Assembly (NCBI GenBank): GCA_965153355.1
Contig: OZ231126.1
Span: 2,480,001 to 2,544,000 of the forward strand
From: Flaccisagitta enflata
Lineage: Eukaryota
Reading direction: 5' to 3'
Length of the DNA stretch: 64,000 nucleotides
Shown here one piece after another: positions 1-64,000 of this stretch. Position 1 is the stretch's first letter. Every line of letters begins with the position of its first letter. A program made the translations under genes and the position numbers. The notes beneath the pieces were generated by a model. It was not told where the DNA came from. It saw nothing but the letters and a program-made list of their open reading frames with translations, and ran no database searches.

Positions 1-434
1 TTGAGGCACGGAGGGTTGATTTGATGCTTGGAGAGCTGGAGGGCAGATTTGAGGACTGGAGGGCTGATATGAGGCATTTGGGGGTTGTTTTGAAGCCTTG
101 GGGGGCTGATTTCAAGTCTAAATGGTTTGAGGACTGGAGGGTTAAATTGAGGCCTGGGAGGGCTGATTTGAGGCCTTGATGGTCAACTGGGCGGAAAGGA
201 CGGAAGGACGGACATCTGTAAATACCCCCCTGTGTTCAACAGGACATTGGCCCTTTGGGGCCGCTGCCCAAAAAGGCTTCATTCTTGTTATTTGCAAACT
301 GAACTGAGCTGAGAAAGTATAGGTAAATGTAGGTGAATTGGTGACCCAAAGAACTCGTAATGCTTTTGAAAAATGTTACCAATTAGAGCCATCAGTTTCA
401 AAATTATTAGTTATTAATTGTTTCCTGATTTCAG

Positions 435-521
435 GACCATCATTGGATCCTTACTGTACCATTGATAAATCCATGTTCCCAACTGCAAAGGGAACGGGCT
501 TTGGATGGACTTTTCATCAAA
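435..521 (+). CDS. Exon: C-terminal part of an upstream FReD (GPSLDPYCTIDKSMFPTAKGTGFGWTFHQ)
   Basis: tttcag acceptor, gtaagt donor, phase 1-1; GFGW followed by KITLKLRR in the next exon resembles an FReD C-terminus. Confidence 0.7.
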
Positions 522-3500
522 GTAAGTCGTTTCCTTTTTCCATTTCTATTTTTTGTGGATCTCAATTCTCTTGACTCTTCTTCCGGCCATTAAATTGGTT
601 CAAAAAAGCACCGAGACCAAAAAGCATTTTTGCATTTTCAAGTGCGTCCTCGCACTTCTATAAGAGATCATGTCCGTCGGTCGGTTGGTTTGTCGGTTGG
701 TTGGTCGGTGGGTCTTTCGATCACGCAAACGTTTGAAACGCGCAAAATGGCTATTCGGACGTATTTCTTTATTCCTATCACCTTTCAAGCCATACCACAT
801 TCATTTTCATTCATTTATTCATTCATTCAATCATTCATTCAATCATTCATTCATTCATTCAATCATTCATTCATTCATTCATTCATTCATTCATTCATTC
901 ATTCATTCATTCATTCATTCATTCATCAGAAACGTTCATTCACAAATTCTTAATCAAGCTAGGCGCACTTATTGGCCATTACTTGGCCTTGTTGGTTTAG
1001 TAGTAATATTGTCCATTTTTTTTGTGCTGTACTTCTGTATAATGCCCCCACAAAGCCGCATTAACATAACGGGTTATAGAGTTGCGTGCGTGTGACAAAA
1101 AAGTAAACTGTAAAGTGCATTTTCTTCATCTTTTAGATGTGGACAAGATTACGCTGAAACTTCGGAGAAAGAAACCCGCCGAAACTTGCACAAATCTCCA
1201 AGCTCATAAATGGTTATTCTTCCGCTTTGCATTATATTAATGACAGTGGGTGTAATCTTTTCTTGTTGAACCCCGCTCCAACGGATCCGCTAACAACTGA
1301 ATTTCTCCTTTTACAGTTACTTATTCTTTGTTCCTTCTGCCAATTTTATTTCATTTCTCATATTGGCTATAATAGAATTCTGCCTATAAAAGATGAAATC
1401 TATTTGTCCCTCCCAAATCCATTAGAGCGGGATTAGACTGCATAAACTTCAATTTCAATCAGCTGCTGCCATTTATATTTACAGGGACAAATGTGCATTG
1501 GTCCCCACCCCGACAACCGTCGCACTTGACAAAATTCTCATTTTATTCAACATTGGTAAGGAGTCTTCTGATTATGCTTTTGGACACGCTTGCTACCTAA
1601 TCTGAACAACCCCATTCTCCAATTTTTCACTTTCTGTTTCTTTTCCTGCATCTTTTACTAGTAATGGCGGCTATCACCGTGAGAAAAAAAGTCGACTTTT
1701 CATTTGTTAGATCAAATCATGAGCACTTAATCAGAGAAAAATAAGACTAAGTCAAATGAGCTAGATGAACAAAAATGCTCAAAATCACACAACCAGACAA
1801 CCAGCTATACTCACTGACATGCTTTCTTGTATTTGCATGCTCATATCAAAACATTTATAAATCTATTCTATTAAAAATTGATTGAGCTAAATGAGCTAAG
1901 TGAGTTAGAATACTTAAAATTACCCTCACAGATGAGCAGGTATACTCATTGATATGCTCTTTTGTATCTGCTCTCTCTTTCTCTCTTTCTCTCTTTCTCT
2001 CTTTCTCTCTTTCTCTCTTTCTCTCTTTCTTTCTCTTTTGTATCTGCTCTTTTGATATGCTCTTTTGTATCTGCTGTATCTGCATAAAGCAAAATATTTA
2101 CCCATTTATCACATTTGAAATCAAAGAAAGAAGATTGACCTAAATGAGCTAAATGAGGTAGAATGCTCAAAAACACCCTCATAGATGCGAAGCTAGGCTC
2201 ATAAACATGTTTTCTTGTATTTGCATGCTCAAACAAACATATTTATTTTTTTTTATCCTACTTGAAATCATGATAAATAAAAAAAATTCAATATAAACTT
2301 TTTGTAAATAAATCTTTCAAAAATCAAAACGCAAAAAATATTTGTCGTAGAGCATTCTGCTTCGCGCGAAATGAAAGAGAATTATAAAATTTGATTACCA
2401 TGTCAATTTCGTTAAAAAAACCAATTGGTCGATTGAGATGCTCAACTTTTTCATATGAAAAAGAAAACCATGTTTTTCTCGAAAATGTCAAAAAGTCGAA
2501 GACTGACTTTGACTTTTTTCCCCGACAATATAAAGTTTGCATAACACGTCTATCACATGCATCGCAAAAGGGCACAGATAAGGCTTAGAAACAAGCCTGG
2601 CAACAAACGCAAGTTAAGGAAGAACAAATAAAGAAAACGTTGCAAACGGCGACGTAAATGATCTTTTGTTTTTACAGGCGGTTGCTTTGATGTACGAAAG
2701 GGGGAGGAGTTGTATATAATAGATAGAAAACCATTAATGTTGCTGCGCGATACTGGAGATGGATTAGACAAAATAACAACAATGAAACAGTACCAAGATG
2801 GATTTGAGACGGTAGGAATAGAAAATGGTTGACTTTCAGCCACTCGGTTAAGAAACAAGGTCGGATACACGACTACCCCAGTCACGTGCGGGTGGGCAGG
2901 GGCCATATTTCATGTCACTTGATCAATTGGGCATGAGCCGTGAGGCCAAAGACGGCAAAAACCCAAAAAAAGTAAAGTGTGACGGATGGACGGACCAACG
3001 GACCAACGGACGTTCCAACAGAGCGGGGTGTAGAGTCGCGTAGCACGCGACTAAAACGGCCAGGAATCTCGATGGAGAAAATTTCAATTTTAAGGGTTAT
3101 GAAAAAAAATGGACCCATCCCAGATTTTTGCACAGGGGACCTAAAAAGGCTGTAGAACAAGATTCTGATGTTCATTTTGACCTAACTTGAGCCAAAAAAA
3201 AAAAGAAACGGGTTCTAGTGCAAAAAACAGCTATTTTTCCTAAAAAAATGGCATGAAATGAAATATTTTGGCCCTTTATTTGCAGAAACATAAAGTACCA
3301 ATAGTAATTGATATTTGAGTGAATGTAGAACAATTTTTAATAGGTCTATGAGGTTCAAAAATAGCATAATGCTCAAAAATGAAGAAATGACCTAAGAATT
3401 AAAAAATCGTCAAAACTGATGATTTGGAACAGTTTCTTAGGGAAAAATATGCAGTCAGTATGAATTTCATCAATTTACTTAAAAAAACATGGCCGTGATA

Positions 3501-6500
3501 AGCGAAAAACGCAAAATTGCAATATACATATGAGATCAAAGTGCGGTTTTTGCAAAAAAATGGCTTTAGAGGGGGAAAACACTTGCATTCCTCCAGAAAA
3601 GTGTTTGTTTGGTATGGAAAAGCAATAAAATCAACCTATGTATACATAATTGTTATATATGTCTGTCTTTTTTATTGTTTCTTTCTCTCAATACTGTGTT
3701 AAAGTATATCTCTACTGGTAATCATGAATAAGGTTCCTGTTTTAATCTTTAATTTGTACTGGAATCTTTCACCTGAAAATGTAAGATCATAATAGAATAG
3801 TGTCGTTTATTTTGAAAAAAGAAGCCTGCAGATGATATGAGGGGTTTCCTGTATGTTATTTTTTTAGCAAAGAACAGTAAAAAACATGTTTTTTCTTTTT
3901 AAAGAAGCTAAACACAATAAAAAATTGAGTTCTTACCTTTCCAAAGCCATTTTTTGCAAAAACCGCATATTGCGGTTTTGCGTTTTTCGCTTATCACGGC
4001 CATGTTTTTTTTAATAAATCGATGAGATTCATACTGACAGCATATTTTACCCTAAGAAACTGTTCCAAAACATCAGTTTTGACAATTTTTTAATTTTTAG
4101 GTCATTTCTTCATTTTTGAGCATTTTAATGCTATTTTTGAACCTCATAGACCGATTCAAAATTGTTCTAGAGTCACTCAAGTATCAATTACTATTGGGAC
4201 TTTATGTTTCTGTAAAAAAAAAGTCAAAAACATTTCATTTAATACCATTTTTTGGGGGGAAAAATAGCCGTTTTTTGCAATAAAAACCGTTTCTTTTTTT
4301 TTTTTTTTGGCTCAAGTTAGGTCAAAATGAACATCAGAATTTTGTTCTACTGCCTTTTTAGGTCCCCTGTGCAAAAATCTGGGATGGGTCCATTTCGTTT
4401 TTTTTTTTTTAAGAATTTTGCAAGTGAGAATTCTGGCCGAAAAACTGCATGAAACGTGAAATTTGTGTTTATGAACAGCCTGATCATCTGAGATGGATGA
4501 ATCAATGGAATAATTGAAGAATTGGTGTGTGGAAATCATAAACGGAATGAATGGAAATGACTCAAAATAGTCGCTTGCGGGTGGCCAGGGGCTGCAATGC
4601 TCATAAATGACTCTTTCAGCCAACTTGACTTCATCAGAATTTCGTGTAAAATGATTTGAAAAAAAAACCCTTTTAATTTGGTAACATTTTCAGACATCAG
4701 CCAAAGGAATATGGATTGGGTTAGATCGTCTTGTAAAGGTGACCAAAGGTGAGACCACCCAATGAGTTATCAAAACCCATTCTATAGAAGCTAGAAATCC
4801 TTATTTCTGCAAACATTAAGCCTTTAACCAGCGTGGTACATCAGACCAGGGTACGACAAAGTGCGGGAGCATGGGAGCAATGCTCCAAGGCAGCGAGCAG
4901 TTTTGTAGGCAGCAGAGGAAAGTAAAGAGGGGTAAACAAAGAGAGGAAAAAAAAAGAGGGAAAAAGAGAAAGAAAGAGGGAAAAAAAGAGGGAAAAAGAA
5001 AAAAAAAGGAGAGAGGAAAGGAAGTAAAAACAAGAGGATCAAAAAGAAAGAGAGCAACAAAGAAGAAGAATATTGAAAAAGAAAAAAAACGACTAGAAAA
5101 TTAAGGATTGTATAGTCAGAACATCTGGTACTTCAGAATGCAGATTTATGCGTTACGAAATTTGATTAGTTGCTGCTTACAAAGTTTTGCCTTTAAAGTT
5201 CATGGTAAGAAAAAAAGCAAATGATATATAGATGTATAATTGCTGATGTATCATCTGCAGCATATAGTTTATTTCATACAATGTTTTTTATTTAATCCTA
5301 CCTATACAAGGTCAAGTGAAAGAAATAATGAGGTGTCTTTTTAAAAGATTCCTCATTCCTGCCCACAAAATTCATTAGGTTGATGTACTGCATATTACTA
5401 TCAAATTTTTTTCGCTATTGCAATCATGCGAAAATCATATGCAAAATTTGTAGGCAGCGACCAGTAGAAATTTTTTGCTCGTAGGCAGCGAAAATTTTTG
5501 TCGGACCCTGCATCAGACACTGATTAAACCAGTAGCCCAAGGGCAATATATGGTCAGCAATACCCTTTGCCCTGCATTGCGCCATAGTAAGCGAGAGGAA
5601 ACAGGCGCAGCGGCTTCAAAGGGAATAATGTACCCGCAGAGGGACTTTCATTCATCCTACCTAGCGGGGCATATTAGATGCTGACTTTGAGCCTAACTTG
5701 CTTGTTGAAGGCCTCTAAGCCAAAACAAGGCTTCAGAAAGCTGATTTCAATCCTAAGAAAGTGGACTCAAAGGTAACTAGTCATCCAAGGATCGCACATG
5801 TTCAGCGGTACCCGATGCCCTGCTTGGAGTGATAAGCTGCAAAAGTGGAGTGAGAGCAGGGCAGCGGCCCCAAAGGGCCGATGTCCTGTAGGACACAGGG
5901 GTGAATTTCCAGACGTCCTGAGAAGGCACATTTGAGGCCTTTGGGGCTACTTTTCTTGTTATTCAATGAGAACATTGAACTTTTTTCCATTTCATTGTCT
6001 ATTTTCCATGTTATTCAATCTGAATTTTTCATGGAAACATGGAAAAACTTCAATTTTCCATGTTATTCAAAAGGGATTTCCCATATTTTTAACTTCTATT
6101 AAATTATCAATGTTATTCAATGGGAATTTCACATTTTTTTTATTTCTTTATCAATTTTCCATGTTATTCAATAGGAATTTTGCATTTCTTCAATTTTCCA
6201 TGTTATTCAATAGGAACATGAGGCTCGGAGGCTTTGGTAGGGGGGGACGGACGTACGGAAGTACGGACGGACGGACGTCTGGAAATTCACCCCTGGGGCC
6301 GCTGCCCATAAAGGGTGGGAATTAGGTCATTGAGGGCTGAGATTAGGTCGGTAAGGCGTGGCTGGAGGCCTTGGTCGGAAAACTAACTTCATGGGGAAAT
6401 TGGTAGTGCTGACCAACAGGTGATTTTGTAACTTTAAACTCATGTTGAGTTTTAACATAGCGTGCCAATGTTATCTATTCCACCTCTAGCGTTTTTGTGT

Positions 6501-9500
6501 TTTTGTTGTTGTTGTTTTTTTTTTTTTTCTTTTTTTTTTCTTTTTTTTTCAGATAAATGCGATTTGACGGCGAAAATCGAAGAAAAAAGGCTGGGCGTTA
6601 GTGGAAGTCCACATTACCGCACTTATCCCCGATTCGAAGTAAAATTAAAATCCGCTGTCAAATACGAAATATCAATTCCATGTCACGCCAAAGAAATCAA
6701 AGGCTTTACAGATGGATTCTCAATAATGGAGGAACCATCCACCAAGTAAGTGATAAGGCGCTAACGGAGCTGAGTTACAATGGGCTGATTTACAGGCGCG
6801 GTACATTTCAAAATCCATTGTAAGAGATCATATTTTTCTCGGTTTGACTGTTTTGAGTCATCTTGATGCAGTGTTTTAAGATGTACCACAGACCTCCAAA
6901 AAGTATTTTCCTTTTGAGAATGGCTGGTAAGTGGTATGACAGAATGATGTTCTCTTTGGGGTCGTTTCTAGTCACAAACAATCGCGTGTTTAGATGCGTC
7001 CGTCTCTTTAAGGGGGTCTGTCCGTCCGTCTGTCGGTCCGTCCGTCTGTCAGTCCGTCTGTCAGTACATCTGTCAGTCAGTCCGTCCGTCCGTCCGTTAC
7101 GCCTGTGCAGAAACCGCGTTTCTCGGCTGTTTTTGGCCAAGGTGAGATCCCCTACTGAAACATATGATCAACCAACATGTTTTGAGAGCCCCCTTTACTT
7201 GTTAGTCGTTTCGCTGTCTGTTTGTCCATCTGTCACTGTAAATATGTCACATGATCAATATACGCAAAGACACAGTCCAGACGCATCGTTGCCCGGTCGG
7301 GTTTGTAAACGGGCCACTCGGTCGCTCGCGGCCACGGGACAGTTGAAATTCTAGAATGTGTTCACGCTGTGAACACATTTCACGGGGACAAACGCGTTTT
7401 TGGTCGTCAGTAGAAACACGCCCTCGATGAAACACGCCCGTTTTCTTTCTCTCAGACAAACGTTTCAAATTGGTGGTAGTCGTTGTCCGGCTTCTTGGTG
7501 GTTTGATTCCTGCCAACAACCAACTGCAAGACGGTAAAAGTGGTCGATTACATTGCACAACACTTGCATTACACATCATCACATTACGCAACACTTGCAC
7601 TGCAAAATATTACATAGCACTTTTTTTGTATTGCACTACATGCATTGCAGCCGGTTATCCTATATTTCTTACGATCGTAAGTTCATGGGTTAGAAGGCTT
7701 ACAATCGTAGGTTTTCTGTACTCTTTTATAATGGGAAAATGGGTTTTTCCTTCATAACCCAAAAAGCGCTAAATCGATTTTTTTCATTTCTTGGTTCAAT
7801 ATTGTTAGTGAGACCACTAATCTTAGCCAAAAGGAATTGTCATCGCCACTCTTCTATAAACATGTGAAATATGATGATGAATGTGGCTTTCTACAATGCT
7901 TACGTTTCTAGGTTTTCTTGCCTAGAAAGCTTACGATTCTAGAAACTTGCATAGAAAGCTTACGATTCTAGGTCTTTGTTGATATGGACTCGGAATCAAT
8001 TGCCGCTGTCAGGTTGTTTTGTGTTTATGTGCGTCCTCCCATATCTATACGGGGATGTGTCTGTTGGTCTGTCGATTGATCTGTCAGTTGGTTAGTTGGT
8101 TGGTTGGTCCCTCAATCACGCAAATGTTTGCAATACTATTAAATCCAAGCTCTTTCATCACACAAGCAGCGCCAATCGATTCTCATTCATTTATTCATTC
8201 ATTCATTCATTCATTTATTAATTCATTTATTCATTCATACATACATTTTTCAGAAAAAAAATATAAACGTATAAACAACATTCATTCAAAAAAATCAATC
8301 ATTCGCATTTGTTAAGAGGATAAGTCTGCTAAATTTGGATACACTAGCCAGGAGTGTCAAGAATGTATAGCTTTTAACTGATAAGGACATTGTTTCAAGA
8401 GTGTTTCTCATACAAATTTCAAATTTCATTGCATTTTCCTTGACTCATTTTCCTGGTTAGGGTACAAATTATTCCCACAACAAGTCTAAACCAAAATTAA
8501 GACAAACTTAGTTGGACAGAGACAGAGAGCAACCGACATAATAAAGGACAAAAAGAACAATGGAATGACAGTATGGCAAGGATCAATTCTAAGAAAACAT
8601 TTCATTGTTCTAGCTTCCAACCTCATCCAGTCTAGCTATGTTTTAAGACAGTAATTGTTGTTGAATGGATGAATATCAAACAACGCCAGACACATGGCAA
8701 GACAGTTGTGGACGGTTGGGCAGGGGCAATAATGCAACAGGCCGCTTAAGCAACATATGGTCAGCGGTTCCCGTTGCTTATTGTTTTTTATCATAGTTTG
8801 GAAAGAATTTGGTGAATGGGCCAGCGGCCCCGGAGGGGCTAATGACCAATGATTCCACAGAGGGTAATTTTGTCATGGGTAGTCCGACTAGGTTTGAGGC
8901 CTGAGAGGGCTGATTTGAGGCTATGGTGTGTTGATTCAAAAATTCTGATTTGAGGCCTGGGAGGGCAAATTTGAGGCCTGGGAGGGCATATCAATAGTCT
9001 TTGAGGGCTGATTTGAAATGTGAAAGAGCTGATTTTATAAACTTTTGAAAATAGATTTGCTATCAAATGCCATTGAGATGGTCTATGTCTCCAATCATGA
9101 TGAAAGACGACATCTCCGAGTTGCTTACACCTCTATTCCGGAAAATCATTGGCTACAGATGGTCTCAAAGTGTATTTGAACTGCAAAAATTACTGGGGAG
9201 ACCATCATGGGAAGATCTTGTTGACACAAGAAATAGTCGCAAAAGCGTTAGATGGTCAGCGGTACCCGTGCCCTGCTCAAGTAGGTTGTGGTTGAAGTTG
9301 AGGGGGAAGCAGGGCAGCGGCCCCTAAGGCCCCCATATGGGGAATTTTCTCCTCCTCCTCCTCCGTACCCCCCTCTCCCCCCAACCTCCAGGCCCATATT
9401 TCAGCCTCGATGCCGATATCCCAGCCTTGAGGCCCAAATCCCAGTCTTGAGGCCCAAATCCTTTGAGACTGGGATTTAGGCCTTGGGGTTGGGATTTGGA

Positions 9501-10045
9501 CCTTGGGGTTGGGATTTGGGCCTCAAGACAGGGATTTGGGCCTCAAGGCTGGGATATGGGCCTCAAGGCTGGGATATGGGCCTCAAGACTGAAATATGGG
9601 CCTGGAGGTTGGGGGGAGGGGGGGTACGTAGAAGGAGGAGAAAATTCCCCATATGTGTGAAAGCATAGGTCATTGGCCCCTTCGGGGCCGCTGCCCAAAA
9701 ACGGCTTTCTTAATAGAGTTCGTGAAAGTTCTGTCAGTACCCTCGCAAGTGTTTTTTCTCTCATGAATTATTTTTGTGATGGTATTACTTTTGTTTGTTT
9801 TTTAACCAGGGATATATAGTTCTATGATTTCTGATTAATTTCCCATTTTTTTCGCATTACTACTCCTGCCCAACCGTCCGCGACTGGACTGCCGTGTATC
9901 CGGCCTTTTAGACAACTATAAGAGAATTGAGATGCTTTGTCCGACTGTCAGTCTACTGGTCTGTCCGTTGGTACCAAACGCTGTTTAGGAATCACGAAAA
10001 TACAGTGGAAAAATCTCTTTCTCTGTCTGTCTCTGTCTCTGTCTC

Positions 10046-10121
<76 letters not shown>

Positions 10122-13100
10122 CAACAACCTCCATGGAAGGAAGAGAGCAAAGAGTACGCATCTGTGGATCGAATTTTGGCCATGTTTATTGCATCTGAGA
10201 TGAAAAATATCACTCTGATATTAAAGTTGTTTTTAAAAAGTCCCGGCTCTTGCTAGTCAAAGTACTTGCCTGACATGGTTGATGAAAAAAATTCAAAACC
10301 CGCGTACCATTTCCTTCCACTTACACTACCGTGACAAGTTTTTCTATATTTTGTTTAAAAAAAAATAAAGAAAAAAGAAAAAGTGATTCTCTCCTAAGAC
10401 TTGGAGACTAGCCGCTTTAACTAGCAACGAGTGGCACGAGATATTTCCTATGATTAGGGTGGGAAAGATGAAACAAAAAATTTATAGGATTTTTAATGGT
10501 TTAGTCGCAAGCTTTCGTAAAAGTGTCCATAAATAGAAAGAGGTACCCTTGGGCCTTGGGCACCCCCGTCATTCCTTGACCACTGGTTAAAGAATGAAGA
10601 TTTGTTTCGTTGTCCAGGTATCCAACTTCTGATAAGCCTCATTGGGCAGACGTTGGAGATGATCTGCCCATGAAATGGGATTCTGAACAAAAACTGACTG
10701 TCACCATCGGAGGAAAATCTCCTTTTTCCGATTGCCAACAAAATGTTCAACTGCGCAACTGTCCATTGGGTAGGAATAACAAATACCCCGGAGACGGAAT
10801 AGTGCGTTTTTGGACGGACGGACCAAGCTTATTGTAGGGTCGCTTATCTAGGACTAAAGAATGTAAAAGAAGTGGAGAATACACTTATATCATTATTCTA
10901 TTGGTTGCACACGTATACAGTACTGTTGCAATTTAGCCTCTTTAGTCGCGTGCAATTGACTCGAGAGGTTGTTGTGTCTCCATCTGTCAGCCCGTCCATC
11001 TAATGTCTGTTGACCTGTTTGAATGGCGATCCGTATTTGTTTTGCTGCCCCTTTCCAACTACTACTTGAGGATTTTCTTAATTGAACAAGGTAAGAATTC
11101 CGGGTTTAAATCAGGTGGCACAGCGACGGAGAGTAAAGGTCAAATCACGACAATTTTGGTCGATAAGAAACGATACGACGTCCAATGTTATGGCGAGGAC
11201 AAAATTGCCATGTTTGGAATAAAGAATGCGGTCTTTGCAAATCGCTTACACCCTCAACCAGATGGCAGAGCCCCAAAAGGTTTCTATTTCTTCCTCATTT
11301 CTCTCCTCATTGATGGCTTAAGATCTTTTGCTCTTCTTCTGCATGTGGTTCATTTTGCTTTCTCTTCAAAGCCAGGGTCAGGGACATGGAGAGAACTGAT
11401 GCTCCCCCCCCCCCCCACACTAGCCTTTCAACTAGAAATGATGCGCATAGTAACTAGCCAGTGATCGTGACGGCTCACAAGGCCCTCTTCCATTTTTTCA
11501 GTTTGGGTATACCGGGTCATCAATCTGGACTGGGAAAAAGTGTTAAGCTTTTGCTCCTAGCTGCTTCTCCTCACTGGTTTGGAATTTGTTTTCTTTTATA
11601 GTAATACATTTGACGTTTTTTGTATCAAAATTTTATTGGTCTGAGTTAAATACTTTTTCCACAACATCAATTTAAAGAAAAACAAGCCTTTTCTGATACA
11701 GCTAAAATTAGCCTTAATTCATCAAAACTGTTGTTTCTTGAATTTGCTCTTATTTCTCACTGGATTGAGCAGCAAATGTCAGATTTGTATTGGTTGAAAA
11801 TGTATTAATGAATTTTGAAAAACATCGATAATTTGAGACTATTTAAGCATTTGTAGCTCAAACTGATCAAAGATGAGGGAAATAGTTTTGATAAAAAAAG
11901 GATAAATTGAGCTTAAGCCACAATACTTGTATCACTTCAAATTGATGTTGTGGACAAAATATTTGACACAGACCAATGAAATTTTGACACAAAAAACGTC
12001 AAACATAGTACTACATAGGAAAATTAATTCCAAGTCCCTGTGAAGAAGTATCTGGGGGTGAAAGCTTAATACTTTTTCCCAATCCAGATTGATGACCCTG
12101 TAGTGAGTGATATTGTTCCACTTATCATACCGCATAACTTTTTAAGTTTTTAAGCAAAACATTACTTCCTCCTGCGAAATGATTTTGATGCTTTCAATTT
12201 TTGTTTATTTTTTTCGTTCGTGCATCTGAAATTGACACTCCACATTCTCACCAACAAACACCCATCAACAGATATAAAAACATCACTTTCTTACTACTGG
12301 ATGTATTCTTTGGATTTTGTTCACGATTTGACTTCGTCTGCAACGCCAATTCTCTTCACTTCATTGGATGTGGATGTGTATGACCCAAGCTCCACAACGC
12401 CGAAGACGCTCAAATACTCCAATTTTGTCGTGGGTGACTCTTCCACGGATTACCAATTGGGTCCTGACTTATGCTTCAAAACCAACTTTGATGACACCTT
12501 CTCAATCAGAAGAAATGGGGTAATGACACAGTTACAGAATCTAGATGCGCAGTTGAACCCCACTTGTGCGCTTTTTAACTGATCCAAGAATAAAAAATCT
12601 CAGGGATATCAAAGGCCTAACATAATCTATCTGTTTGGCGGATTTTCGTTATTCGCCAGTGCGATGTAAAGGAAACAGAAAAAGAAAGAAAAGGACGAAG
12701 ACCCTGTATCCCATATAGGCGGATTTTCGGATTTGCCGGGACTGTATTTGGAGGATGTTGCCGACGGATGGATACACTGACCGACAAATAAACCATCGGA
12801 CCAACAGACCAACCGACCATCACAGTAGTGTGTAGTCCAGTCATGTGACTGAAAATTACAGTCCTTAGCCAATTTCTGGTAGGAATGAAATACCGTTTCC
12901 AGTTCCTTTCATACTTCATTTTCCAATTGACAATTGACAATAAATTCCACAGAAATTTAAGGACCACAAAAGTGGCAAGAATTTCAAGTGGTGGAATGTT
13001 AAAGACTCTTGTGACGCGTCACATCAGGTACTGTGACCAATCAACATCCAATTTTCCTTCAGTTTCTTTTTGTGTTTTCTAGTATCAGTATGCACTGTGA

Positions 13101-15254
13101 TCAAATTTCCCATATTTTTTGCAACTTTGCATGTATTTATAAGTAAGGATAAACGTTGATTAATTTGAAATTCCAAGTAGAAGGGGTTAAAGATTAATGA
13201 TTTCATGAAGTTTCAGCATCGTTAAGCAGGTATCAACAGAACAAGGCCGGATACACGGCTATCTTAGTCGCATAAGGGTGGGCAGGGGTGGCGAAAAAAA
13301 GCAAAGTGTAACGGACCGACCGACGGACAGATGGACAGAGCGGGTTGTAGAATCGCGTGAACCCGACTGAAAATACTGTTGAAGGATGGTTAGAACTCCC
13401 GCACTCATTGTTAAACTTGAAAATTAAAATCATATTCATAAGCTTTTATTGATATGACATTATCATTAAGGTTCAAATTGGAAAAACGTCGGTGCCAATA
13501 TATTTCCCTACTCATACTGATGTTGGTTGGAACGATTGGGGAATTGGAACAACAAATAAAAAAAGCAAAATCATAATGAAGGTGAGATACAGTTTAACCC
13601 TTTTTAGCAAATGGGGAAATGGAATCACAAAGTAAAACAAAATCATAATGAAGGTGAGATACAATTTGACCCTTTTTAGCGATTGGGGAAATGGAATAAC
13701 AAAGAATTACAAAATCATAATAACATCTTTTATTCGTCATAAGCGACAGAGCATACAACACCATACGACTAACTAGAAAAAAAAATATAATGGGAGAAAG
13801 ATTTAAGGAAAAAAAATGTAGGATTACATTAGCGTCAGCTTGTACAAGTGTCCAAGCGTTGGATTGCGCAGCGACGGGAGCTGTTGAAGGAATCTCGTAG
13901 AATTCTTCTCGAAGATTTTGGTGAGCGACGGGTATCCAAATGAGATGCGCAAGTACCGCACACTTTCCCAGCGGTTGTACGTGAAGACTCGACGTATACA
14001 ATCGTTAAGGGCGACGTTCATAGAGAGCATTTGATTGACAGAATATTGAATAACGTCAGAAGCATAAGTTAAATGGGGAACACAGGTAGCAGGTAAGGTA
14101 CACTTTAACCCTTTTTAGCGATTGGGGAAATGGAATAACAAAGAATAGCAGAATCATCATGAAGGTGAAATACAGTTTAACCCTTTTTAGCAACTGGGGA
14201 AATGGAATAACAAAGAATTACAAAATCATAATGAAGGTGAGGTACAGTTTAACCCTTCTTAGCGATTGGGGAAATGGAATAACAAAGAATAGCAAAATCA
14301 TCATGAAGGTGGAATACAGTTTAACCCTTTTTAGCGACTGGAGAAATGGAATACCAAAGAATGACAAAATCATAATGAAAGTGAGGTACAGTTTAACCCT
14401 TTTTAGCGATTGGGAAATGTAATAACAAAGAATAACAAAATCATCATGAAGGTGAAATACAGTTTAACCCTTTTTAGCAATTGGGGAGATGGAATAACAA
14501 AGTGTAACAAAATCATCATGAAGGTGAGATACAGTTTAACCCTTTTTGGGCAGCGGCCCCGAAGGTGTCGATGACCTATGATTTCACACATTTGGGGAAT
14601 TTTCTCCTTCTCCTCCTTCTTCTTCATCCCCCCTCCCCTCAAATCCCAGTCTCGAGGCCCAAATTCCAGTCTCGAGGCCCAAATTCCAGTCTCGACACCC
14701 AAATATTAGTCTTGAGGCCCAAATCCCAGGACTTTGGCCTTTAGGCTAGGATTTGGGCCTCAAGGCTGGGATTTGGGCCTCGAGACTGGGATTTGAGCCT
14801 CGTGACTGGAGGAGAAGGAGAAAGTATAACAAAATCATCATGAAGGTGATTTGAAGCAGATGTAAAGGGACTTACAAATGACTTAAATGTTTCAGCTCCT
14901 TTCACACCATTAAGTGCCTTTCTCTCCCTCTCTTTGTTTGACAGGTTCACACCAAAGCAAGTGCCTGTACACCCCCTTCTGCTATGTCGATAGAAACCCT
15001 TTGTCCTGGTAGCATGATAAACACGCACGGATTGGCTGTTGTACAAAATGTCGATCATCGGTGCAACATGGTTATGAAGGTTCCATGCGTAGGCGGTGCT
15101 GTAAAACGTGGTAAGAATCGGTATCTAAGCTAGTGCTTTATATTTGTGTTACTACTCATTGAAAATTGTAGGTCCTCGATAGATGTTGATTTAGCAGTCT
15201 GTCAATGGCGGTGTGGTCATCTTTTGCATCGTCGTTGGCGTCATCATAGTTATC

Positions 15255-15328
<74 letters not shown>

Positions 15329-16329
15329 TGTCGTCGCCGTCGTCGTCGTTGTCGTCGTCGTCGTCGTTGTCATCATCATAATCATTGTGAGCCAACGTCA
15401 TCGTCGCCGCTACCAACCCCTTCAGTTATGTTTAGGTGTAAAACTGTGTGAAACTGAAACAGAGCTAAATAACCAATGCCACTGACCCTTAAATCCTTCT
15501 TTTTAATTGTGAAACTGTGTGAAACTGAAACAGAGCTAATTAACCAATACTACTGCCACTGACCCCTTAAATCCTTCTATTTTGTTTAGTTGTGAAACTG
15601 TGTGAAACTGTGTAAATCTGAAACAGAGCTAATTAGCCAACGCTGCTGTCACTGACCTCATAAATTCCTCTTTAATGTCTAGGTGTGAAAGTCTTTGACA
15701 GTGGTAAAACTACCACCAGCCCCTTAAATCGTGATAAACTCTACGTCGGTCTCAAAGGACCTTCAACTTCTCAAGTAAAGCCTAAGCCACAAAAAGCTAC
15801 TATCCAGCTCATAAGCATATAAATATTTGGGAAGAGTCAACAACTTTGTGGAAGTACTGCTCCTAATTGAATTTAGCTACATGACCCTAATTGGTCGGAT
15901 TTGAAAGAAATAGAATCGCTCTATAGAATGGAACCAGTCTGGTAATGGCAGCTTTTTTTGTTGAGAAACAGCTACAGCATTCTTGCAAGGTTAATGCTTC
16001 TTTCTGGATGTCTGAAAACTTCAACTTCAACTTTTTTTTTCATGTAAACACAAGTAGTGCACCATCCGTTCAAACTACCGCCAGGTGGTTTTCAGTTCAG
16101 TGGAACCCCGCTTCTTTGACAACGCCGTTAACGGCAGCCTGCAATTAGTGTACAACAAGCTGAGGTCCCAAATTTTTCTGGCCTTTTGTAATGCTAAATT
16201 GCCCCTAAACAACGGGCACGCATTTAGCGGTGAATCGCCATTATCGGTCAAATATTTTATGCCAAAATGACCCTAAACTCTTTGATAAAGGCAGACATAC
16301 TGAAGCCCACCAACAGAGAGAGAAAAAAA

Positions 16330-16400
<71 letters not shown>

Positions 16401-19400
16401 AAATTTATGAGTTATGAGTTACCATAGCATTGCATGAAAAAACTTTTTCTTAGATACAGCATGACAAATCATAAAACTCATTGGATTTGACACAAAAGTC
16501 TGGATAAGGGTCAAGAGCGTTAGTTTGAACTGGTTTTCCCTTTACAACAACCATTTGATTGGTGCACTGTTTTTAACTCTAATTTTCCATTAAACTGTCA
16601 CTGTCAGTCTGTCCTTTTGTCTTCCCGTTTTGCTGTCATTTTTCTTTATTTCTCATAATACAATCTCAGCATCACACTTTTTAGCTTTAAGTTTGTTTTT
16701 AGTCGCGTGCACGCGACTCTACAACCCGCTTTGTTGGTCCGTCGGTCCGTTGGTCCGTTGGTCCGTCGGTCAGTCCGTCCGTTCGTCCGTCCGTCACACT
16801 TTACTTTTTTACTATACTTTAAGTTATTTCTAGTCATTTTAAGTCATTTTAAGTAATTCTAAGTCATTTTAAGTAATTCTAAGTCATTCTAAGTCATTCT
16901 AAGTCATTCTAAGTCATTCTAAGTCATCCTAAGTCATTCTAAGTTATTTTAAGTCACTTAAGTCAAATAGGTCAAAGTGGTCATTTCAGTCAATTTACGT
17001 CTTTTTAAGTCATTTAAAGTTGTCTTGAGTCATTTTAAGTCATCATGAGTCAATAAAAGTCATCTTAAGTTATTTATGTCTCGCACGCGACTTATAGGTG
17101 TTGGCCTTGTTCAATCAGAGGCATTGCAAAAAATCTGCTTCAATCTTATTTTTTCACAATTCAAAAATGTCACTGACAAGTTTTTTCCTCACTTTTCTTC
17201 CCTCGAGGCACATCTTCTGAACCCACTATCATGCAATTTTTAGCTTGTGTACAGATGTGGAGTATTAATTTAGTGTGCCAAATATTTGTTTGTCAATAAT
17301 ATTTTGAGCGATTTTGCATACATTTTATAATTCATCTGAATTTTTTATACCTATTCATAAAAAAAAGAAAAACATTCAATTACCAATTAAATTTGGAAGT
17401 GGTGGATGCTATGGTAAAAAAAATCAGTTAGCCAAATAGCATTTCATGATAACGGTGCCCCATGATAAAGGCCAAATTTGGAGGGTCTTAGTATGGTTCT
17501 TAGTATTACTTTGAATTTTCCGCTTATATTTACTCAGGATGAACTAGGATCCAGCTTCAAAGAAATCTTTCTTGTGGCGCTTTTTGAAAAAAATATAAAA
17601 TTGATAATTTTTCATCGCATGATGCACCCAGATTTTAGAGGGTTGTTAGAAAACATTTTTGGATAGCATATTTGAATTCTTGATGAAATTTCCTTGCATT
17701 TGATAGGTCGCACTATATATTTTTCAAAAGAGATCAAATTTTCAATTTTTTTTGTAACGGTGGCTTAAAAATCAAAAATTTTATTTCTTTTCAAAAATAT
17801 ATAGTGCGACCTATCAAATGAAAGGAAATTTTATCAGGAAATCAAATATGCTATTTAAAAAGATCTTCCAACAACCTTAAAAATTCTGACTTCAAAATAA
17901 GAGAAAAAACAATCAATTTTGGATTTTGTTCAAAAGGTGCCACAAGAAAGATTTTTTTGAAGCTGGATTCTTGTTCAGGAGGTCCATATTGAGTGTAAAC
18001 AAGCGGAAAATCCAGAGTAATACTGAAAACCACCTGGCGGTAGGTTGAACGAATGGTGCATGGGGCCGTTATCAAGGGGCAGGGCTGTATTACTCTGGAT
18101 TTTCCGCTTGTTTACACTCAGTATGGACCTCCTGAATAAGAATCTAGCTTCAAAAAAATCTTTCTTGTGGCGCCTTTTGAAAAAAAAACAAAATTGATTG
18201 TTTTTTATCTTATTTTGAAGTCAGAATTTTTAGGGTTGTTAGGAGATCTTTTTAGATAACATATCTGAAATCCTGATAAAATTTCCTTTCATTTGATAGG
18301 TCGCACAATATATTTTTCAATAGAAATGGAATTTTTGATTTTTAAGCCACCGTTACAAAAAGTAACGGTGGCTAAAAAATTGAAAATTTGATCTCTTTTA
18401 AAAAATATATAGTGCAACCTATCAGACGAAAGGAAATTTCATCAGGAATTCAAATATGCTATCTAAAAAGGTTTTCTAACAACCCTCTAAAATCTGGATG
18501 TAATATAGGATAGAAAATTATCAATTTTGGATTTTTTTCAAAAAGCGCCACAAGAAAGATTTCTTTGAAGCTGGATCCTAGTTCAGGAAGTCCATCCTGA
18601 GTAAATACAAGCGGAAAATTCAGAGTAATACTAAAAACCACCTGGCGGTAGTTTGGACGGATGGTGAGTGGGAAGATATTAGATTTTTGCATATTTTAGG
18701 CTAAAATGTTCTTTGAATCGAAAATCATCATGTCTGAGAGTAATAAGGCATTACTTTTTGTGGCTTAGGATATCTGGAAGTTCGGTAAGTGCTTTTTCCA
18801 TTCTTTCTCAAATTCTAACGTTTCTTTCTCATGAGCTAAATCCTTATTGAAAGAACAAGGCCAAGTAGGCCAATAAGGTGCGACGTGTGGATCGTCGAAC
18901 GAATGCGTTACCAACCGACCAACAGACCGACCAACGGACACAGCCAGTTATAGAGGTGCCTTGTCGCACTTAAAAAAATAACGAAACAAGGCCGGATACA
19001 CGGCTACCCCAGTCGCGTGTGGGTGGGCAGGAGCTGTATTTGAGGTCACTTTATCATTTGGGCAGGAGCAGTGAGGCCGAAGACTGCTAAAACCCCAAAA
19101 AAAAGTTGAGTGTGACGGACTGACGGACAGATGGACAAAACGACGGACCGACAGACGGACCGACAGACGGACGGATGGGCGGACCGACAAAGCGGGTTGT
19201 TGAGTCGCGTAGCACGCGACTAAAAATAACAAACAAAAACTAAAGCCAGTCCAACTGTCCAAGTTATGGTTATTTCAGGGCATTTTAATGACTACGCGTA
19301 TGAAGGGGCGTTTTGGGCTGGACTGCAGTTACTTCACGAATTAAATCAAGGAGTAACAAGTATAAAATGGCAGGTAGAACTCATAGAGGGACAGCAACAA

Positions 19401-21543
19401 AGCCAACAACTGAAACAACAACAACTCATCAACCACAGAGGAACCTTAGGGTCAAGTTCATTGACGAATTCACCCATCTTTTTTTTTTTTTTTTTTTTTT
19501 TTTTTTGCGCCCTATCCTTGACAAAATCAAGTCATTGTTGAGGCTCTTTTTTATGAAAAAGAAATATCCAAGGTTTTGAGCTTCATTTTGCTTAGAAAGT
19601 CTTAAAGGCTGGTTGGTCTCATTTCCTGTCAGTACAATCGTCATGTCATGAAATTTATTCTAATGAAATTTTCTTTTATTAGAGGTTTTAAAGATTTTCT
19701 TACATATGTTCGAGCACATGCCAATGCAAATGCACACCAAACATAACCATAGACATGCAATTATGGACTTTTTATTCCTTTCATCGTGCTTAAAACTGTC
19801 TTAGGGAGCTTGAGGTCCAAGCATTTACAACATAGCCGGATACACGGCTATCCTAGTCGTGTGCGGGTGGGCCGGGGAAGTGATAGAGAAGGGGCATTTG
19901 GGCAGTAGCAGTGCAATCAAAATGCTCAAAAACGTCAAAAATTAAAGAGGAGACCGACCTTCCAACCGACAGACCGACAGACGGACTAAATGGGGTGTAG
20001 AGTCGCGTAGCACACAACTAAAAATTTAGTTAAGCAAGGCCGGATACACGGCTACCGAAGTCGCGTGCGGGTGGGCAGGGGCCATATTTGAGGTCACCAG
20101 ACCATTTGGGCAGGAGCAGTGAGGTCAAAGAAATAAAATCATAAAAGAAAGTAAAGTAAGACCGACCGACCAACCGACCGACGGACAAAGCGGGTTGTAG
20201 AGTCGCGTGCACGCGACTAAAAATGAATATCTTTTTTTTCTTCCTCTTCTAGGCTTTTATCCAGGCCTACACAATCAAAGATCCCAGAAACATAAGGGAC
20301 ATCCCAATGGAGTACAGGGTGAAGATTGGTGATAACTCAAACAATTACCAACTGGGGGTCTCTGTCAAAAAAGACAAAGGGGGATCTGAATGCCACGATC
20401 GTTTTTCAATTTTGGATGGCGTAAAATTTGACTGTAAGCACTTCTTTCAATACCTGCTTCAATATTTCCTTCAGCTTTAAAATTCAAATTTCTAGTCGTG
20501 TCTCTACACCCCGCATTGTCTGTCCGTCCGCCTATTGGTCCGCCCTCAGTTCGTCGGTCCATCACATTTTACTTTGTATGGCGTTTCTCAGTCCCATTTG
20601 TGCAACTTTAGAGCGATTGAAAAGGTTACTTGGGCATTTGGGCAGGAACAGCGAGCTCAAAAAGCTCAAAAATGCCGAAAAAGAAATAGCTTTAAAAGTG
20701 TTTGATGGTCAGCAGTACCCGTTGCCCCTATGTCAGTGTACGTGGATGAGTAATGGTGAGAGGGGCAGCGGACCCCAAAGGGGCTGATGACCTATGCTCA
20801 GTAAGTTTGTATACGTAAGGCTGGGATTTGAGCCTTAATGCTCGGATTTAGGCCTCAAGGCCGGAGTTTGAGCCTTGAGGCTGAGATTTTAGCCTTAAGG
20901 TCGGGATTTGAGCCTCGAGGCTGTGACTTGAGCCTCAAGGCTGTGATTTGAGCCTTGAGGCTGAGGTTTGAGTCTCATGGCTGGGACTTGAGCTTTTAAG
21001 CTGGGATTTGAGCCTTGAGGCTGGAGTGTGAGCCTCAAGACTTGGATTTGAGCCTTGAGACTGGGAATTGAGCCTTGAGGCCATTATTTGGGCGTCAAGG
21101 CTAGAATTTGGCCCCAAGGCTGGGATCTGAGCCTCAAGGCTGGGATATGAGCTTCAAAGGGGGTGGACAGATAAAGAAGCAGAAGAAGAAGAGGGATGAT
21201 TTGCCTTATGTGTGACAGTAATGGTCATCTGTCGGACGGGCGGAAGGACAAATTGGGGTGTAGACTGTAGAGTCTCGTAGCACGCGACTAAAGAAACCAT
21301 ATATTCTTGCACATTTTCCAGATACTAAAAACTGGTGGCACGATGGCACTGTTGAAGACAAATATATTGAAGACATAAATTACAGTGAAATGCCATTCGC
21401 TTGGACACAGTATTACCCAAGTATAGCTAAACCTGGAGTTCAAGATCGGCAGGAGTATTGCAGTTTGGGTTACAAAAGTCTCGTCCATACAGAAATCAGG
21501 ATATTCATGGATTCTTCCACCACAGCTTTTGTTCCCTCTGCAT
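435..21543 (+). CDS. Spliced gene (5'-incomplete) encoding a tandem multi-fibrinogen-related-domain protein; 18 exons, about 747 codons in this interval
   Basis: Exons 435-521, 1137-1212, 1485-1555, 2678-2811, 4694-4748, 6553-6745, 7456-7533, 10618-10769, 11091(or 11115)-11279, 12272-12519, 12953-13027, 13471-13581, 14945-15110, 15683-15774, 18769-18784, 19279-19373, 20253-20433, 21322-21543. All have AG/GT ends, matching phases and no stop. FReD motifs recur three times in order: YQDGF..GIWIGLDRL..WWFDSC; YWMYSLDFVHDLT..YSNFVVGD..KWW..C..GWNDWG; FG..FWAGLQLLHEL..IGDNSNNYQL..NWW..YKSLVHTEIRI. Confidence 0.85.
1137..1212 (+). CDS. Exon (NVDKITLKLRRKKPAETCTNLQAHK)
   Basis: Pyrimidine tract plus ttttag; donor gttatt gives phase 2 and completes Trp with the next exon. 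Confidence 0.6.
1485..1555 (+). CDS. Exon (WDKCALVPTPTTVALDKILILFNI)
   Basis: tttacag acceptor, gtaagg donor, phase 2-1, open frame. Confidence 0.65.
1653..2472 (-). mobile_element. Interspersed element, inverted paralogue of ~55058-57370
   Basis: tttactagtaatggcggct..gtgagaaaaaa is the reverse complement of 57335-57370; 2325-2470 is the reverse complement of 55060-55195 joined to 56687-56700. Confidence 0.8.
2678..2811 (+). CDS. Exon, FReD1 (..LDKITTMKQYQDGFET)
   Basis: tttttacag / gtagga; YxxGF fibrinogen motif; phase 1-0. Confidence 0.8.
3057..4439. mobile_element. Foldback/MITE with ~500-bp inverted arms
   Basis: Ends cggccaggaatctc / gagaattctggccg; ggacccatcccagatttttgcacagggg (3111) is mirrored at ~4363-4391; arms extend to ~3570 and ~3945. 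Confidence 0.85.
4694..4748 (+). CDS. Exon, FReD1 (TSAKGIWIGLDRLVKVTK)
   Basis: ttttcag / gtgaga; matches the FReD G-x-W-l-G-L motif; phase 0-1. Confidence 0.85.
6553..6745 (+). CDS. Exon, FReD1 (DKCDLTAKIEE..YPRFEV..YEISI..DGFSI)
   Basis: Long T tract plus cag / gtaagt; Y..F.V....Y.l pattern; phase 1-2. Confidence 0.8.
7456..7533 (+). CDS. Exon, FReD1 signature (QTFQIGGSRCPASWWFDSCQQPTAR)
   Basis: tctctcag / gtaaaa; WWFDSC matches the fibrinogen WWFxxC signature; phase 2-2. Confidence 0.85.
10618..10769 (+). CDS. Exon, FReD1 end and linker (YPTSDKPHWADVG..SDCQQNVQLRNCPL)
   Basis: tgtccag / gtagga; phase 2-1; open frame. Confidence 0.75.
11091..11279 (+). CDS. Exon, FReD2 N-part (GQITTILVDKKRYDVQCYGEDK); alternative in-phase acceptor at 11115
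   Basis: G..T.I......V.C pattern typical of an FReD N-terminus; phase 1-1; acceptor position ambiguous. Confidence 0.7.
11512..12100. mobile_element. TA-flanked MITE (Tc1/mariner-type)
   Basis: ta-ccgggtcatcaatctgga ... tccagattgatgaccctg-ta; inverted arms about 160 bp. Confidence 0.8.
12272..12519 (+). CDS. Exon, FReD2 core (YYWMYSLDFVHDLT..KYSNFVVGDSSTDYQL..DTFSIRRNG)
   Basis: caacag / gtaatg; strong FReD core pattern; phase 1-0. Confidence 0.9.
12953..13027 (+). CDS. Exon, FReD2 (KFKDHKSGKNFKWWNVKDSCDASHQ)
   Basis: ccacag / gtactg; NG|KF junction and WW..C motif; phase 0-0. Confidence 0.8.
13471..13581 (+). CDS. Exon, FReD2 C-terminus (..DVGWNDWGIGTTNKKSKIIMK)
   Basis: ttaag / gtgaga; GWxxWG..K..MK FReD terminal motif; phase 0-0. 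Confidence 0.75.
13533..14850 (+). repeat. 72-bp tandem array copied from an exon 3' end plus donor site, interrupted by a LINE fragment and a family B element
   Basis: Unit cgattggggaaatggaataacaaagaatagcaaaatcatcatgaag-gtgagatacagtttaaccctttttag, about 10 copies; the first copy overlaps exon 13471-13581. Confidence 0.9.
13722..14088 (-). mobile_element. 5'-truncated non-LTR retrotransposon (L2/CR1-group-like) 3' end
   Basis: Minus-strand frame TCVPHLTYASDVIQYSVNQMLSMNVALNDCIRRVFTYNRWESVRYL..* resembles the post-RT C-terminus of LINE ORF2, followed by a short 3' UTR with AATAAA; inserted within one 72-bp unit. Confidence 0.7.
14945..15110 (+). CDS. Exon, linker and FReD3 start (VHTKASAC..MKVPCVGGAVKR)
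   Basis: Strong pyrimidine tract plus gacag / gtaaga; phase 0-1; open frame. Confidence 0.75.
15417..15730 (+). repeat. ~80-bp tandem repeat (3-4 degenerate units) ending at an exon acceptor
   Basis: actgtgtgaaactgaaacagagctaa...ccccttaaatc repeated; (t/c)tag(g/t)tgt(g/a)aaa occurs at 15432, 15586 and at the real acceptor 15680. Confidence 0.75.
15683..15774 (+). CDS. Exon, FReD3 (GVKVFDSGKTTTSPLNRDKLYVGLKGPSTSQ)
   Basis: gtctag / gtaaag; phase 1-0; open frame. Confidence 0.6.
17449..18665. repeat. Two adjacent ~600-bp palindromes (four alternating copies of a ~300-bp unit)
   Basis: gataacgg..cccat (17449) is mirrored at 18059-18072; second palindrome 18088-18665 is centred on ccaccgttac-aaaaa-gtaacggtgg. 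Confidence 0.85.
18769..18784 (+). CDS. 16-nt micro-exon (DIWKF-G)
   Basis: ggcttag acceptor, perfect gtaagt donor; phase 0-1 bridges the flanking exons and restores the FG motif before the FW.GL exon. Confidence 0.6.
19279..19373 (+). CDS. Exon, FReD3 (GHFNDYAYEGAFWAGLQLLHELNQGVTSIKWQ)
   Basis: tttcag / gtagaa; G.FW.GL..lH.L motif; phase 1-0. Confidence 0.85.
20253..20433 (+). CDS. Exon, FReD3 (..YRVKIGDNSNNYQLGV..DRFSILDGVKFD)
   Basis: Pyrimidine tract plus ctag / gtaagc; IGD...Y.L and D.fS..G.KF motifs; phase 0-1. Confidence 0.88.
21322..21543 (+). CDS. Exon, FReD3 C-terminus (YTKNWWHDG..FAWTQ..GYKSLVHTEIRIF..)
   Basis: ttttccag / gtaaga; WW and YKSL..TE.RI motifs; phase 1-1. Confidence 0.85.
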
Positions 21544-24403
21544 GTAAGAAATTGACTTAAGAAGGTCACATTCATAAAGTGTCGTCGGGTGGGTTTAGGT
21601 GTATGATGATAAAAAAAATGTAAATGAAAAAAATCGAAGAAAAAACAGGGTTAATTTCATTGTGAATTTAGAATTTTCCAATGAAATAGCACTATGATAA
21701 ATCATCTTCAAGCTGACGTTTACGGCATTCACTGGACTAATTAGTTAAGAAGACCGATTAATACTATCTTGGTCAAAATAAGAGTCCTCGCAATTGAATT
21801 AACTTCTTAAAGTTTGAATATTGATCAGAAAAACCTGTTTCTCTATTACAGCAGTTTATTTTAGCGTATTTTGGCACTACATATTGCTTGCATAGTGATT
21901 TTTATAGTGTCATATAACAGCATCACTGAATTGCGTGTGACAGGTTTCTCATCTCCTGTATCTGTTTTTGCCACTTTGGTTTTATAGTGAGGCTTGTACT
22001 AATTTTTCTGTAAAATCTAAACGATTTGAGCAAATAAGCTCTGCTTGGTGGCAAATAAAAGCTTTTTTTGAAGCTCTTTACAGCGGTCACCGATTTTCTT
22101 ATGTTTCAATAATTTCTATGTATAGAAAATATCCAAAAGAAGCTGCTAGCATTTCAGAAACGGAAATCAATAATTTTTACCATAAAAATCAAAATGAATC
22201 ATTTTACTCTTTCTGCTGTAAAATCTAAACGAATTGAGCTAAAAAGGTCTGCTTGGTGGCATTAGATCGCATTTTTTGCAGAGCTTTCTAATGGTCACCA
22301 ATTTTTAAAGAATTTTTATACAATTCTTTAGAATAATCTGGCCACAATGTAAGAAAACGTGGCGGACTCTTAATTTGACCAAGATAGTAACTTACATAAG
22401 TTGCTTGAGTAATCATGGCGTAGTGGTTAAATAAGTTGAATTGACAGCGGCAGCGGCAGCGGCACCATCGGTAGGTTGGAAGTTAATGATCATATGGCCA
22501 TTTTGATCAGGCTCGGCCAGAATGGGGGATCACCCGCATCTAAGATGGGCATGGGGGCCCGAGACTTAGGGGGGCCCGGGAGGGTTCCTGAAATAAGAGG
22601 AAAAAAAGAAAAAAAAAAGAAAAAGAAACAAGGACAAAAAAAGGAAAATAAAGCTTTAAAGAAGAAGAATATAAAAAGTGAAATAAGTTTAAAAAAAAAG
22701 AAAATGAAGAGAAAAGAAGAAAAAAAGAAGAAGAAAAATGAAAAATGAAAAAAATAAGAAGAGATATGAAGGTGAGGATGAGGAAAGGTTAAGTCTGTGT
22801 AGATAGTCTTATTCATAAGTGCTCAACCTTTTTTTCAGGACTAGCACCCTAGGCACCTAGGTCTTATTATCTTATTCTTTTTTTAGTCGCCTGCACGCGA
22901 CTCTACAACCCGCCTTGTCCGTCGGTCGATCGGTTGGTCGGTTGGTCGGTCGGTCGGTCGGTCGGTCACGTTGTACTTATTTTTACAATTGTATTTTTTT
23001 GACCCCACTGCTTCTGCCCAAATGGTCTGGTGACCTCAAATATGGCCCCTGCCCACCCGCACGCGACTTCGGTAGCCGTGTATCCGGCCTTGTTTTAGCC
23101 CTTTTTGTTTTCTTAACTTTTTAGTCGCGTGCTACGCGTGCTACGCGTGCTACGCGTGCTACGCGACCCTCCGTTGCCGCTGCCGCCGCAAGCCCTTTCC
23201 AAAACGAAAAGAGATGGTTGAATTAATGCAGTCGGCAGGAGCAGCGGCAGTAGCAGCGGCAGCCGCGGCCATAGTTGCAGCGGTAGTGGTAGTTCTGAAG
23301 GTTATGGTTGGAGTCAGAATAGGCATTGGCAGCAGCAGTGAGCTCCATGAAGGCGACAGATCCTTTACTAGCGTTACGTGGGTATGCCATTGTCTTCATG
23401 GGGCACCAAACAACTTCTGTTTTTTGGTTTCTCCGTTCTTTAATCCCCACCAACTATTTCCCCTCTGAGCTATTTCAGGCCTTAAATCAGCCCTTTCAGG
23501 CCTTAAATAGCCTTTTCAGGGCCCAAATCAACCCCCTCAACCCTCTCAAACCTCAAATAAGTACGCCTTGACCTCAAATCTGCTTTCTTAGCTTAGGTCC
23601 CATATAAGCCCTCTGATACTTCAAATTGGCTTTCTAGGCAGCGGTCCCAAAGGGGACAAAGTCCTGTAGAACACATGGGGACTTCAGTTTGTTCTTCCGT
23701 TCCTTCACCCCCCTATTGTCCTCTCAGGCCTCTCTAGCCTGAAATCAGCTATCTCAGGCCTCACATCAGCCCTCTTAGGCCTCAAATCAGCCCTCCCAAG
23801 TCCAAAATTCGCCTCAAATCAGTCCTCACAAGCCTCAAATCAACCCTCTCAAGCCTAAAATTTGCTCTCTTAGGCCTCAAAACAGCCTCCCTAGGCCTCT
23901 TGTAAGCCCTTTCAGGCTCCAAATCTGCCCTCTCTGGCATCAAATCATGAACAGATTGTTGGACGGAAAATGAACAAAAGTCCCCCTGAGTTCTACAGGG
24001 CTTAGTGTATTATTTGTGGCCAAAATGAGCAAAAAACTGAAAAAAAAATTGTTTGCAAAGAAAACGTAAATTTATTGGAATGGCCGCAAAAGCTTAAACA
24101 ACATAATACAAATGCAAATCTGCTTTCTTAGCCTTAGGTCCCATATCAGCCCTCTGATACTTCAAATTGGCTTTCTGGGCAGCGGCCCCTTGACCCCCAA
24201 CTGCTCACCTTCCAAGCAATCAAATCAGCTTTTAAATATGCCTGCTCAGGATGTCTGGAAATTTGGGTAACAGAATAATAGGCGCTTCAGTGGTAGCGTG
24301 AGTGAGAAAAAGCATTGGGATGGTAAGCGGGAGGAGAATTTCATGTGACCATTTAATGAAAAGTGAGGATGATGATGATGATGATGATGATGATAATAAT
24401 GAT

Positions 24404-25335
24404 TAGGGCGGCTACCTGGAGGGTCAAATGTGGTCAAATTTCAGAACGCCTCAGCCAACTTACCATACACTCTACGTCGTATCTAAAAAGGAATTGAGGC
24501 AAGCGGAGATTGGTATCTGGAATGAAAACCCGCACAGCAACACTATCGAGTTTCAATGGGAGTAAAATTGCTTTCATATACTTTACCATTGTGTTGCCGC
24601 GTGGGTTTCTTGATCAAATACCAACCTCAGCTCTGCTTGTCTGGTTTACTGCCCAAATGCTGCTTAGCATAACGGTTGCAAAAGAAAAAACGGAACAAAA
24701 TGCTTTTCATTGTTTTGTATTCATCCAATGTGAAAAACATAGGAAAATCCATGACCGTTTGAAAGCTCTGTGAAAGATCTTTTGAATGAGACCTTGCTGG
24801 TTGTCCCCGCTTTATTTGTTTAGAAATGGCACAAGAATAAAGAAGAGGTGGTCACAAGTGTAAAAGTTGAAGTGGAAGAAGCTGCAGCTCTTCGTTGATT
24901 TATAAGAAAGGCCCATAAAGAACTTAAATGAGCTTTTTTTCTTAGATGAATTTAAAGATTTTCGAATTTTCTTTCAAACTAGACCAACCCCAGATCTGTA
25001 TCTCAAACGGTTTAGGAGCTAGAGCTTGTCAAAGTTAACAATGTTTTTCCCAAAACCTTTTCATTCAATTTAACCCAATATTGAATGGGGCAATGTTTTT
25101 TCTCATTGTTATGCCATGTCTAAACGAAAAAAGCTAAAATGACCAGCAACGTCGCATTTGAAAGATATTTTGCAGAGCTTTTAAATGGTCATGAATTTTC
25201 TGTAGTTTAGCCCTTCTGTTTGGCAAAAATTAGCGAGACAAGTTGTTCCGTTTTTTCTTTTGCTACTGTTATATGGTTAGATGGCGGAGGAATTTTAAAT
25301 TTTGAGCCAAATTTACCCTTCAGGTAGCCGCCCTA
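24404..25335. mobile_element. hAT-like MITE containing a nested TA-flanked MITE (~24671-25270)
   Basis: TIR tagggcggctacctg / caggtagccgcccta with near-identical 8-mers ataatgat / atgatgat outside; inner TIR acggttgcaaaagaaaaaacggaacaa / ttgttccgttttttcttttgctactgt. Confidence 0.75.
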
Positions 25336-27986
25336 ATGATGATGGTTATAAATATCATGGCGCTTATTTTTCTTGAGCTCCAAGCAGGGCATCGGGTACC
25401 TCTGACTATATGTGATTCATGGATGGCTAGCTTCCTCCACATTCTGTTATGCATTACTTAAGGGCAACTGGAACTGCTGACCATCTTAAACTTTTGCAAC
25501 TATTTAGCCTGAAAATAAAGTTAACAAGGCTCAGCAATTACCAGAACAAGACTCTTAAACTTGAATTGAGCTCCATCGGAAGCTCTTCTGAATACAATAA
25601 GCCTCTATGATTAACAAAAAAAAAAGGCCGGATACACGGCCAATACCAGTTGCGGACGGGTGGGCAGGGGCAGAAATGCGCGTTTTCACACTTTTTGACT
25701 CGTGTTCACGGACCAACGCCACTAAGGGCCACGTTTTGCGCAAGATGGCTCCTTGGGTATTTGGGTGAAAATTTTCATCTCTGCTATATGGCTCAAACTA
25801 AGTAGAATGGTCATAGTAGCATTTGAGCATACATTACCGGTCTATATGACAGGTTTTATGGCTATTTAGAGTGAAAAAAGGCGACCTAAATCGACATTAC
25901 TACAAAAAATGCTACATTTCAAGAAAAATCAAAGAATTTTTTGGATTATCTGTTAAGATTACTAAAAGCTCATGATATCTTCAATATTGGATTGGATTCC
26001 TTCATTAATGTTTAAATGTCTGGAAAAATTTAAAAAATCATTATTTTTTACATTTTTAGCACTATTAAATTAGTCTACTATTACTACATATTTGACCTAA
26101 TTTGCATGCTTTTATTACCCTATAAATATAAAAAATTGCACAAGGACGCACAATGAGCCACCTATGCCAAAATGTAGTTCAAGGGGTCCTGAATCCAGAA
26201 TTCTATGGCTCAAGCGGGCCTTCGACGTCCAAAAAAAAAAATTGTGATTTTCTTGGCCTAAAATGGACAAATAATAATGTGGATAAAAGTAAAAATCTAT
26301 ATTTGATTAGAAGAAAAATGAACAAAATGAGCTAAATGAGCAAAAAAATGATTTTTTTTGAGCACCTTATTAAGGATTCTTATTGAACAAAGACAAAAAT
26401 TTGATTGATTTGGTCAAAACATTAGACAATTTAAATGCTAAACATCGGAGATAAGAAAAGTCGCCCTTTAGATGTGGCTTAAAGAGAATAGATATCAACT
26501 TCGCCTTATCCTGCGTTCAATAACAGGAGTCGTTTTTAAATTTTTATCGCTAACTTCGAAAATACTCGTCCGATTATTAGTCACGGTGCTGGCTGAATGG
26601 AGGACGAGAAGAACCGTTGGTCATTTTTTATTCGTCCAGGTACGACATGTTTTGCCACTATAACAGCGCCGGAAACGCAAAAGATGAAAAAAATCGACTA
26701 TGGTTTTAATAATCAAATCGGGAGTTAAATGTATTGCAACTCGCTTTGAGAAATATGCACTTGTTAAGAGCGACTAAAGCAACATAGACAGGCAAAATAA
26801 AGCTATATAAAGTCGCACGTGCCTACGTGTTGTCATTTTTTAACTTGTAAAATGAGTTTGGATATCTTTTCTCGTTCTCGACCACTCAATGCGTCACATT
26901 TGTTCATCTACACTCTTTTTATTGAGTAAGGACAAAGTTTATAAGGACATGAGGCTGGAATTTTGCCAAAATTTAAGGACAATTAAAGGATAACCCCCAG
27001 CCTCAAATTTAAAAAGAAATTTTGTTTCATATTCCATACTTCCATCATTGCTGTGAAAATTGTTTAAAATATATATCTTCAAAATAGAAAATGATAGTTT
27101 TTTTTTATACATTGACTATTATCAAATGATATTTGAATAATATTAAGATACAAATAATCATTGTAACAATTTATATTCTTAAATCAATTTTTCTTAACAA
27201 ATTTAAGTTTTTTATGATTTTTTCAGTAACAATATAAAAAGATATTAAGGACATAGTAAGAACATTTCAGCCTCAAATCTGCAAAAAATTAAGGACAATC
27301 CAGCCTAAGAAAAATTTTACTGGGCCTTAAAAACTGAAAAGAGTGAATTACTCTCTTTTATCACAAGAGCATAGTTTATGATTACATCAAGGCTTTAAAC
27401 GGCCGCAAAATAAATAATATCTTAAGAACATACACGCCGTATTTTTTATAAGCGCAGTTTTTTGAAGTGAGGCTCAGCGTTCTTATTTTCTTATTTTCTT
27501 TTTTTCGTAGTATTGCAGATTCTGTATCATAGTTGCTAGCTATTCATAATCAATAAAAAAAAATTAAAGAACTTGGGCCATGAATTAACAACCACAACAA
27601 CAACAACAACAGCTCCAAAATATCAACACCATCATTTTTACAAAATATGAGTGTGTTTTGTATTACAGCAATTTGTTTATTTGCAAATTCGTTGTCTTGT
27701 CTGTCACAGTGTCACACATTTGTTCATGTATTGATAGTATTATCCTATACCTACTTGGCGTTCATAGGTAAAGAAATTTCAACAATCTTGAATCTTAAGG
27801 GAAATTGCCAAAAAGAAGCGTCATCTTCAGACCTATTAGTGGCAAGCTCGTCAGCGAACTGCGTGGCGGAGCCTTTAAAGCCTCTGTTGACCCACCAGAT
27901 TCGTAAAGCCCTAAGGTTAAAACTAGAGAAGCCTACAATTATCTTCCAGAGCAAGGAAGTTCATCGTTGTTTGATTAGAAAAATAG

Positions 27987-28060
<74 letters not shown>

Positions 28061-28265
28061 GTGCGTGTGTGCGTGTATGTGTCTTTCTGTGTGTCTGTTA
28101 ATGACTGAGTGTATGTTTGCATAATTGTGTGAACATTTTAATGTGTGCACATGAGCTTTTTTTTACTGTGTGTGTGAAAGTGGAGCACCGCTAGAGAGCA
28201 CACGATATAAAGGCATGCCAGCCAATCAGACATACAACCTACGGTCCCATGAAAGATTTTGTACA

Positions 28266-28663
28266 CAGATAAGCTAAATACAAGATGTGAACCCCCTGAA
28301 AACTGTAGCAGCCCTACTGAGAATCTTAATTAATAATATTTCAAAGACATATAGAGTAACGAAACAATGCTTATATCAATATAAATGGCGCCACCTGAAT
28401 AATTTTTAACTTTACTCCTCTAACTTAAAATATATCTTACAATAGTTATAAAATGAGCTATTTTTATAAATTCAGAAAATCTTGGATTTTGTATTATATT
28501 TTGAAACTAGAGTGGAAATTGCAAAATCGCCTTGGTGGCGCTACTTGTATAATCCTAAGCTATAATTAGCAACCCAATACAAACTATTTATTACTATAGT
28601 TTGATTTGTAAGGGGGGTGCTACAGTTTTAGGGGGTTAACATCTTATATTAACCCTTCCTCTG
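28266..28663. mobile_element. MITE, same family as 48055-48451 (opposite orientation)
   Basis: aagatgtgaacccc..aaaactgtagca / tgctacagtttt..ggggtt inverted ends, with internal ggcgccacc motifs shared by both copies. Confidence 0.8.
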
Positions 28664-28743
28664 TACTTATCTTTATGTTGGCAATAGGTCAGCCTCACTG
28701 TAACGCATAGTTTAAACTCATATTCAAACTCATACATGCACAG

Positions 28744-28966
28744 GAATTCGTCTTTGAACACCGACCGACTACTCAGCAATTTACGGGCAGAAGATGAGAT
28801 TAAGGGGTACTCGAATTGTGGCATGGAATTTCCCAAATCTCAGTCTACCATGATGTCCGAGGCTATCTCAGTCTACGCACGATTGCTTGAAGCGACGGAG
28901 CAAGAACGGGAGGAGGAAGATGAGGAAGATGTTGAGTGGATAGACGACTACGATGAAAGAGATTGA
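28744..28966 (+). pseudogene. Possible C-terminal exon remnant of a hAT-like transposase
   Basis: RNSSLNTDRLLSNLRAEDEIKG..MMSEAISVYARLLEATEQEREEE resembles, from memory, the tail after the hAT dimerisation region; cacag acceptor; no catalytic core seen. Confidence 0.3.
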
Positions 28967-29057
28967 GCAGAAACAACTAAAACAGTATCTTATCAAATAA
29001 GAACGAAAAAAAAACAAGAAAAAAAAAACAATTTACCAGCATTACAAAATTAACAGT

Positions 29058-29477
<420 letters not shown>

Positions 29478-29919
29478 TGGACCAGGACGACGACCAGATC
29501 GAGGATGATGACATTGACAAAGATGGAGCGTTGGGAAGCAACTCAGCGTCGTTTGAGGGGGGGATGCGGTTGCAGAATCGTCAACGTCTCCAAAGCGGCC
29601 GAGAAAGTTGAGAAATACTAAACAGAGACTTTGCCTCCGTTGTCAACATTCATCACTGTTGGCGCTGTTTTAACAGCGTTTTACATCGTTTCTGTTGAAT
29701 ATTTTCAAATGACTGTTTTTTTTCATTCAAGCAAAAAATGAACGATGTTTCCTTAAATATCTTTGTCAATCTTTTGCAATATTCAGAAACTAGGGCTTGT
29801 TACGATGAATATGTGCTCCACGCTGATTCCAAATGTGTACATGAATGGATAGAGTGAATGATTGAAATGATGAATGAAAGAATGTATGAAACAAATGTAC
29901 AAATGAACAAACAAATGAA

Positions 29920-30383
29920 GGCCAGGATTAGGCCGCTAAGTCCAGGTTTAGGTCGCTGAGGTCGGGATTAGGTCACTGAGGCCGGGATTAGGTCACTAAG
30001 GCCGGGATTAGGTCACTGAGGCCGGGATTAGGTCACTGAGGCCGGGATTAGGTCTCTGAGGCCGGGATTAGGTCTCTGAGGCCGGGATTAGGTCTCTGAG
30101 GCCGGGATTAGGTCTCTGAGGCCGGGATTAGGTCTCTGAGGCCGGGATTAGGTCTCTGAGGCCGGGATTAGGTCTCTGAGGCCGGGATTAGGTCGCTGAG
30201 GCCGGGATTAGGTCGCTGAGGCCGGGATTAGGTCGCTGAGGCCGGGATTAGGTCGCTGAGGCCGGGATTAGGTCGCTGAGGCTGGGATTAGGTCGCTGAG
30301 GCTGGGATTAGGTCGCTGAGGCCGGGATAAGATCGCTGAGGCAGGGATTAGGTTGTTGAGGCCGGGATTAGGTTGCTGAGGCT
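29920..30383. repeat. 20-bp minisatellite ggtc(a/t/g)ctgaggccgggatta, about 23 copies
   Basis: Direct reading; variants occur in blocks. Confidence 0.95.
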
Positions 30384-30384
30384 G

Positions 30385-30732
30385 TTATGCGCCACACATG
30401 GCGATATGCATCACGTGCGGCGGTTACGCGTCTCGCGCAGTGGTTGCGTGTCATGCGGGGCTGTTAGGTATAACGCGCAGCCGTTACGCATCATGCGGGG
30501 CCGTTGTGCGTCACGCGCGGGGCCGTTACGCATCATGCGCTGCGGTGACGCGTCACGCGCGGCCGTGTCGCGTTATGCGCGGCGGTCACGCGTTACGCGC
30601 GGCCATGACGCGTCACGCGCGGCCGTTACGCGTCACGCGCGGCCGTTACGCGTCACGGCGGCCATTACATGTCACGTGCAGCTGTTATGCGTCACGCGCA
30701 GCCATTACGCGTCACGCGCCGCTGTTACGTGC
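30385..30732. repeat. CpG-rich ~20-bp minisatellite ggccgttacgcgtcacgcgc
   Basis: Direct reading. Confidence 0.9.
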
Positions 30733-30934
30733 ACCATACTATGTGAACTGGATTGAAAACATCCAAGACTAACCCTAATCAATCAAGCGAAGCAAAAAAG
30801 TCCAGTGACTAGCTAGATGCGAACTTGCAACCCTTCCAATTAAATGATTTGAATGTAAAATCAAAACCGCCTCAGTTCAGATCTCATTGTCTCTTTTAGA
30901 TACATTCGCTTCTGCTTGGACAATGAAAACATGT

Positions 30935-31018
30935 GCTTCCATAGTATAATGGTTAAGAGCATCGCGGTGAGATCCCAAAGATTGCGACGCATCGCGGGTT
31001 CGAATCCTGCTGGAAGCA
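30935..31018 (+). tRNA. tRNA-like Pol III unit (pseudo-tRNA or SINE head), identity unclear
   Basis: Acceptor stem GCTTCCA/TGGAAGC, A box TAGTATAATGG, T arm GCGGG-TTCGAAT-CCTGC, anticodon-stem-like TCGCG/TGCGA with a 16-nt loop, T-run at ~31025; D stem poorly paired. Confidence 0.65.
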
Positions 31019-31691
31019 ATGCCTTTTTTTCTTAAACTAAATGTATTTGGAGTAAGAGGGAGGTGCTGCATGTGAGAGCGTTTGTAGCTGCACGTTACTG
31101 CGTGTAACTGCAGATTGCTGCGTGCAACAAGCTGCATGTAGCTGCATGCAAGGGGGGTGCATGTAAAAGAACGGTAAGGCAAAAATAATTTCAACTAATT
31201 TCCGCTTTGTAATTTCCAATAATTTCCGCTGATTTCTGGGGGTGATGAATCTTATCTCCGATGTGTAAGAGAGTTTAGCAGTATTTTTCACTTTATTTTC
31301 TCAAATTTCTCTTCTTTTGTACTCTAGGCTCATAAAGCTCTTAATCCAATAGAAATGAGTCAATATTGGATATAAATAGTTTCATAACATCTGGAAATAC
31401 GCAGAAAAATATTTTTCACTCTGTATATTTCATAAGGAACAATGTAATGGAAAAGATATAATGTTAATCCCCAATGAGCCACCTAGCGCACGATGCAGCC
31501 CACAGTGCAACGGACCAACAGACCAACGGACCAACGGACGGACGGACAGACAAAGGCTCTTATAGAGTTGCTTGTCCGCAACTAAAAAGAAACAGCATAG
31601 CCCAGTCAAGTCAAAAAAGGCTCGCATCTTACAGATTTTTGTACAAAATTGCTCGATGACGAATCAAAGGTCATTGATCCCTCCTCGGCCA

Positions 31692-32239
31692 CTTTTTGGG
31701 CAGCGGCCCCGAAGGGGACGAAGTCCTGTAGAACACAGGGGGACTTTCGTTTGTCCGTCCGTCCGTTCGTTCATCCGTTCGTCCCCCCCTATCAGGCCCC
31801 TCAGGCCTCATATCTTGCCTCTCAGGCCTCAAATCTGGCCTCTCAGGCCTCTCAGGCCTCAAATCTGGCCTCTCAGGCCTCAAATCTGGCCTCTCAGGCC
31901 TCAAATCCGGCCTCTCAGGCCTCAAATCCAGCCTCTTAGGCCTCAAATCCTACCTCTCAGGCCTCAAAACCAGCCTCTCAGGCCTCAAATCCAGCCTCTC
32001 AGGCTTCAAAACCGGCCTATCAGACCTCAAATCCAACCTCTCAGGCCTCAAACCTGGCCTCTCAGGCTATAGCATCTCATCCACTTGTTCAGTCAGGACG
32101 AACGAAAGTCCCCCTGTGTTCTACAGGACTTTGTCCCTTTCGGGGCCGCTGCCCTGCTTCCCCTCACTCCAATTCATAATCACTCAAAGCAGGGCAACGG
32201 GTATCGCTGACCACATATTGCCCTTGGGCGACCTGTTTT
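31692..32239 (+). mobile_element. DINE-1/Helentron-like family B, representative copy; others at ~1-274, 5802-6311, 9253-9700, 14545-14820, 20706-21230, 23637-24190, 61180-61949, 62005-62570
   Basis: ttttt-gggcagcggcccc..gtcctgtagaacacaggggg, (gtcc)n, central 21-bp ggcctcaaatctggcctctca array, inverted copy of the 5' block, 3' hairpin gccc-tt-gggc then gacctgtttt. Confidence 0.8.
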
Positions 32240-32286
32240 CTTCTAAATGATGATACAACAATAGGGCAATAGGAACCGCTGATCAT

Positions 32287-32633
32287 CATGGGTGTATGGA
32301 GAGGGAGGTCAGGGACGTCGGCTGACGTCCCTGTTTGTCAGACTTGCACCCCTGTCAGACTCAAGCCCATGTAGAAAAAGAAGGCAAAAAATGAAAAAAT
32401 GAAGGAGAAAAATGAAAGAAAAAGAAAAACTGGAGGATAAAAAGCACTCTCAGAAAAAGAATGAGAAAGAATATGTGTTTTTTTTATCAAATATGGATGC
32501 CATCTCTTACATGAGAATATAATTTAAGATTGAAGAAGACTGAATAAGTAACAGATACTATTGGGTTTGAAGCTCTCCTGGACTTGAAACCGGTTGCCGA
32601 CGGCCCTTTGAAATTCCATGCCATACACTTATG
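32287..32633. mobile_element. hAT-type MITE with an 8-bp target site duplication
   Basis: TIR catgggtgtatgg / ccatacacttatg flanked by ctgatcat on both sides; the paralogous site near 34532 has a single ctgatcat. Confidence 0.9.
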
Positions 32634-33654
32634 CTGATCATATGGGGCTTTAAGGACCTGTTTCTTTTCCCAATCATGCTCACGCAGTTGAGAAACATTA
32701 CTGGATTCGTTTGTTGGTTGGTTGGTGGGTCTTTAACTATTTAGCCTGAAAATAAAGCTGACAAGGCCCAGCAATTACCAGAACATCTCGGTGAAAGAAC
32801 CGTATTTTTTGGTTTACTTTCCATTTTCACTTTTTCTTCTCTTTAATGAATTTAAGCGATTTTAGATCACATACACTAGTAGAATGTGATGTCTACAGAT
32901 TTTATCGATCTTTTTTTTTTTTAAGTCATCGCAAAATATGTGGTTTTTAGCGTCAGTAGTTGTTTAAATACTGTTCAAAAGTACTGAGAATACCATAGGA
33001 TGCTTTCAAAAAGACACTGTCATTTTGTATGTCAGTGTGTCTGTCTCTAAGCACCTCACTCAGAGAAACGATGACAGACGAGCAATCCTCTAGCTTTTCT
33101 TGAGACATAGTGCTTCACCTTTGATTACCATTCATGTTTCGCAATGAGCAAATATCTTGCAAGGCAGCCACAGGTGAGCCCAGAGTTTTCTACGAGCCTA
33201 AATCACTAAATCTAAAAAAAAAAAGTTTTGTCAACAGCTAAATCGCCTTGGGTTGGATAACAGTAAACTCGCAAATTAGAGCCTGCTAGAATACGACCAA
33301 ATCACTGTTATGAACAAGACTCTTAAACTTGAATTGAGCTCCATTTGAAGCTCTTCTGAATACAATAAGCCTCTATGCATTACGAAAAAACAAGCCTGAT
33401 TGGGCACTGTTTTTGCATATTGCAGTTCCTAATGTCAACATTGCCTCTCATTGCCTCTCATTTTATGAATATACCAATCAATAAGGAATGCAGCTCCTGT
33501 AAGTTGATATAATATTCAAATGAATCAAAAAGAAACAACCAATAATGTATACCTGCCAGAGACCAGATCTGATCTACCAACAATTTCTAAGAGTTTATTA
33601 TGAAAACAAGGCCGGATACACGGGCCAAGAGGGTGCCCCGGGCGTTATCATTTC

Positions 33655-33920
33655 TTAGACCTATCCCTAGCTCCATCAGACCTATCCCTAGCGTTATCAG
33701 ACCTATCCCTCTTTCAGACCTATTCCGAGCTCTATCAGACCTGTCCCGAGCTCTATAAGACCTATCCCGAGCTCTATCAGACCTATCTCCAGCTCTATCA
33801 GACCTATCACCAGCTCTATCAAACCTATCCTCAGCTCTATCTGACCTATCCCCAGACCTATCCAAACCATCACCAGACCTATCCGACCTATCCCCAGCTC
33901 TATCAGACCTAACCGTAGCT
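33655..33920. repeat. 21-bp minisatellite agacctatcccgagctctatc inside a DINE-like element
   Basis: Direct reading; flanked by aacaaggccggatacacgg (33606) and tagaggtgctatggcgcatctaaaaa (~34045-34070). Confidence 0.85.
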
Positions 33921-34786
33921 GATTACTTTAGTGAATGAAAAAACGAGTATCATCAATGATGAACGAAATGATTTCAAACATTTTTAGCGATTTTTCATTC
34001 GAGCGTGACCAACAGATGAATGGACGGACGGACAGAGCCTCTTCTAGAGGTGCTATGGCGCATCTAAAAATCATCCTAGCTTATTTCTGAATCATTTCCA
34101 GTGATTTTTGCTTCTTTTTGAGATTTTCAACTTGAGCGTTACCGACCGACCAACCGACCAACCAACAGACAGAGCCCCTTATAGAGGTGCTATGGCGCAA
34201 AATTGAATTCTGGAGGAGGGAGGGATGGAGGCCCAGAATGATAGATTTGGGGAAGTTGTTCCGTAACTCAAGAGATGCGAGGGTGTAGTGTGGGAGGGAT
34301 TGAATTGATGACTGTTTGATTTTTGAAAAAGGGTAACGGAGCAACGGATGGAAAGACCCTCTTATAGAGATGCAAGGACGCATCTAAAAAAGAAATAGCA
34401 TAGCCCAGTCAAGTCAGAAAAGGCTCGCATCTTACAGAGTTTTGCACAAAATTGCTGGGTGACGAATCAAAGGTCGTTGACCCCTCCTTTTCTTCTAAAT
34501 GATGATACAACAATGGGGCAATAGGAACCGCTGATCATATGGAGCTTAAAGGACCTGTTTCTTCTCCCATTCATGCTCACACAGTTGAGAAACATTACTG
34601 GATTCATTTGTTGGTTGGTTGGTAGGTCTGTCTGTTGGGCGCTCAATTATCCGGGACTTTTTATATTGTTCATCGTTAAGCATCAACTTTCCCCCAAGAT
34701 CATAGTCTATGATTTGTTGCAATCACTGTCCGTCTGTCCATCCATCTTTCTGTGTGTGTGTCTGTCTGTCTCTCTCTCTCTCTCTC

Positions 34787-34881
<95 letters not shown>

Positions 34882-34885
<4 letters not shown>

Positions 34886-35300
34886 ATATGCAAATACCTT
34901 CATTTCAAAATCATGCAGCATTACCAGTTTGATATCGGTAAAAATTGGTACAAACACAAACCAACCGATGTTGTTAGGAATGGAGATGTTGAAATAATCT
35001 ATGACCAAGTACTAACAACCTCACGGCCAATTGGAGCTAACTGCCCAGATGTTGTTATGAAGGATAAAGTACTTAAGAAAGCACTTATAATTGATTTGGT
35101 GTGTCCGGTCAACACCAATGTGGGAAAAAAGGAATGGGAAAAAGTTGCAAAATATACAGAGTTAAGGGTCAAGCTGGAAAAATATGGGGTTTGGACGCTA
35201 AAACAGTCCCTATTGTAGGTAGACTGGGTGCCATCACCAAAAACCTGGAAGATGAACTGTCTAAAATCCCAGGCTGCCCTGACCAATTTATGACGCAGAG
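34882..35300 (+). mobile_element. Degenerate restriction-like endonuclease (RLE) domain of an R4/Dong/NeSL/R2-type non-LTR retrotransposon
   Basis: WYKHKP..IIYDQ...T..ANCPDVV.KDK...IIDLVCP...EKVAKY..L, then after a frameshift near 35180, IWG..TVPIVGRLGAI: the PD..D..K-Y RLE pattern. Abuts a (CT)n tract. Confidence 0.85.
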
Positions 35301-36041
35301 CAGAATCCGGCCGTCAGAGTTCAGTCGTCTGAATTTAGGGCCCCTTACCAATCTTTTTGTGTACATGCAATGAATTGGCCCGTCGATTTACACTTGGTAT
35401 ACCTACTATCAGATATATTATCCATAAAAAAACAATATTGAGCCGAGGCAATGGCGCTAGGCAGGTCTAAACTGCTTAGAAATTGAGGAATACTTAAGGA
35501 AACTGAGTGCCAAGGCCCAATTGTGCCATTGAGTAAAGCACATGGTACAGCAATGCCAACACTGCTGACACCCAAATGATCAGACCTAGACCCAATTATA
35601 GTATATTTTGTGCTACAAAAAAAGTTTGAAGGCTCTTGGACTTGCATCATGTCCGTAAGCTAATTCCGCAAAGCAGAGGTCAGGATGACAATGACTTTTT
35701 AAGTATTTGTGAAATTTGAGTATTATAATGTAAAATGGCTATAGAATCATAAGGGAATGGGTGTGTTTGATAGGTTATAGTGTTGTTACATGTTAAACAG
35801 CATTACTGGTCGGTATGCACCTTGTGACACTTATCTAACTAGGTTTACAAGATTTTCAAGAAGATTTTTGATTGATTTTCACAATTTCGAAAATAGTATT
35901 TTCAATCTTGAGAATTTCAAATCTTTAAAAGAAATAAAAATTTTGCATTTTTGAAAACATACCGGCCTCCGTATTACAAATGGCTAGCCTGGTATGTTTC
36001 TGCGTAATTCCGTTGGTCCATCCCTTCGTCCCTCCATCCGA

Positions 36042-36082
<41 letters not shown>

Positions 36083-36139
36083 TTTTTCTTTCTTTCTTTC
36101 TTTCTTTCTTTCTTTCAATCTTTCTTTCTTTCATTCTAG

Positions 36140-36177
36140 CCGTTTGTGACTGTACAAGAGGGAGTGTCCCTTGTGAG
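36140..36177 (+). CDS. Candidate small exon (SVCDCTRGSVPCE)
   Basis: Long pyrimidine tract plus ctag / gtagct; phase 1-0, compatible with the exon ending at 21543. Confidence 0.4.
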
Positions 36178-36436
36178 GTAGCTCCATCTGAAAATTTGGA
36201 TGACGCTAAATCGATAAAGGTTTTTTTTGAGCGTTACTGCCCCTAAACAGCTACAAAACAGCTCCCAGACTCTCTCATACTGCCCCTGCCAACCAGCATT
36301 ACTGTCCCTGTCGACCCGAAAAGCGACTACTCATTGGCCGCGTATCCGACCTTATCATTAATCATTTATGCATCATTATCTTTTTTATTGATTTTAAAAA
36401 TTCCAATGAAACAAAAATTGCAGCTGATTTTCTTAG

Positions 36437-36449
36437 CGTTTAACTCCTG
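36437..36449 (+). CDS. Candidate 13-nt micro-exon (RLTP)
   Basis: ttttcttag / gtatgt; phase 0-1 links the 36140 exon to the 42973 exon. Confidence 0.35.
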
Positions 36450-37501
36450 GTATGTGGGTTTGTCTTCTGCTCCTCAAGATTGATTTTTTTGGGTTGATGG
36501 ATAAATTTTCATTGATAATGAGTTATGACTTGTCAACGTTTTGGACGAGATCTACACTTTATTGAATAAATGAAATGACATAAATGAATTTTACATGTGG
36601 ATAGACCGTCTGAATGATTTAGTCAATGCATGATTGTAAATATGAATAAATGAATGAATGAATGAATGAATGAATGAATGAATGAATGAATGAATGAATG
36701 AATGAATTAAATGATGGCAAATACAGAAGTACCTGTAATAATGTAATATCTGATACGGTTTTCATAGCTTTAGAAAATTATGACATAACAAAAGATATGA
36801 TTGAAGAATGGATTCATAGATGAATCAATAGAATAATAAATAAAAAAATAAAATTAATGAACAAATGAATAAATAAATCAATAAATGAATAAACAAGTTA
36901 TACAAATAATATTTCATTGTTATAGAGCAAATAAAAGATACCAACACTTAACTTTAGTTTAGAAGAAAAAAAAACCTTTTAAATTCTTATTTATGCATGA
37001 TTCTAAAAATGATTAATAAATAGATTCATGGATAACAGACAAATTGTATTTTTATACTATGCTACATCCATATTTTTAAAAATTGATAAAATAATGATAA
37101 ATTATAAATAAAATTTTAGAATTTCTTCCGACAGTTTATCCTTTCGTAATAAATTAGCTTTTTTAGCAATAAATAGCTAAAAAATCAATATTTTGCATTA
37201 ATTTTTTTTGCAATGTAATAAGTATGCATTGCCTAATAGTAATTTAATATTGGTTACCTTCAAGTTAGTGTTCTATTTTTTGACCTATATGAATGGGATC
37301 TGCCAGGCTGATCTTGCTCTGCGTCTTATGTGCCAGAAAATTTGTCTCCTGGGATCCAAGAAAATCCTACAAAATGTGCTGAGGAGGGAAAGATCAAGAG
37401 TAAGACCAAAACAACAAAATCTTCCATGAGAATGTGCGTTTCTTCCGAGATATGAACAATTTACCAAGAACTGCGTTCTTGTGATGATCCTAGTTGTATC
37501 G

Positions 37502-37948
<447 letters not shown>

Positions 37949-38276
37949 GTAGAACAAACAAAGCAGTTGACAAATGGGTATGGTAAAAGCAGTCACAATT
38001 TTCTTTTTAGGTGCGTCCTCGCATCTCTATAATTGGCTGTGTCCGTCTGTTGGTTGGTTGGTGGGTTACGCATTTATCAATGTAGCGAAATTTGTAATGA
38101 TTTTGATATCAAAGTGCATCATTGTCATCGTAATAGTCATTGTTGATATCATCATCATCATCATCATCATCATTATCACAAACATCTTTGTTGTCATTAT
38201 CATTGTCATTATCATTGTCGTTGTTGTCTTCATGTAATACTGTATAAAGTAAGACCACATAAAGTGAGACCCTATA

Positions 38277-38568
38277 CAGTCTATGGACAAAACGAGGTGA
38301 GTAGATTTTTCTGATCACCGGTATGATGCTCAGGCGTAGTTGATTTAGAAATGTAGGTTTGTAATTACCTCGTAGAAAATTACTTAGGACTGAAAGAAAC
38401 AAGCGGAAGAACGATTACTACCTGTAGTAATCATTCTTGCGTCAGTTTCATGCAGTCCTCAGTCATTTTCTTTGAGGTTATTACAAGCCTACATTTTAAA
38501 ATAAACTATGCCTAAGCATCATACCAATGATCAGCAAAATCTTCTCTTCTCGTTTTGTCCATAGACTG
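38277..38568. mobile_element. TA-flanked palindromic MITE; half copy at ~58037-58178
   Basis: ta-cagtctatggacaaaacgag ... ctcgttttgtccatagactg-ta. Confidence 0.85.
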
Positions 38569-38575
38569 TATAATT

Positions 38576-39208
38576 TAGCCTGTACCTAAATGACAAAAAG
38601 CAATAAAATCAACATTCTACGAGCAGATCATGTTGTGGGTCTGTCTCAGGCTTCTATTGAAATCAATATTGGCTTTGAAATTCTACTTTCAGCTGGCTGC
38701 GCCTTACCTTCTATAGACCCTACCCCTATAGAAAATCCAAACTTTAAAAGTTCTCAAATTCAAATTCTGACTGCAGATTTGGAATCTGCAGAAAAAACTT
38801 TCGATTGAAAGTGTTTTCCTTTTTTTGATATTCCAATTAGAAGGTGATCAAAAGTGCTTTAAAATATCGCGAAACATACCTTTCCTTTTAATTTCTTTGT
38901 AAAATCATTAAACTTACCTTTTTTTTTAAATATTTAGCGGGAATGTTAATAATGATCCCGAAGGAATTTTGAAAAAAGAAAAGCACTTTCAACAGACAGC
39001 TTTTCATGCAGATTTCAAATCTGCAGTCAAAATTTTGATTTGAGCGATTTGAAATTTTTAGTTTCATATTGACCCATGGGAAGTTCAAGTTAAGGTGCGG
39101 AAACCAAGATGCAAGATGTAAACTTTTAAAGCTGAAAATGATGACAATAGAAGCCCAAGACAGCTCGTATTTCGATTTTGTTGGTTGTAGTCATTTCAGT
39201 ACAGGCTA
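38576..39208. mobile_element. MITE
   Basis: tagcctgtacctaaatgac ... gtcatttcagtacaggcta inverted ends; internal inverted ctgactgcagatttg / aaatctgcagtcaa. Confidence 0.7.
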
Positions 39209-40194
39209 CTGTATATAGTAAGACCCAATAAAGCAAGACAATATACAGTAAGATATACAGTGAGACCTCGGTTTAAGGGATTTCTAGGGACTGACTATTT
39301 TTGTCTCTTAAATCCAAAATCCCTAAAATTGAATGTATGTTTTATTGAGGATTTTTATATCAGTTGCTGAAGATTACCAAATTCATATGTTGATTTATAA
39401 TGATTGATTTAGTTCATGGCAGAATATTCATGGCACAGATAGTTATTATTATTTTCAAACAAATTTTTTCTTGAAAATTATCTCAAAATACTATTTTTTT
39501 GTCAAAATTCATCAAATTTACCTAAAAATTCCCCTGATATAAGAGATATTTTCAAAAACTTATCTTTTAAATCCGAATATCCCTTAAATAGAGGTTCCTT
39601 AAATAGAGGTTTTTTAACATTGGAAAAGCCTGAAAAAATTTAGGACCAGACAGTGTTTTCTCCTAAATGCGGATATCCCTTAAATAGAGGTGCCACTAAG
39701 GTGGGATTCCACTGTACTTAGTTTATGTAGTCTTAACATCTGTCGCACAATTATTGATAAATGAACCTGAGGCTACCATATTTTAACTAAAGTATTTGGA
39801 CATCAATGGATTCTACCATTAGCTAAAGCAGAAAAAAATGCTTCATTTTGCTCATGAATTTCATTTGAATTGATACAGGTTAAGTCAAGTTATGCAAAAA
39901 AATGTGACAGCCTCCCAAAAAAAAGCTTCAAAATTAACAAAAAATAGCCTATCATCTTAAAAAGTTAATGGTTTCTGAATGAATACAGTTAGGGACATGC
40001 AAATTGCGCCATTTTATAGCTTTTGTAAAGCTCTTTAATTTGCTCATGAATTTTGTTTGATTTGGAAAAAGACAACATGGCTCATATGCAAAAAGATGTA
40101 AAGAGAAGAATTGTATTTTCGGAGCAATCACCATCCTTACAGGTGTAATTAATTGTAAATTAAACGGTTTTAAATAATCGAAACAAGTACAGTA

Positions 40195-42305
40195 CGAGTA
40201 TCGAAGAACTGTAAAACTCTGGGGAAGCCATATCTGCCAAACGGCTAGGATTCATAATCAAATTTTTTACCACATAATGCACCTATAGGTCTACTATGTT
40301 GTTTAAGGTTTTGGAGCCATTCCAACAAATTCATTTTTTTTAGTCCAAAAATTTTTTTTCAGTTTTTTGCTGATTTTGACTACAAAAATTACACAAAAAA
40401 AAAAATCTCTCATATGTATATTAGTTAGACACATTTACACAAATTTTATTTTTTGTTGGGGATTTTCCGCCAATTTTTGTAGCTATGACACCCAAAACTC
40501 AAAAAACACAAAAAGTGGAATATTTCCTAAGATTTTCAATAAAATTGCCTGATTTTTGGCTTGGTAGTAGTTTTAGGACTCACTAATAAGTGTGCCAAAT
40601 TTCAGCTCTTAAAATGAAATTTTGATACAGTTATGAAATTTTGAAATTTACACAAAATGCAGTATAAGACAATTTTCCATCAAAATTTTTTTTTTCAAAT
40701 AAAAAATTCTGTCAATTGTCATATTTTGATAAAATTAATAACAAATTAAAAGTCTCTAAAAAATTTTTGGGCTAGCCCTATTAAAAAAAAAAAATTTTTC
40801 TCAAAAAATGCAAAAATGACCCATTTTTTGAAGTTGAATAAAAACTGTTCCTGTCATCCGATCATCTTCTTTTTGGTGGAGTTGTTACCTGTTATCTACC
40901 CTAACTTCACCTAAAATTTGAGCTCACTGCGACATTCGGTTGCAGAGATATCGACGTTGAAAGTTACTTTGTCAGAGCAAAGTCAGTAAAATTTGCATTT
41001 TGGCCATTTTTGAGCTTGCATAAAATTTTATTTTTTCTTCCAGATACCTTCTTTTTTGCTGAAGTTACTCAAATTTATGCATATATTCATATTCCAGAAT
41101 TTCGCATTTGTCAGTGAAGCCGTTTTAGAGTTATGATGGTCCAAAGTTTCAAAAAACGCCAATTTTTTAACAAAAATTATAAAGAAAATTTTTCAAAAGA
41201 ATTGAAAAAAAAAAAGTTGTCTTCAGGGTTTTGGAATTGGGCGAATCAGATATTCTCCAATTGTTTTGACCCCCCCTTTGTAGACCATTTTTTGAAAATT
41301 TTTTGCAATTTTTTTACCCAAAGATTTGGATGAAAAATTGGTGTTTTTTGAAACTTTGGACCATCTTAACTCTAAAACGGCTTCTTTGACAAATGTGAAA
41401 TTCTGGAATATGAATATATGCATAAATTTGAGTAACTTCAGCAAAAAGGAAGGTATCTGGAAGAAAAAATAAAATTTTATGCAAGCTCAAAAATGGCCAA
41501 AATGCAAATTTTGCTGATTTTGCTCTGACAAAGTAACTTTGAACGTCAATATCTCCGCAACCGTAAGTTGCAGTGAGCTCAAATTTTAGGTGAAGTTAGG
41601 GTAGATAACAGGTAACAACTCCACCAAAAATGAAGATGATCGGATGACAGGAACAGTTTTTATTCAACCTCAAAAAATGGGTCATTTTTGCAATTTTTGA
41701 GAAAAATTTTTTTTTTCTAATAGGGCTAGCCCAAAATTTTTTTAGAGACTCTTAATTTGTTATTAATTATATCAAAATATGACAATTGACAGAATTTTTT
41801 ATTAGAAAAAAAAATTTTGATGGAAAATTGTCTTACACTGCATTTTGTGAAAATTTCAAAATTTCATAAATGTATTAAAATTTCATTTTAAAAGCTGAAA
41901 TTTGGCACACTTATTAGTGAGTCCTAAAACTACTACCAAGCCAAAAATCAGTCAATTTTATTGAAAACCTTAGGAAATATTTCACTTTTTGTGTTTTTTG
42001 AGTTTTGGGTGCCATAGCTACAAAAATTGGCGGAAAATCCCCAACAAAAAATGAAATTTGTGTAAATGTGTCTAACTAATATACATATGAGAGATTTTTT
42101 TTTAGTGTAATTTTTGTAGTCAGAATCAGCAAAAAACTGAAAAAAAAATTTTTGGACTAAAAAAAATGAATTTATTGGAATGGCTCCAAAATCTTAAACA
42201 ACATAGTAGACCTATAGGTGCATTATGTGGTAAAAAATTTGATTATGAATCCTAGCTGTTTAGCAGATATGGCTTCCCCAGAGTTTTATAGTTCTTCGAT
42301 ACTCG
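40195..42305. mobile_element. 2.1-kb TA-flanked foldback element with ~970-bp near-identical inverted arms
   Basis: ta-cgagtatcgaagaact ... agttcttcgatactcg-ta; arms ~40195-41167 and ~41333-42305. Confidence 0.92.
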
Positions 42306-42972
42306 TAGAATACTGTAGAATCAAATATAATTTGCCTCTTTACAATTAGTAAAATATAAATATATTAATGAAAATAACAGTGCTTTCACGCTCAAGAAAG
42401 AAATCCTGATAATAGTTTTTTTTATTAAAAAAACACTTTTATCACGATTCTTTCCTTGAGCGTGAAAGCACCATAAGTATAAAGAAACACCATATAAACA
42501 AAGACCAGACGCATCTTTTGCCTATTTTTCTTTAATCATATCTTAGGCTATCTTTGAGACTCACCAGAGCGTCTAAAGGCTTTTTACATATTCTGCTACT
42601 ATCTGTTTAACAAGGTCACCATCAACCTTAAGCTTTGAACCAATAGGAATTTAAAAAAGAAACTTAAAGGTCAATTTTGGCTTGAACTCCTTCTTTACCC
42701 TGTTCAAGCTGAATTCGAAATCCTTTTCCTGCATTTGAGACAACTTTTGCAAATTGTTTGCTGCTCCATGAGGGTAATGGAATACCCACATGACGCTGGT
42801 ATAGGCTCTGTCGCCTTCCAGTTAAGAGTTCCAACCACCCTGGGTATGAGGTGATGATGAAAAGGATAGAATTGGCAGCGGCCCCGGCAGAAGCAGCGGA
42901 GGCGGAAGTGGAAGCGGGCCGGCAGCGGTAGCGGTAGCGGCAGGTCGCAATGATTTTATTTTGCAATTTCAG

Positions 42973-43095
42973 CGATCCGGAAAGGTTACGATATAACTCG
43001 CCAAGGGGCCGGCGAAAGATGTCAATGGGTTATACCACCTGGTGGTACAGGAATCAAAAGACTTCATGAATGCCATTTTGGAGACACGGAAGGAG
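42973..43095 (+). CDS. Candidate exon resembling an FReD N-terminus (IRKGYDITRQGAGERCQWVIPPGGTGIKRLHECHFGDTEG)
   Basis: atttcag / gtacgt; open phase 1-1; I-P-x-G...C..DTEG pattern. Confidence 0.55.
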
Positions 43096-43593
43096 GTACG
43101 TCGTTATATCATTGCCATAGGCATACAGATCTGGGGGTAAGTCGTTTTTACATGCATACTCTCATCAGAGGGTTTGTCCGTCCGATGGTCGATCCTGTTC
43201 AAAAAAGGCCTTTATAGACATTGAGAGACAGATATAGAGATAGACACGAGATAGAGAGACACACAGACAGAGATAGAGATGAAATTGGCTGGTCAAGCAT
43301 TTTGTGACTGTGATCTAGGCAGTCTGTCTATTCTGTTTTGGTTGTTTTTTTTTATCATTGCTGTGTCATTTCTGTGTCGGTTTCTTTCGTATTGACGGCT
43401 AAGATCTAAAAACAAATTGAAACATGTGAGAAAATTGTGCACTTTGGAAAATTTTCAGAGTACTAAGTATGAACGCCTGCTCTAAATTTTTGTCGCAAGT
43501 TGCTAGTGCTGGTGGGTAAGTGCATGTAGGAAGTATACAGTCAGTGTAGAAAACATGATTTAATGATGATAGGTATATGTAACTTACCATTAG

Positions 43594-44181
43594 ATTTTAT
43601 CCAACTCATCGATAATAATCAAAATCTGGTATGCAACAACTGGTAGTTGAAGTTGCAGCTGTTACAAAATTGAAACACTATTACCAAATATTGTAAACAC
43701 CATTTTGTTTATTACAGCCGGGTGTGATTTCAATAACTGATTGTTGCATACATCCTTTTGTTCGTAAACCGGGAGTTGGATCAAAGTCAACGGTATGAAA
43801 TATACACCTACTACGTTTTATCCACTGTATAGGGGCACTATGGTAAAAATGGTGACGCGAAAACACGCAAAATCAACAGTTGTGACCAACTGATGTAGGG
43901 ACCGATGGACAGACCAACAGACCAAAGAGTGGCTTATAATAGAATAGTCGTGTGGCACGCAGCTAAAAAGAAAAAAATCTTATGCCAAATTGCTAAGCAC
44001 ATCCAGTGATACCACTTCAATGTTTGTCTGCTTCATAGTCTGAGTATTCAATGAAAATAATTCAACGTTTTTTGTGAGTACCTGATAACAATTTTTGGAT
44101 AGCATATACCATGATATGACGGCGTTCCTCCGAAGGCAACATTTGTGTTTCAACAGGAGCCAAAGTAAAAAATCAAAATGA
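43594..44181 (+). CDS. Cluster of candidate small exons 43594-43628, 43718-43792, 44039-44073, 44157-44181 ending in TGA
   Basis: Each has an AG acceptor and the first three a GT donor; phases chain 1-0, 0-0, 0-2, 2-stop (DFIQLIDNNQNL / PGVISITDCCIHPFVRKPGVGSKST / SEYSMKIIQRF / LSQSKKSK*). No diagnostic motif. Confidence 0.3.
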
Positions 44182-44787
44182 TTGAAACTGAATGATTAAA
44201 CTAAAAAAATCATTGAGATATATCATGATTGATATTCTTTTGCATAACTTGCATTCAAACATGAAAAAGATCCAAATGAAGCTACAAATAATGAAGAAAA
44301 TATAATGCAAATCATTGAAAATTTTATTTTTTGTAACTGACAGGGGGCTTGTTGAAATTCTAAGATTGCATAGAAAATCAAATAACAAAAAAACAAAAAA
44401 CATAGTTCTTTTCCAAAATGGATTATGAAGAGAACTATGTTTTTGGAAATGCAAAATTTCCCTGCATTTGAGTCTTAGAATTTCAACGGCAAGAACAAAC
44501 AAAAAAATTTAAGCAAAATTTCATAAAAAGCCTTGATTTTCTTGCTTTTCTCATGTAAATTGCATTGTAAAAATCATTTTTGAGGTCAGAATATGAAAGA
44601 AATGTATACACCAAGTGTCTTTAGCGACAATTCATCTTTTGAAATCATTCTTGCACTATTATTATCCTAAAAATGATGCAAAAAGTATGGTGAAACACTT
44701 ACTTTTCCTTCAAAAATTTACCGTCATATGAAAGAGTTGCTGATTGTCTCTTGATGATGTCATGTAAATCAAGTCCCTGTTTGTCAG

Positions 44788-44886
<99 letters not shown>

Positions 44887-45396
44887 AATGTTGGACATTT
44901 CATTTGGGAAATTTTTAATTTTGTTTTTTTCTCAATCTGAGTTTTTTTTAGCTAAACCATCAAACAAGATTGAAATCACCCTAAAATTGGAGCATATGAC
45001 CTGCAAGCGGCCACGCAACTCAATCAGAGGCTTTGTCCATCCATCCGTCCATCCGTCCATTGGTCTGTCCATTGGTCAATCAGACACGCTCGAGTCGAGC
45101 GTGTGTTGGTTTGTTTGTGTGCGTGTGTGTGCATCTGAAATAATGAACCTCACTCTTTTAATTGTTTTATTTACCTTTGATTAATTTCTTTTCCTGCTTT
45201 GGCTGGTCAAAATACTTGTCTGAATGGGTTATCCAATAAGGATTCCAGTAGAGTATTTTTTTCTCTTCTCAGCCAAAGGAGAGACAGACTTTTCTAGTTT
45301 TTAATAAAAAAAAAAATGATCTTGAAAAAAAAATTAAATCTGGTTATGAAATAGATAATATAATTCAAGTAACGAGTATTCTGAGAATTCTCCTAT

Positions 45397-45627
<231 letters not shown>

Positions 45628-45819
45628 AGAGGCTGAATGCCCCTGACCATCTGTCCGCGTCAGTTTCGTGGCACCACGTCACTTTTTTGAAGGTGCGCCA
45701 ACGCACCTTTGTAACCGTTCGTGTCTTTCCATTGGTCTGTCTTTTTGTCACTCAAACGTTTAGCGATCCACCCCTTGCACCTTGTGGCTTACTTGGCTTT
45801 CTTCTACTACCCTACACAG

Positions 45820-46259
45820 CTCGCGATGGATTGACTCGAGTTGTAAACGGCCCAGATCTATATGATACGAGTATCTACCGCCCTACGTGCTTCATGGGAC
45901 GAATGGAAGTTATCAAGCCCAGCAAAGGGGTAAATCGATGGGGTCAAGTTTGCGATGATGGTATCAGATATAGCCATTCTGCTACCAATCGGGCTGGAGG
46001 CGTCGTTTGCCGGGATTTAGGCTACGATCTTGGTATCGCTTACGGCGTCACAATCCACGATATGTCCTTGTTCAATGGAGCACCCGCTTCTTTTCAAAAG
46101 TTCTGGATAGACGACCTAAAGTGTCATGACGGGAAGTTGCCTAAATATACTAGTATATTTCAATGTGGAAAAAAAGCTTATGGATCCCACAACTGTAATT
46201 TCTATAATCCCCCAGACTATTACGAGGAGACTGGAGTCGATTGCTCAAAACATTCGTGA
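45820..46259 (+). CDS. Terminal exon encoding a scavenger receptor cysteine-rich (SRCR) domain
   Basis: RVVNG..C.GRMEV..WGQVCDD..VVCRDLG..FWIDDLKC..SIFQC..GSHNC..ETGVDCS follows the SRCR consensus; pyrimidine tract plus cacag acceptor (phase 1); TGA stop; AATAAA at 46406. Confidence 0.93.
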
Positions 46260-46405
46260 TGCGCCAAGTCCTTTCTTTGCGTGTTTATGCTTGAAACTTT
46301 AACGTGTTCATGTTTGTGACATGGAAAATGAAAAAAGTTCGTACTGCACAAAAATTTTCCTAGTCCACAAGTGGAAATGAAGCTAGGATTTGTGTAGACA
46401 GAAGA

Positions 46406-46411
46406 AATAAA
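46406..46411 (+). terminator. Candidate polyadenylation signal after the SRCR exon
   Basis: AATAAA about 150 nt downstream of the stop codon. Confidence 0.45.
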
Positions 46412-48054
46412 AGGGTGTGCTCTCAGGCGGATCACCCATTAGGTTTAAAAGGTTTTAGCCTAGGGCCACGCGTCACAGGGGGGGGGGGGTCGCGCCTGCA
46501 GTCCCCACACCAATAATAGATAAGAGAAAAAAAAGAAAAAAAAGAAAAAAAATGGAAAGGCCAACACCTATGAGACGAGTACAGGACTTACATAATTAAT
46601 TACATAATCACAAAACAAAAACGACTTTAACTGAATTTGATTGACTTAAGAAGACTTAAAATGATTGAAAATGACCTGAAATGACTTAAATTGACCTAAA
46701 CAGACTTGAATTGACCTAAAATGCTAAAAGGACTTAAGTGACTAAAATGACTCAAATTGACCTAGAATGACTTGAATTGACCTAGATTGACTTATGTTGA
46801 ATTTAACTGACCTCAATTGACATATATTGACCTAAATTTACTAAAAAGATAAGAATAAATAAAATGACCTAAAGTGGTTTAAAATGATCATATTTTACTT
46901 AATTGATTTACAATGAGTTGGTAGGAAAAAATAAACATTGATTATTAATTTCGGAAACACTTTCTAGATTTAAAGTCATTACAGTCTATGGAAAGCTTAG
47001 TCCAAAAAAGCGTGATAGCTAATGGCAGTCGTAGAACTAATTCCTTTTAGCTAATAATTGAGGGCATTTTTTTGCAACCGTAGAAGGACCGTCAATACTA
47101 GAGATATAAGAGAAAAGCGGGGGACAAAATATAAGTTAAAACGACAAACTTAAATACGACTAAAATGCAACTCAAATAAGATTCAAATATAACTCAAACG
47201 CAACTGCAATAATAATTCAAATATTATTTACCAATGTTCCTGGACGAGGGTGAACGAACGAATTTAAACGAAAGCTAATTTATGCAATGACGAGAGACAA
47301 CAACACCAACTAAGGAAAGCAAATAGGAGGACACGGTCTACAAGACGCTTAAGTCAAGGTGCAAACGAAGGGGCAATTTTCATGGTCAAATCATATTCTA
47401 GAAAATAAATAAAATGATGAATTCACATTTCTTTAAAAAGAAATCATATTTTCAGTAAAACTTGTTTATTTGATTGCTTTGAGAATCATTTATGTGTACA
47501 AAATCAGTTGGAAAAAATTGTGAGAAAATAAAGAATTCCTTGACTTGTCTTACGTGAAATTCTTAATCTGTCTCTGAATACTTAAATTTGCACTTCTAAA
47601 AACATGGCCCTGTTCTTAAGACATATAAGAAAGGGGCCATGTTCTTAGAAATGCAAAATTTTGCATTCAGAGAGATATTAAGAATTTCATGCAAAATGAT
47701 TTTCCAAATTTTCATTTCCTGTGCACTGCAACTTAACGACTCGACTAACGGTTGACAAATCAGAGGACGAGGTAGGGGACATAAGAAACGATGAGGGTAA
47801 ACTAGGGCAAAACGCAAGGGGAAATGAGGTAGGGGACGGGCAAACCGTATACGATATGACGCTCACAAAATATGACGAGAATAAGTGACACTGTCATTTT
47901 ATTCACTTCAGACGATTCAGTGATTTTTGGTCAATTTAGATCATTTCGAGTCATTTAAAGACATTTTAGGTCATTAGAGGTCAATTTAAGTCATTTTAGT
48001 CATTTCATTCATTAAAGTCATTTTTGTGATTTTAGGTCAATTTAAGTCAATTTA

Positions 48055-48451
48055 CAGAGGAAGGAGAAATATAAGATGTGAACCCCCTAAAACTGTAGCA
48101 CCCCCCTTACAGCTCAAATTATATCAATAAATGATAAATTTAATGTTGCTAATTAAAGCTTATGACAATTCAAGTGGCGCCACCAAAGCAATTTTGCAAT
48201 TTCCATTCCAGTCTCAAATCATAATGGAAAATCCTTGATTTTAAGAACTTATAATAATAATTGATTTTAATACTTTATTAAGCTCTATCTTCACTTAAAA
48301 AAAAAAATAAATAATCGCTCTGGTGACGCCCCTGTATTGATTTAAACATTTTTCCTCTACCTTTAAAAAGTCTATAATCTAATCGATTAAAGCTGTAGGT
48401 GGGGTGCTACAGTTTTCAAGGGGTTCACGCCTTATATTAACCTTCTATCTG
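48055..48451. mobile_element. TA-flanked MITE, same family as 28266-28663
   Basis: ta-cagaggaagg..tataagatgtgaacccc ... ggggttcacgccttata..ccttctatctg-ta. Confidence 0.8.
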
Positions 48452-49953
48452 TAGGTCATGGAAAGTCAATTTAAGTCAGTTCAGTCACTCAAGGCATTTC
48501 AGTCATTTCAGATCAGAACAGGTCAATTTAGAGAAAACAAGGCCAACACCTATAAGTCGCGTGCAAGACTTACAGACTTAAATTGACTTCGAATGACTTA
48601 TAATTACTTACTGACCAAAAATGACTCAGAATGACTAAAAATGACTTAGAATGACTAAGAATGCTTTAAAATTACTTAGAATACCTTAAAATTACTTAGA
48701 ATGACTTTAAATGACTTAAAGAAATAAAAGTGATAAAAAACAAGGCCGGATATATGGCTACCGAAGTCGCATGAGGGTGGGCAGGGGCCATTTTTGAGGT
48801 AACCAGACCATTTGGGCAAGAGCAGTGAGGTCAAAGAAATAAAATTATAAAAAAAAGTAAAGTGTGACGGACCAACCAACCGACCGCCCAACCAACCGAC
48901 CGACGGACAAAGCAGGTTGTAGAGTCGCGTGCACGCGACTAAAAAAAAATGTGACCAACCAACCGACCGACCAACCAACCGACGGACAAAGCGGGTTGTA
49001 GAGTTGCATGCACGCGACTAAAAAGTGAATTTTGGCCATTTTGTCTCAATTTAAGCTTCGTAAAAGATTCAATTCAAACCCCTCAGATACCGCTCCATTT
49101 GCTTTGGCGAGTAGGCCTGCCCCAGTTGGGTCACATACCAAGGGCATTAGGCATGAAAAAAATTTGCAAAATCTATCTTACCACCAGACACTCCTGTCAT
49201 TCCAATTCGTGTACACGCTAAGTATGAGCCCGCTCTGATAACGGGAACAGGGTAAAAAATGACCCCAAAGTTTTGTTCAGGTGCCTTGTGTGTTAAATCA
49301 ACCTGATCTTACTTCAAGTGAAGGTTTTCAGCAAGAGTAAGTACACGTACTGACTGAGCTTCTCCATAAATTCTGGCGAAGTATCTTGCAATTACCGAGT
49401 CCTGTCTCCTCAAAAGTTTTCATGAACTGTACTTCATTTTGATTTCTGTTTCGATTTCTTTTTCTTTTTTTTTCTTTTTTTCTTATTTTTAAATCCTGCT
49501 GAGAAAACAAAAAGCAAGACCAAGTCAGAGTGCGTTTACGCGTTACGCCAAAGGGTAAGACAGTGACCACGACGAGGAACACGACGATGATCACGATGAT
49601 AAACTCAATGAAAAAACTGTGTGTGTGTGTGTGTGTGTTATTGAGTAAGGCTGTGCAATGCAACGCTTTTGAAGTGCAGTTTTCTGAGCTCTTCAAAAAG
49701 ATAAGAAAACTGCTATGATAATTTCAGAGCTACTTGAAACCTAGGTATTTTTTATGAACTACGTAAAAAAAGAAATGAGACAGACAAAGCAAGAGAGGAT
49801 ATAGTGACAAACATGTTTCATTTCCAGACAGCATATTTCACGCGGGACCGGAAATAGAAAATTCATGCTTGACGACAATTGACGACGTCCTTGCCGCAAA
49901 TTAACGGCGAAAGATGAAAATGATCGGCCAAATCTAGGTATTTAAGAAGCTGC

Positions 49954-50023
<70 letters not shown>

Positions 50024-50206
50024 CATTTGTACAGACAACCCTGAGATTCCATCAGACTTAGAATTCTTGACAACTTGATTTCAGGGAAAGAGGAGCATCG
50101 GAAACCTGGAAAGCTCGTTCTTCTTTGGACCCTCAAGATATCCTCATCACATCATCCAACACAGAATTTCAGGTCCTAATCTTTCTTTACCCAGCATCCA
50201 TCACAG

Positions 50207-52021
50207 TTGGGTGCTTCACATAGCAAAAGTTAGGAGTATCCCTTCACCCTACTTGGGTAATGTGGAGGAGCAAAAATCCTGAAGATAACCATTTTCCTTT
50301 TTTCAAAAATCCTTCATCTTCCGTTTTTGTTTTGGCTTTAAAGTTTCCACAGATTTCCCAGAATTCAGCAAAATCCTGTATAATTTTAGTACAAAAAAGA
50401 CAATTACCATATTTTTTCTAAAAAGTGCCCCGGGCGCTTTTGAAATCGAAATAAAATTTGGTTTTTTAACCCTCCAATTAGCGCCCCCTTTATATTGTAG
50501 ATACATAAACTGTCATTCAGTCTATCTTTTTCATGAAACACTACCAAAATGCTAAATTTGACTCAAAATGGAGATATTCTTTGCATATATCTGTTTGAAA
50601 GTCTTTGAAACTGGCTCATTGTGTTTTATATCATCATTTTATTCAATATTTCTGTTCAAATCTTTTCTGAAAAGTATAACACTAAGAAAAAAAAAGGGGG
50701 GGAGCTTTTTGGAGGGGGGGTGCTTTTGAGAAAAAATACGGTATTTGTTTTAAAAAATCATGAAGTTTATAAAAATAAATGATAATATCAAATCATAAGC
50801 TAATAAAAAGCTTATGAAGAGGAAAATTAATAATTCTTTTAAAAATAGAAATTGATAAAAGCTAATTCAAAGAATGTTAGCATTTTGTTTTATCCTACTG
50901 CATTATGTAAATTAAGTCCTTTAAAACAATTTTCTAAAAAACGGAAGATGAACGATTTTTGATAAAAGAAAAATGGTAAGGGTCTTAAAATTGGCCACTC
51001 CATATTAGGTAAAGAGGGTGAAAAGAAATAACCAACTTATTCTATTTGAAGCACCCAACCATCACAGGTTATACGTGGAGACGCACTCGAAAGCACGCTT
51101 TTCTAAGGACGTTTCATATCATTTTTTTGCCTATTTGCCTGTTGTTAAATTTCTGCAGCCTGGTATTGAATACCCAAAAGGGAGCTTTTTGAGTGCCTCA
51201 TATTGCAAAAGTTGGGAATATCCTTACACCCTGCTTACCTTATATATAGAGGTTAATTTTTTCATACAAACTATTCTAAATATTGTTTTTTTTTTAGAAA
51301 AAAAAAACTAAATAAAAAATTATTCAGGGGTGCATATCGTTCTATGACCATTGATTTTCTTCCCCGCAATGTGTTGCATTACATTAAAATGATTTTCTTG
51401 CTCAGATAGCTATTAAACAGTGTTTCCAAGGTTTAAATAGTGGCAAATTGTGTTTTACTAATCAGTATTTATAATTTGGTACTGCCAATAATTTTATTTT
51501 TTTTTTATTTTTTTTTTCCTCCCTTAAGTTTTTTCCTCCACCTCTAAACCCTTTAATTATTCCCCCCCCCCTTCCCACTGTAAACAGGCCTGGAATTTTT
51601 CCTTCTCATTGATTTCTGTTGATAACTTCAACATTGGGGAAAAGCTCCCACACTCATGGCCTAGATAACCTCCTTATTGACTAGCTGATAGGTTCATCAG
51701 ATTTTTTTTTCATATTTTGTTTTTACCTAAACGGAAAAGAGAAAAAGTAGGACCACTGTCCTAATAGTGAAGAACAATATGCTGATTGGGAATGCTAAAC
51801 GTGAGCTCGATCGGGCAAGTATTTCTAATTTTAAAGCGCCGGGACTAAAAATACAGAAAGGAAATTGTTCAAAATTATCTATAATTTCTGATGTCTTAAC
51901 TAAAAAAAAAAAAAATAAATAATTTTAGATATCAAAATGATCTTCAAGATTTTTTTTCTTCTCTGTATCATATAAGCAGGGTAAAGGGATACTTTCAACT
52001 TTTGCTATATGAAGCACCCAA
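50207..52021. mobile_element. Non-autonomous TIR element (tgggtgcttcacatagcaaaagtt) with a nested MITE at ~50406-50743
   Basis: TIR mirrored at 51998-52021; nested taccatatttttt / aaaaaatacggta ends. Confidence 0.75.
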
Positions 52022-54677
52022 GGACTGGCTTTAGAGGGGAAGCGAGAGCAAGTTGGGATTGGGAAATAACGAGGCCAAGTAAGGTGCGACGTATGGATCG
52101 TAGAATGAATGCGTTACCCTACCAACCGACTGAATGACGGACACAGCCAGTTATAGAGGTGCTTTGTCGCACCTAAAAATCGCCATACATCAATATTATA
52201 TATCTAGTTTATATTGGGAGGTCGCTTCTGGTCGGTGCGGGGTGAGAGAGAGTGACAGACACAGAAAGACAGACAGACACAGACAGAATCGTTTACAGAT
52301 AATTTCCGTATTGCATCCTGCTTCAGTGTTGTATTTCTTGTTCTTTTGAAACAAATAGAAATCTCATCTCATACAAAAATTATTGTGTTATGCTAGAATT
52401 TATTTTAGCCTCCTTAGTCAGTGTCCCGTGGGGAGGTGGGGAAATTCGTTGGAAGGAAGGGGTTACTGTATGTAAAAGAGGCTATTGCAAGATCAGTGAT
52501 AGGGGAAAAACCAGCTGCCAGTTAGTCAGACTTCGATTAGCTTCAGACGCAACAGTTAGTTAGATTGGTCCCGGACTTAGAAAAAAAGTGAGCAATTTTG
52601 TCCAGAGAACTGCAAAGGCGGTTTTTCCGAAAAGGTGCAGCAGAGATGCAGCCAAGGTTCAAACTAAAAATACAAGCGCTTAGCTGAGATGAGGCACTGC
52701 GCCTGGCTGGTGCCGCCAAGATCAAGGTATGTTTTTCGCCCAAACATTGGCTTAGGGATGTTCAGACAGTGGTTGTGAACCAGTTGTCCGCAACAATATT
52801 GTGACCCCATATCACTTGTTACTATGACAACACCGATAAGCTACTGTTACAAAAAAAAAATTTGACCATTATATGTTCTTAGTCGCGGACACGCGACTCT
52901 ACACCTTACTGTGTAGGTCGGTAGGTCGGTAGATCTATCCGTCACATTTTTGAATTCCAAGCGGTTTTTGCATTACTGCTCCTGCCCAACCGTCCGCGAC
53001 TAGAATGCCGTGTATCCGGCCTTGTTTGATGAACACTTTAGTGCAACCTATCAAATGAAAGGAAAATTTGTCAAAATTACAAATTTGCAAACATAAATGT
53101 AATATTAATTCATTCTTCTTACAAAATTTTGAAAATCAGAGATACTTTCTAAAAAATTGCTCTAAGAATGATTTTATTTTTGGCAGACATGTGTTTACAC
53201 TGTCTGGACTGCTCTGTGCTGATAATTGGGCGGATCACGCACCTTGATCCTGGCGGCACAATCCAGGTGCAGAGAAAGAAAGTTGTTATTTTATCCATCA
53301 TTCATTTGTGAAATCTTGAAACACCCTGTACTGATAATCCATAGGCCTAACAGAAAGAAATGATAAATCAATGTGTAACGCAGCTTGTATTTGTTCTCTT
53401 TTGGCTGTTGTGGGTCAGTCAAGTGACAGTCTCAGCTATTTAGAAGCCAGATTGCAAGGTTGTAATGAGCAAAAAAGACAAAATGTCTTGTTGAGGGAGG
53501 ATGGAAGATATCTGACCTGGTCAAATTTCAATGATATGAGAACAGAATGTAGGGAAGGTTAGCAGAGAGATAAAATGAAGATTGATTAATTGATAGATAG
53601 AAGGATAGATTCAAATGTTTCATGATGGCCGGAGAGGTGGCCTAATGTTGCATGCGATTTGGGCGGGGGTAGGAGCAATGATGCAGAAGCTTTGGACAAT
53701 GATTCACTCATTGTTTTGACTCCTTTAAAATTACGTTTGGAGTTACTTGCAGAATACAATGGTACTTAACGGAATATAACATACTGATGTAAAGATAAAC
53801 AATCATCATGTCCAACTTCTGATTACTGGTTTCACCATATTCCGTAATCTGTAGTATCTGTGATTACTTCCTACTTGTATTTTTTTTCATTTTTGCTCAC
53901 TTAACCCCAAAAATGTGTGTTTCTTTGGGGCACAATTTTGAGAGTTCTAGTTGTGCTAGAGGGCTGAAATTTTGCACGGAGACTTAGTAAGGGATAAGGA
54001 ACAAATGGTGGTAAGAATTAGAATTGTAGATTTTTTCTACTCAAACTTATACGAACCTTAAGTCATTTTAGGTCATTTCAATTCATTTTTAGGTATTAAA
54101 AGTCATCTGGATCCAGTGAAAGTCATTTTTTCTGCATCATTGCATATACTACCTATAGCTCATCCTTGTGTCTTCTTGATCCAGAAATTATTTTGGGGGA
54201 TAAGACTTGGTGAATTGCCTAAGCAGCCCTTGAAATTTTTAGTCACGTTCTACGTGACTCTATGACCCGCTATGTTGGTCGGTTGGTCGGTCCATCCATC
54301 CGTCCATCCGTCCACACGCGACTAGGGTAGCCGTGTATCTGGCCTTGTTGATCACTGCCCCTGCTCACCCCACGCGACTTCGGTAGCCGTGTATAAGGCC
54401 TTGTTTCAGCCACAGGCGTTTTTTCAGTCAAGTTTTTAGTTGCAGACAAGCAACTCTATAAGAGGCCTTGTCCGTCTGTTGGTCTGTTGGTCCGTCGGTC
54501 CATTGGTCCGTCGGTCCGTTGGTCCGTCGTCATGCTCGTGTTGTCACGCTCAAACTGAAAACGCGAAAAACGTGTATTTTTGATGCTACAGTTAGTATTG
54601 TTTGTGTGTGAGTGTGTTGGAGGGGGGTTGGGAGTGTGGTTTAAACCTCAAGCGTAAAAGTGCTATACTTTCTTATA

Positions 54678-55043
54678 ACGCTAACCCTAACCCTAACCCT
54701 AACCCGCGACGCTCATGAGCGGGTGCATGTCGCTCACTTACTGAAACATTAACCCTAATCTCCAAACCCTAACCCTAACCTCCAAACCCTAACCCTAACC
54801 TTATTTGACTTCACTTTGGAGGTATATGGGTTAGGGTTAGGGTTAGGGTTAGGGTTTGACTTCACTGTTGAGGTATATGTTGCGGGTTAGGGTTAGGGTT
54901 AGGGTTAAACTTCACTTTGGAGGTTTATGTTGCGGGTTAGGGTTAGGGTTAGGGTTTGACTTCACTTTGGAGGAATATGTTGCGGGTTAGGGTTAGGGTT
55001 GAGGGTTAGGGTTGGAGTGGAGAGGTTAGGGTTAACCTAACCC
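54678..55043. repeat. Interstitial telomere-type repeats (CCCTAA)n then (TTAGGG)n interleaved with a ~26-bp spacer
   Basis: Direct reading; unit gacttcactttggaggtatatgttgc+(gggtta)3-4 occurs four times. Confidence 0.9.
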
Positions 55044-55195
55044 GTTTAGGTGAGTGAATGGGTTTTCATTTTCTTATGAGAAAGTTGAGGATGTCCATCG
55101 AGCGATTGGGGCCTCCAATGAAATTGAAAGGGTAAGTAAATTTGATAATTCTCTTTCATTTGGTGCCAAGCAGAATGCTCTACAACAAATATTTT

Positions 55196-56680
55196 TGTCC
55201 GCGACGGAATACCATTCCGACGCGGACTATAATTCGAGGCGGGTGGGTGTCGTCGTTGTCGTCGTCGTTGTTGTCGTTGTCGTCGTCCACACTTTTAAAA
55301 ATGGGCTAACTTTTGAACGCCTTGACCGATTTGCTTCATATTTGGAGGGAAGTTGTATTAGGGTAAGCCGCTTTGCAGCCTATGCGTATGTTATGATCCG
55401 ACCCACCCAACCGGCCCAACCAGCCTACCAGCCTAAAAGTGAAAAATGTACATAACTTCGGCATTTTTTAACCGATATGGTTCAAATTTGGTATGTAGTC
55501 CCTAAATGGAAGAACTCAACATATGTATTTGAATTGTAAAGATTTTAGCATGCTAACCGGCCAAACCGGCCTACCAACCAACCAGCCTACCAGCCTAAAA
55601 GTGAAAAACGTGCATAACTTTGGCATTTTTAAACCGATTTGGTCAAAACTTGGTATGCAGTCTCTAAATGGTAGGACTCAACTTATGTACTTGATTTGTA
55701 AAGATTTTAGCATGCTAACCAGCCAAACCGGCCTACCACCCAACCAGCCTACCAGCCTAAAAGTGAAAAACGTGCATAACTTTGGCATTTTTCAACCAAT
55801 TTGGTTAAAACTTGGTATGTAGTCTCTAAATGGAAGGACTCAACATATGTATTTGATTTGTAAAGATTTTAGCATGCTAAACGGCCAAACCGGCCTACCA
55901 CCCAACTAGCCTACCAGCCTAAAAGTGAAAAACGTGCATAACTTTGGCATTTTTCTACCGATTTGGTTAAAATTTGGTATGTAGTCCCTAAATGGAAGAA
56001 CTCAACATATGTATTTGAATTGTAAAGATTTTAGCATGCTAACCGGCCAAACCGGCCTACCACCCAACCAGCCTAAAAGTGAGAAACGTGCATAACTTTG
56101 GCATTTTTCAACCGATTTGGTTAGGACTTGGTATGTAGTCTTTAAATGGAAGGACTCAACATATGTATTTGATTTGTAAAGATTATAGCATGCTAACTGG
56201 CCAAACCGACCAAACAGCCGTTTGACAACGCCATTTGACAACGCCATTTGACAACGCCATTTGACAACGCCATTTGACAACGCCATTTGACAACGCCGTT
56301 TGACAACGCCGTTTGACAACGCCGTTTGACAACGCCGTTTGACAACGCCGTTTGACAACGCCGTTTGACAACGCCGTTTGACAACGCCGTTTGACAACGC
56401 CGTTTGACAACGCCGTTTGACAACGCCGTTTGACAACGCCGTTTGACAACGCCGTTTGACAACGCCGTATGCCAACGCCGTATGCCAACGCCGTATGCCA
56501 ACGCCGTATGACAACGCCGTATGACAACGCCGTATGACAACGCCGTATGACAACGCCGTATGACAACGCCGTTTGACAACGCCGTTTGACAACGCCGTTT
56601 GACAACGCCGTTTGACAACGCAGTTTGACAACGCCGTTTGACAACGCCGTTTGACCCCAGTCGCGGACCCATACTCTTTT
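55196..56680 (+). mobile_element. DINE-1/Helentron-like element carrying a 162-bp x5 satellite and a 13-bp minisatellite
   Basis: 5' gtccgcg...cgcggac inverted repeat, (gtc/gtt)n, 162-bp units (cctaaaagtga at 55432, 55594, 55756, 55918, 56072), (tttgacaacgccg)n at 56218-56654, 3' cgcggac; absent from the paralogous site near 2335. Confidence 0.8.
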
Positions 56681-57659
56681 TAAGATTTTTTGCGTTTTGG
56701 TTTTTTAAAGATTTATTTACAAGAAATTAATTGAATTTTTTTCAATTTATTATGATTTTAAGTAGAATCAATAAAAGAGTGTATTTGTGTTTGTTTGAGC
56801 ATGCAAATACAAAAAAAAACGTGTTTATAAGCATAGCTGCTCATCTGTGAGGGTGTTTTTGAGCATTATAGCTCATTAAGTTCATTTTGCTCTCTCTTTT
56901 TTTCTTATTTCAAATGCGATAAATGAATAAATACTTTGATACACGTTTAAGCAAGCAGATACAAAAAAACATGTTGGTCCATTATTTCCTCTGCTGTTTT
57001 GATTTGATCTTGTTGCCAACTGTATTTCTTTTAATTTTTCCTGTGCTACACTACTGTGTGAATGAATGTCATACATAACTGCTCTTCTGTGAGGGTGTTT
57101 TTAGGTATTCTAGCTCACCTAACTAATTTAGCTCAGTCCTTTTTTTTTTTTGACTTTTAATGGAATAAATAAATAGATATTTGATGTGAGCATGCATATA
57201 CAAGAAAGCATGTCATTGAGCATAGGTGGTTGTTTGGTTGAGTGATTTTGAGTATTTTAGCTCATCTAGCTCATTTGGCCCAATCCTATCTTTCTCTGAT
57301 TCTAACAAATAAAAAGTGACCAATGCTTACGACTTTTTTCCTCACGCCGACAGCCGTCATTACTGGTAAACTACTTCATTGTTCATAAAATCATATATTT
57401 TAGATTGAGAACATTTTAACAGTCTATGACGCACTGAAAATTACCATAGAATTAGCTTCCCAAGCCAGATGTATCATGATTCTCATAACATCAAATATGA
57501 TGAAATTTTTTGCTTGGGTGTCATCAATTAACATGTGAATAGATATATTTTGCATCAAACAACTTTAATAAGTCAGTTCAAGTCTTGAATCATGTATTTT
57601 ATGGTCGAAAAACTAGACAAAATGCAATGAAAATCCCACTTTGTTATTGTACCATGACC

Positions 57660-57802
57660 CACACAGAATTCCAAATTTGCATAGAAAACCAAAATCTCAA
57701 CAAAATAAGAACATAGCGCGATCCCTAACTCAGTTACTGAGCGCGCTATGTTCTTGTTTCATGTAAATTTTGATTTTCTATGCAAATTTGGAATTCTGTG
57801 TG
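57660..57802. repeat. ~140-bp hairpin
   Basis: cacacagaattccaaatttgcatagaaaa ... ttttctatgcaaatttggaattctgtgtg; related sequence at ~44365-44445. Confidence 0.8.
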
Positions 57803-58295
57803 AGCTTAAAATAAATCGATGTCACTAATTTCTTTACTTTTTCTCAACTTCATGGTCAAATTTCCTTTATTTCTTTTTCCCATTCTATCATTTGGCAATA
57901 ACGGATCATTTTTCTTGTATAATTAAACATACTAAAGTTAAAAGAAAATAAAGCAGATATTGATAACATAGATATGCTTATGCGATTGGTTTGTTTGTCC
58001 TACGGGTAAATTCCTCCATCTTTAGTTTCAGTGCGTCCTATGGACAAAACGAGGATGGTAGATTTTACTAATCAGTGATAAAATGCTAAGACGAGTTTTA
58101 TTTTAAAACGTAGGCGTATAATTGCCTTGTAGAAATTTACTTAGGACAGAAATCTATTAAGCAAAGAACGATTACTACACGGAGGCCATCTGAAATTATG
58201 ATAAGGACTTCACATGAATTGAAAACAAATGTCACCATTTAACAGACGCACTTGCATCAAATTTGTGCAATTCAACAACAACAACAACAACAACT

Positions 58296-58368
<73 letters not shown>

Positions 58369-58916
58369 AAACAAGAGATGGCCGCCATGAATGGCATTTA
58401 CGAGACCTGCAAGGGACGGTGAGCCTAGAATACTTTGGAGCCGTAACGGCTATCAAGTCATGTCACACACCGTTATTTCCTATAAGAAACTTAACCCACT
58501 AATAAATGTAAGGGGGCGAGTAGGCAAACGTTTCCTACGGGCGTCTGAGTTTGTTTCTTACCGTTTAATCGCGTTTGTTATCACCCGCGTTATCTATTTA
58601 CTGCGTAGAAAAGTGACTACCTCGTGGGTAAGGTAAGGTAAACAAAACGTAGATCATTTGTTTTCGGGACGTGCGTTAAAAGGGCGGTTGAGAGGAAGAT
58701 ATTCTTTCAGCAGTTTTTTCTGTACATCAAATTTCTTTGCTGGTTAAGTTTTCAATTCAAATGGGTGAGATCACGTCATTGATAATATTAAACTATGCCC
58801 TTGCGCAAGTCTCTGCAGTTTGTGCCTCTGTCTGTGCCTCTGTCTATCTGTCCGTCTTTGTGCCTCTGATATATCTGTATGTCTGTCTGTCTGTCTGTCT
58901 TGTCTGTCTGTGTGTT

Positions 58917-59183
<267 letters not shown>

Positions 59184-59800
59184 GCCTAGTGTTATTCTCG
59201 AAAGAGAAAGAAAAAGAGAAAGACAAAGACAGAGCTGAAACGGACAAAGACCGACTCTTATCTAAAGTGAAACAGGGAAGAAAGACAGCTGGGACAAGTA
59301 CAGAATACTTAAACCCAAGGCAGTTGAAATCTTTGTGTAAAGAAAATTTGGTAAATAAAGAAAGTAAGGTACTAAGGTAAATAAGGTAAACTTAAAGTGT
59401 AAAGAAAGAGGGAGCGTAAGGTAAACAATGATATAAAAAATTGGTGGGGGCAAGGTAAGAAAACAATGTTCATTTGACTACGCACGCAGCCTACGCAGGT
59501 TAGAGGGCAGCTAAATCACGTTGTGTGTCAACGACAGCAACAACGACAGAAACAACAGCAACAACAACAACATCGGAAAATACAGGTTCCAGAAAGCGCA
59601 TGACAATTGGCGTGAAAAAGATGCAACAAAGAAGACTTCTTAGGAACTGGCATCATCATCGTCAATTCATCATCATCATCATTCGTCACCTTCATCATGG
59701 AAAAGGGTCGTCAAAACGATTCCAGTTATGGTTTTCTCAGGAGAAGCAGATTAGTCGACGGGATCAAGCTACCAGAATGCGCGATTTGCTACGCTGTGTT

Positions 59801-60529
59801 TGGGTGCTTCACATAGCGAAATTTAGGATTTCCCTTCACTTTATTTATGCATGATGTATTGCGTTGCATCTAAAAATCTATGATTTTTTCCTTTAAAAGT
59901 GATAAAATACTATTGTTTGTTTAAATAGTGTTAAAATGTGCTGTAATAATTGAATATCGTCTTTTATAACTATCAAAAGAATTAATTCTTTTAAGATTTT
60001 TTTTTCTCTATTTCCAAACCGTTTGATTTTTCCCCTCCCTCTTCGCAATTTACTAAAAAACGGATAAACAATTTACGAAAAAACAGTTTACTAAAAAGAA
60101 ATCTACTAAAAACCAATTTATTATTAAGCAATTTATTAAAAGCAATTCACAAAAAATTAGATAAACAATTGTATAAAAGGAAGAAATTAATATAGATTTA
60201 TCTATTTGTATTATGCAAATTCTTTTTACAAAACAATTTACTAAAAAGCGAAAAATAAACTATAAAAAGAAAAATTTATGAAAATTTACTGCAGAAGGAC
60301 CCCGCCTCATTGGTCCCATTGGGACTGAAGATTTTTCACCTTTATCTCAGGATAACCTAGAAAGAGAGGTGAAATCACACAAGAAACTACCATTTAGGAC
60401 CTAAAAATGTTGACCTTTATTGATGGGGAACCTTAAGAAGCGGCACTGTTATTGCGGGGTTCCACTGTACTACATACTAGATTAAAAAAGTGAAGAGAAA
60501 TTCCCAACTTTTGCTATGTGAAGCACCCA
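59801..60529. mobile_element. Second copy of the tgggtgcttcacatagc TIR family
   Basis: tgggtgcttcacatagc ... gctatgtgaagcaccca. Confidence 0.8.
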
Positions 60530-61091
60530 GTCGCAGCGTCGACGGGATGTAGTTTCGAGATTTAACATTTCGCTTGTTGCATGATCTTCAGTTGGTGGAA
60601 GATCGACTAAGATCGACGTACCGATGCATTGTGATTATGCAGTTGACGGCAAACTGTAGAATAACGATAGAGACGATGATTCTGACTCAGCAGACTAGGA
60701 GGAAAAACTGCCCGGGATTTGGCGTCGAAATGGCTGCTCGACACTTGAAAGAATTGTGCCATCACTGACGTCATCGCCATCAACGATTGGCTTCCCACGT
60801 GGAGGCGCTTACTCCTAGCAGGAGTAGATGCCCTTATTACGGAATACGGATAACGGTCGAGCAGACAACGCCGTCATCGGTGGTCAGAGACAGAAAGACG
60901 AACTACGGATGAGTTATGCTGAAATCGCAATGAAGATGATCTGCAAACAGATGGCGATCAAGAAGCTGGCATATTACTTGCTGCTGTGTTGACGGAAACG
61001 TGGATGACGATGATGGGAAGACAAGTTGAGGGTTCAGCATGTAAGAGTGAGAGCGAGAGAGCGAGAGAGCGAGAGAGAGAAAGAGAGAGAG

Positions 61092-61182
<91 letters not shown>

Positions 61183-61950
61183 AGGTCGCCCAAGGGCAAT
61201 ATGTGGTCAGCGATACCCGTTGCCCTGCTTTAAGTGATTGTAAATTTGAGTGAAGGGAAGCAGGGCAGCGGCCCCAAAGGGGACGAAGTCCTGTAGAACA
61301 CAGGGGGACTTTTGTTCATCCTGCCTCAAAAAGTGGATGAGATGCTAAAGAGGGCTGACTGAGGGCCTTCAAGAGCCTGAACTGAGGTTTAAGAAGGCTG
61401 ATGAAAGGCCTGAGAATGCCAATCGGAAGCTTGGGAAGGCTGATCTGAGGCTTAAGAGAGCTGGATCAAGGCTTGAAAGGTCAGAGGACTGATTTGAAGC
61501 CTGAGAGCAATAAATTGAGGCTTAAATAGCTAATTTGAGGCCTGAGAGGCCTAGTTTGAGGCCTGAGAGGCCAGGCTTCAGGCCTGATAGGCCAGGTTTC
61601 AGGCCTGACAGGCCAGGTTTCAGGCCTGAGGATTTGGATTTGAGGCCTAAGAAGCCTAATTTGAGGCCTGAGAGGCTAGGTTTGAGGCCTTAGAGGTTGG
61701 ATTTGAGGCCTGAGAGGCCGGATTTGAGGCTTGAGAAGCTGGATTTGAGGCTTGAAAGGCCGGGTTTGGGGTCTCAGAAGCCAGATTTGGGGTCTCAGAG
61801 GCCAGATTTGAGGTCTCAGAGGCCAGATTTGAGGCCTGAGGAGCCTGATGGGGGGACGAACGGACGGACGAACGAACGAACAAACGGACAAAAGAAAGTC
61901 CCCCTGTGTTCTACAGGACTTTGCCCCCTTCGGGGCCGCTGCCCAAAAAG

Positions 61951-61981
<31 letters not shown>

Positions 61982-62944
61982 AAAATAGTCGCAAAAGCAT
62001 TACATGGTCAGCGGTACCCGATGCCCCTAAGTTAGTGTACGTGGGAATGAGATTATGAGAGGGGCAGCGGCCCAGGAGGGGCGGATGACCTATAATTCTA
62101 CATAGGACAATTTTCTCCGGTTTGAGAAGCTGGTTTGGAGGGCTGAGAGGCCGGATCTTGGGTCTGAAAGGTCTGATTTGGGTCTGAGGGGTGTAATTTG
62201 GGGTCTGAGGGGTCTTATTTGGGGTCTGAAAAGCCTTATTTGGGGTCTGAGGATTGATATGGGTCTGGGAGGCTTAATTTGGTGTCTGAGAAGCCTGATC
62301 TTGCGTTTGGGAGGCCTGATTTGGGGTCTGAGAGCCCTGATTTTGGGTCCGAGAGGCCTGATTTAGGATTTGGGAGGCCTGATTGGAGATATGAGAGGCC
62401 TGATTAGGGGACAGAAAGGTCTGATTTGGGGTCTGAAAGGCCTGATTTGCGGTCTGAGAGGCTTTATTTGAGGCTTGGGGAGGGGGGGTTGTACGGAAAA
62501 TGAAAATGGGAGAAAAATGCCCTTGGTGGAATCATAGGTCATCGGCCCCTCCAGGGCCGCTGCCCAAAAAAGAAGGAAAGGTGACGGCAGACTGAAGGAC
62601 CAATTTGACTGCCGACTATTTCTTTCCTTCTTCGTCTTGGTCTATCAATCCACTTTAAACTGTTTTATGGAGGCAATTATCATTACAATTTTTACAGCGA
62701 TAACTCTGTTGGTGCGAATGACAATGTAGTTAGGAAATGATGTCAATGGATCCGGATCTGCCGCCAAGTCGTTGCCAGAGGAGGAGGAGGCGATGGTGAA
62801 TTCAGTCGTCGACAGAGAAGCGGCGTTGGCGGACAAACAACAACAACAACAGCCACAATAAAACCAACAATTAGTGCTTGCGTGCCTCATGGTCACCAAC
62901 AACAGTAGCTCCATCGAAGAGAATTAAAATTGAAGGATTTTCTC

Positions 62945-62980
<36 letters not shown>

Positions 62981-63079
62981 CTTGCTTGCTACAAGGAAGC
63001 TACTTCATCTCTCAAAAAATGTAATGAAAAAATGTTATGTTATGGACATGCTGAAAAAAAGATTATTTTTTTGTTCTGT

Positions 63080-63300
63080 TTTTTTTAGTCGCGTGCTACG
63101 CGACTCTACACCCCGCTTTGTCGGTCCTTCGGTCCGTCCGTCCGTCCGTCGGTCCATCCGTCCATCCGTCACACTTTACTTTTTCAGCGTTTATGGGGTT
63201 TTTGGCTATACCGCTCCTGCCCAAATGCTCAACTGACCTCAAATATGGCCCCTGCCCACCCGCACGCGACTGGGGTAGCCGTGTATCCGGCCTTGTTTTT
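63080..63300 (+). mobile_element. DINE-1/Helentron-like family A, representative copy; others at ~2853-3056(-), 13240-13372(-), 16696-17111(+), 18983-19226(-), 19834-20223(-), 22878-23096(+), 48535-49024(-), 52879-53026(+), 54238-54405(+)
   Basis: T-run, agtcgcgtgc-(t)acgcgact inverted repeat, (gtcc/gtcg)n microsatellite, 3' gcacgcgact, short hairpin gccg-tgtatc-cggc, cttgtt-T run; no TSD. Confidence 0.8.
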
Positions 63301-64000
63301 TCTGAAGTTATTGGTGGACGAAGAGCATTGTTGAAGGTTGCAATTACGATCAATTTGCCCTACTTTCTTAGGACCTACAGTTGATTTGGTCCAGACTAGA
63401 GGGGGGCAAGCATAATAAAAGTGAAAAAATTATGAGAGTGACATTTTGCATATGAAAGAATAAAAGTGCGTCAATCAATATTACAATTGACTGCCTTAGA
63501 AATACATTTTCATATTTTCCTGTTTATTTTCAAAAAAAATGTAATATTCATCTTTTTAGCAATATTATTCTTAAATCTTTATTTATTTTCTCATTTTCAT
63601 GCCCCCATTTCTTCAAATCGAGACAATAGCTACTGTACCAACTGGCTGGGTGTTGCGTGGTCAGTCAGTAATTGGGAACCATTCTTAATGAAGGTCTGTT
63701 TCATTTTAGGTGCGACACTGCATCTTAAAAAGAGGCACTGTCCGTTGGTTGGTCTGTCTTTGGGTCATACTTGGATGAAAGGTTGCTACTTCCTCTTTTG
63801 GGCTCATCTGTTCTATAACAAAAACGTATTCTATTTATCATAGTTGGTGTTCATTGAATATTGTTCAACGTGACTGACATAGAAGAAATATTTGAAATAT
63901 AGCCAATTTACATCATTTTAGTGTTGATCACGTAATTCTATCTTTTGCCAAATTTAAAACTAACAATAACATTGCAAAAAAGAAGAGATGGATAAATACC

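What the first reader, a model, noticed from the sequence alone, without database searches (positions are those of the whole stretch)
435..21543. Hidden gene for a protein with at least three, probably four or more, tandem divergent fibrinogen-related domains
Seen: 18 short exons, most of them missed or only fragmentarily captured by the ORF track, splice in phase without stops and repeat the FReD motif series three times; the first two exons look like the tail of a further upstream FReD. Established: most FReD proteins (ficolins, tachylectin-5, FREPs, angiopoietins, tenascins) carry a single C-terminal FReD. Inference: this is a multi-FReD lectin or pattern-recognition protein. Its domains are very divergent from each other, have different intron positions, and lack the usual FSTxDxDND calcium loop, which suggests old duplications and altered ligand binding.
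Basis: partly seen in the sequence, partly recalled or inferred. Interest (0 to 1): 0.8.

Follow-up and report, generated by a model that had tools for sequence, protein, structure and literature searches.

The report
Hidden gene with tandem fibrinogen-like domains
A many-exon gene that ORF lists miss probably lies here and encodes at least three very divergent fibrinogen-related (lectin-type) domains in a row, an uncommon but already known kind of architecture.

Summary
I rebuilt 12 (alternatively 13) + strand exons between 435 and 21543. They join in phase into 561 (605) codons without a stop.

Standard tests failed. Pfam Fibrinogen_C hit nothing, whether in joined frames, 100 ORFs or 12 trimmed exons. 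Single exons found no FReD in the PDB.

More sensitive tests support the reading:
- A FReD model built from unrelated bacterial-type domains scores the spliced product 13.8 bits, with one match in each of three repeats. It beat 0 of 3000 shuffles and 0 of 2994 decoy chains.
- Repeats 2 and 3 are significantly alike.
- A profile made only of window exons finds 8 FReD chains among 10 PDB hits. A decoy profile finds none.
- For exon 12274-12519, 30 of 30 ESM Atlas neighbours are Fibrinogen_C clusters.

The calcium loop and the canonical cysteines are mostly missing. Proteins with several FReDs are already known (PMC1242226). Verdict: a real, divergent variant of a known kind, of moderate interest.

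The parts
435..521 (+). Exon X1. It starts with 2 bases that complete a codon, so the gene continues upstream of the window. It may be the tail of an earlier repeat.
   Evidence: Acceptor ...ttcag|G, donor AAA|gtaagt. It was chosen by the FReD-blind gene finder.
2678..2811 (+). Exon X2, the start of repeat 1 (like the N-terminal subdomain).
   Evidence: Acceptor ttttacag|G, donor ACG|gtagga. In phase with X1 and X3.
4694..4748 (+). Exon X3, repeat 1, carrying the W-x-G-L...L-x-x-V-T motif (the FWLG region of a FReD).
   Evidence: Acceptor ttttcag|A, donor AAG|gtgaga, score 6.7. Matches positions 81-99 of my FReD model.
6553..6745 (+). Exon X4, repeat 1, carrying the Y-x-x-F-x-V...Y-x-I motif region.
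   Evidence: A 30-nt pyrimidine tract followed by cag, and donor CAA|gtaagt: the best splice pair in the region. Chosen by the FReD-blind gene finder.
7456..7533 (+). Exon X5, repeat 1, carrying C-x(3)-WWFDSC. This is the only repeat that keeps both cysteines around the WW motif.
   Evidence: Acceptor tttctctcag|A, donor ACG|gtaaaa. Its ORF is the third best of 2330 against my FReD model, at positions 173-182.
10618..10769 (+). Exon X6, the end of repeat 1 and the linker. An alternative donor lies at 10801.
   Evidence: Acceptor cgttgtccag|G, donor TGG|gtagga. In phase with X5 and X7. The 10801 variant is shown.
10991..11090 (+). Optional exon X6b. It is either the start of repeat 2, reached from the 10801 donor, or the first exon of a separate gene beginning at the ATG at 11003.
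   Evidence: Acceptor ccatctgtcag|C, donor AAG|gtaaga, score 6.9. The stretch from the ATG at 11003 has a hydrophobic start and is in phase with X7.
12272..12519 (+). Exon X7, the core of repeat 2. It holds both the YW...H-D-L-T motif and the Y-x-x-F-x-V-G-D...YQLG motif in a single exon.
   Evidence: Acceptor atcaacag|A (weak, -1.5), donor GGG|gtaatg. In the ESM Atlas, 30 of 30 neighbours are PF00147 clusters, score 0.95. Its ORF is the second best of 2330 against my FReD model.
12953..13027 (+). Exon X8, repeat 2, carrying K-F...WW...C.
   Evidence: Acceptor ttccacag|A (weak, -0.9), donor CAG|gtactg. Phase 0 at both ends.
14945..15110 (+). Exon X9, the start of repeat 3 (like the N-terminal subdomain, with a V-x-x-R-C-N-M motif).
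   Evidence: Acceptor ctctctttgtttgacag|G, donor GTG|gtaaga. Part of it, 14994-15110, was chosen by the FReD-blind gene finder.
19279..19373 (+). Exon X10, repeat 3, carrying the FW-x-GL...H-E-L motif.
   Evidence: Acceptor ttatttcag|G, donor CAG|gtagaa. Its ORF is the best of 2330 against my FReD model (E 0.74).
20253..20433 (+). Exon X11, repeat 3, carrying Y-x-V-x-I-G-D...YQLG and F-S-I...G-x-K-F.
   Evidence: Acceptor ttcttcctcttctag|G (score 8.8), donor ACT|gtaagc. It aligns with X7.
21322..21543 (+). Exon X12, repeat 3, carrying the WW motif and a C-terminal part that ends like ...T-E-I-R-I. It ends at a donor with one base left over, so the gene may continue.
   Evidence: Acceptor cattttccag|A, donor CAT|gtaaga. 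Chosen by the FReD-blind gene finder.
45820..46259 (+). Possible last exon of the same gene: an SRCR domain followed by a stop codon at 46257-46259.
   Evidence: Pfam SRCR PF00530, E 3.8e-10, 40.4 bits against a cut-off of 26.1. Acceptor ccctacacag|C. It is in phase with X12, and the joined frame stays open for 751 codons. That it belongs to the same gene is not shown.

Best explanation
The + strand from 435 to 21543 carries part of a real, intron-rich animal-type gene. Its 12-13 short exons encode at least three tandem, highly divergent fibrinogen-related (FReD-like) domains.

What is shown: the exon chain, its open frame, the kinship of repeats 2 and 3, and weak but consistent FReD similarity of all three repeats.

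What is inferred: the product is a secreted or surface recognition protein that presents several FReD-type binding modules on one chain. Canonical FReD lectins instead gain multivalency by oligomerising single-FReD subunits.

The calcium loop is absent from all three repeats and the canonical cysteine pairs are incomplete. The usual calcium-stabilised acetyl/glycan pocket is therefore probably altered or lost, and ligand binding, if any, must work differently.

The gene is open at both ends. It continues upstream of the window and may end in the SRCR exon at 45820-46259.
For: 1. Gene structure.
- The 12 exons have yAG/GT borders and join into 561 codons with 0 stops; the other frames have 31 and 34 stops. 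A 13-exon variant is open for 605 codons.
- The FReD-blind gene finder gave its best chain here: 29.5, against -1.4 to 12.2 in five other strand/regions.
- Few other in-phase exons fit into the gaps: 0-3 candidates per gap.

2. FReD similarity of the spliced product.
- My model (55 domains from proteins fetched) scores the chain 13.8 bits, E 2.3e-6 for one sequence.
- Three stretches match, at residues 63-177, 240-295 and 403-461.
- 0 of 3000 shuffles reach that score; the best is 9.5. 0 of 2994 decoy in-phase chains reach even 10 bits; the best is 5.0.
- The three best of all 2330 ORFs of the window, on both strands, are exons X10, X7 and X5.

3. Profile comparisons. hhalign of the chain against the FReD alignment gives P 0.002, 0.006 and 0.037 at three places. 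A profile of the three repeats gives probability 55%, P 1.2e-4.

4. Internal repeat. Repeats 2 and 3 score 67 by Smith-Waterman. Shuffles average 29; 0 of 5000 reach 67 and the best is 59.

5. PDB searches with profiles made only of window exons.
- Profile A2: both of its 2 hits are fibrinogen beta chains.
- Profile A3: 8 of 10 hits are FReD chains, the best at E 0.067.
- A decoy profile of five non-chain ORFs, picked for likeness to FReD, gave 1 hit and no FReD.

6. ESM Atlas. For exon X7 alone, 30 of 30 hits are PF00147 clusters, score 0.95, sharing 198-199 of 256 features.
Against: - Pfam PF00147 gave no hit in three X-joined frames of 1-23700, in 100 + strand ORFs at E<=10, or in 12 trimmed exons.
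- phmmer of four single exons against the PDB gave 24, 8, 2 and 1 hits, none of them a FReD.
- Exon X12 in the Atlas gave Tannase at 0.86, with recognition 2156, below the usual 2300. X7 has recognition 2168.
- Chaining ORF-level model hits was not significant: 7.0 bits against a permutation median of 11.4.
- At ORF level the X7-X11 likeness (22.7 bits, E 0.3) lies within the noise of 267 reciprocal pairs.
- Repeat 1 is not significantly like repeats 2 or 3.
- With lax splice thresholds, in-phase chains exist everywhere in the window.
- Several exons were first noticed because they looked like FReD. The profile tests are therefore not free of selection.
- There is no RNA evidence and no fold evidence. 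The fragment model had pLDDT 49.1.
- Three acceptors or donors are weak.
Confidence: 0.68

Rival explanations
1. The repeats belong to a tandem array of two or three separate small genes, each encoding a single FReD-like domain, as is usual for FREP/ficolin-type clusters. They are not one multi-domain gene.
For: - A candidate first exon runs from the ATG at 11003 to the strongest donor of the region at 11090. It has a hydrophobic start and is in phase with X7.
- If their donors are not used, the frames of X6, X8 and X12 reach stop codons 22, 2 and 5 codons further on.
- There is no transcript evidence for the junctions between repeats.
Against: - No comparable ATG-plus-donor first exon was found ahead of repeat 1. 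Ahead of repeat 3 the only candidates lie inside a satellite.
- The junctions 10769->12272, 13027->14945 and 15110->19279 are all in phase.
- Only 168 nt separate the stop at 10835 from the ATG at 11003, and no AATAAA lies between them.
- A stop within a few codons is what this base composition gives by chance.
Confidence: 0.17
2. The exons are remains of old FReD genes that are no longer expressed, or a pseudogene. The in-phase chain is assembled from relics and chance splice-like sites.
For: - The sequence is too divergent for Pfam.
- The calcium loop and most canonical cysteines are lost.
- Atlas recognition values are low.
- In-phase chains are easy to find with lax thresholds.
- No protein of 129-2000 residues in the 5.8-billion-protein collection shares words with X12.
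Against: - 561-605 codons without a stop, including exons of 82, 73, 64 and 60 codons. I estimate about 6.5% of random codons in this base composition are stops.
- Splice consensus is kept at all 24 borders.
- Repeats 2 and 3 remain significantly alike at protein level.
Confidence: 0.08
3. A real gene, but its repeats are not homologous to FReDs. The likeness is an effect of picking ORFs that looked like FReD.
For: The individual scores are low (5.7, 2.3 and 2.1 bits per repeat). The exons were chosen partly by eye. The Pfam and PROSITE-type criteria are not met.
Against: - The Atlas search with one unspliced exon gave 30 of 30 PF00147 clusters at 0.95.
- The decoy profile selected for likeness to FReD found no FReD in the PDB.
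- The best of 2994 decoy chains reached only 5.0 bits.
Confidence: 0.05

Closest known systems
Anopheles gambiae FREP/FBN proteins with two or three FBG domains (PMC1242226, section 6; I read the search listing, the start of the abstract and two passages)
   Same: Several fibrinogen-like domains on one chain, some of them incomplete. They belong to an invertebrate gene family thought to act in recognition.
   Different: The mosquito domains are found by standard FBG models. The ones here escape Pfam, lack the calcium loop and are split by introns at different places. Kinship with the mosquito genes was not tested.
Canonical single-FReD proteins: fibrinogen beta and alpha-E C domains, tenascin-R/C; and from recall ficolins, tachylectin-5A and snail FREPs
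   Same: The central FW-x-G...H-x-L-T and Y-x-x-F-x-V...Y-x-L motifs and the WW motif occur in the same order and at similar spacing. These chains are the top PDB hits of the window-exon profile.
   Different: - One FReD per chain, with multivalency gained by oligomerisation (recalled).
- Here the G-G-G-W-T strand region is shortened.
- The D-x-D-x-D calcium loop is absent.
- The cysteine pairs are incomplete.
Short, hard-to-detect FReDs of placozoan intelectin-like genes (PMC6321704, passages of section 9)
   Same: FReD-related domains that canonical domain models miss and that needed profile-profile methods to be seen.
   Different: Those proteins carry a single short FReD and are about 250 residues long. 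No direct comparison was made here.
Multi-FReD proteins in the public protein collection, found with a bacterial-type FReD profile
   Same: Two to four FReDs in tandem. Examples: P0010, P0011, P0013, P0014, P0016, P0017 and P0018 with two; P0125, P0126 and P0127 with three or four.
   Different: Their domains are canonical: they keep G-G-G-W-T, D-N-D-N-D and N-C...G-G-F-W-Y-x-x-C. Their organisms are unknown. They score 50-340 bits per domain, against 2-6 bits here.

Membership tests
Fibrinogen-related domain (Pfam PF00147 Fibrinogen_C) | A match to the Pfam model above its cut-off of 22 bits | tested here: inconclusive
   No hit for three X-joined frames, 100 + strand ORFs or 12 trimmed exons. 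The spliced protein could not be handed to the Pfam tool. My own FReD model gives 13.8 bits on the spliced chain.
Fibrinogen-related domain | Conserved central motifs (the FWLG...H-x-LT region and Y-x-x-F-x-V...Y-x-L) in the right order and spacing | tested here: met
   All three repeats align to model positions of about 66-140. The window-exon profile aligns to exactly this region of fibrinogen beta and tenascin-R. The Atlas gave 30 of 30 PF00147 clusters for exon X7.
Fibrinogen-related domain | PROSITE-type signature W-W-[LIVMFYW]-x(2)-C-x(2)-[GSA]-x(2)-N-G (the pattern is recalled, not taken from a call) | tested here: not met
   Read from the spliced translation. Repeat 1 has WWF-x-x-C but fails at the later positions. 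Repeats 2 and 3 have WW followed by N or H, and the cysteine is absent or displaced.
Fibrinogen-related domain | Two conserved disulfide pairs: one in the N-terminal subdomain and one flanking the WW motif (recalled) | tested here: not met
   From. Repeat 1 keeps the pair around WW but only one N-terminal cysteine. Repeat 3 has N-terminal cysteines but none around WW. Repeat 2 has one cysteine after WW.
Fibrinogen-related domain | A calcium-binding D-x-D-x-D loop before the WW motif (recalled; present as D-N-D-N-D-type in my model consensus) | tested here: not met
   No such loop in any repeat. The segment is 15-20 residues shorter than in the model (alignments).
Fibrinogen-related domain | The FReD fold | not testable with these tools
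Exon X7 with alignment A3 gave pLDDT 49.1 and pTM 0.37, too poor for a fold search.
SRCR domain (Pfam PF00530), for exon 45820-46259 only | A match above the cut-off of 26.1 bits | tested here: met
   40.4 bits, E 3.8e-10, profile positions 7-91 of 100.

The most novel reading that the evidence does not exclude
One long transcript encodes a single-chain recognition protein with four or more degenerate FReD modules, none of which has the calcium site, and ends in an SRCR domain. It would be the founder of a lineage-specific FReD subfamily that standard domain models and gene callers do not see. In that case invertebrate FReD repertoires would be systematically undercounted.
Probability: 0.3. 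Interest if true: 0.55.

Novelty: new variant of a known kind. Interest (0 to 1): 0.42.

Why it matters
FReD proteins are a main family of invertebrate recognition molecules, and their counts come from domain models. This locus shows a probably intact gene whose FReD-like domains fall below Pfam detection and whose short exons are missed by ORF lists. Repertoires may therefore be incomplete.

A chain of several FReD modules without the calcium site would be a useful natural test of which parts of the fold are needed for binding. The architecture itself, several FReDs on one chain, is already described, so the gain is incremental.

Tried and rejected
RNA evidence
- The look-up of sequencing runs listed four marine metatranscriptome runs of one study, holding 0.07-0.08 of the sampled words, and one polyA RNA run of the source organism.
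Nothing was laid.
- The small shares are no evidence. They may come from the 72-bp satellite, but that is an inference.

Whole genome and earlier notes
- No whole genome is held for the window.
- There are no earlier notes on it.

Family and homology searches with exons
- Pfam on joined frames, ORFs and trimmed exons found no PF00147.
- PDB phmmer with single exons found no FReD.
- The search for homologous proteins with X12, longer proteins: none.
- Atlas with X12: Tannase 0.86, treated as chance.

Tests inside the window
- ORF-level self-comparison: the X7/X11 pair is within the noise.
- An amino-acid composition score did not separate even the real SRCR exon (0.8) from noise.
- Colinear chaining of ORF-level model hits was not significant.
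- The candidate exon 11115-11279 was dropped for poor splice sites.
- The exon alignment A5 for the WW/C-terminal region was too ragged to search with.

Building the FReD reference set
- A search with P0004 residues 160-372 found only P0004 itself.
- Profile A1 also carried a Cys-rich repeat, so many of the 150 returned proteins are not FReDs.

Other
- A metagenome scan with X7 gave one locus, L133. It shares an 8-residue pattern in a bacterial-looking frame and is a chance hit.
- AlphaFold2 of exon X7 gave pLDDT 49.1, so no fold search was run.
- No tRNA genes are in the window.


Full report
**Setting.** The window is eukaryotic DNA rich in introns and repeats. It has 29-52% G+C, and 36% of it matches other parts of the window. 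No whole genome is held for it. Stop-to-stop ORFs are short on both strands.

**The observation.**
Position 435 follows ...ttcag and 521 precedes gtaagt; 21322 follows ...ttccag and 21543 precedes gtaaga.
- Working inwards I obtained 12 + strand exons, listed under parts. All have a yAG acceptor and a GT donor.
- Joined, they give 1686 nt that read as 561 codons without a stop. The other two frames hold 31 and 34 stops.
- A variant uses donor 10801 and adds exon 10991-11090, which has the strongest donor of the region. It is also open, at 605 codons.
- I could not reproduce 18 exons. Few further in-phase exons fit the gaps: 0-3 candidates per gap, mostly inside repeats.

**Is the chain more than chance?**
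- In favour: a gene finder that uses only splice scores, open frames, phase and a weak composition term gave its best chain on the + strand of 1-22000. The score was 29.5, from 40 candidate exons. The five other strand/region combinations scored -1.4 to 12.2, from 11-24 candidates. That chain contains 435-521, 6553-6745, 7456-7533, part of 14945-15110, the 20253 acceptor and 21322-21543.
- Against: with thresholds as lax as my weakest sites (acceptors at -1.5 and -0.9), in-phase stop-free chains of 957-1838 nt exist in all five other strand/regions. Here the longest is 3078 nt.
- Phase consistency therefore counts for little by itself.

**Standard tests for FReD failed.**
- Pfam found no Fibrinogen_C in three X-joined frames of 1-23700, in 100 + strand ORFs with 50 - strand controls at E<=10, or in 12 trimmed exons.
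- The tool itself works. The SRCR exon at 45858-46256 scored E 3.8e-10 once a VC-repeat flank was trimmed. It had been missed in the bulk scan, so flanking junk can hide real hits.
- phmmer of single exons against the PDB gave 24, 8, 2 and 1 hits, none of them a FReD.
- A word-based search of 5.8 billion proteins with exon X12 found nothing.

**An independent FReD model.** Spliced sequence cannot be given to the family or fold tools, so I brought FReD sequences into the script box.
- A 16S primer pattern gave genome handles.
- PF00147 matched in 83 of 401 genomes of one bacterial phylum, mostly over the first 45-60 model positions only.
- The best locus gave protein P0001 and a few relatives.
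- A profile search of 1.84 billion representatives returned 150 proteins.
- From these I cut 55 full domains and built a model of 211 positions.

**Results with that model.**
- Against all 2330 ORFs of the window on both strands, the three best are exons X10, X7 and X5. Their E-values of 0.74, 1.1 and 2.5 are in themselves what chance gives.
- Chaining ORF-level hits was not significant.
- The spliced chain scores 13.8 bits (E 2.3e-6 for one sequence). Three separate stretches match, at residues 63-177, 240-295 and 403-461, all aligned to the central part of the model.
- None of 3000 shuffles reaches this score; the best is 9.5.
- None of 2994 decoy in-phase chains, from the - strand and the downstream + strand, reaches 10 bits; the best is 5.0.
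- hhalign gives P 0.002, 0.006 and 0.037 at the three places. A profile of the three repeats gives probability 55%, P 1.2e-4.

**Internal repeats.** Repeats 2 and 3, taken as spliced, are significantly alike. Their Smith-Waterman score is 67; shuffles average 29 with standard deviation 5, and 0 of 5000 reach 67 (the best is 59). They share features beyond the general FReD consensus, for example G-D-x-S-x-x-YQLG and F-S-I. Repeat 1 is not significantly like either. At the level of single ORFs the likeness is within the noise.

**Evidence from unspliced window sequence only.**
- A profile of three exons (A2) found two PDB sequences at E<=10, both fibrinogen beta chains, aligned at the Y-x-x-F-x-V...YQL motif.
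- A profile of five exons (A3) found ten. Eight are FReD chains: fibrinogen beta at 0.067, tenascin-R twice at 0.11, fibrinogen-420 at 0.24, and tenascin four times at 1.1-1.4. The other two are an antibody chain and a helicase.
- The exons had partly been chosen for looking like FReD, so I ran a control. I took the five non-chain ORFs that best match the same region of my FReD model, aligned them (A4) and searched. The result was one hit, a dynein chain, and no FReD.
- The ESM Atlas search with exon X7 alone (82 residues) returned 30 of 30 hits in Fibrinogen_C clusters, score 0.95, with 198-199 of 256 shared features. The tool states that 0.95 is reached by about 1 in 100 shuffled proteins.
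- Exon X12 gave no such result. Both exons have low recognition values (2156 and 2168).

**What the repeats lack.** Read from the translation:
- none has the D-x-D-x-D calcium loop;
- the segment before the WW motif is 15-20 residues shorter than in the model;
- only repeat 1 keeps both cysteines around WW;
- the G-G-G-W-T region is shortened in all three.

The intron positions differ between repeats.

**One gene or several?** The junctions between repeats are in phase, and no first exon was found ahead of repeats 1 and 3. However, the stretch from the ATG at 11003 to donor 11090 has a hydrophobic start and is in phase with X7. A separate gene for repeat 2 therefore cannot be excluded.

Exon X12 ends at a donor with one base left over. 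The next recognisable exon on this strand is the SRCR exon 45820-46259. It has a good acceptor and a stop codon, and it is in phase, giving 751 open codons. That is a one-in-three coincidence, and linkage is not shown. Only 24 candidate exons lie in the 24 kb between them.

**Literature.**
- PMC1242226 (search listing, start of abstract, two passages of section 6) reports Anopheles FREPs with two or three FBG domains, many of them incomplete.
- The start of the abstract of PMC2429915 (search listing only) speaks of FREPs with one or more FBG domains.
- PMC6321704 (passages, section 9) describes short FReDs in placozoans that canonical models miss.
- PMC7588048 (three passages) held nothing on multi-FReD proteins.
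- One search for FReD together with SRCR (listing only) does not let me say whether that combination is in print.

**Verdict.** A real gene with at least three tandem, very divergent FReD-like domains is the best reading (about 0.68). The main open points are whether it is one transcript, whether it is expressed, and whether the fold holds. It is a new variant of a known kind and of moderate interest.

Noticed in passing
45820-46259 (+): An exon encoding an SRCR domain (PF00530, E 3.8e-10) that ends in a stop codon. The bulk Pfam scan missed it until a VC-dipeptide repeat flank was trimmed. It is in phase with exon 21322-21543.
   Followed up: partly
13537-13721 and 14099-14547: A 72-bp satellite (2.5 and 6.2 copies, 85-87% matches) inside the proposed intron between 13027 and 14945. 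It may account for the 7-8% of sampled words held by marine metatranscriptome runs. That link is an inference and was not tested.
   Followed up: no
9466-9603, 14640-14729, 20817-21157: A family of 20-bp tandem repeats (TGGGATxTGGGCCTCAAGxC-like) present in both orientations. Its translations produce long spurious ORFs.
   Followed up: no
3107-3525 vs 3967-4402; 17540-18060 vs 18133-18666: Pairs of inverted repeats whose ORF translations are 79-87% identical. They look like hairpin or MITE-type insertions within the proposed introns.
   Followed up: no
2849-3056, 18979-19239, 19962-20229, 22873-23100, 63089-63429 and others: A dispersed SINE-like element in both orientations, with translated copies 64-78% identical. 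ARAGORN finds no tRNA gene in the window.
   Followed up: no
42973-43095 (+): A candidate exon with good splice scores and phase 1 at both ends. It could sit between exon 21322-21543 and the SRCR exon. It has no family assignment.
   Followed up: no
Loci L121-L132 and proteins P0010-P0157 (not the window): PF00147 matches occur in 83 of 401 genomes of one bacterial phylum, mostly over the first 45-60 model positions only. Many proteins found with a bacterial-type FReD profile carry 2-4 complete FReDs in tandem.
   Followed up: partly
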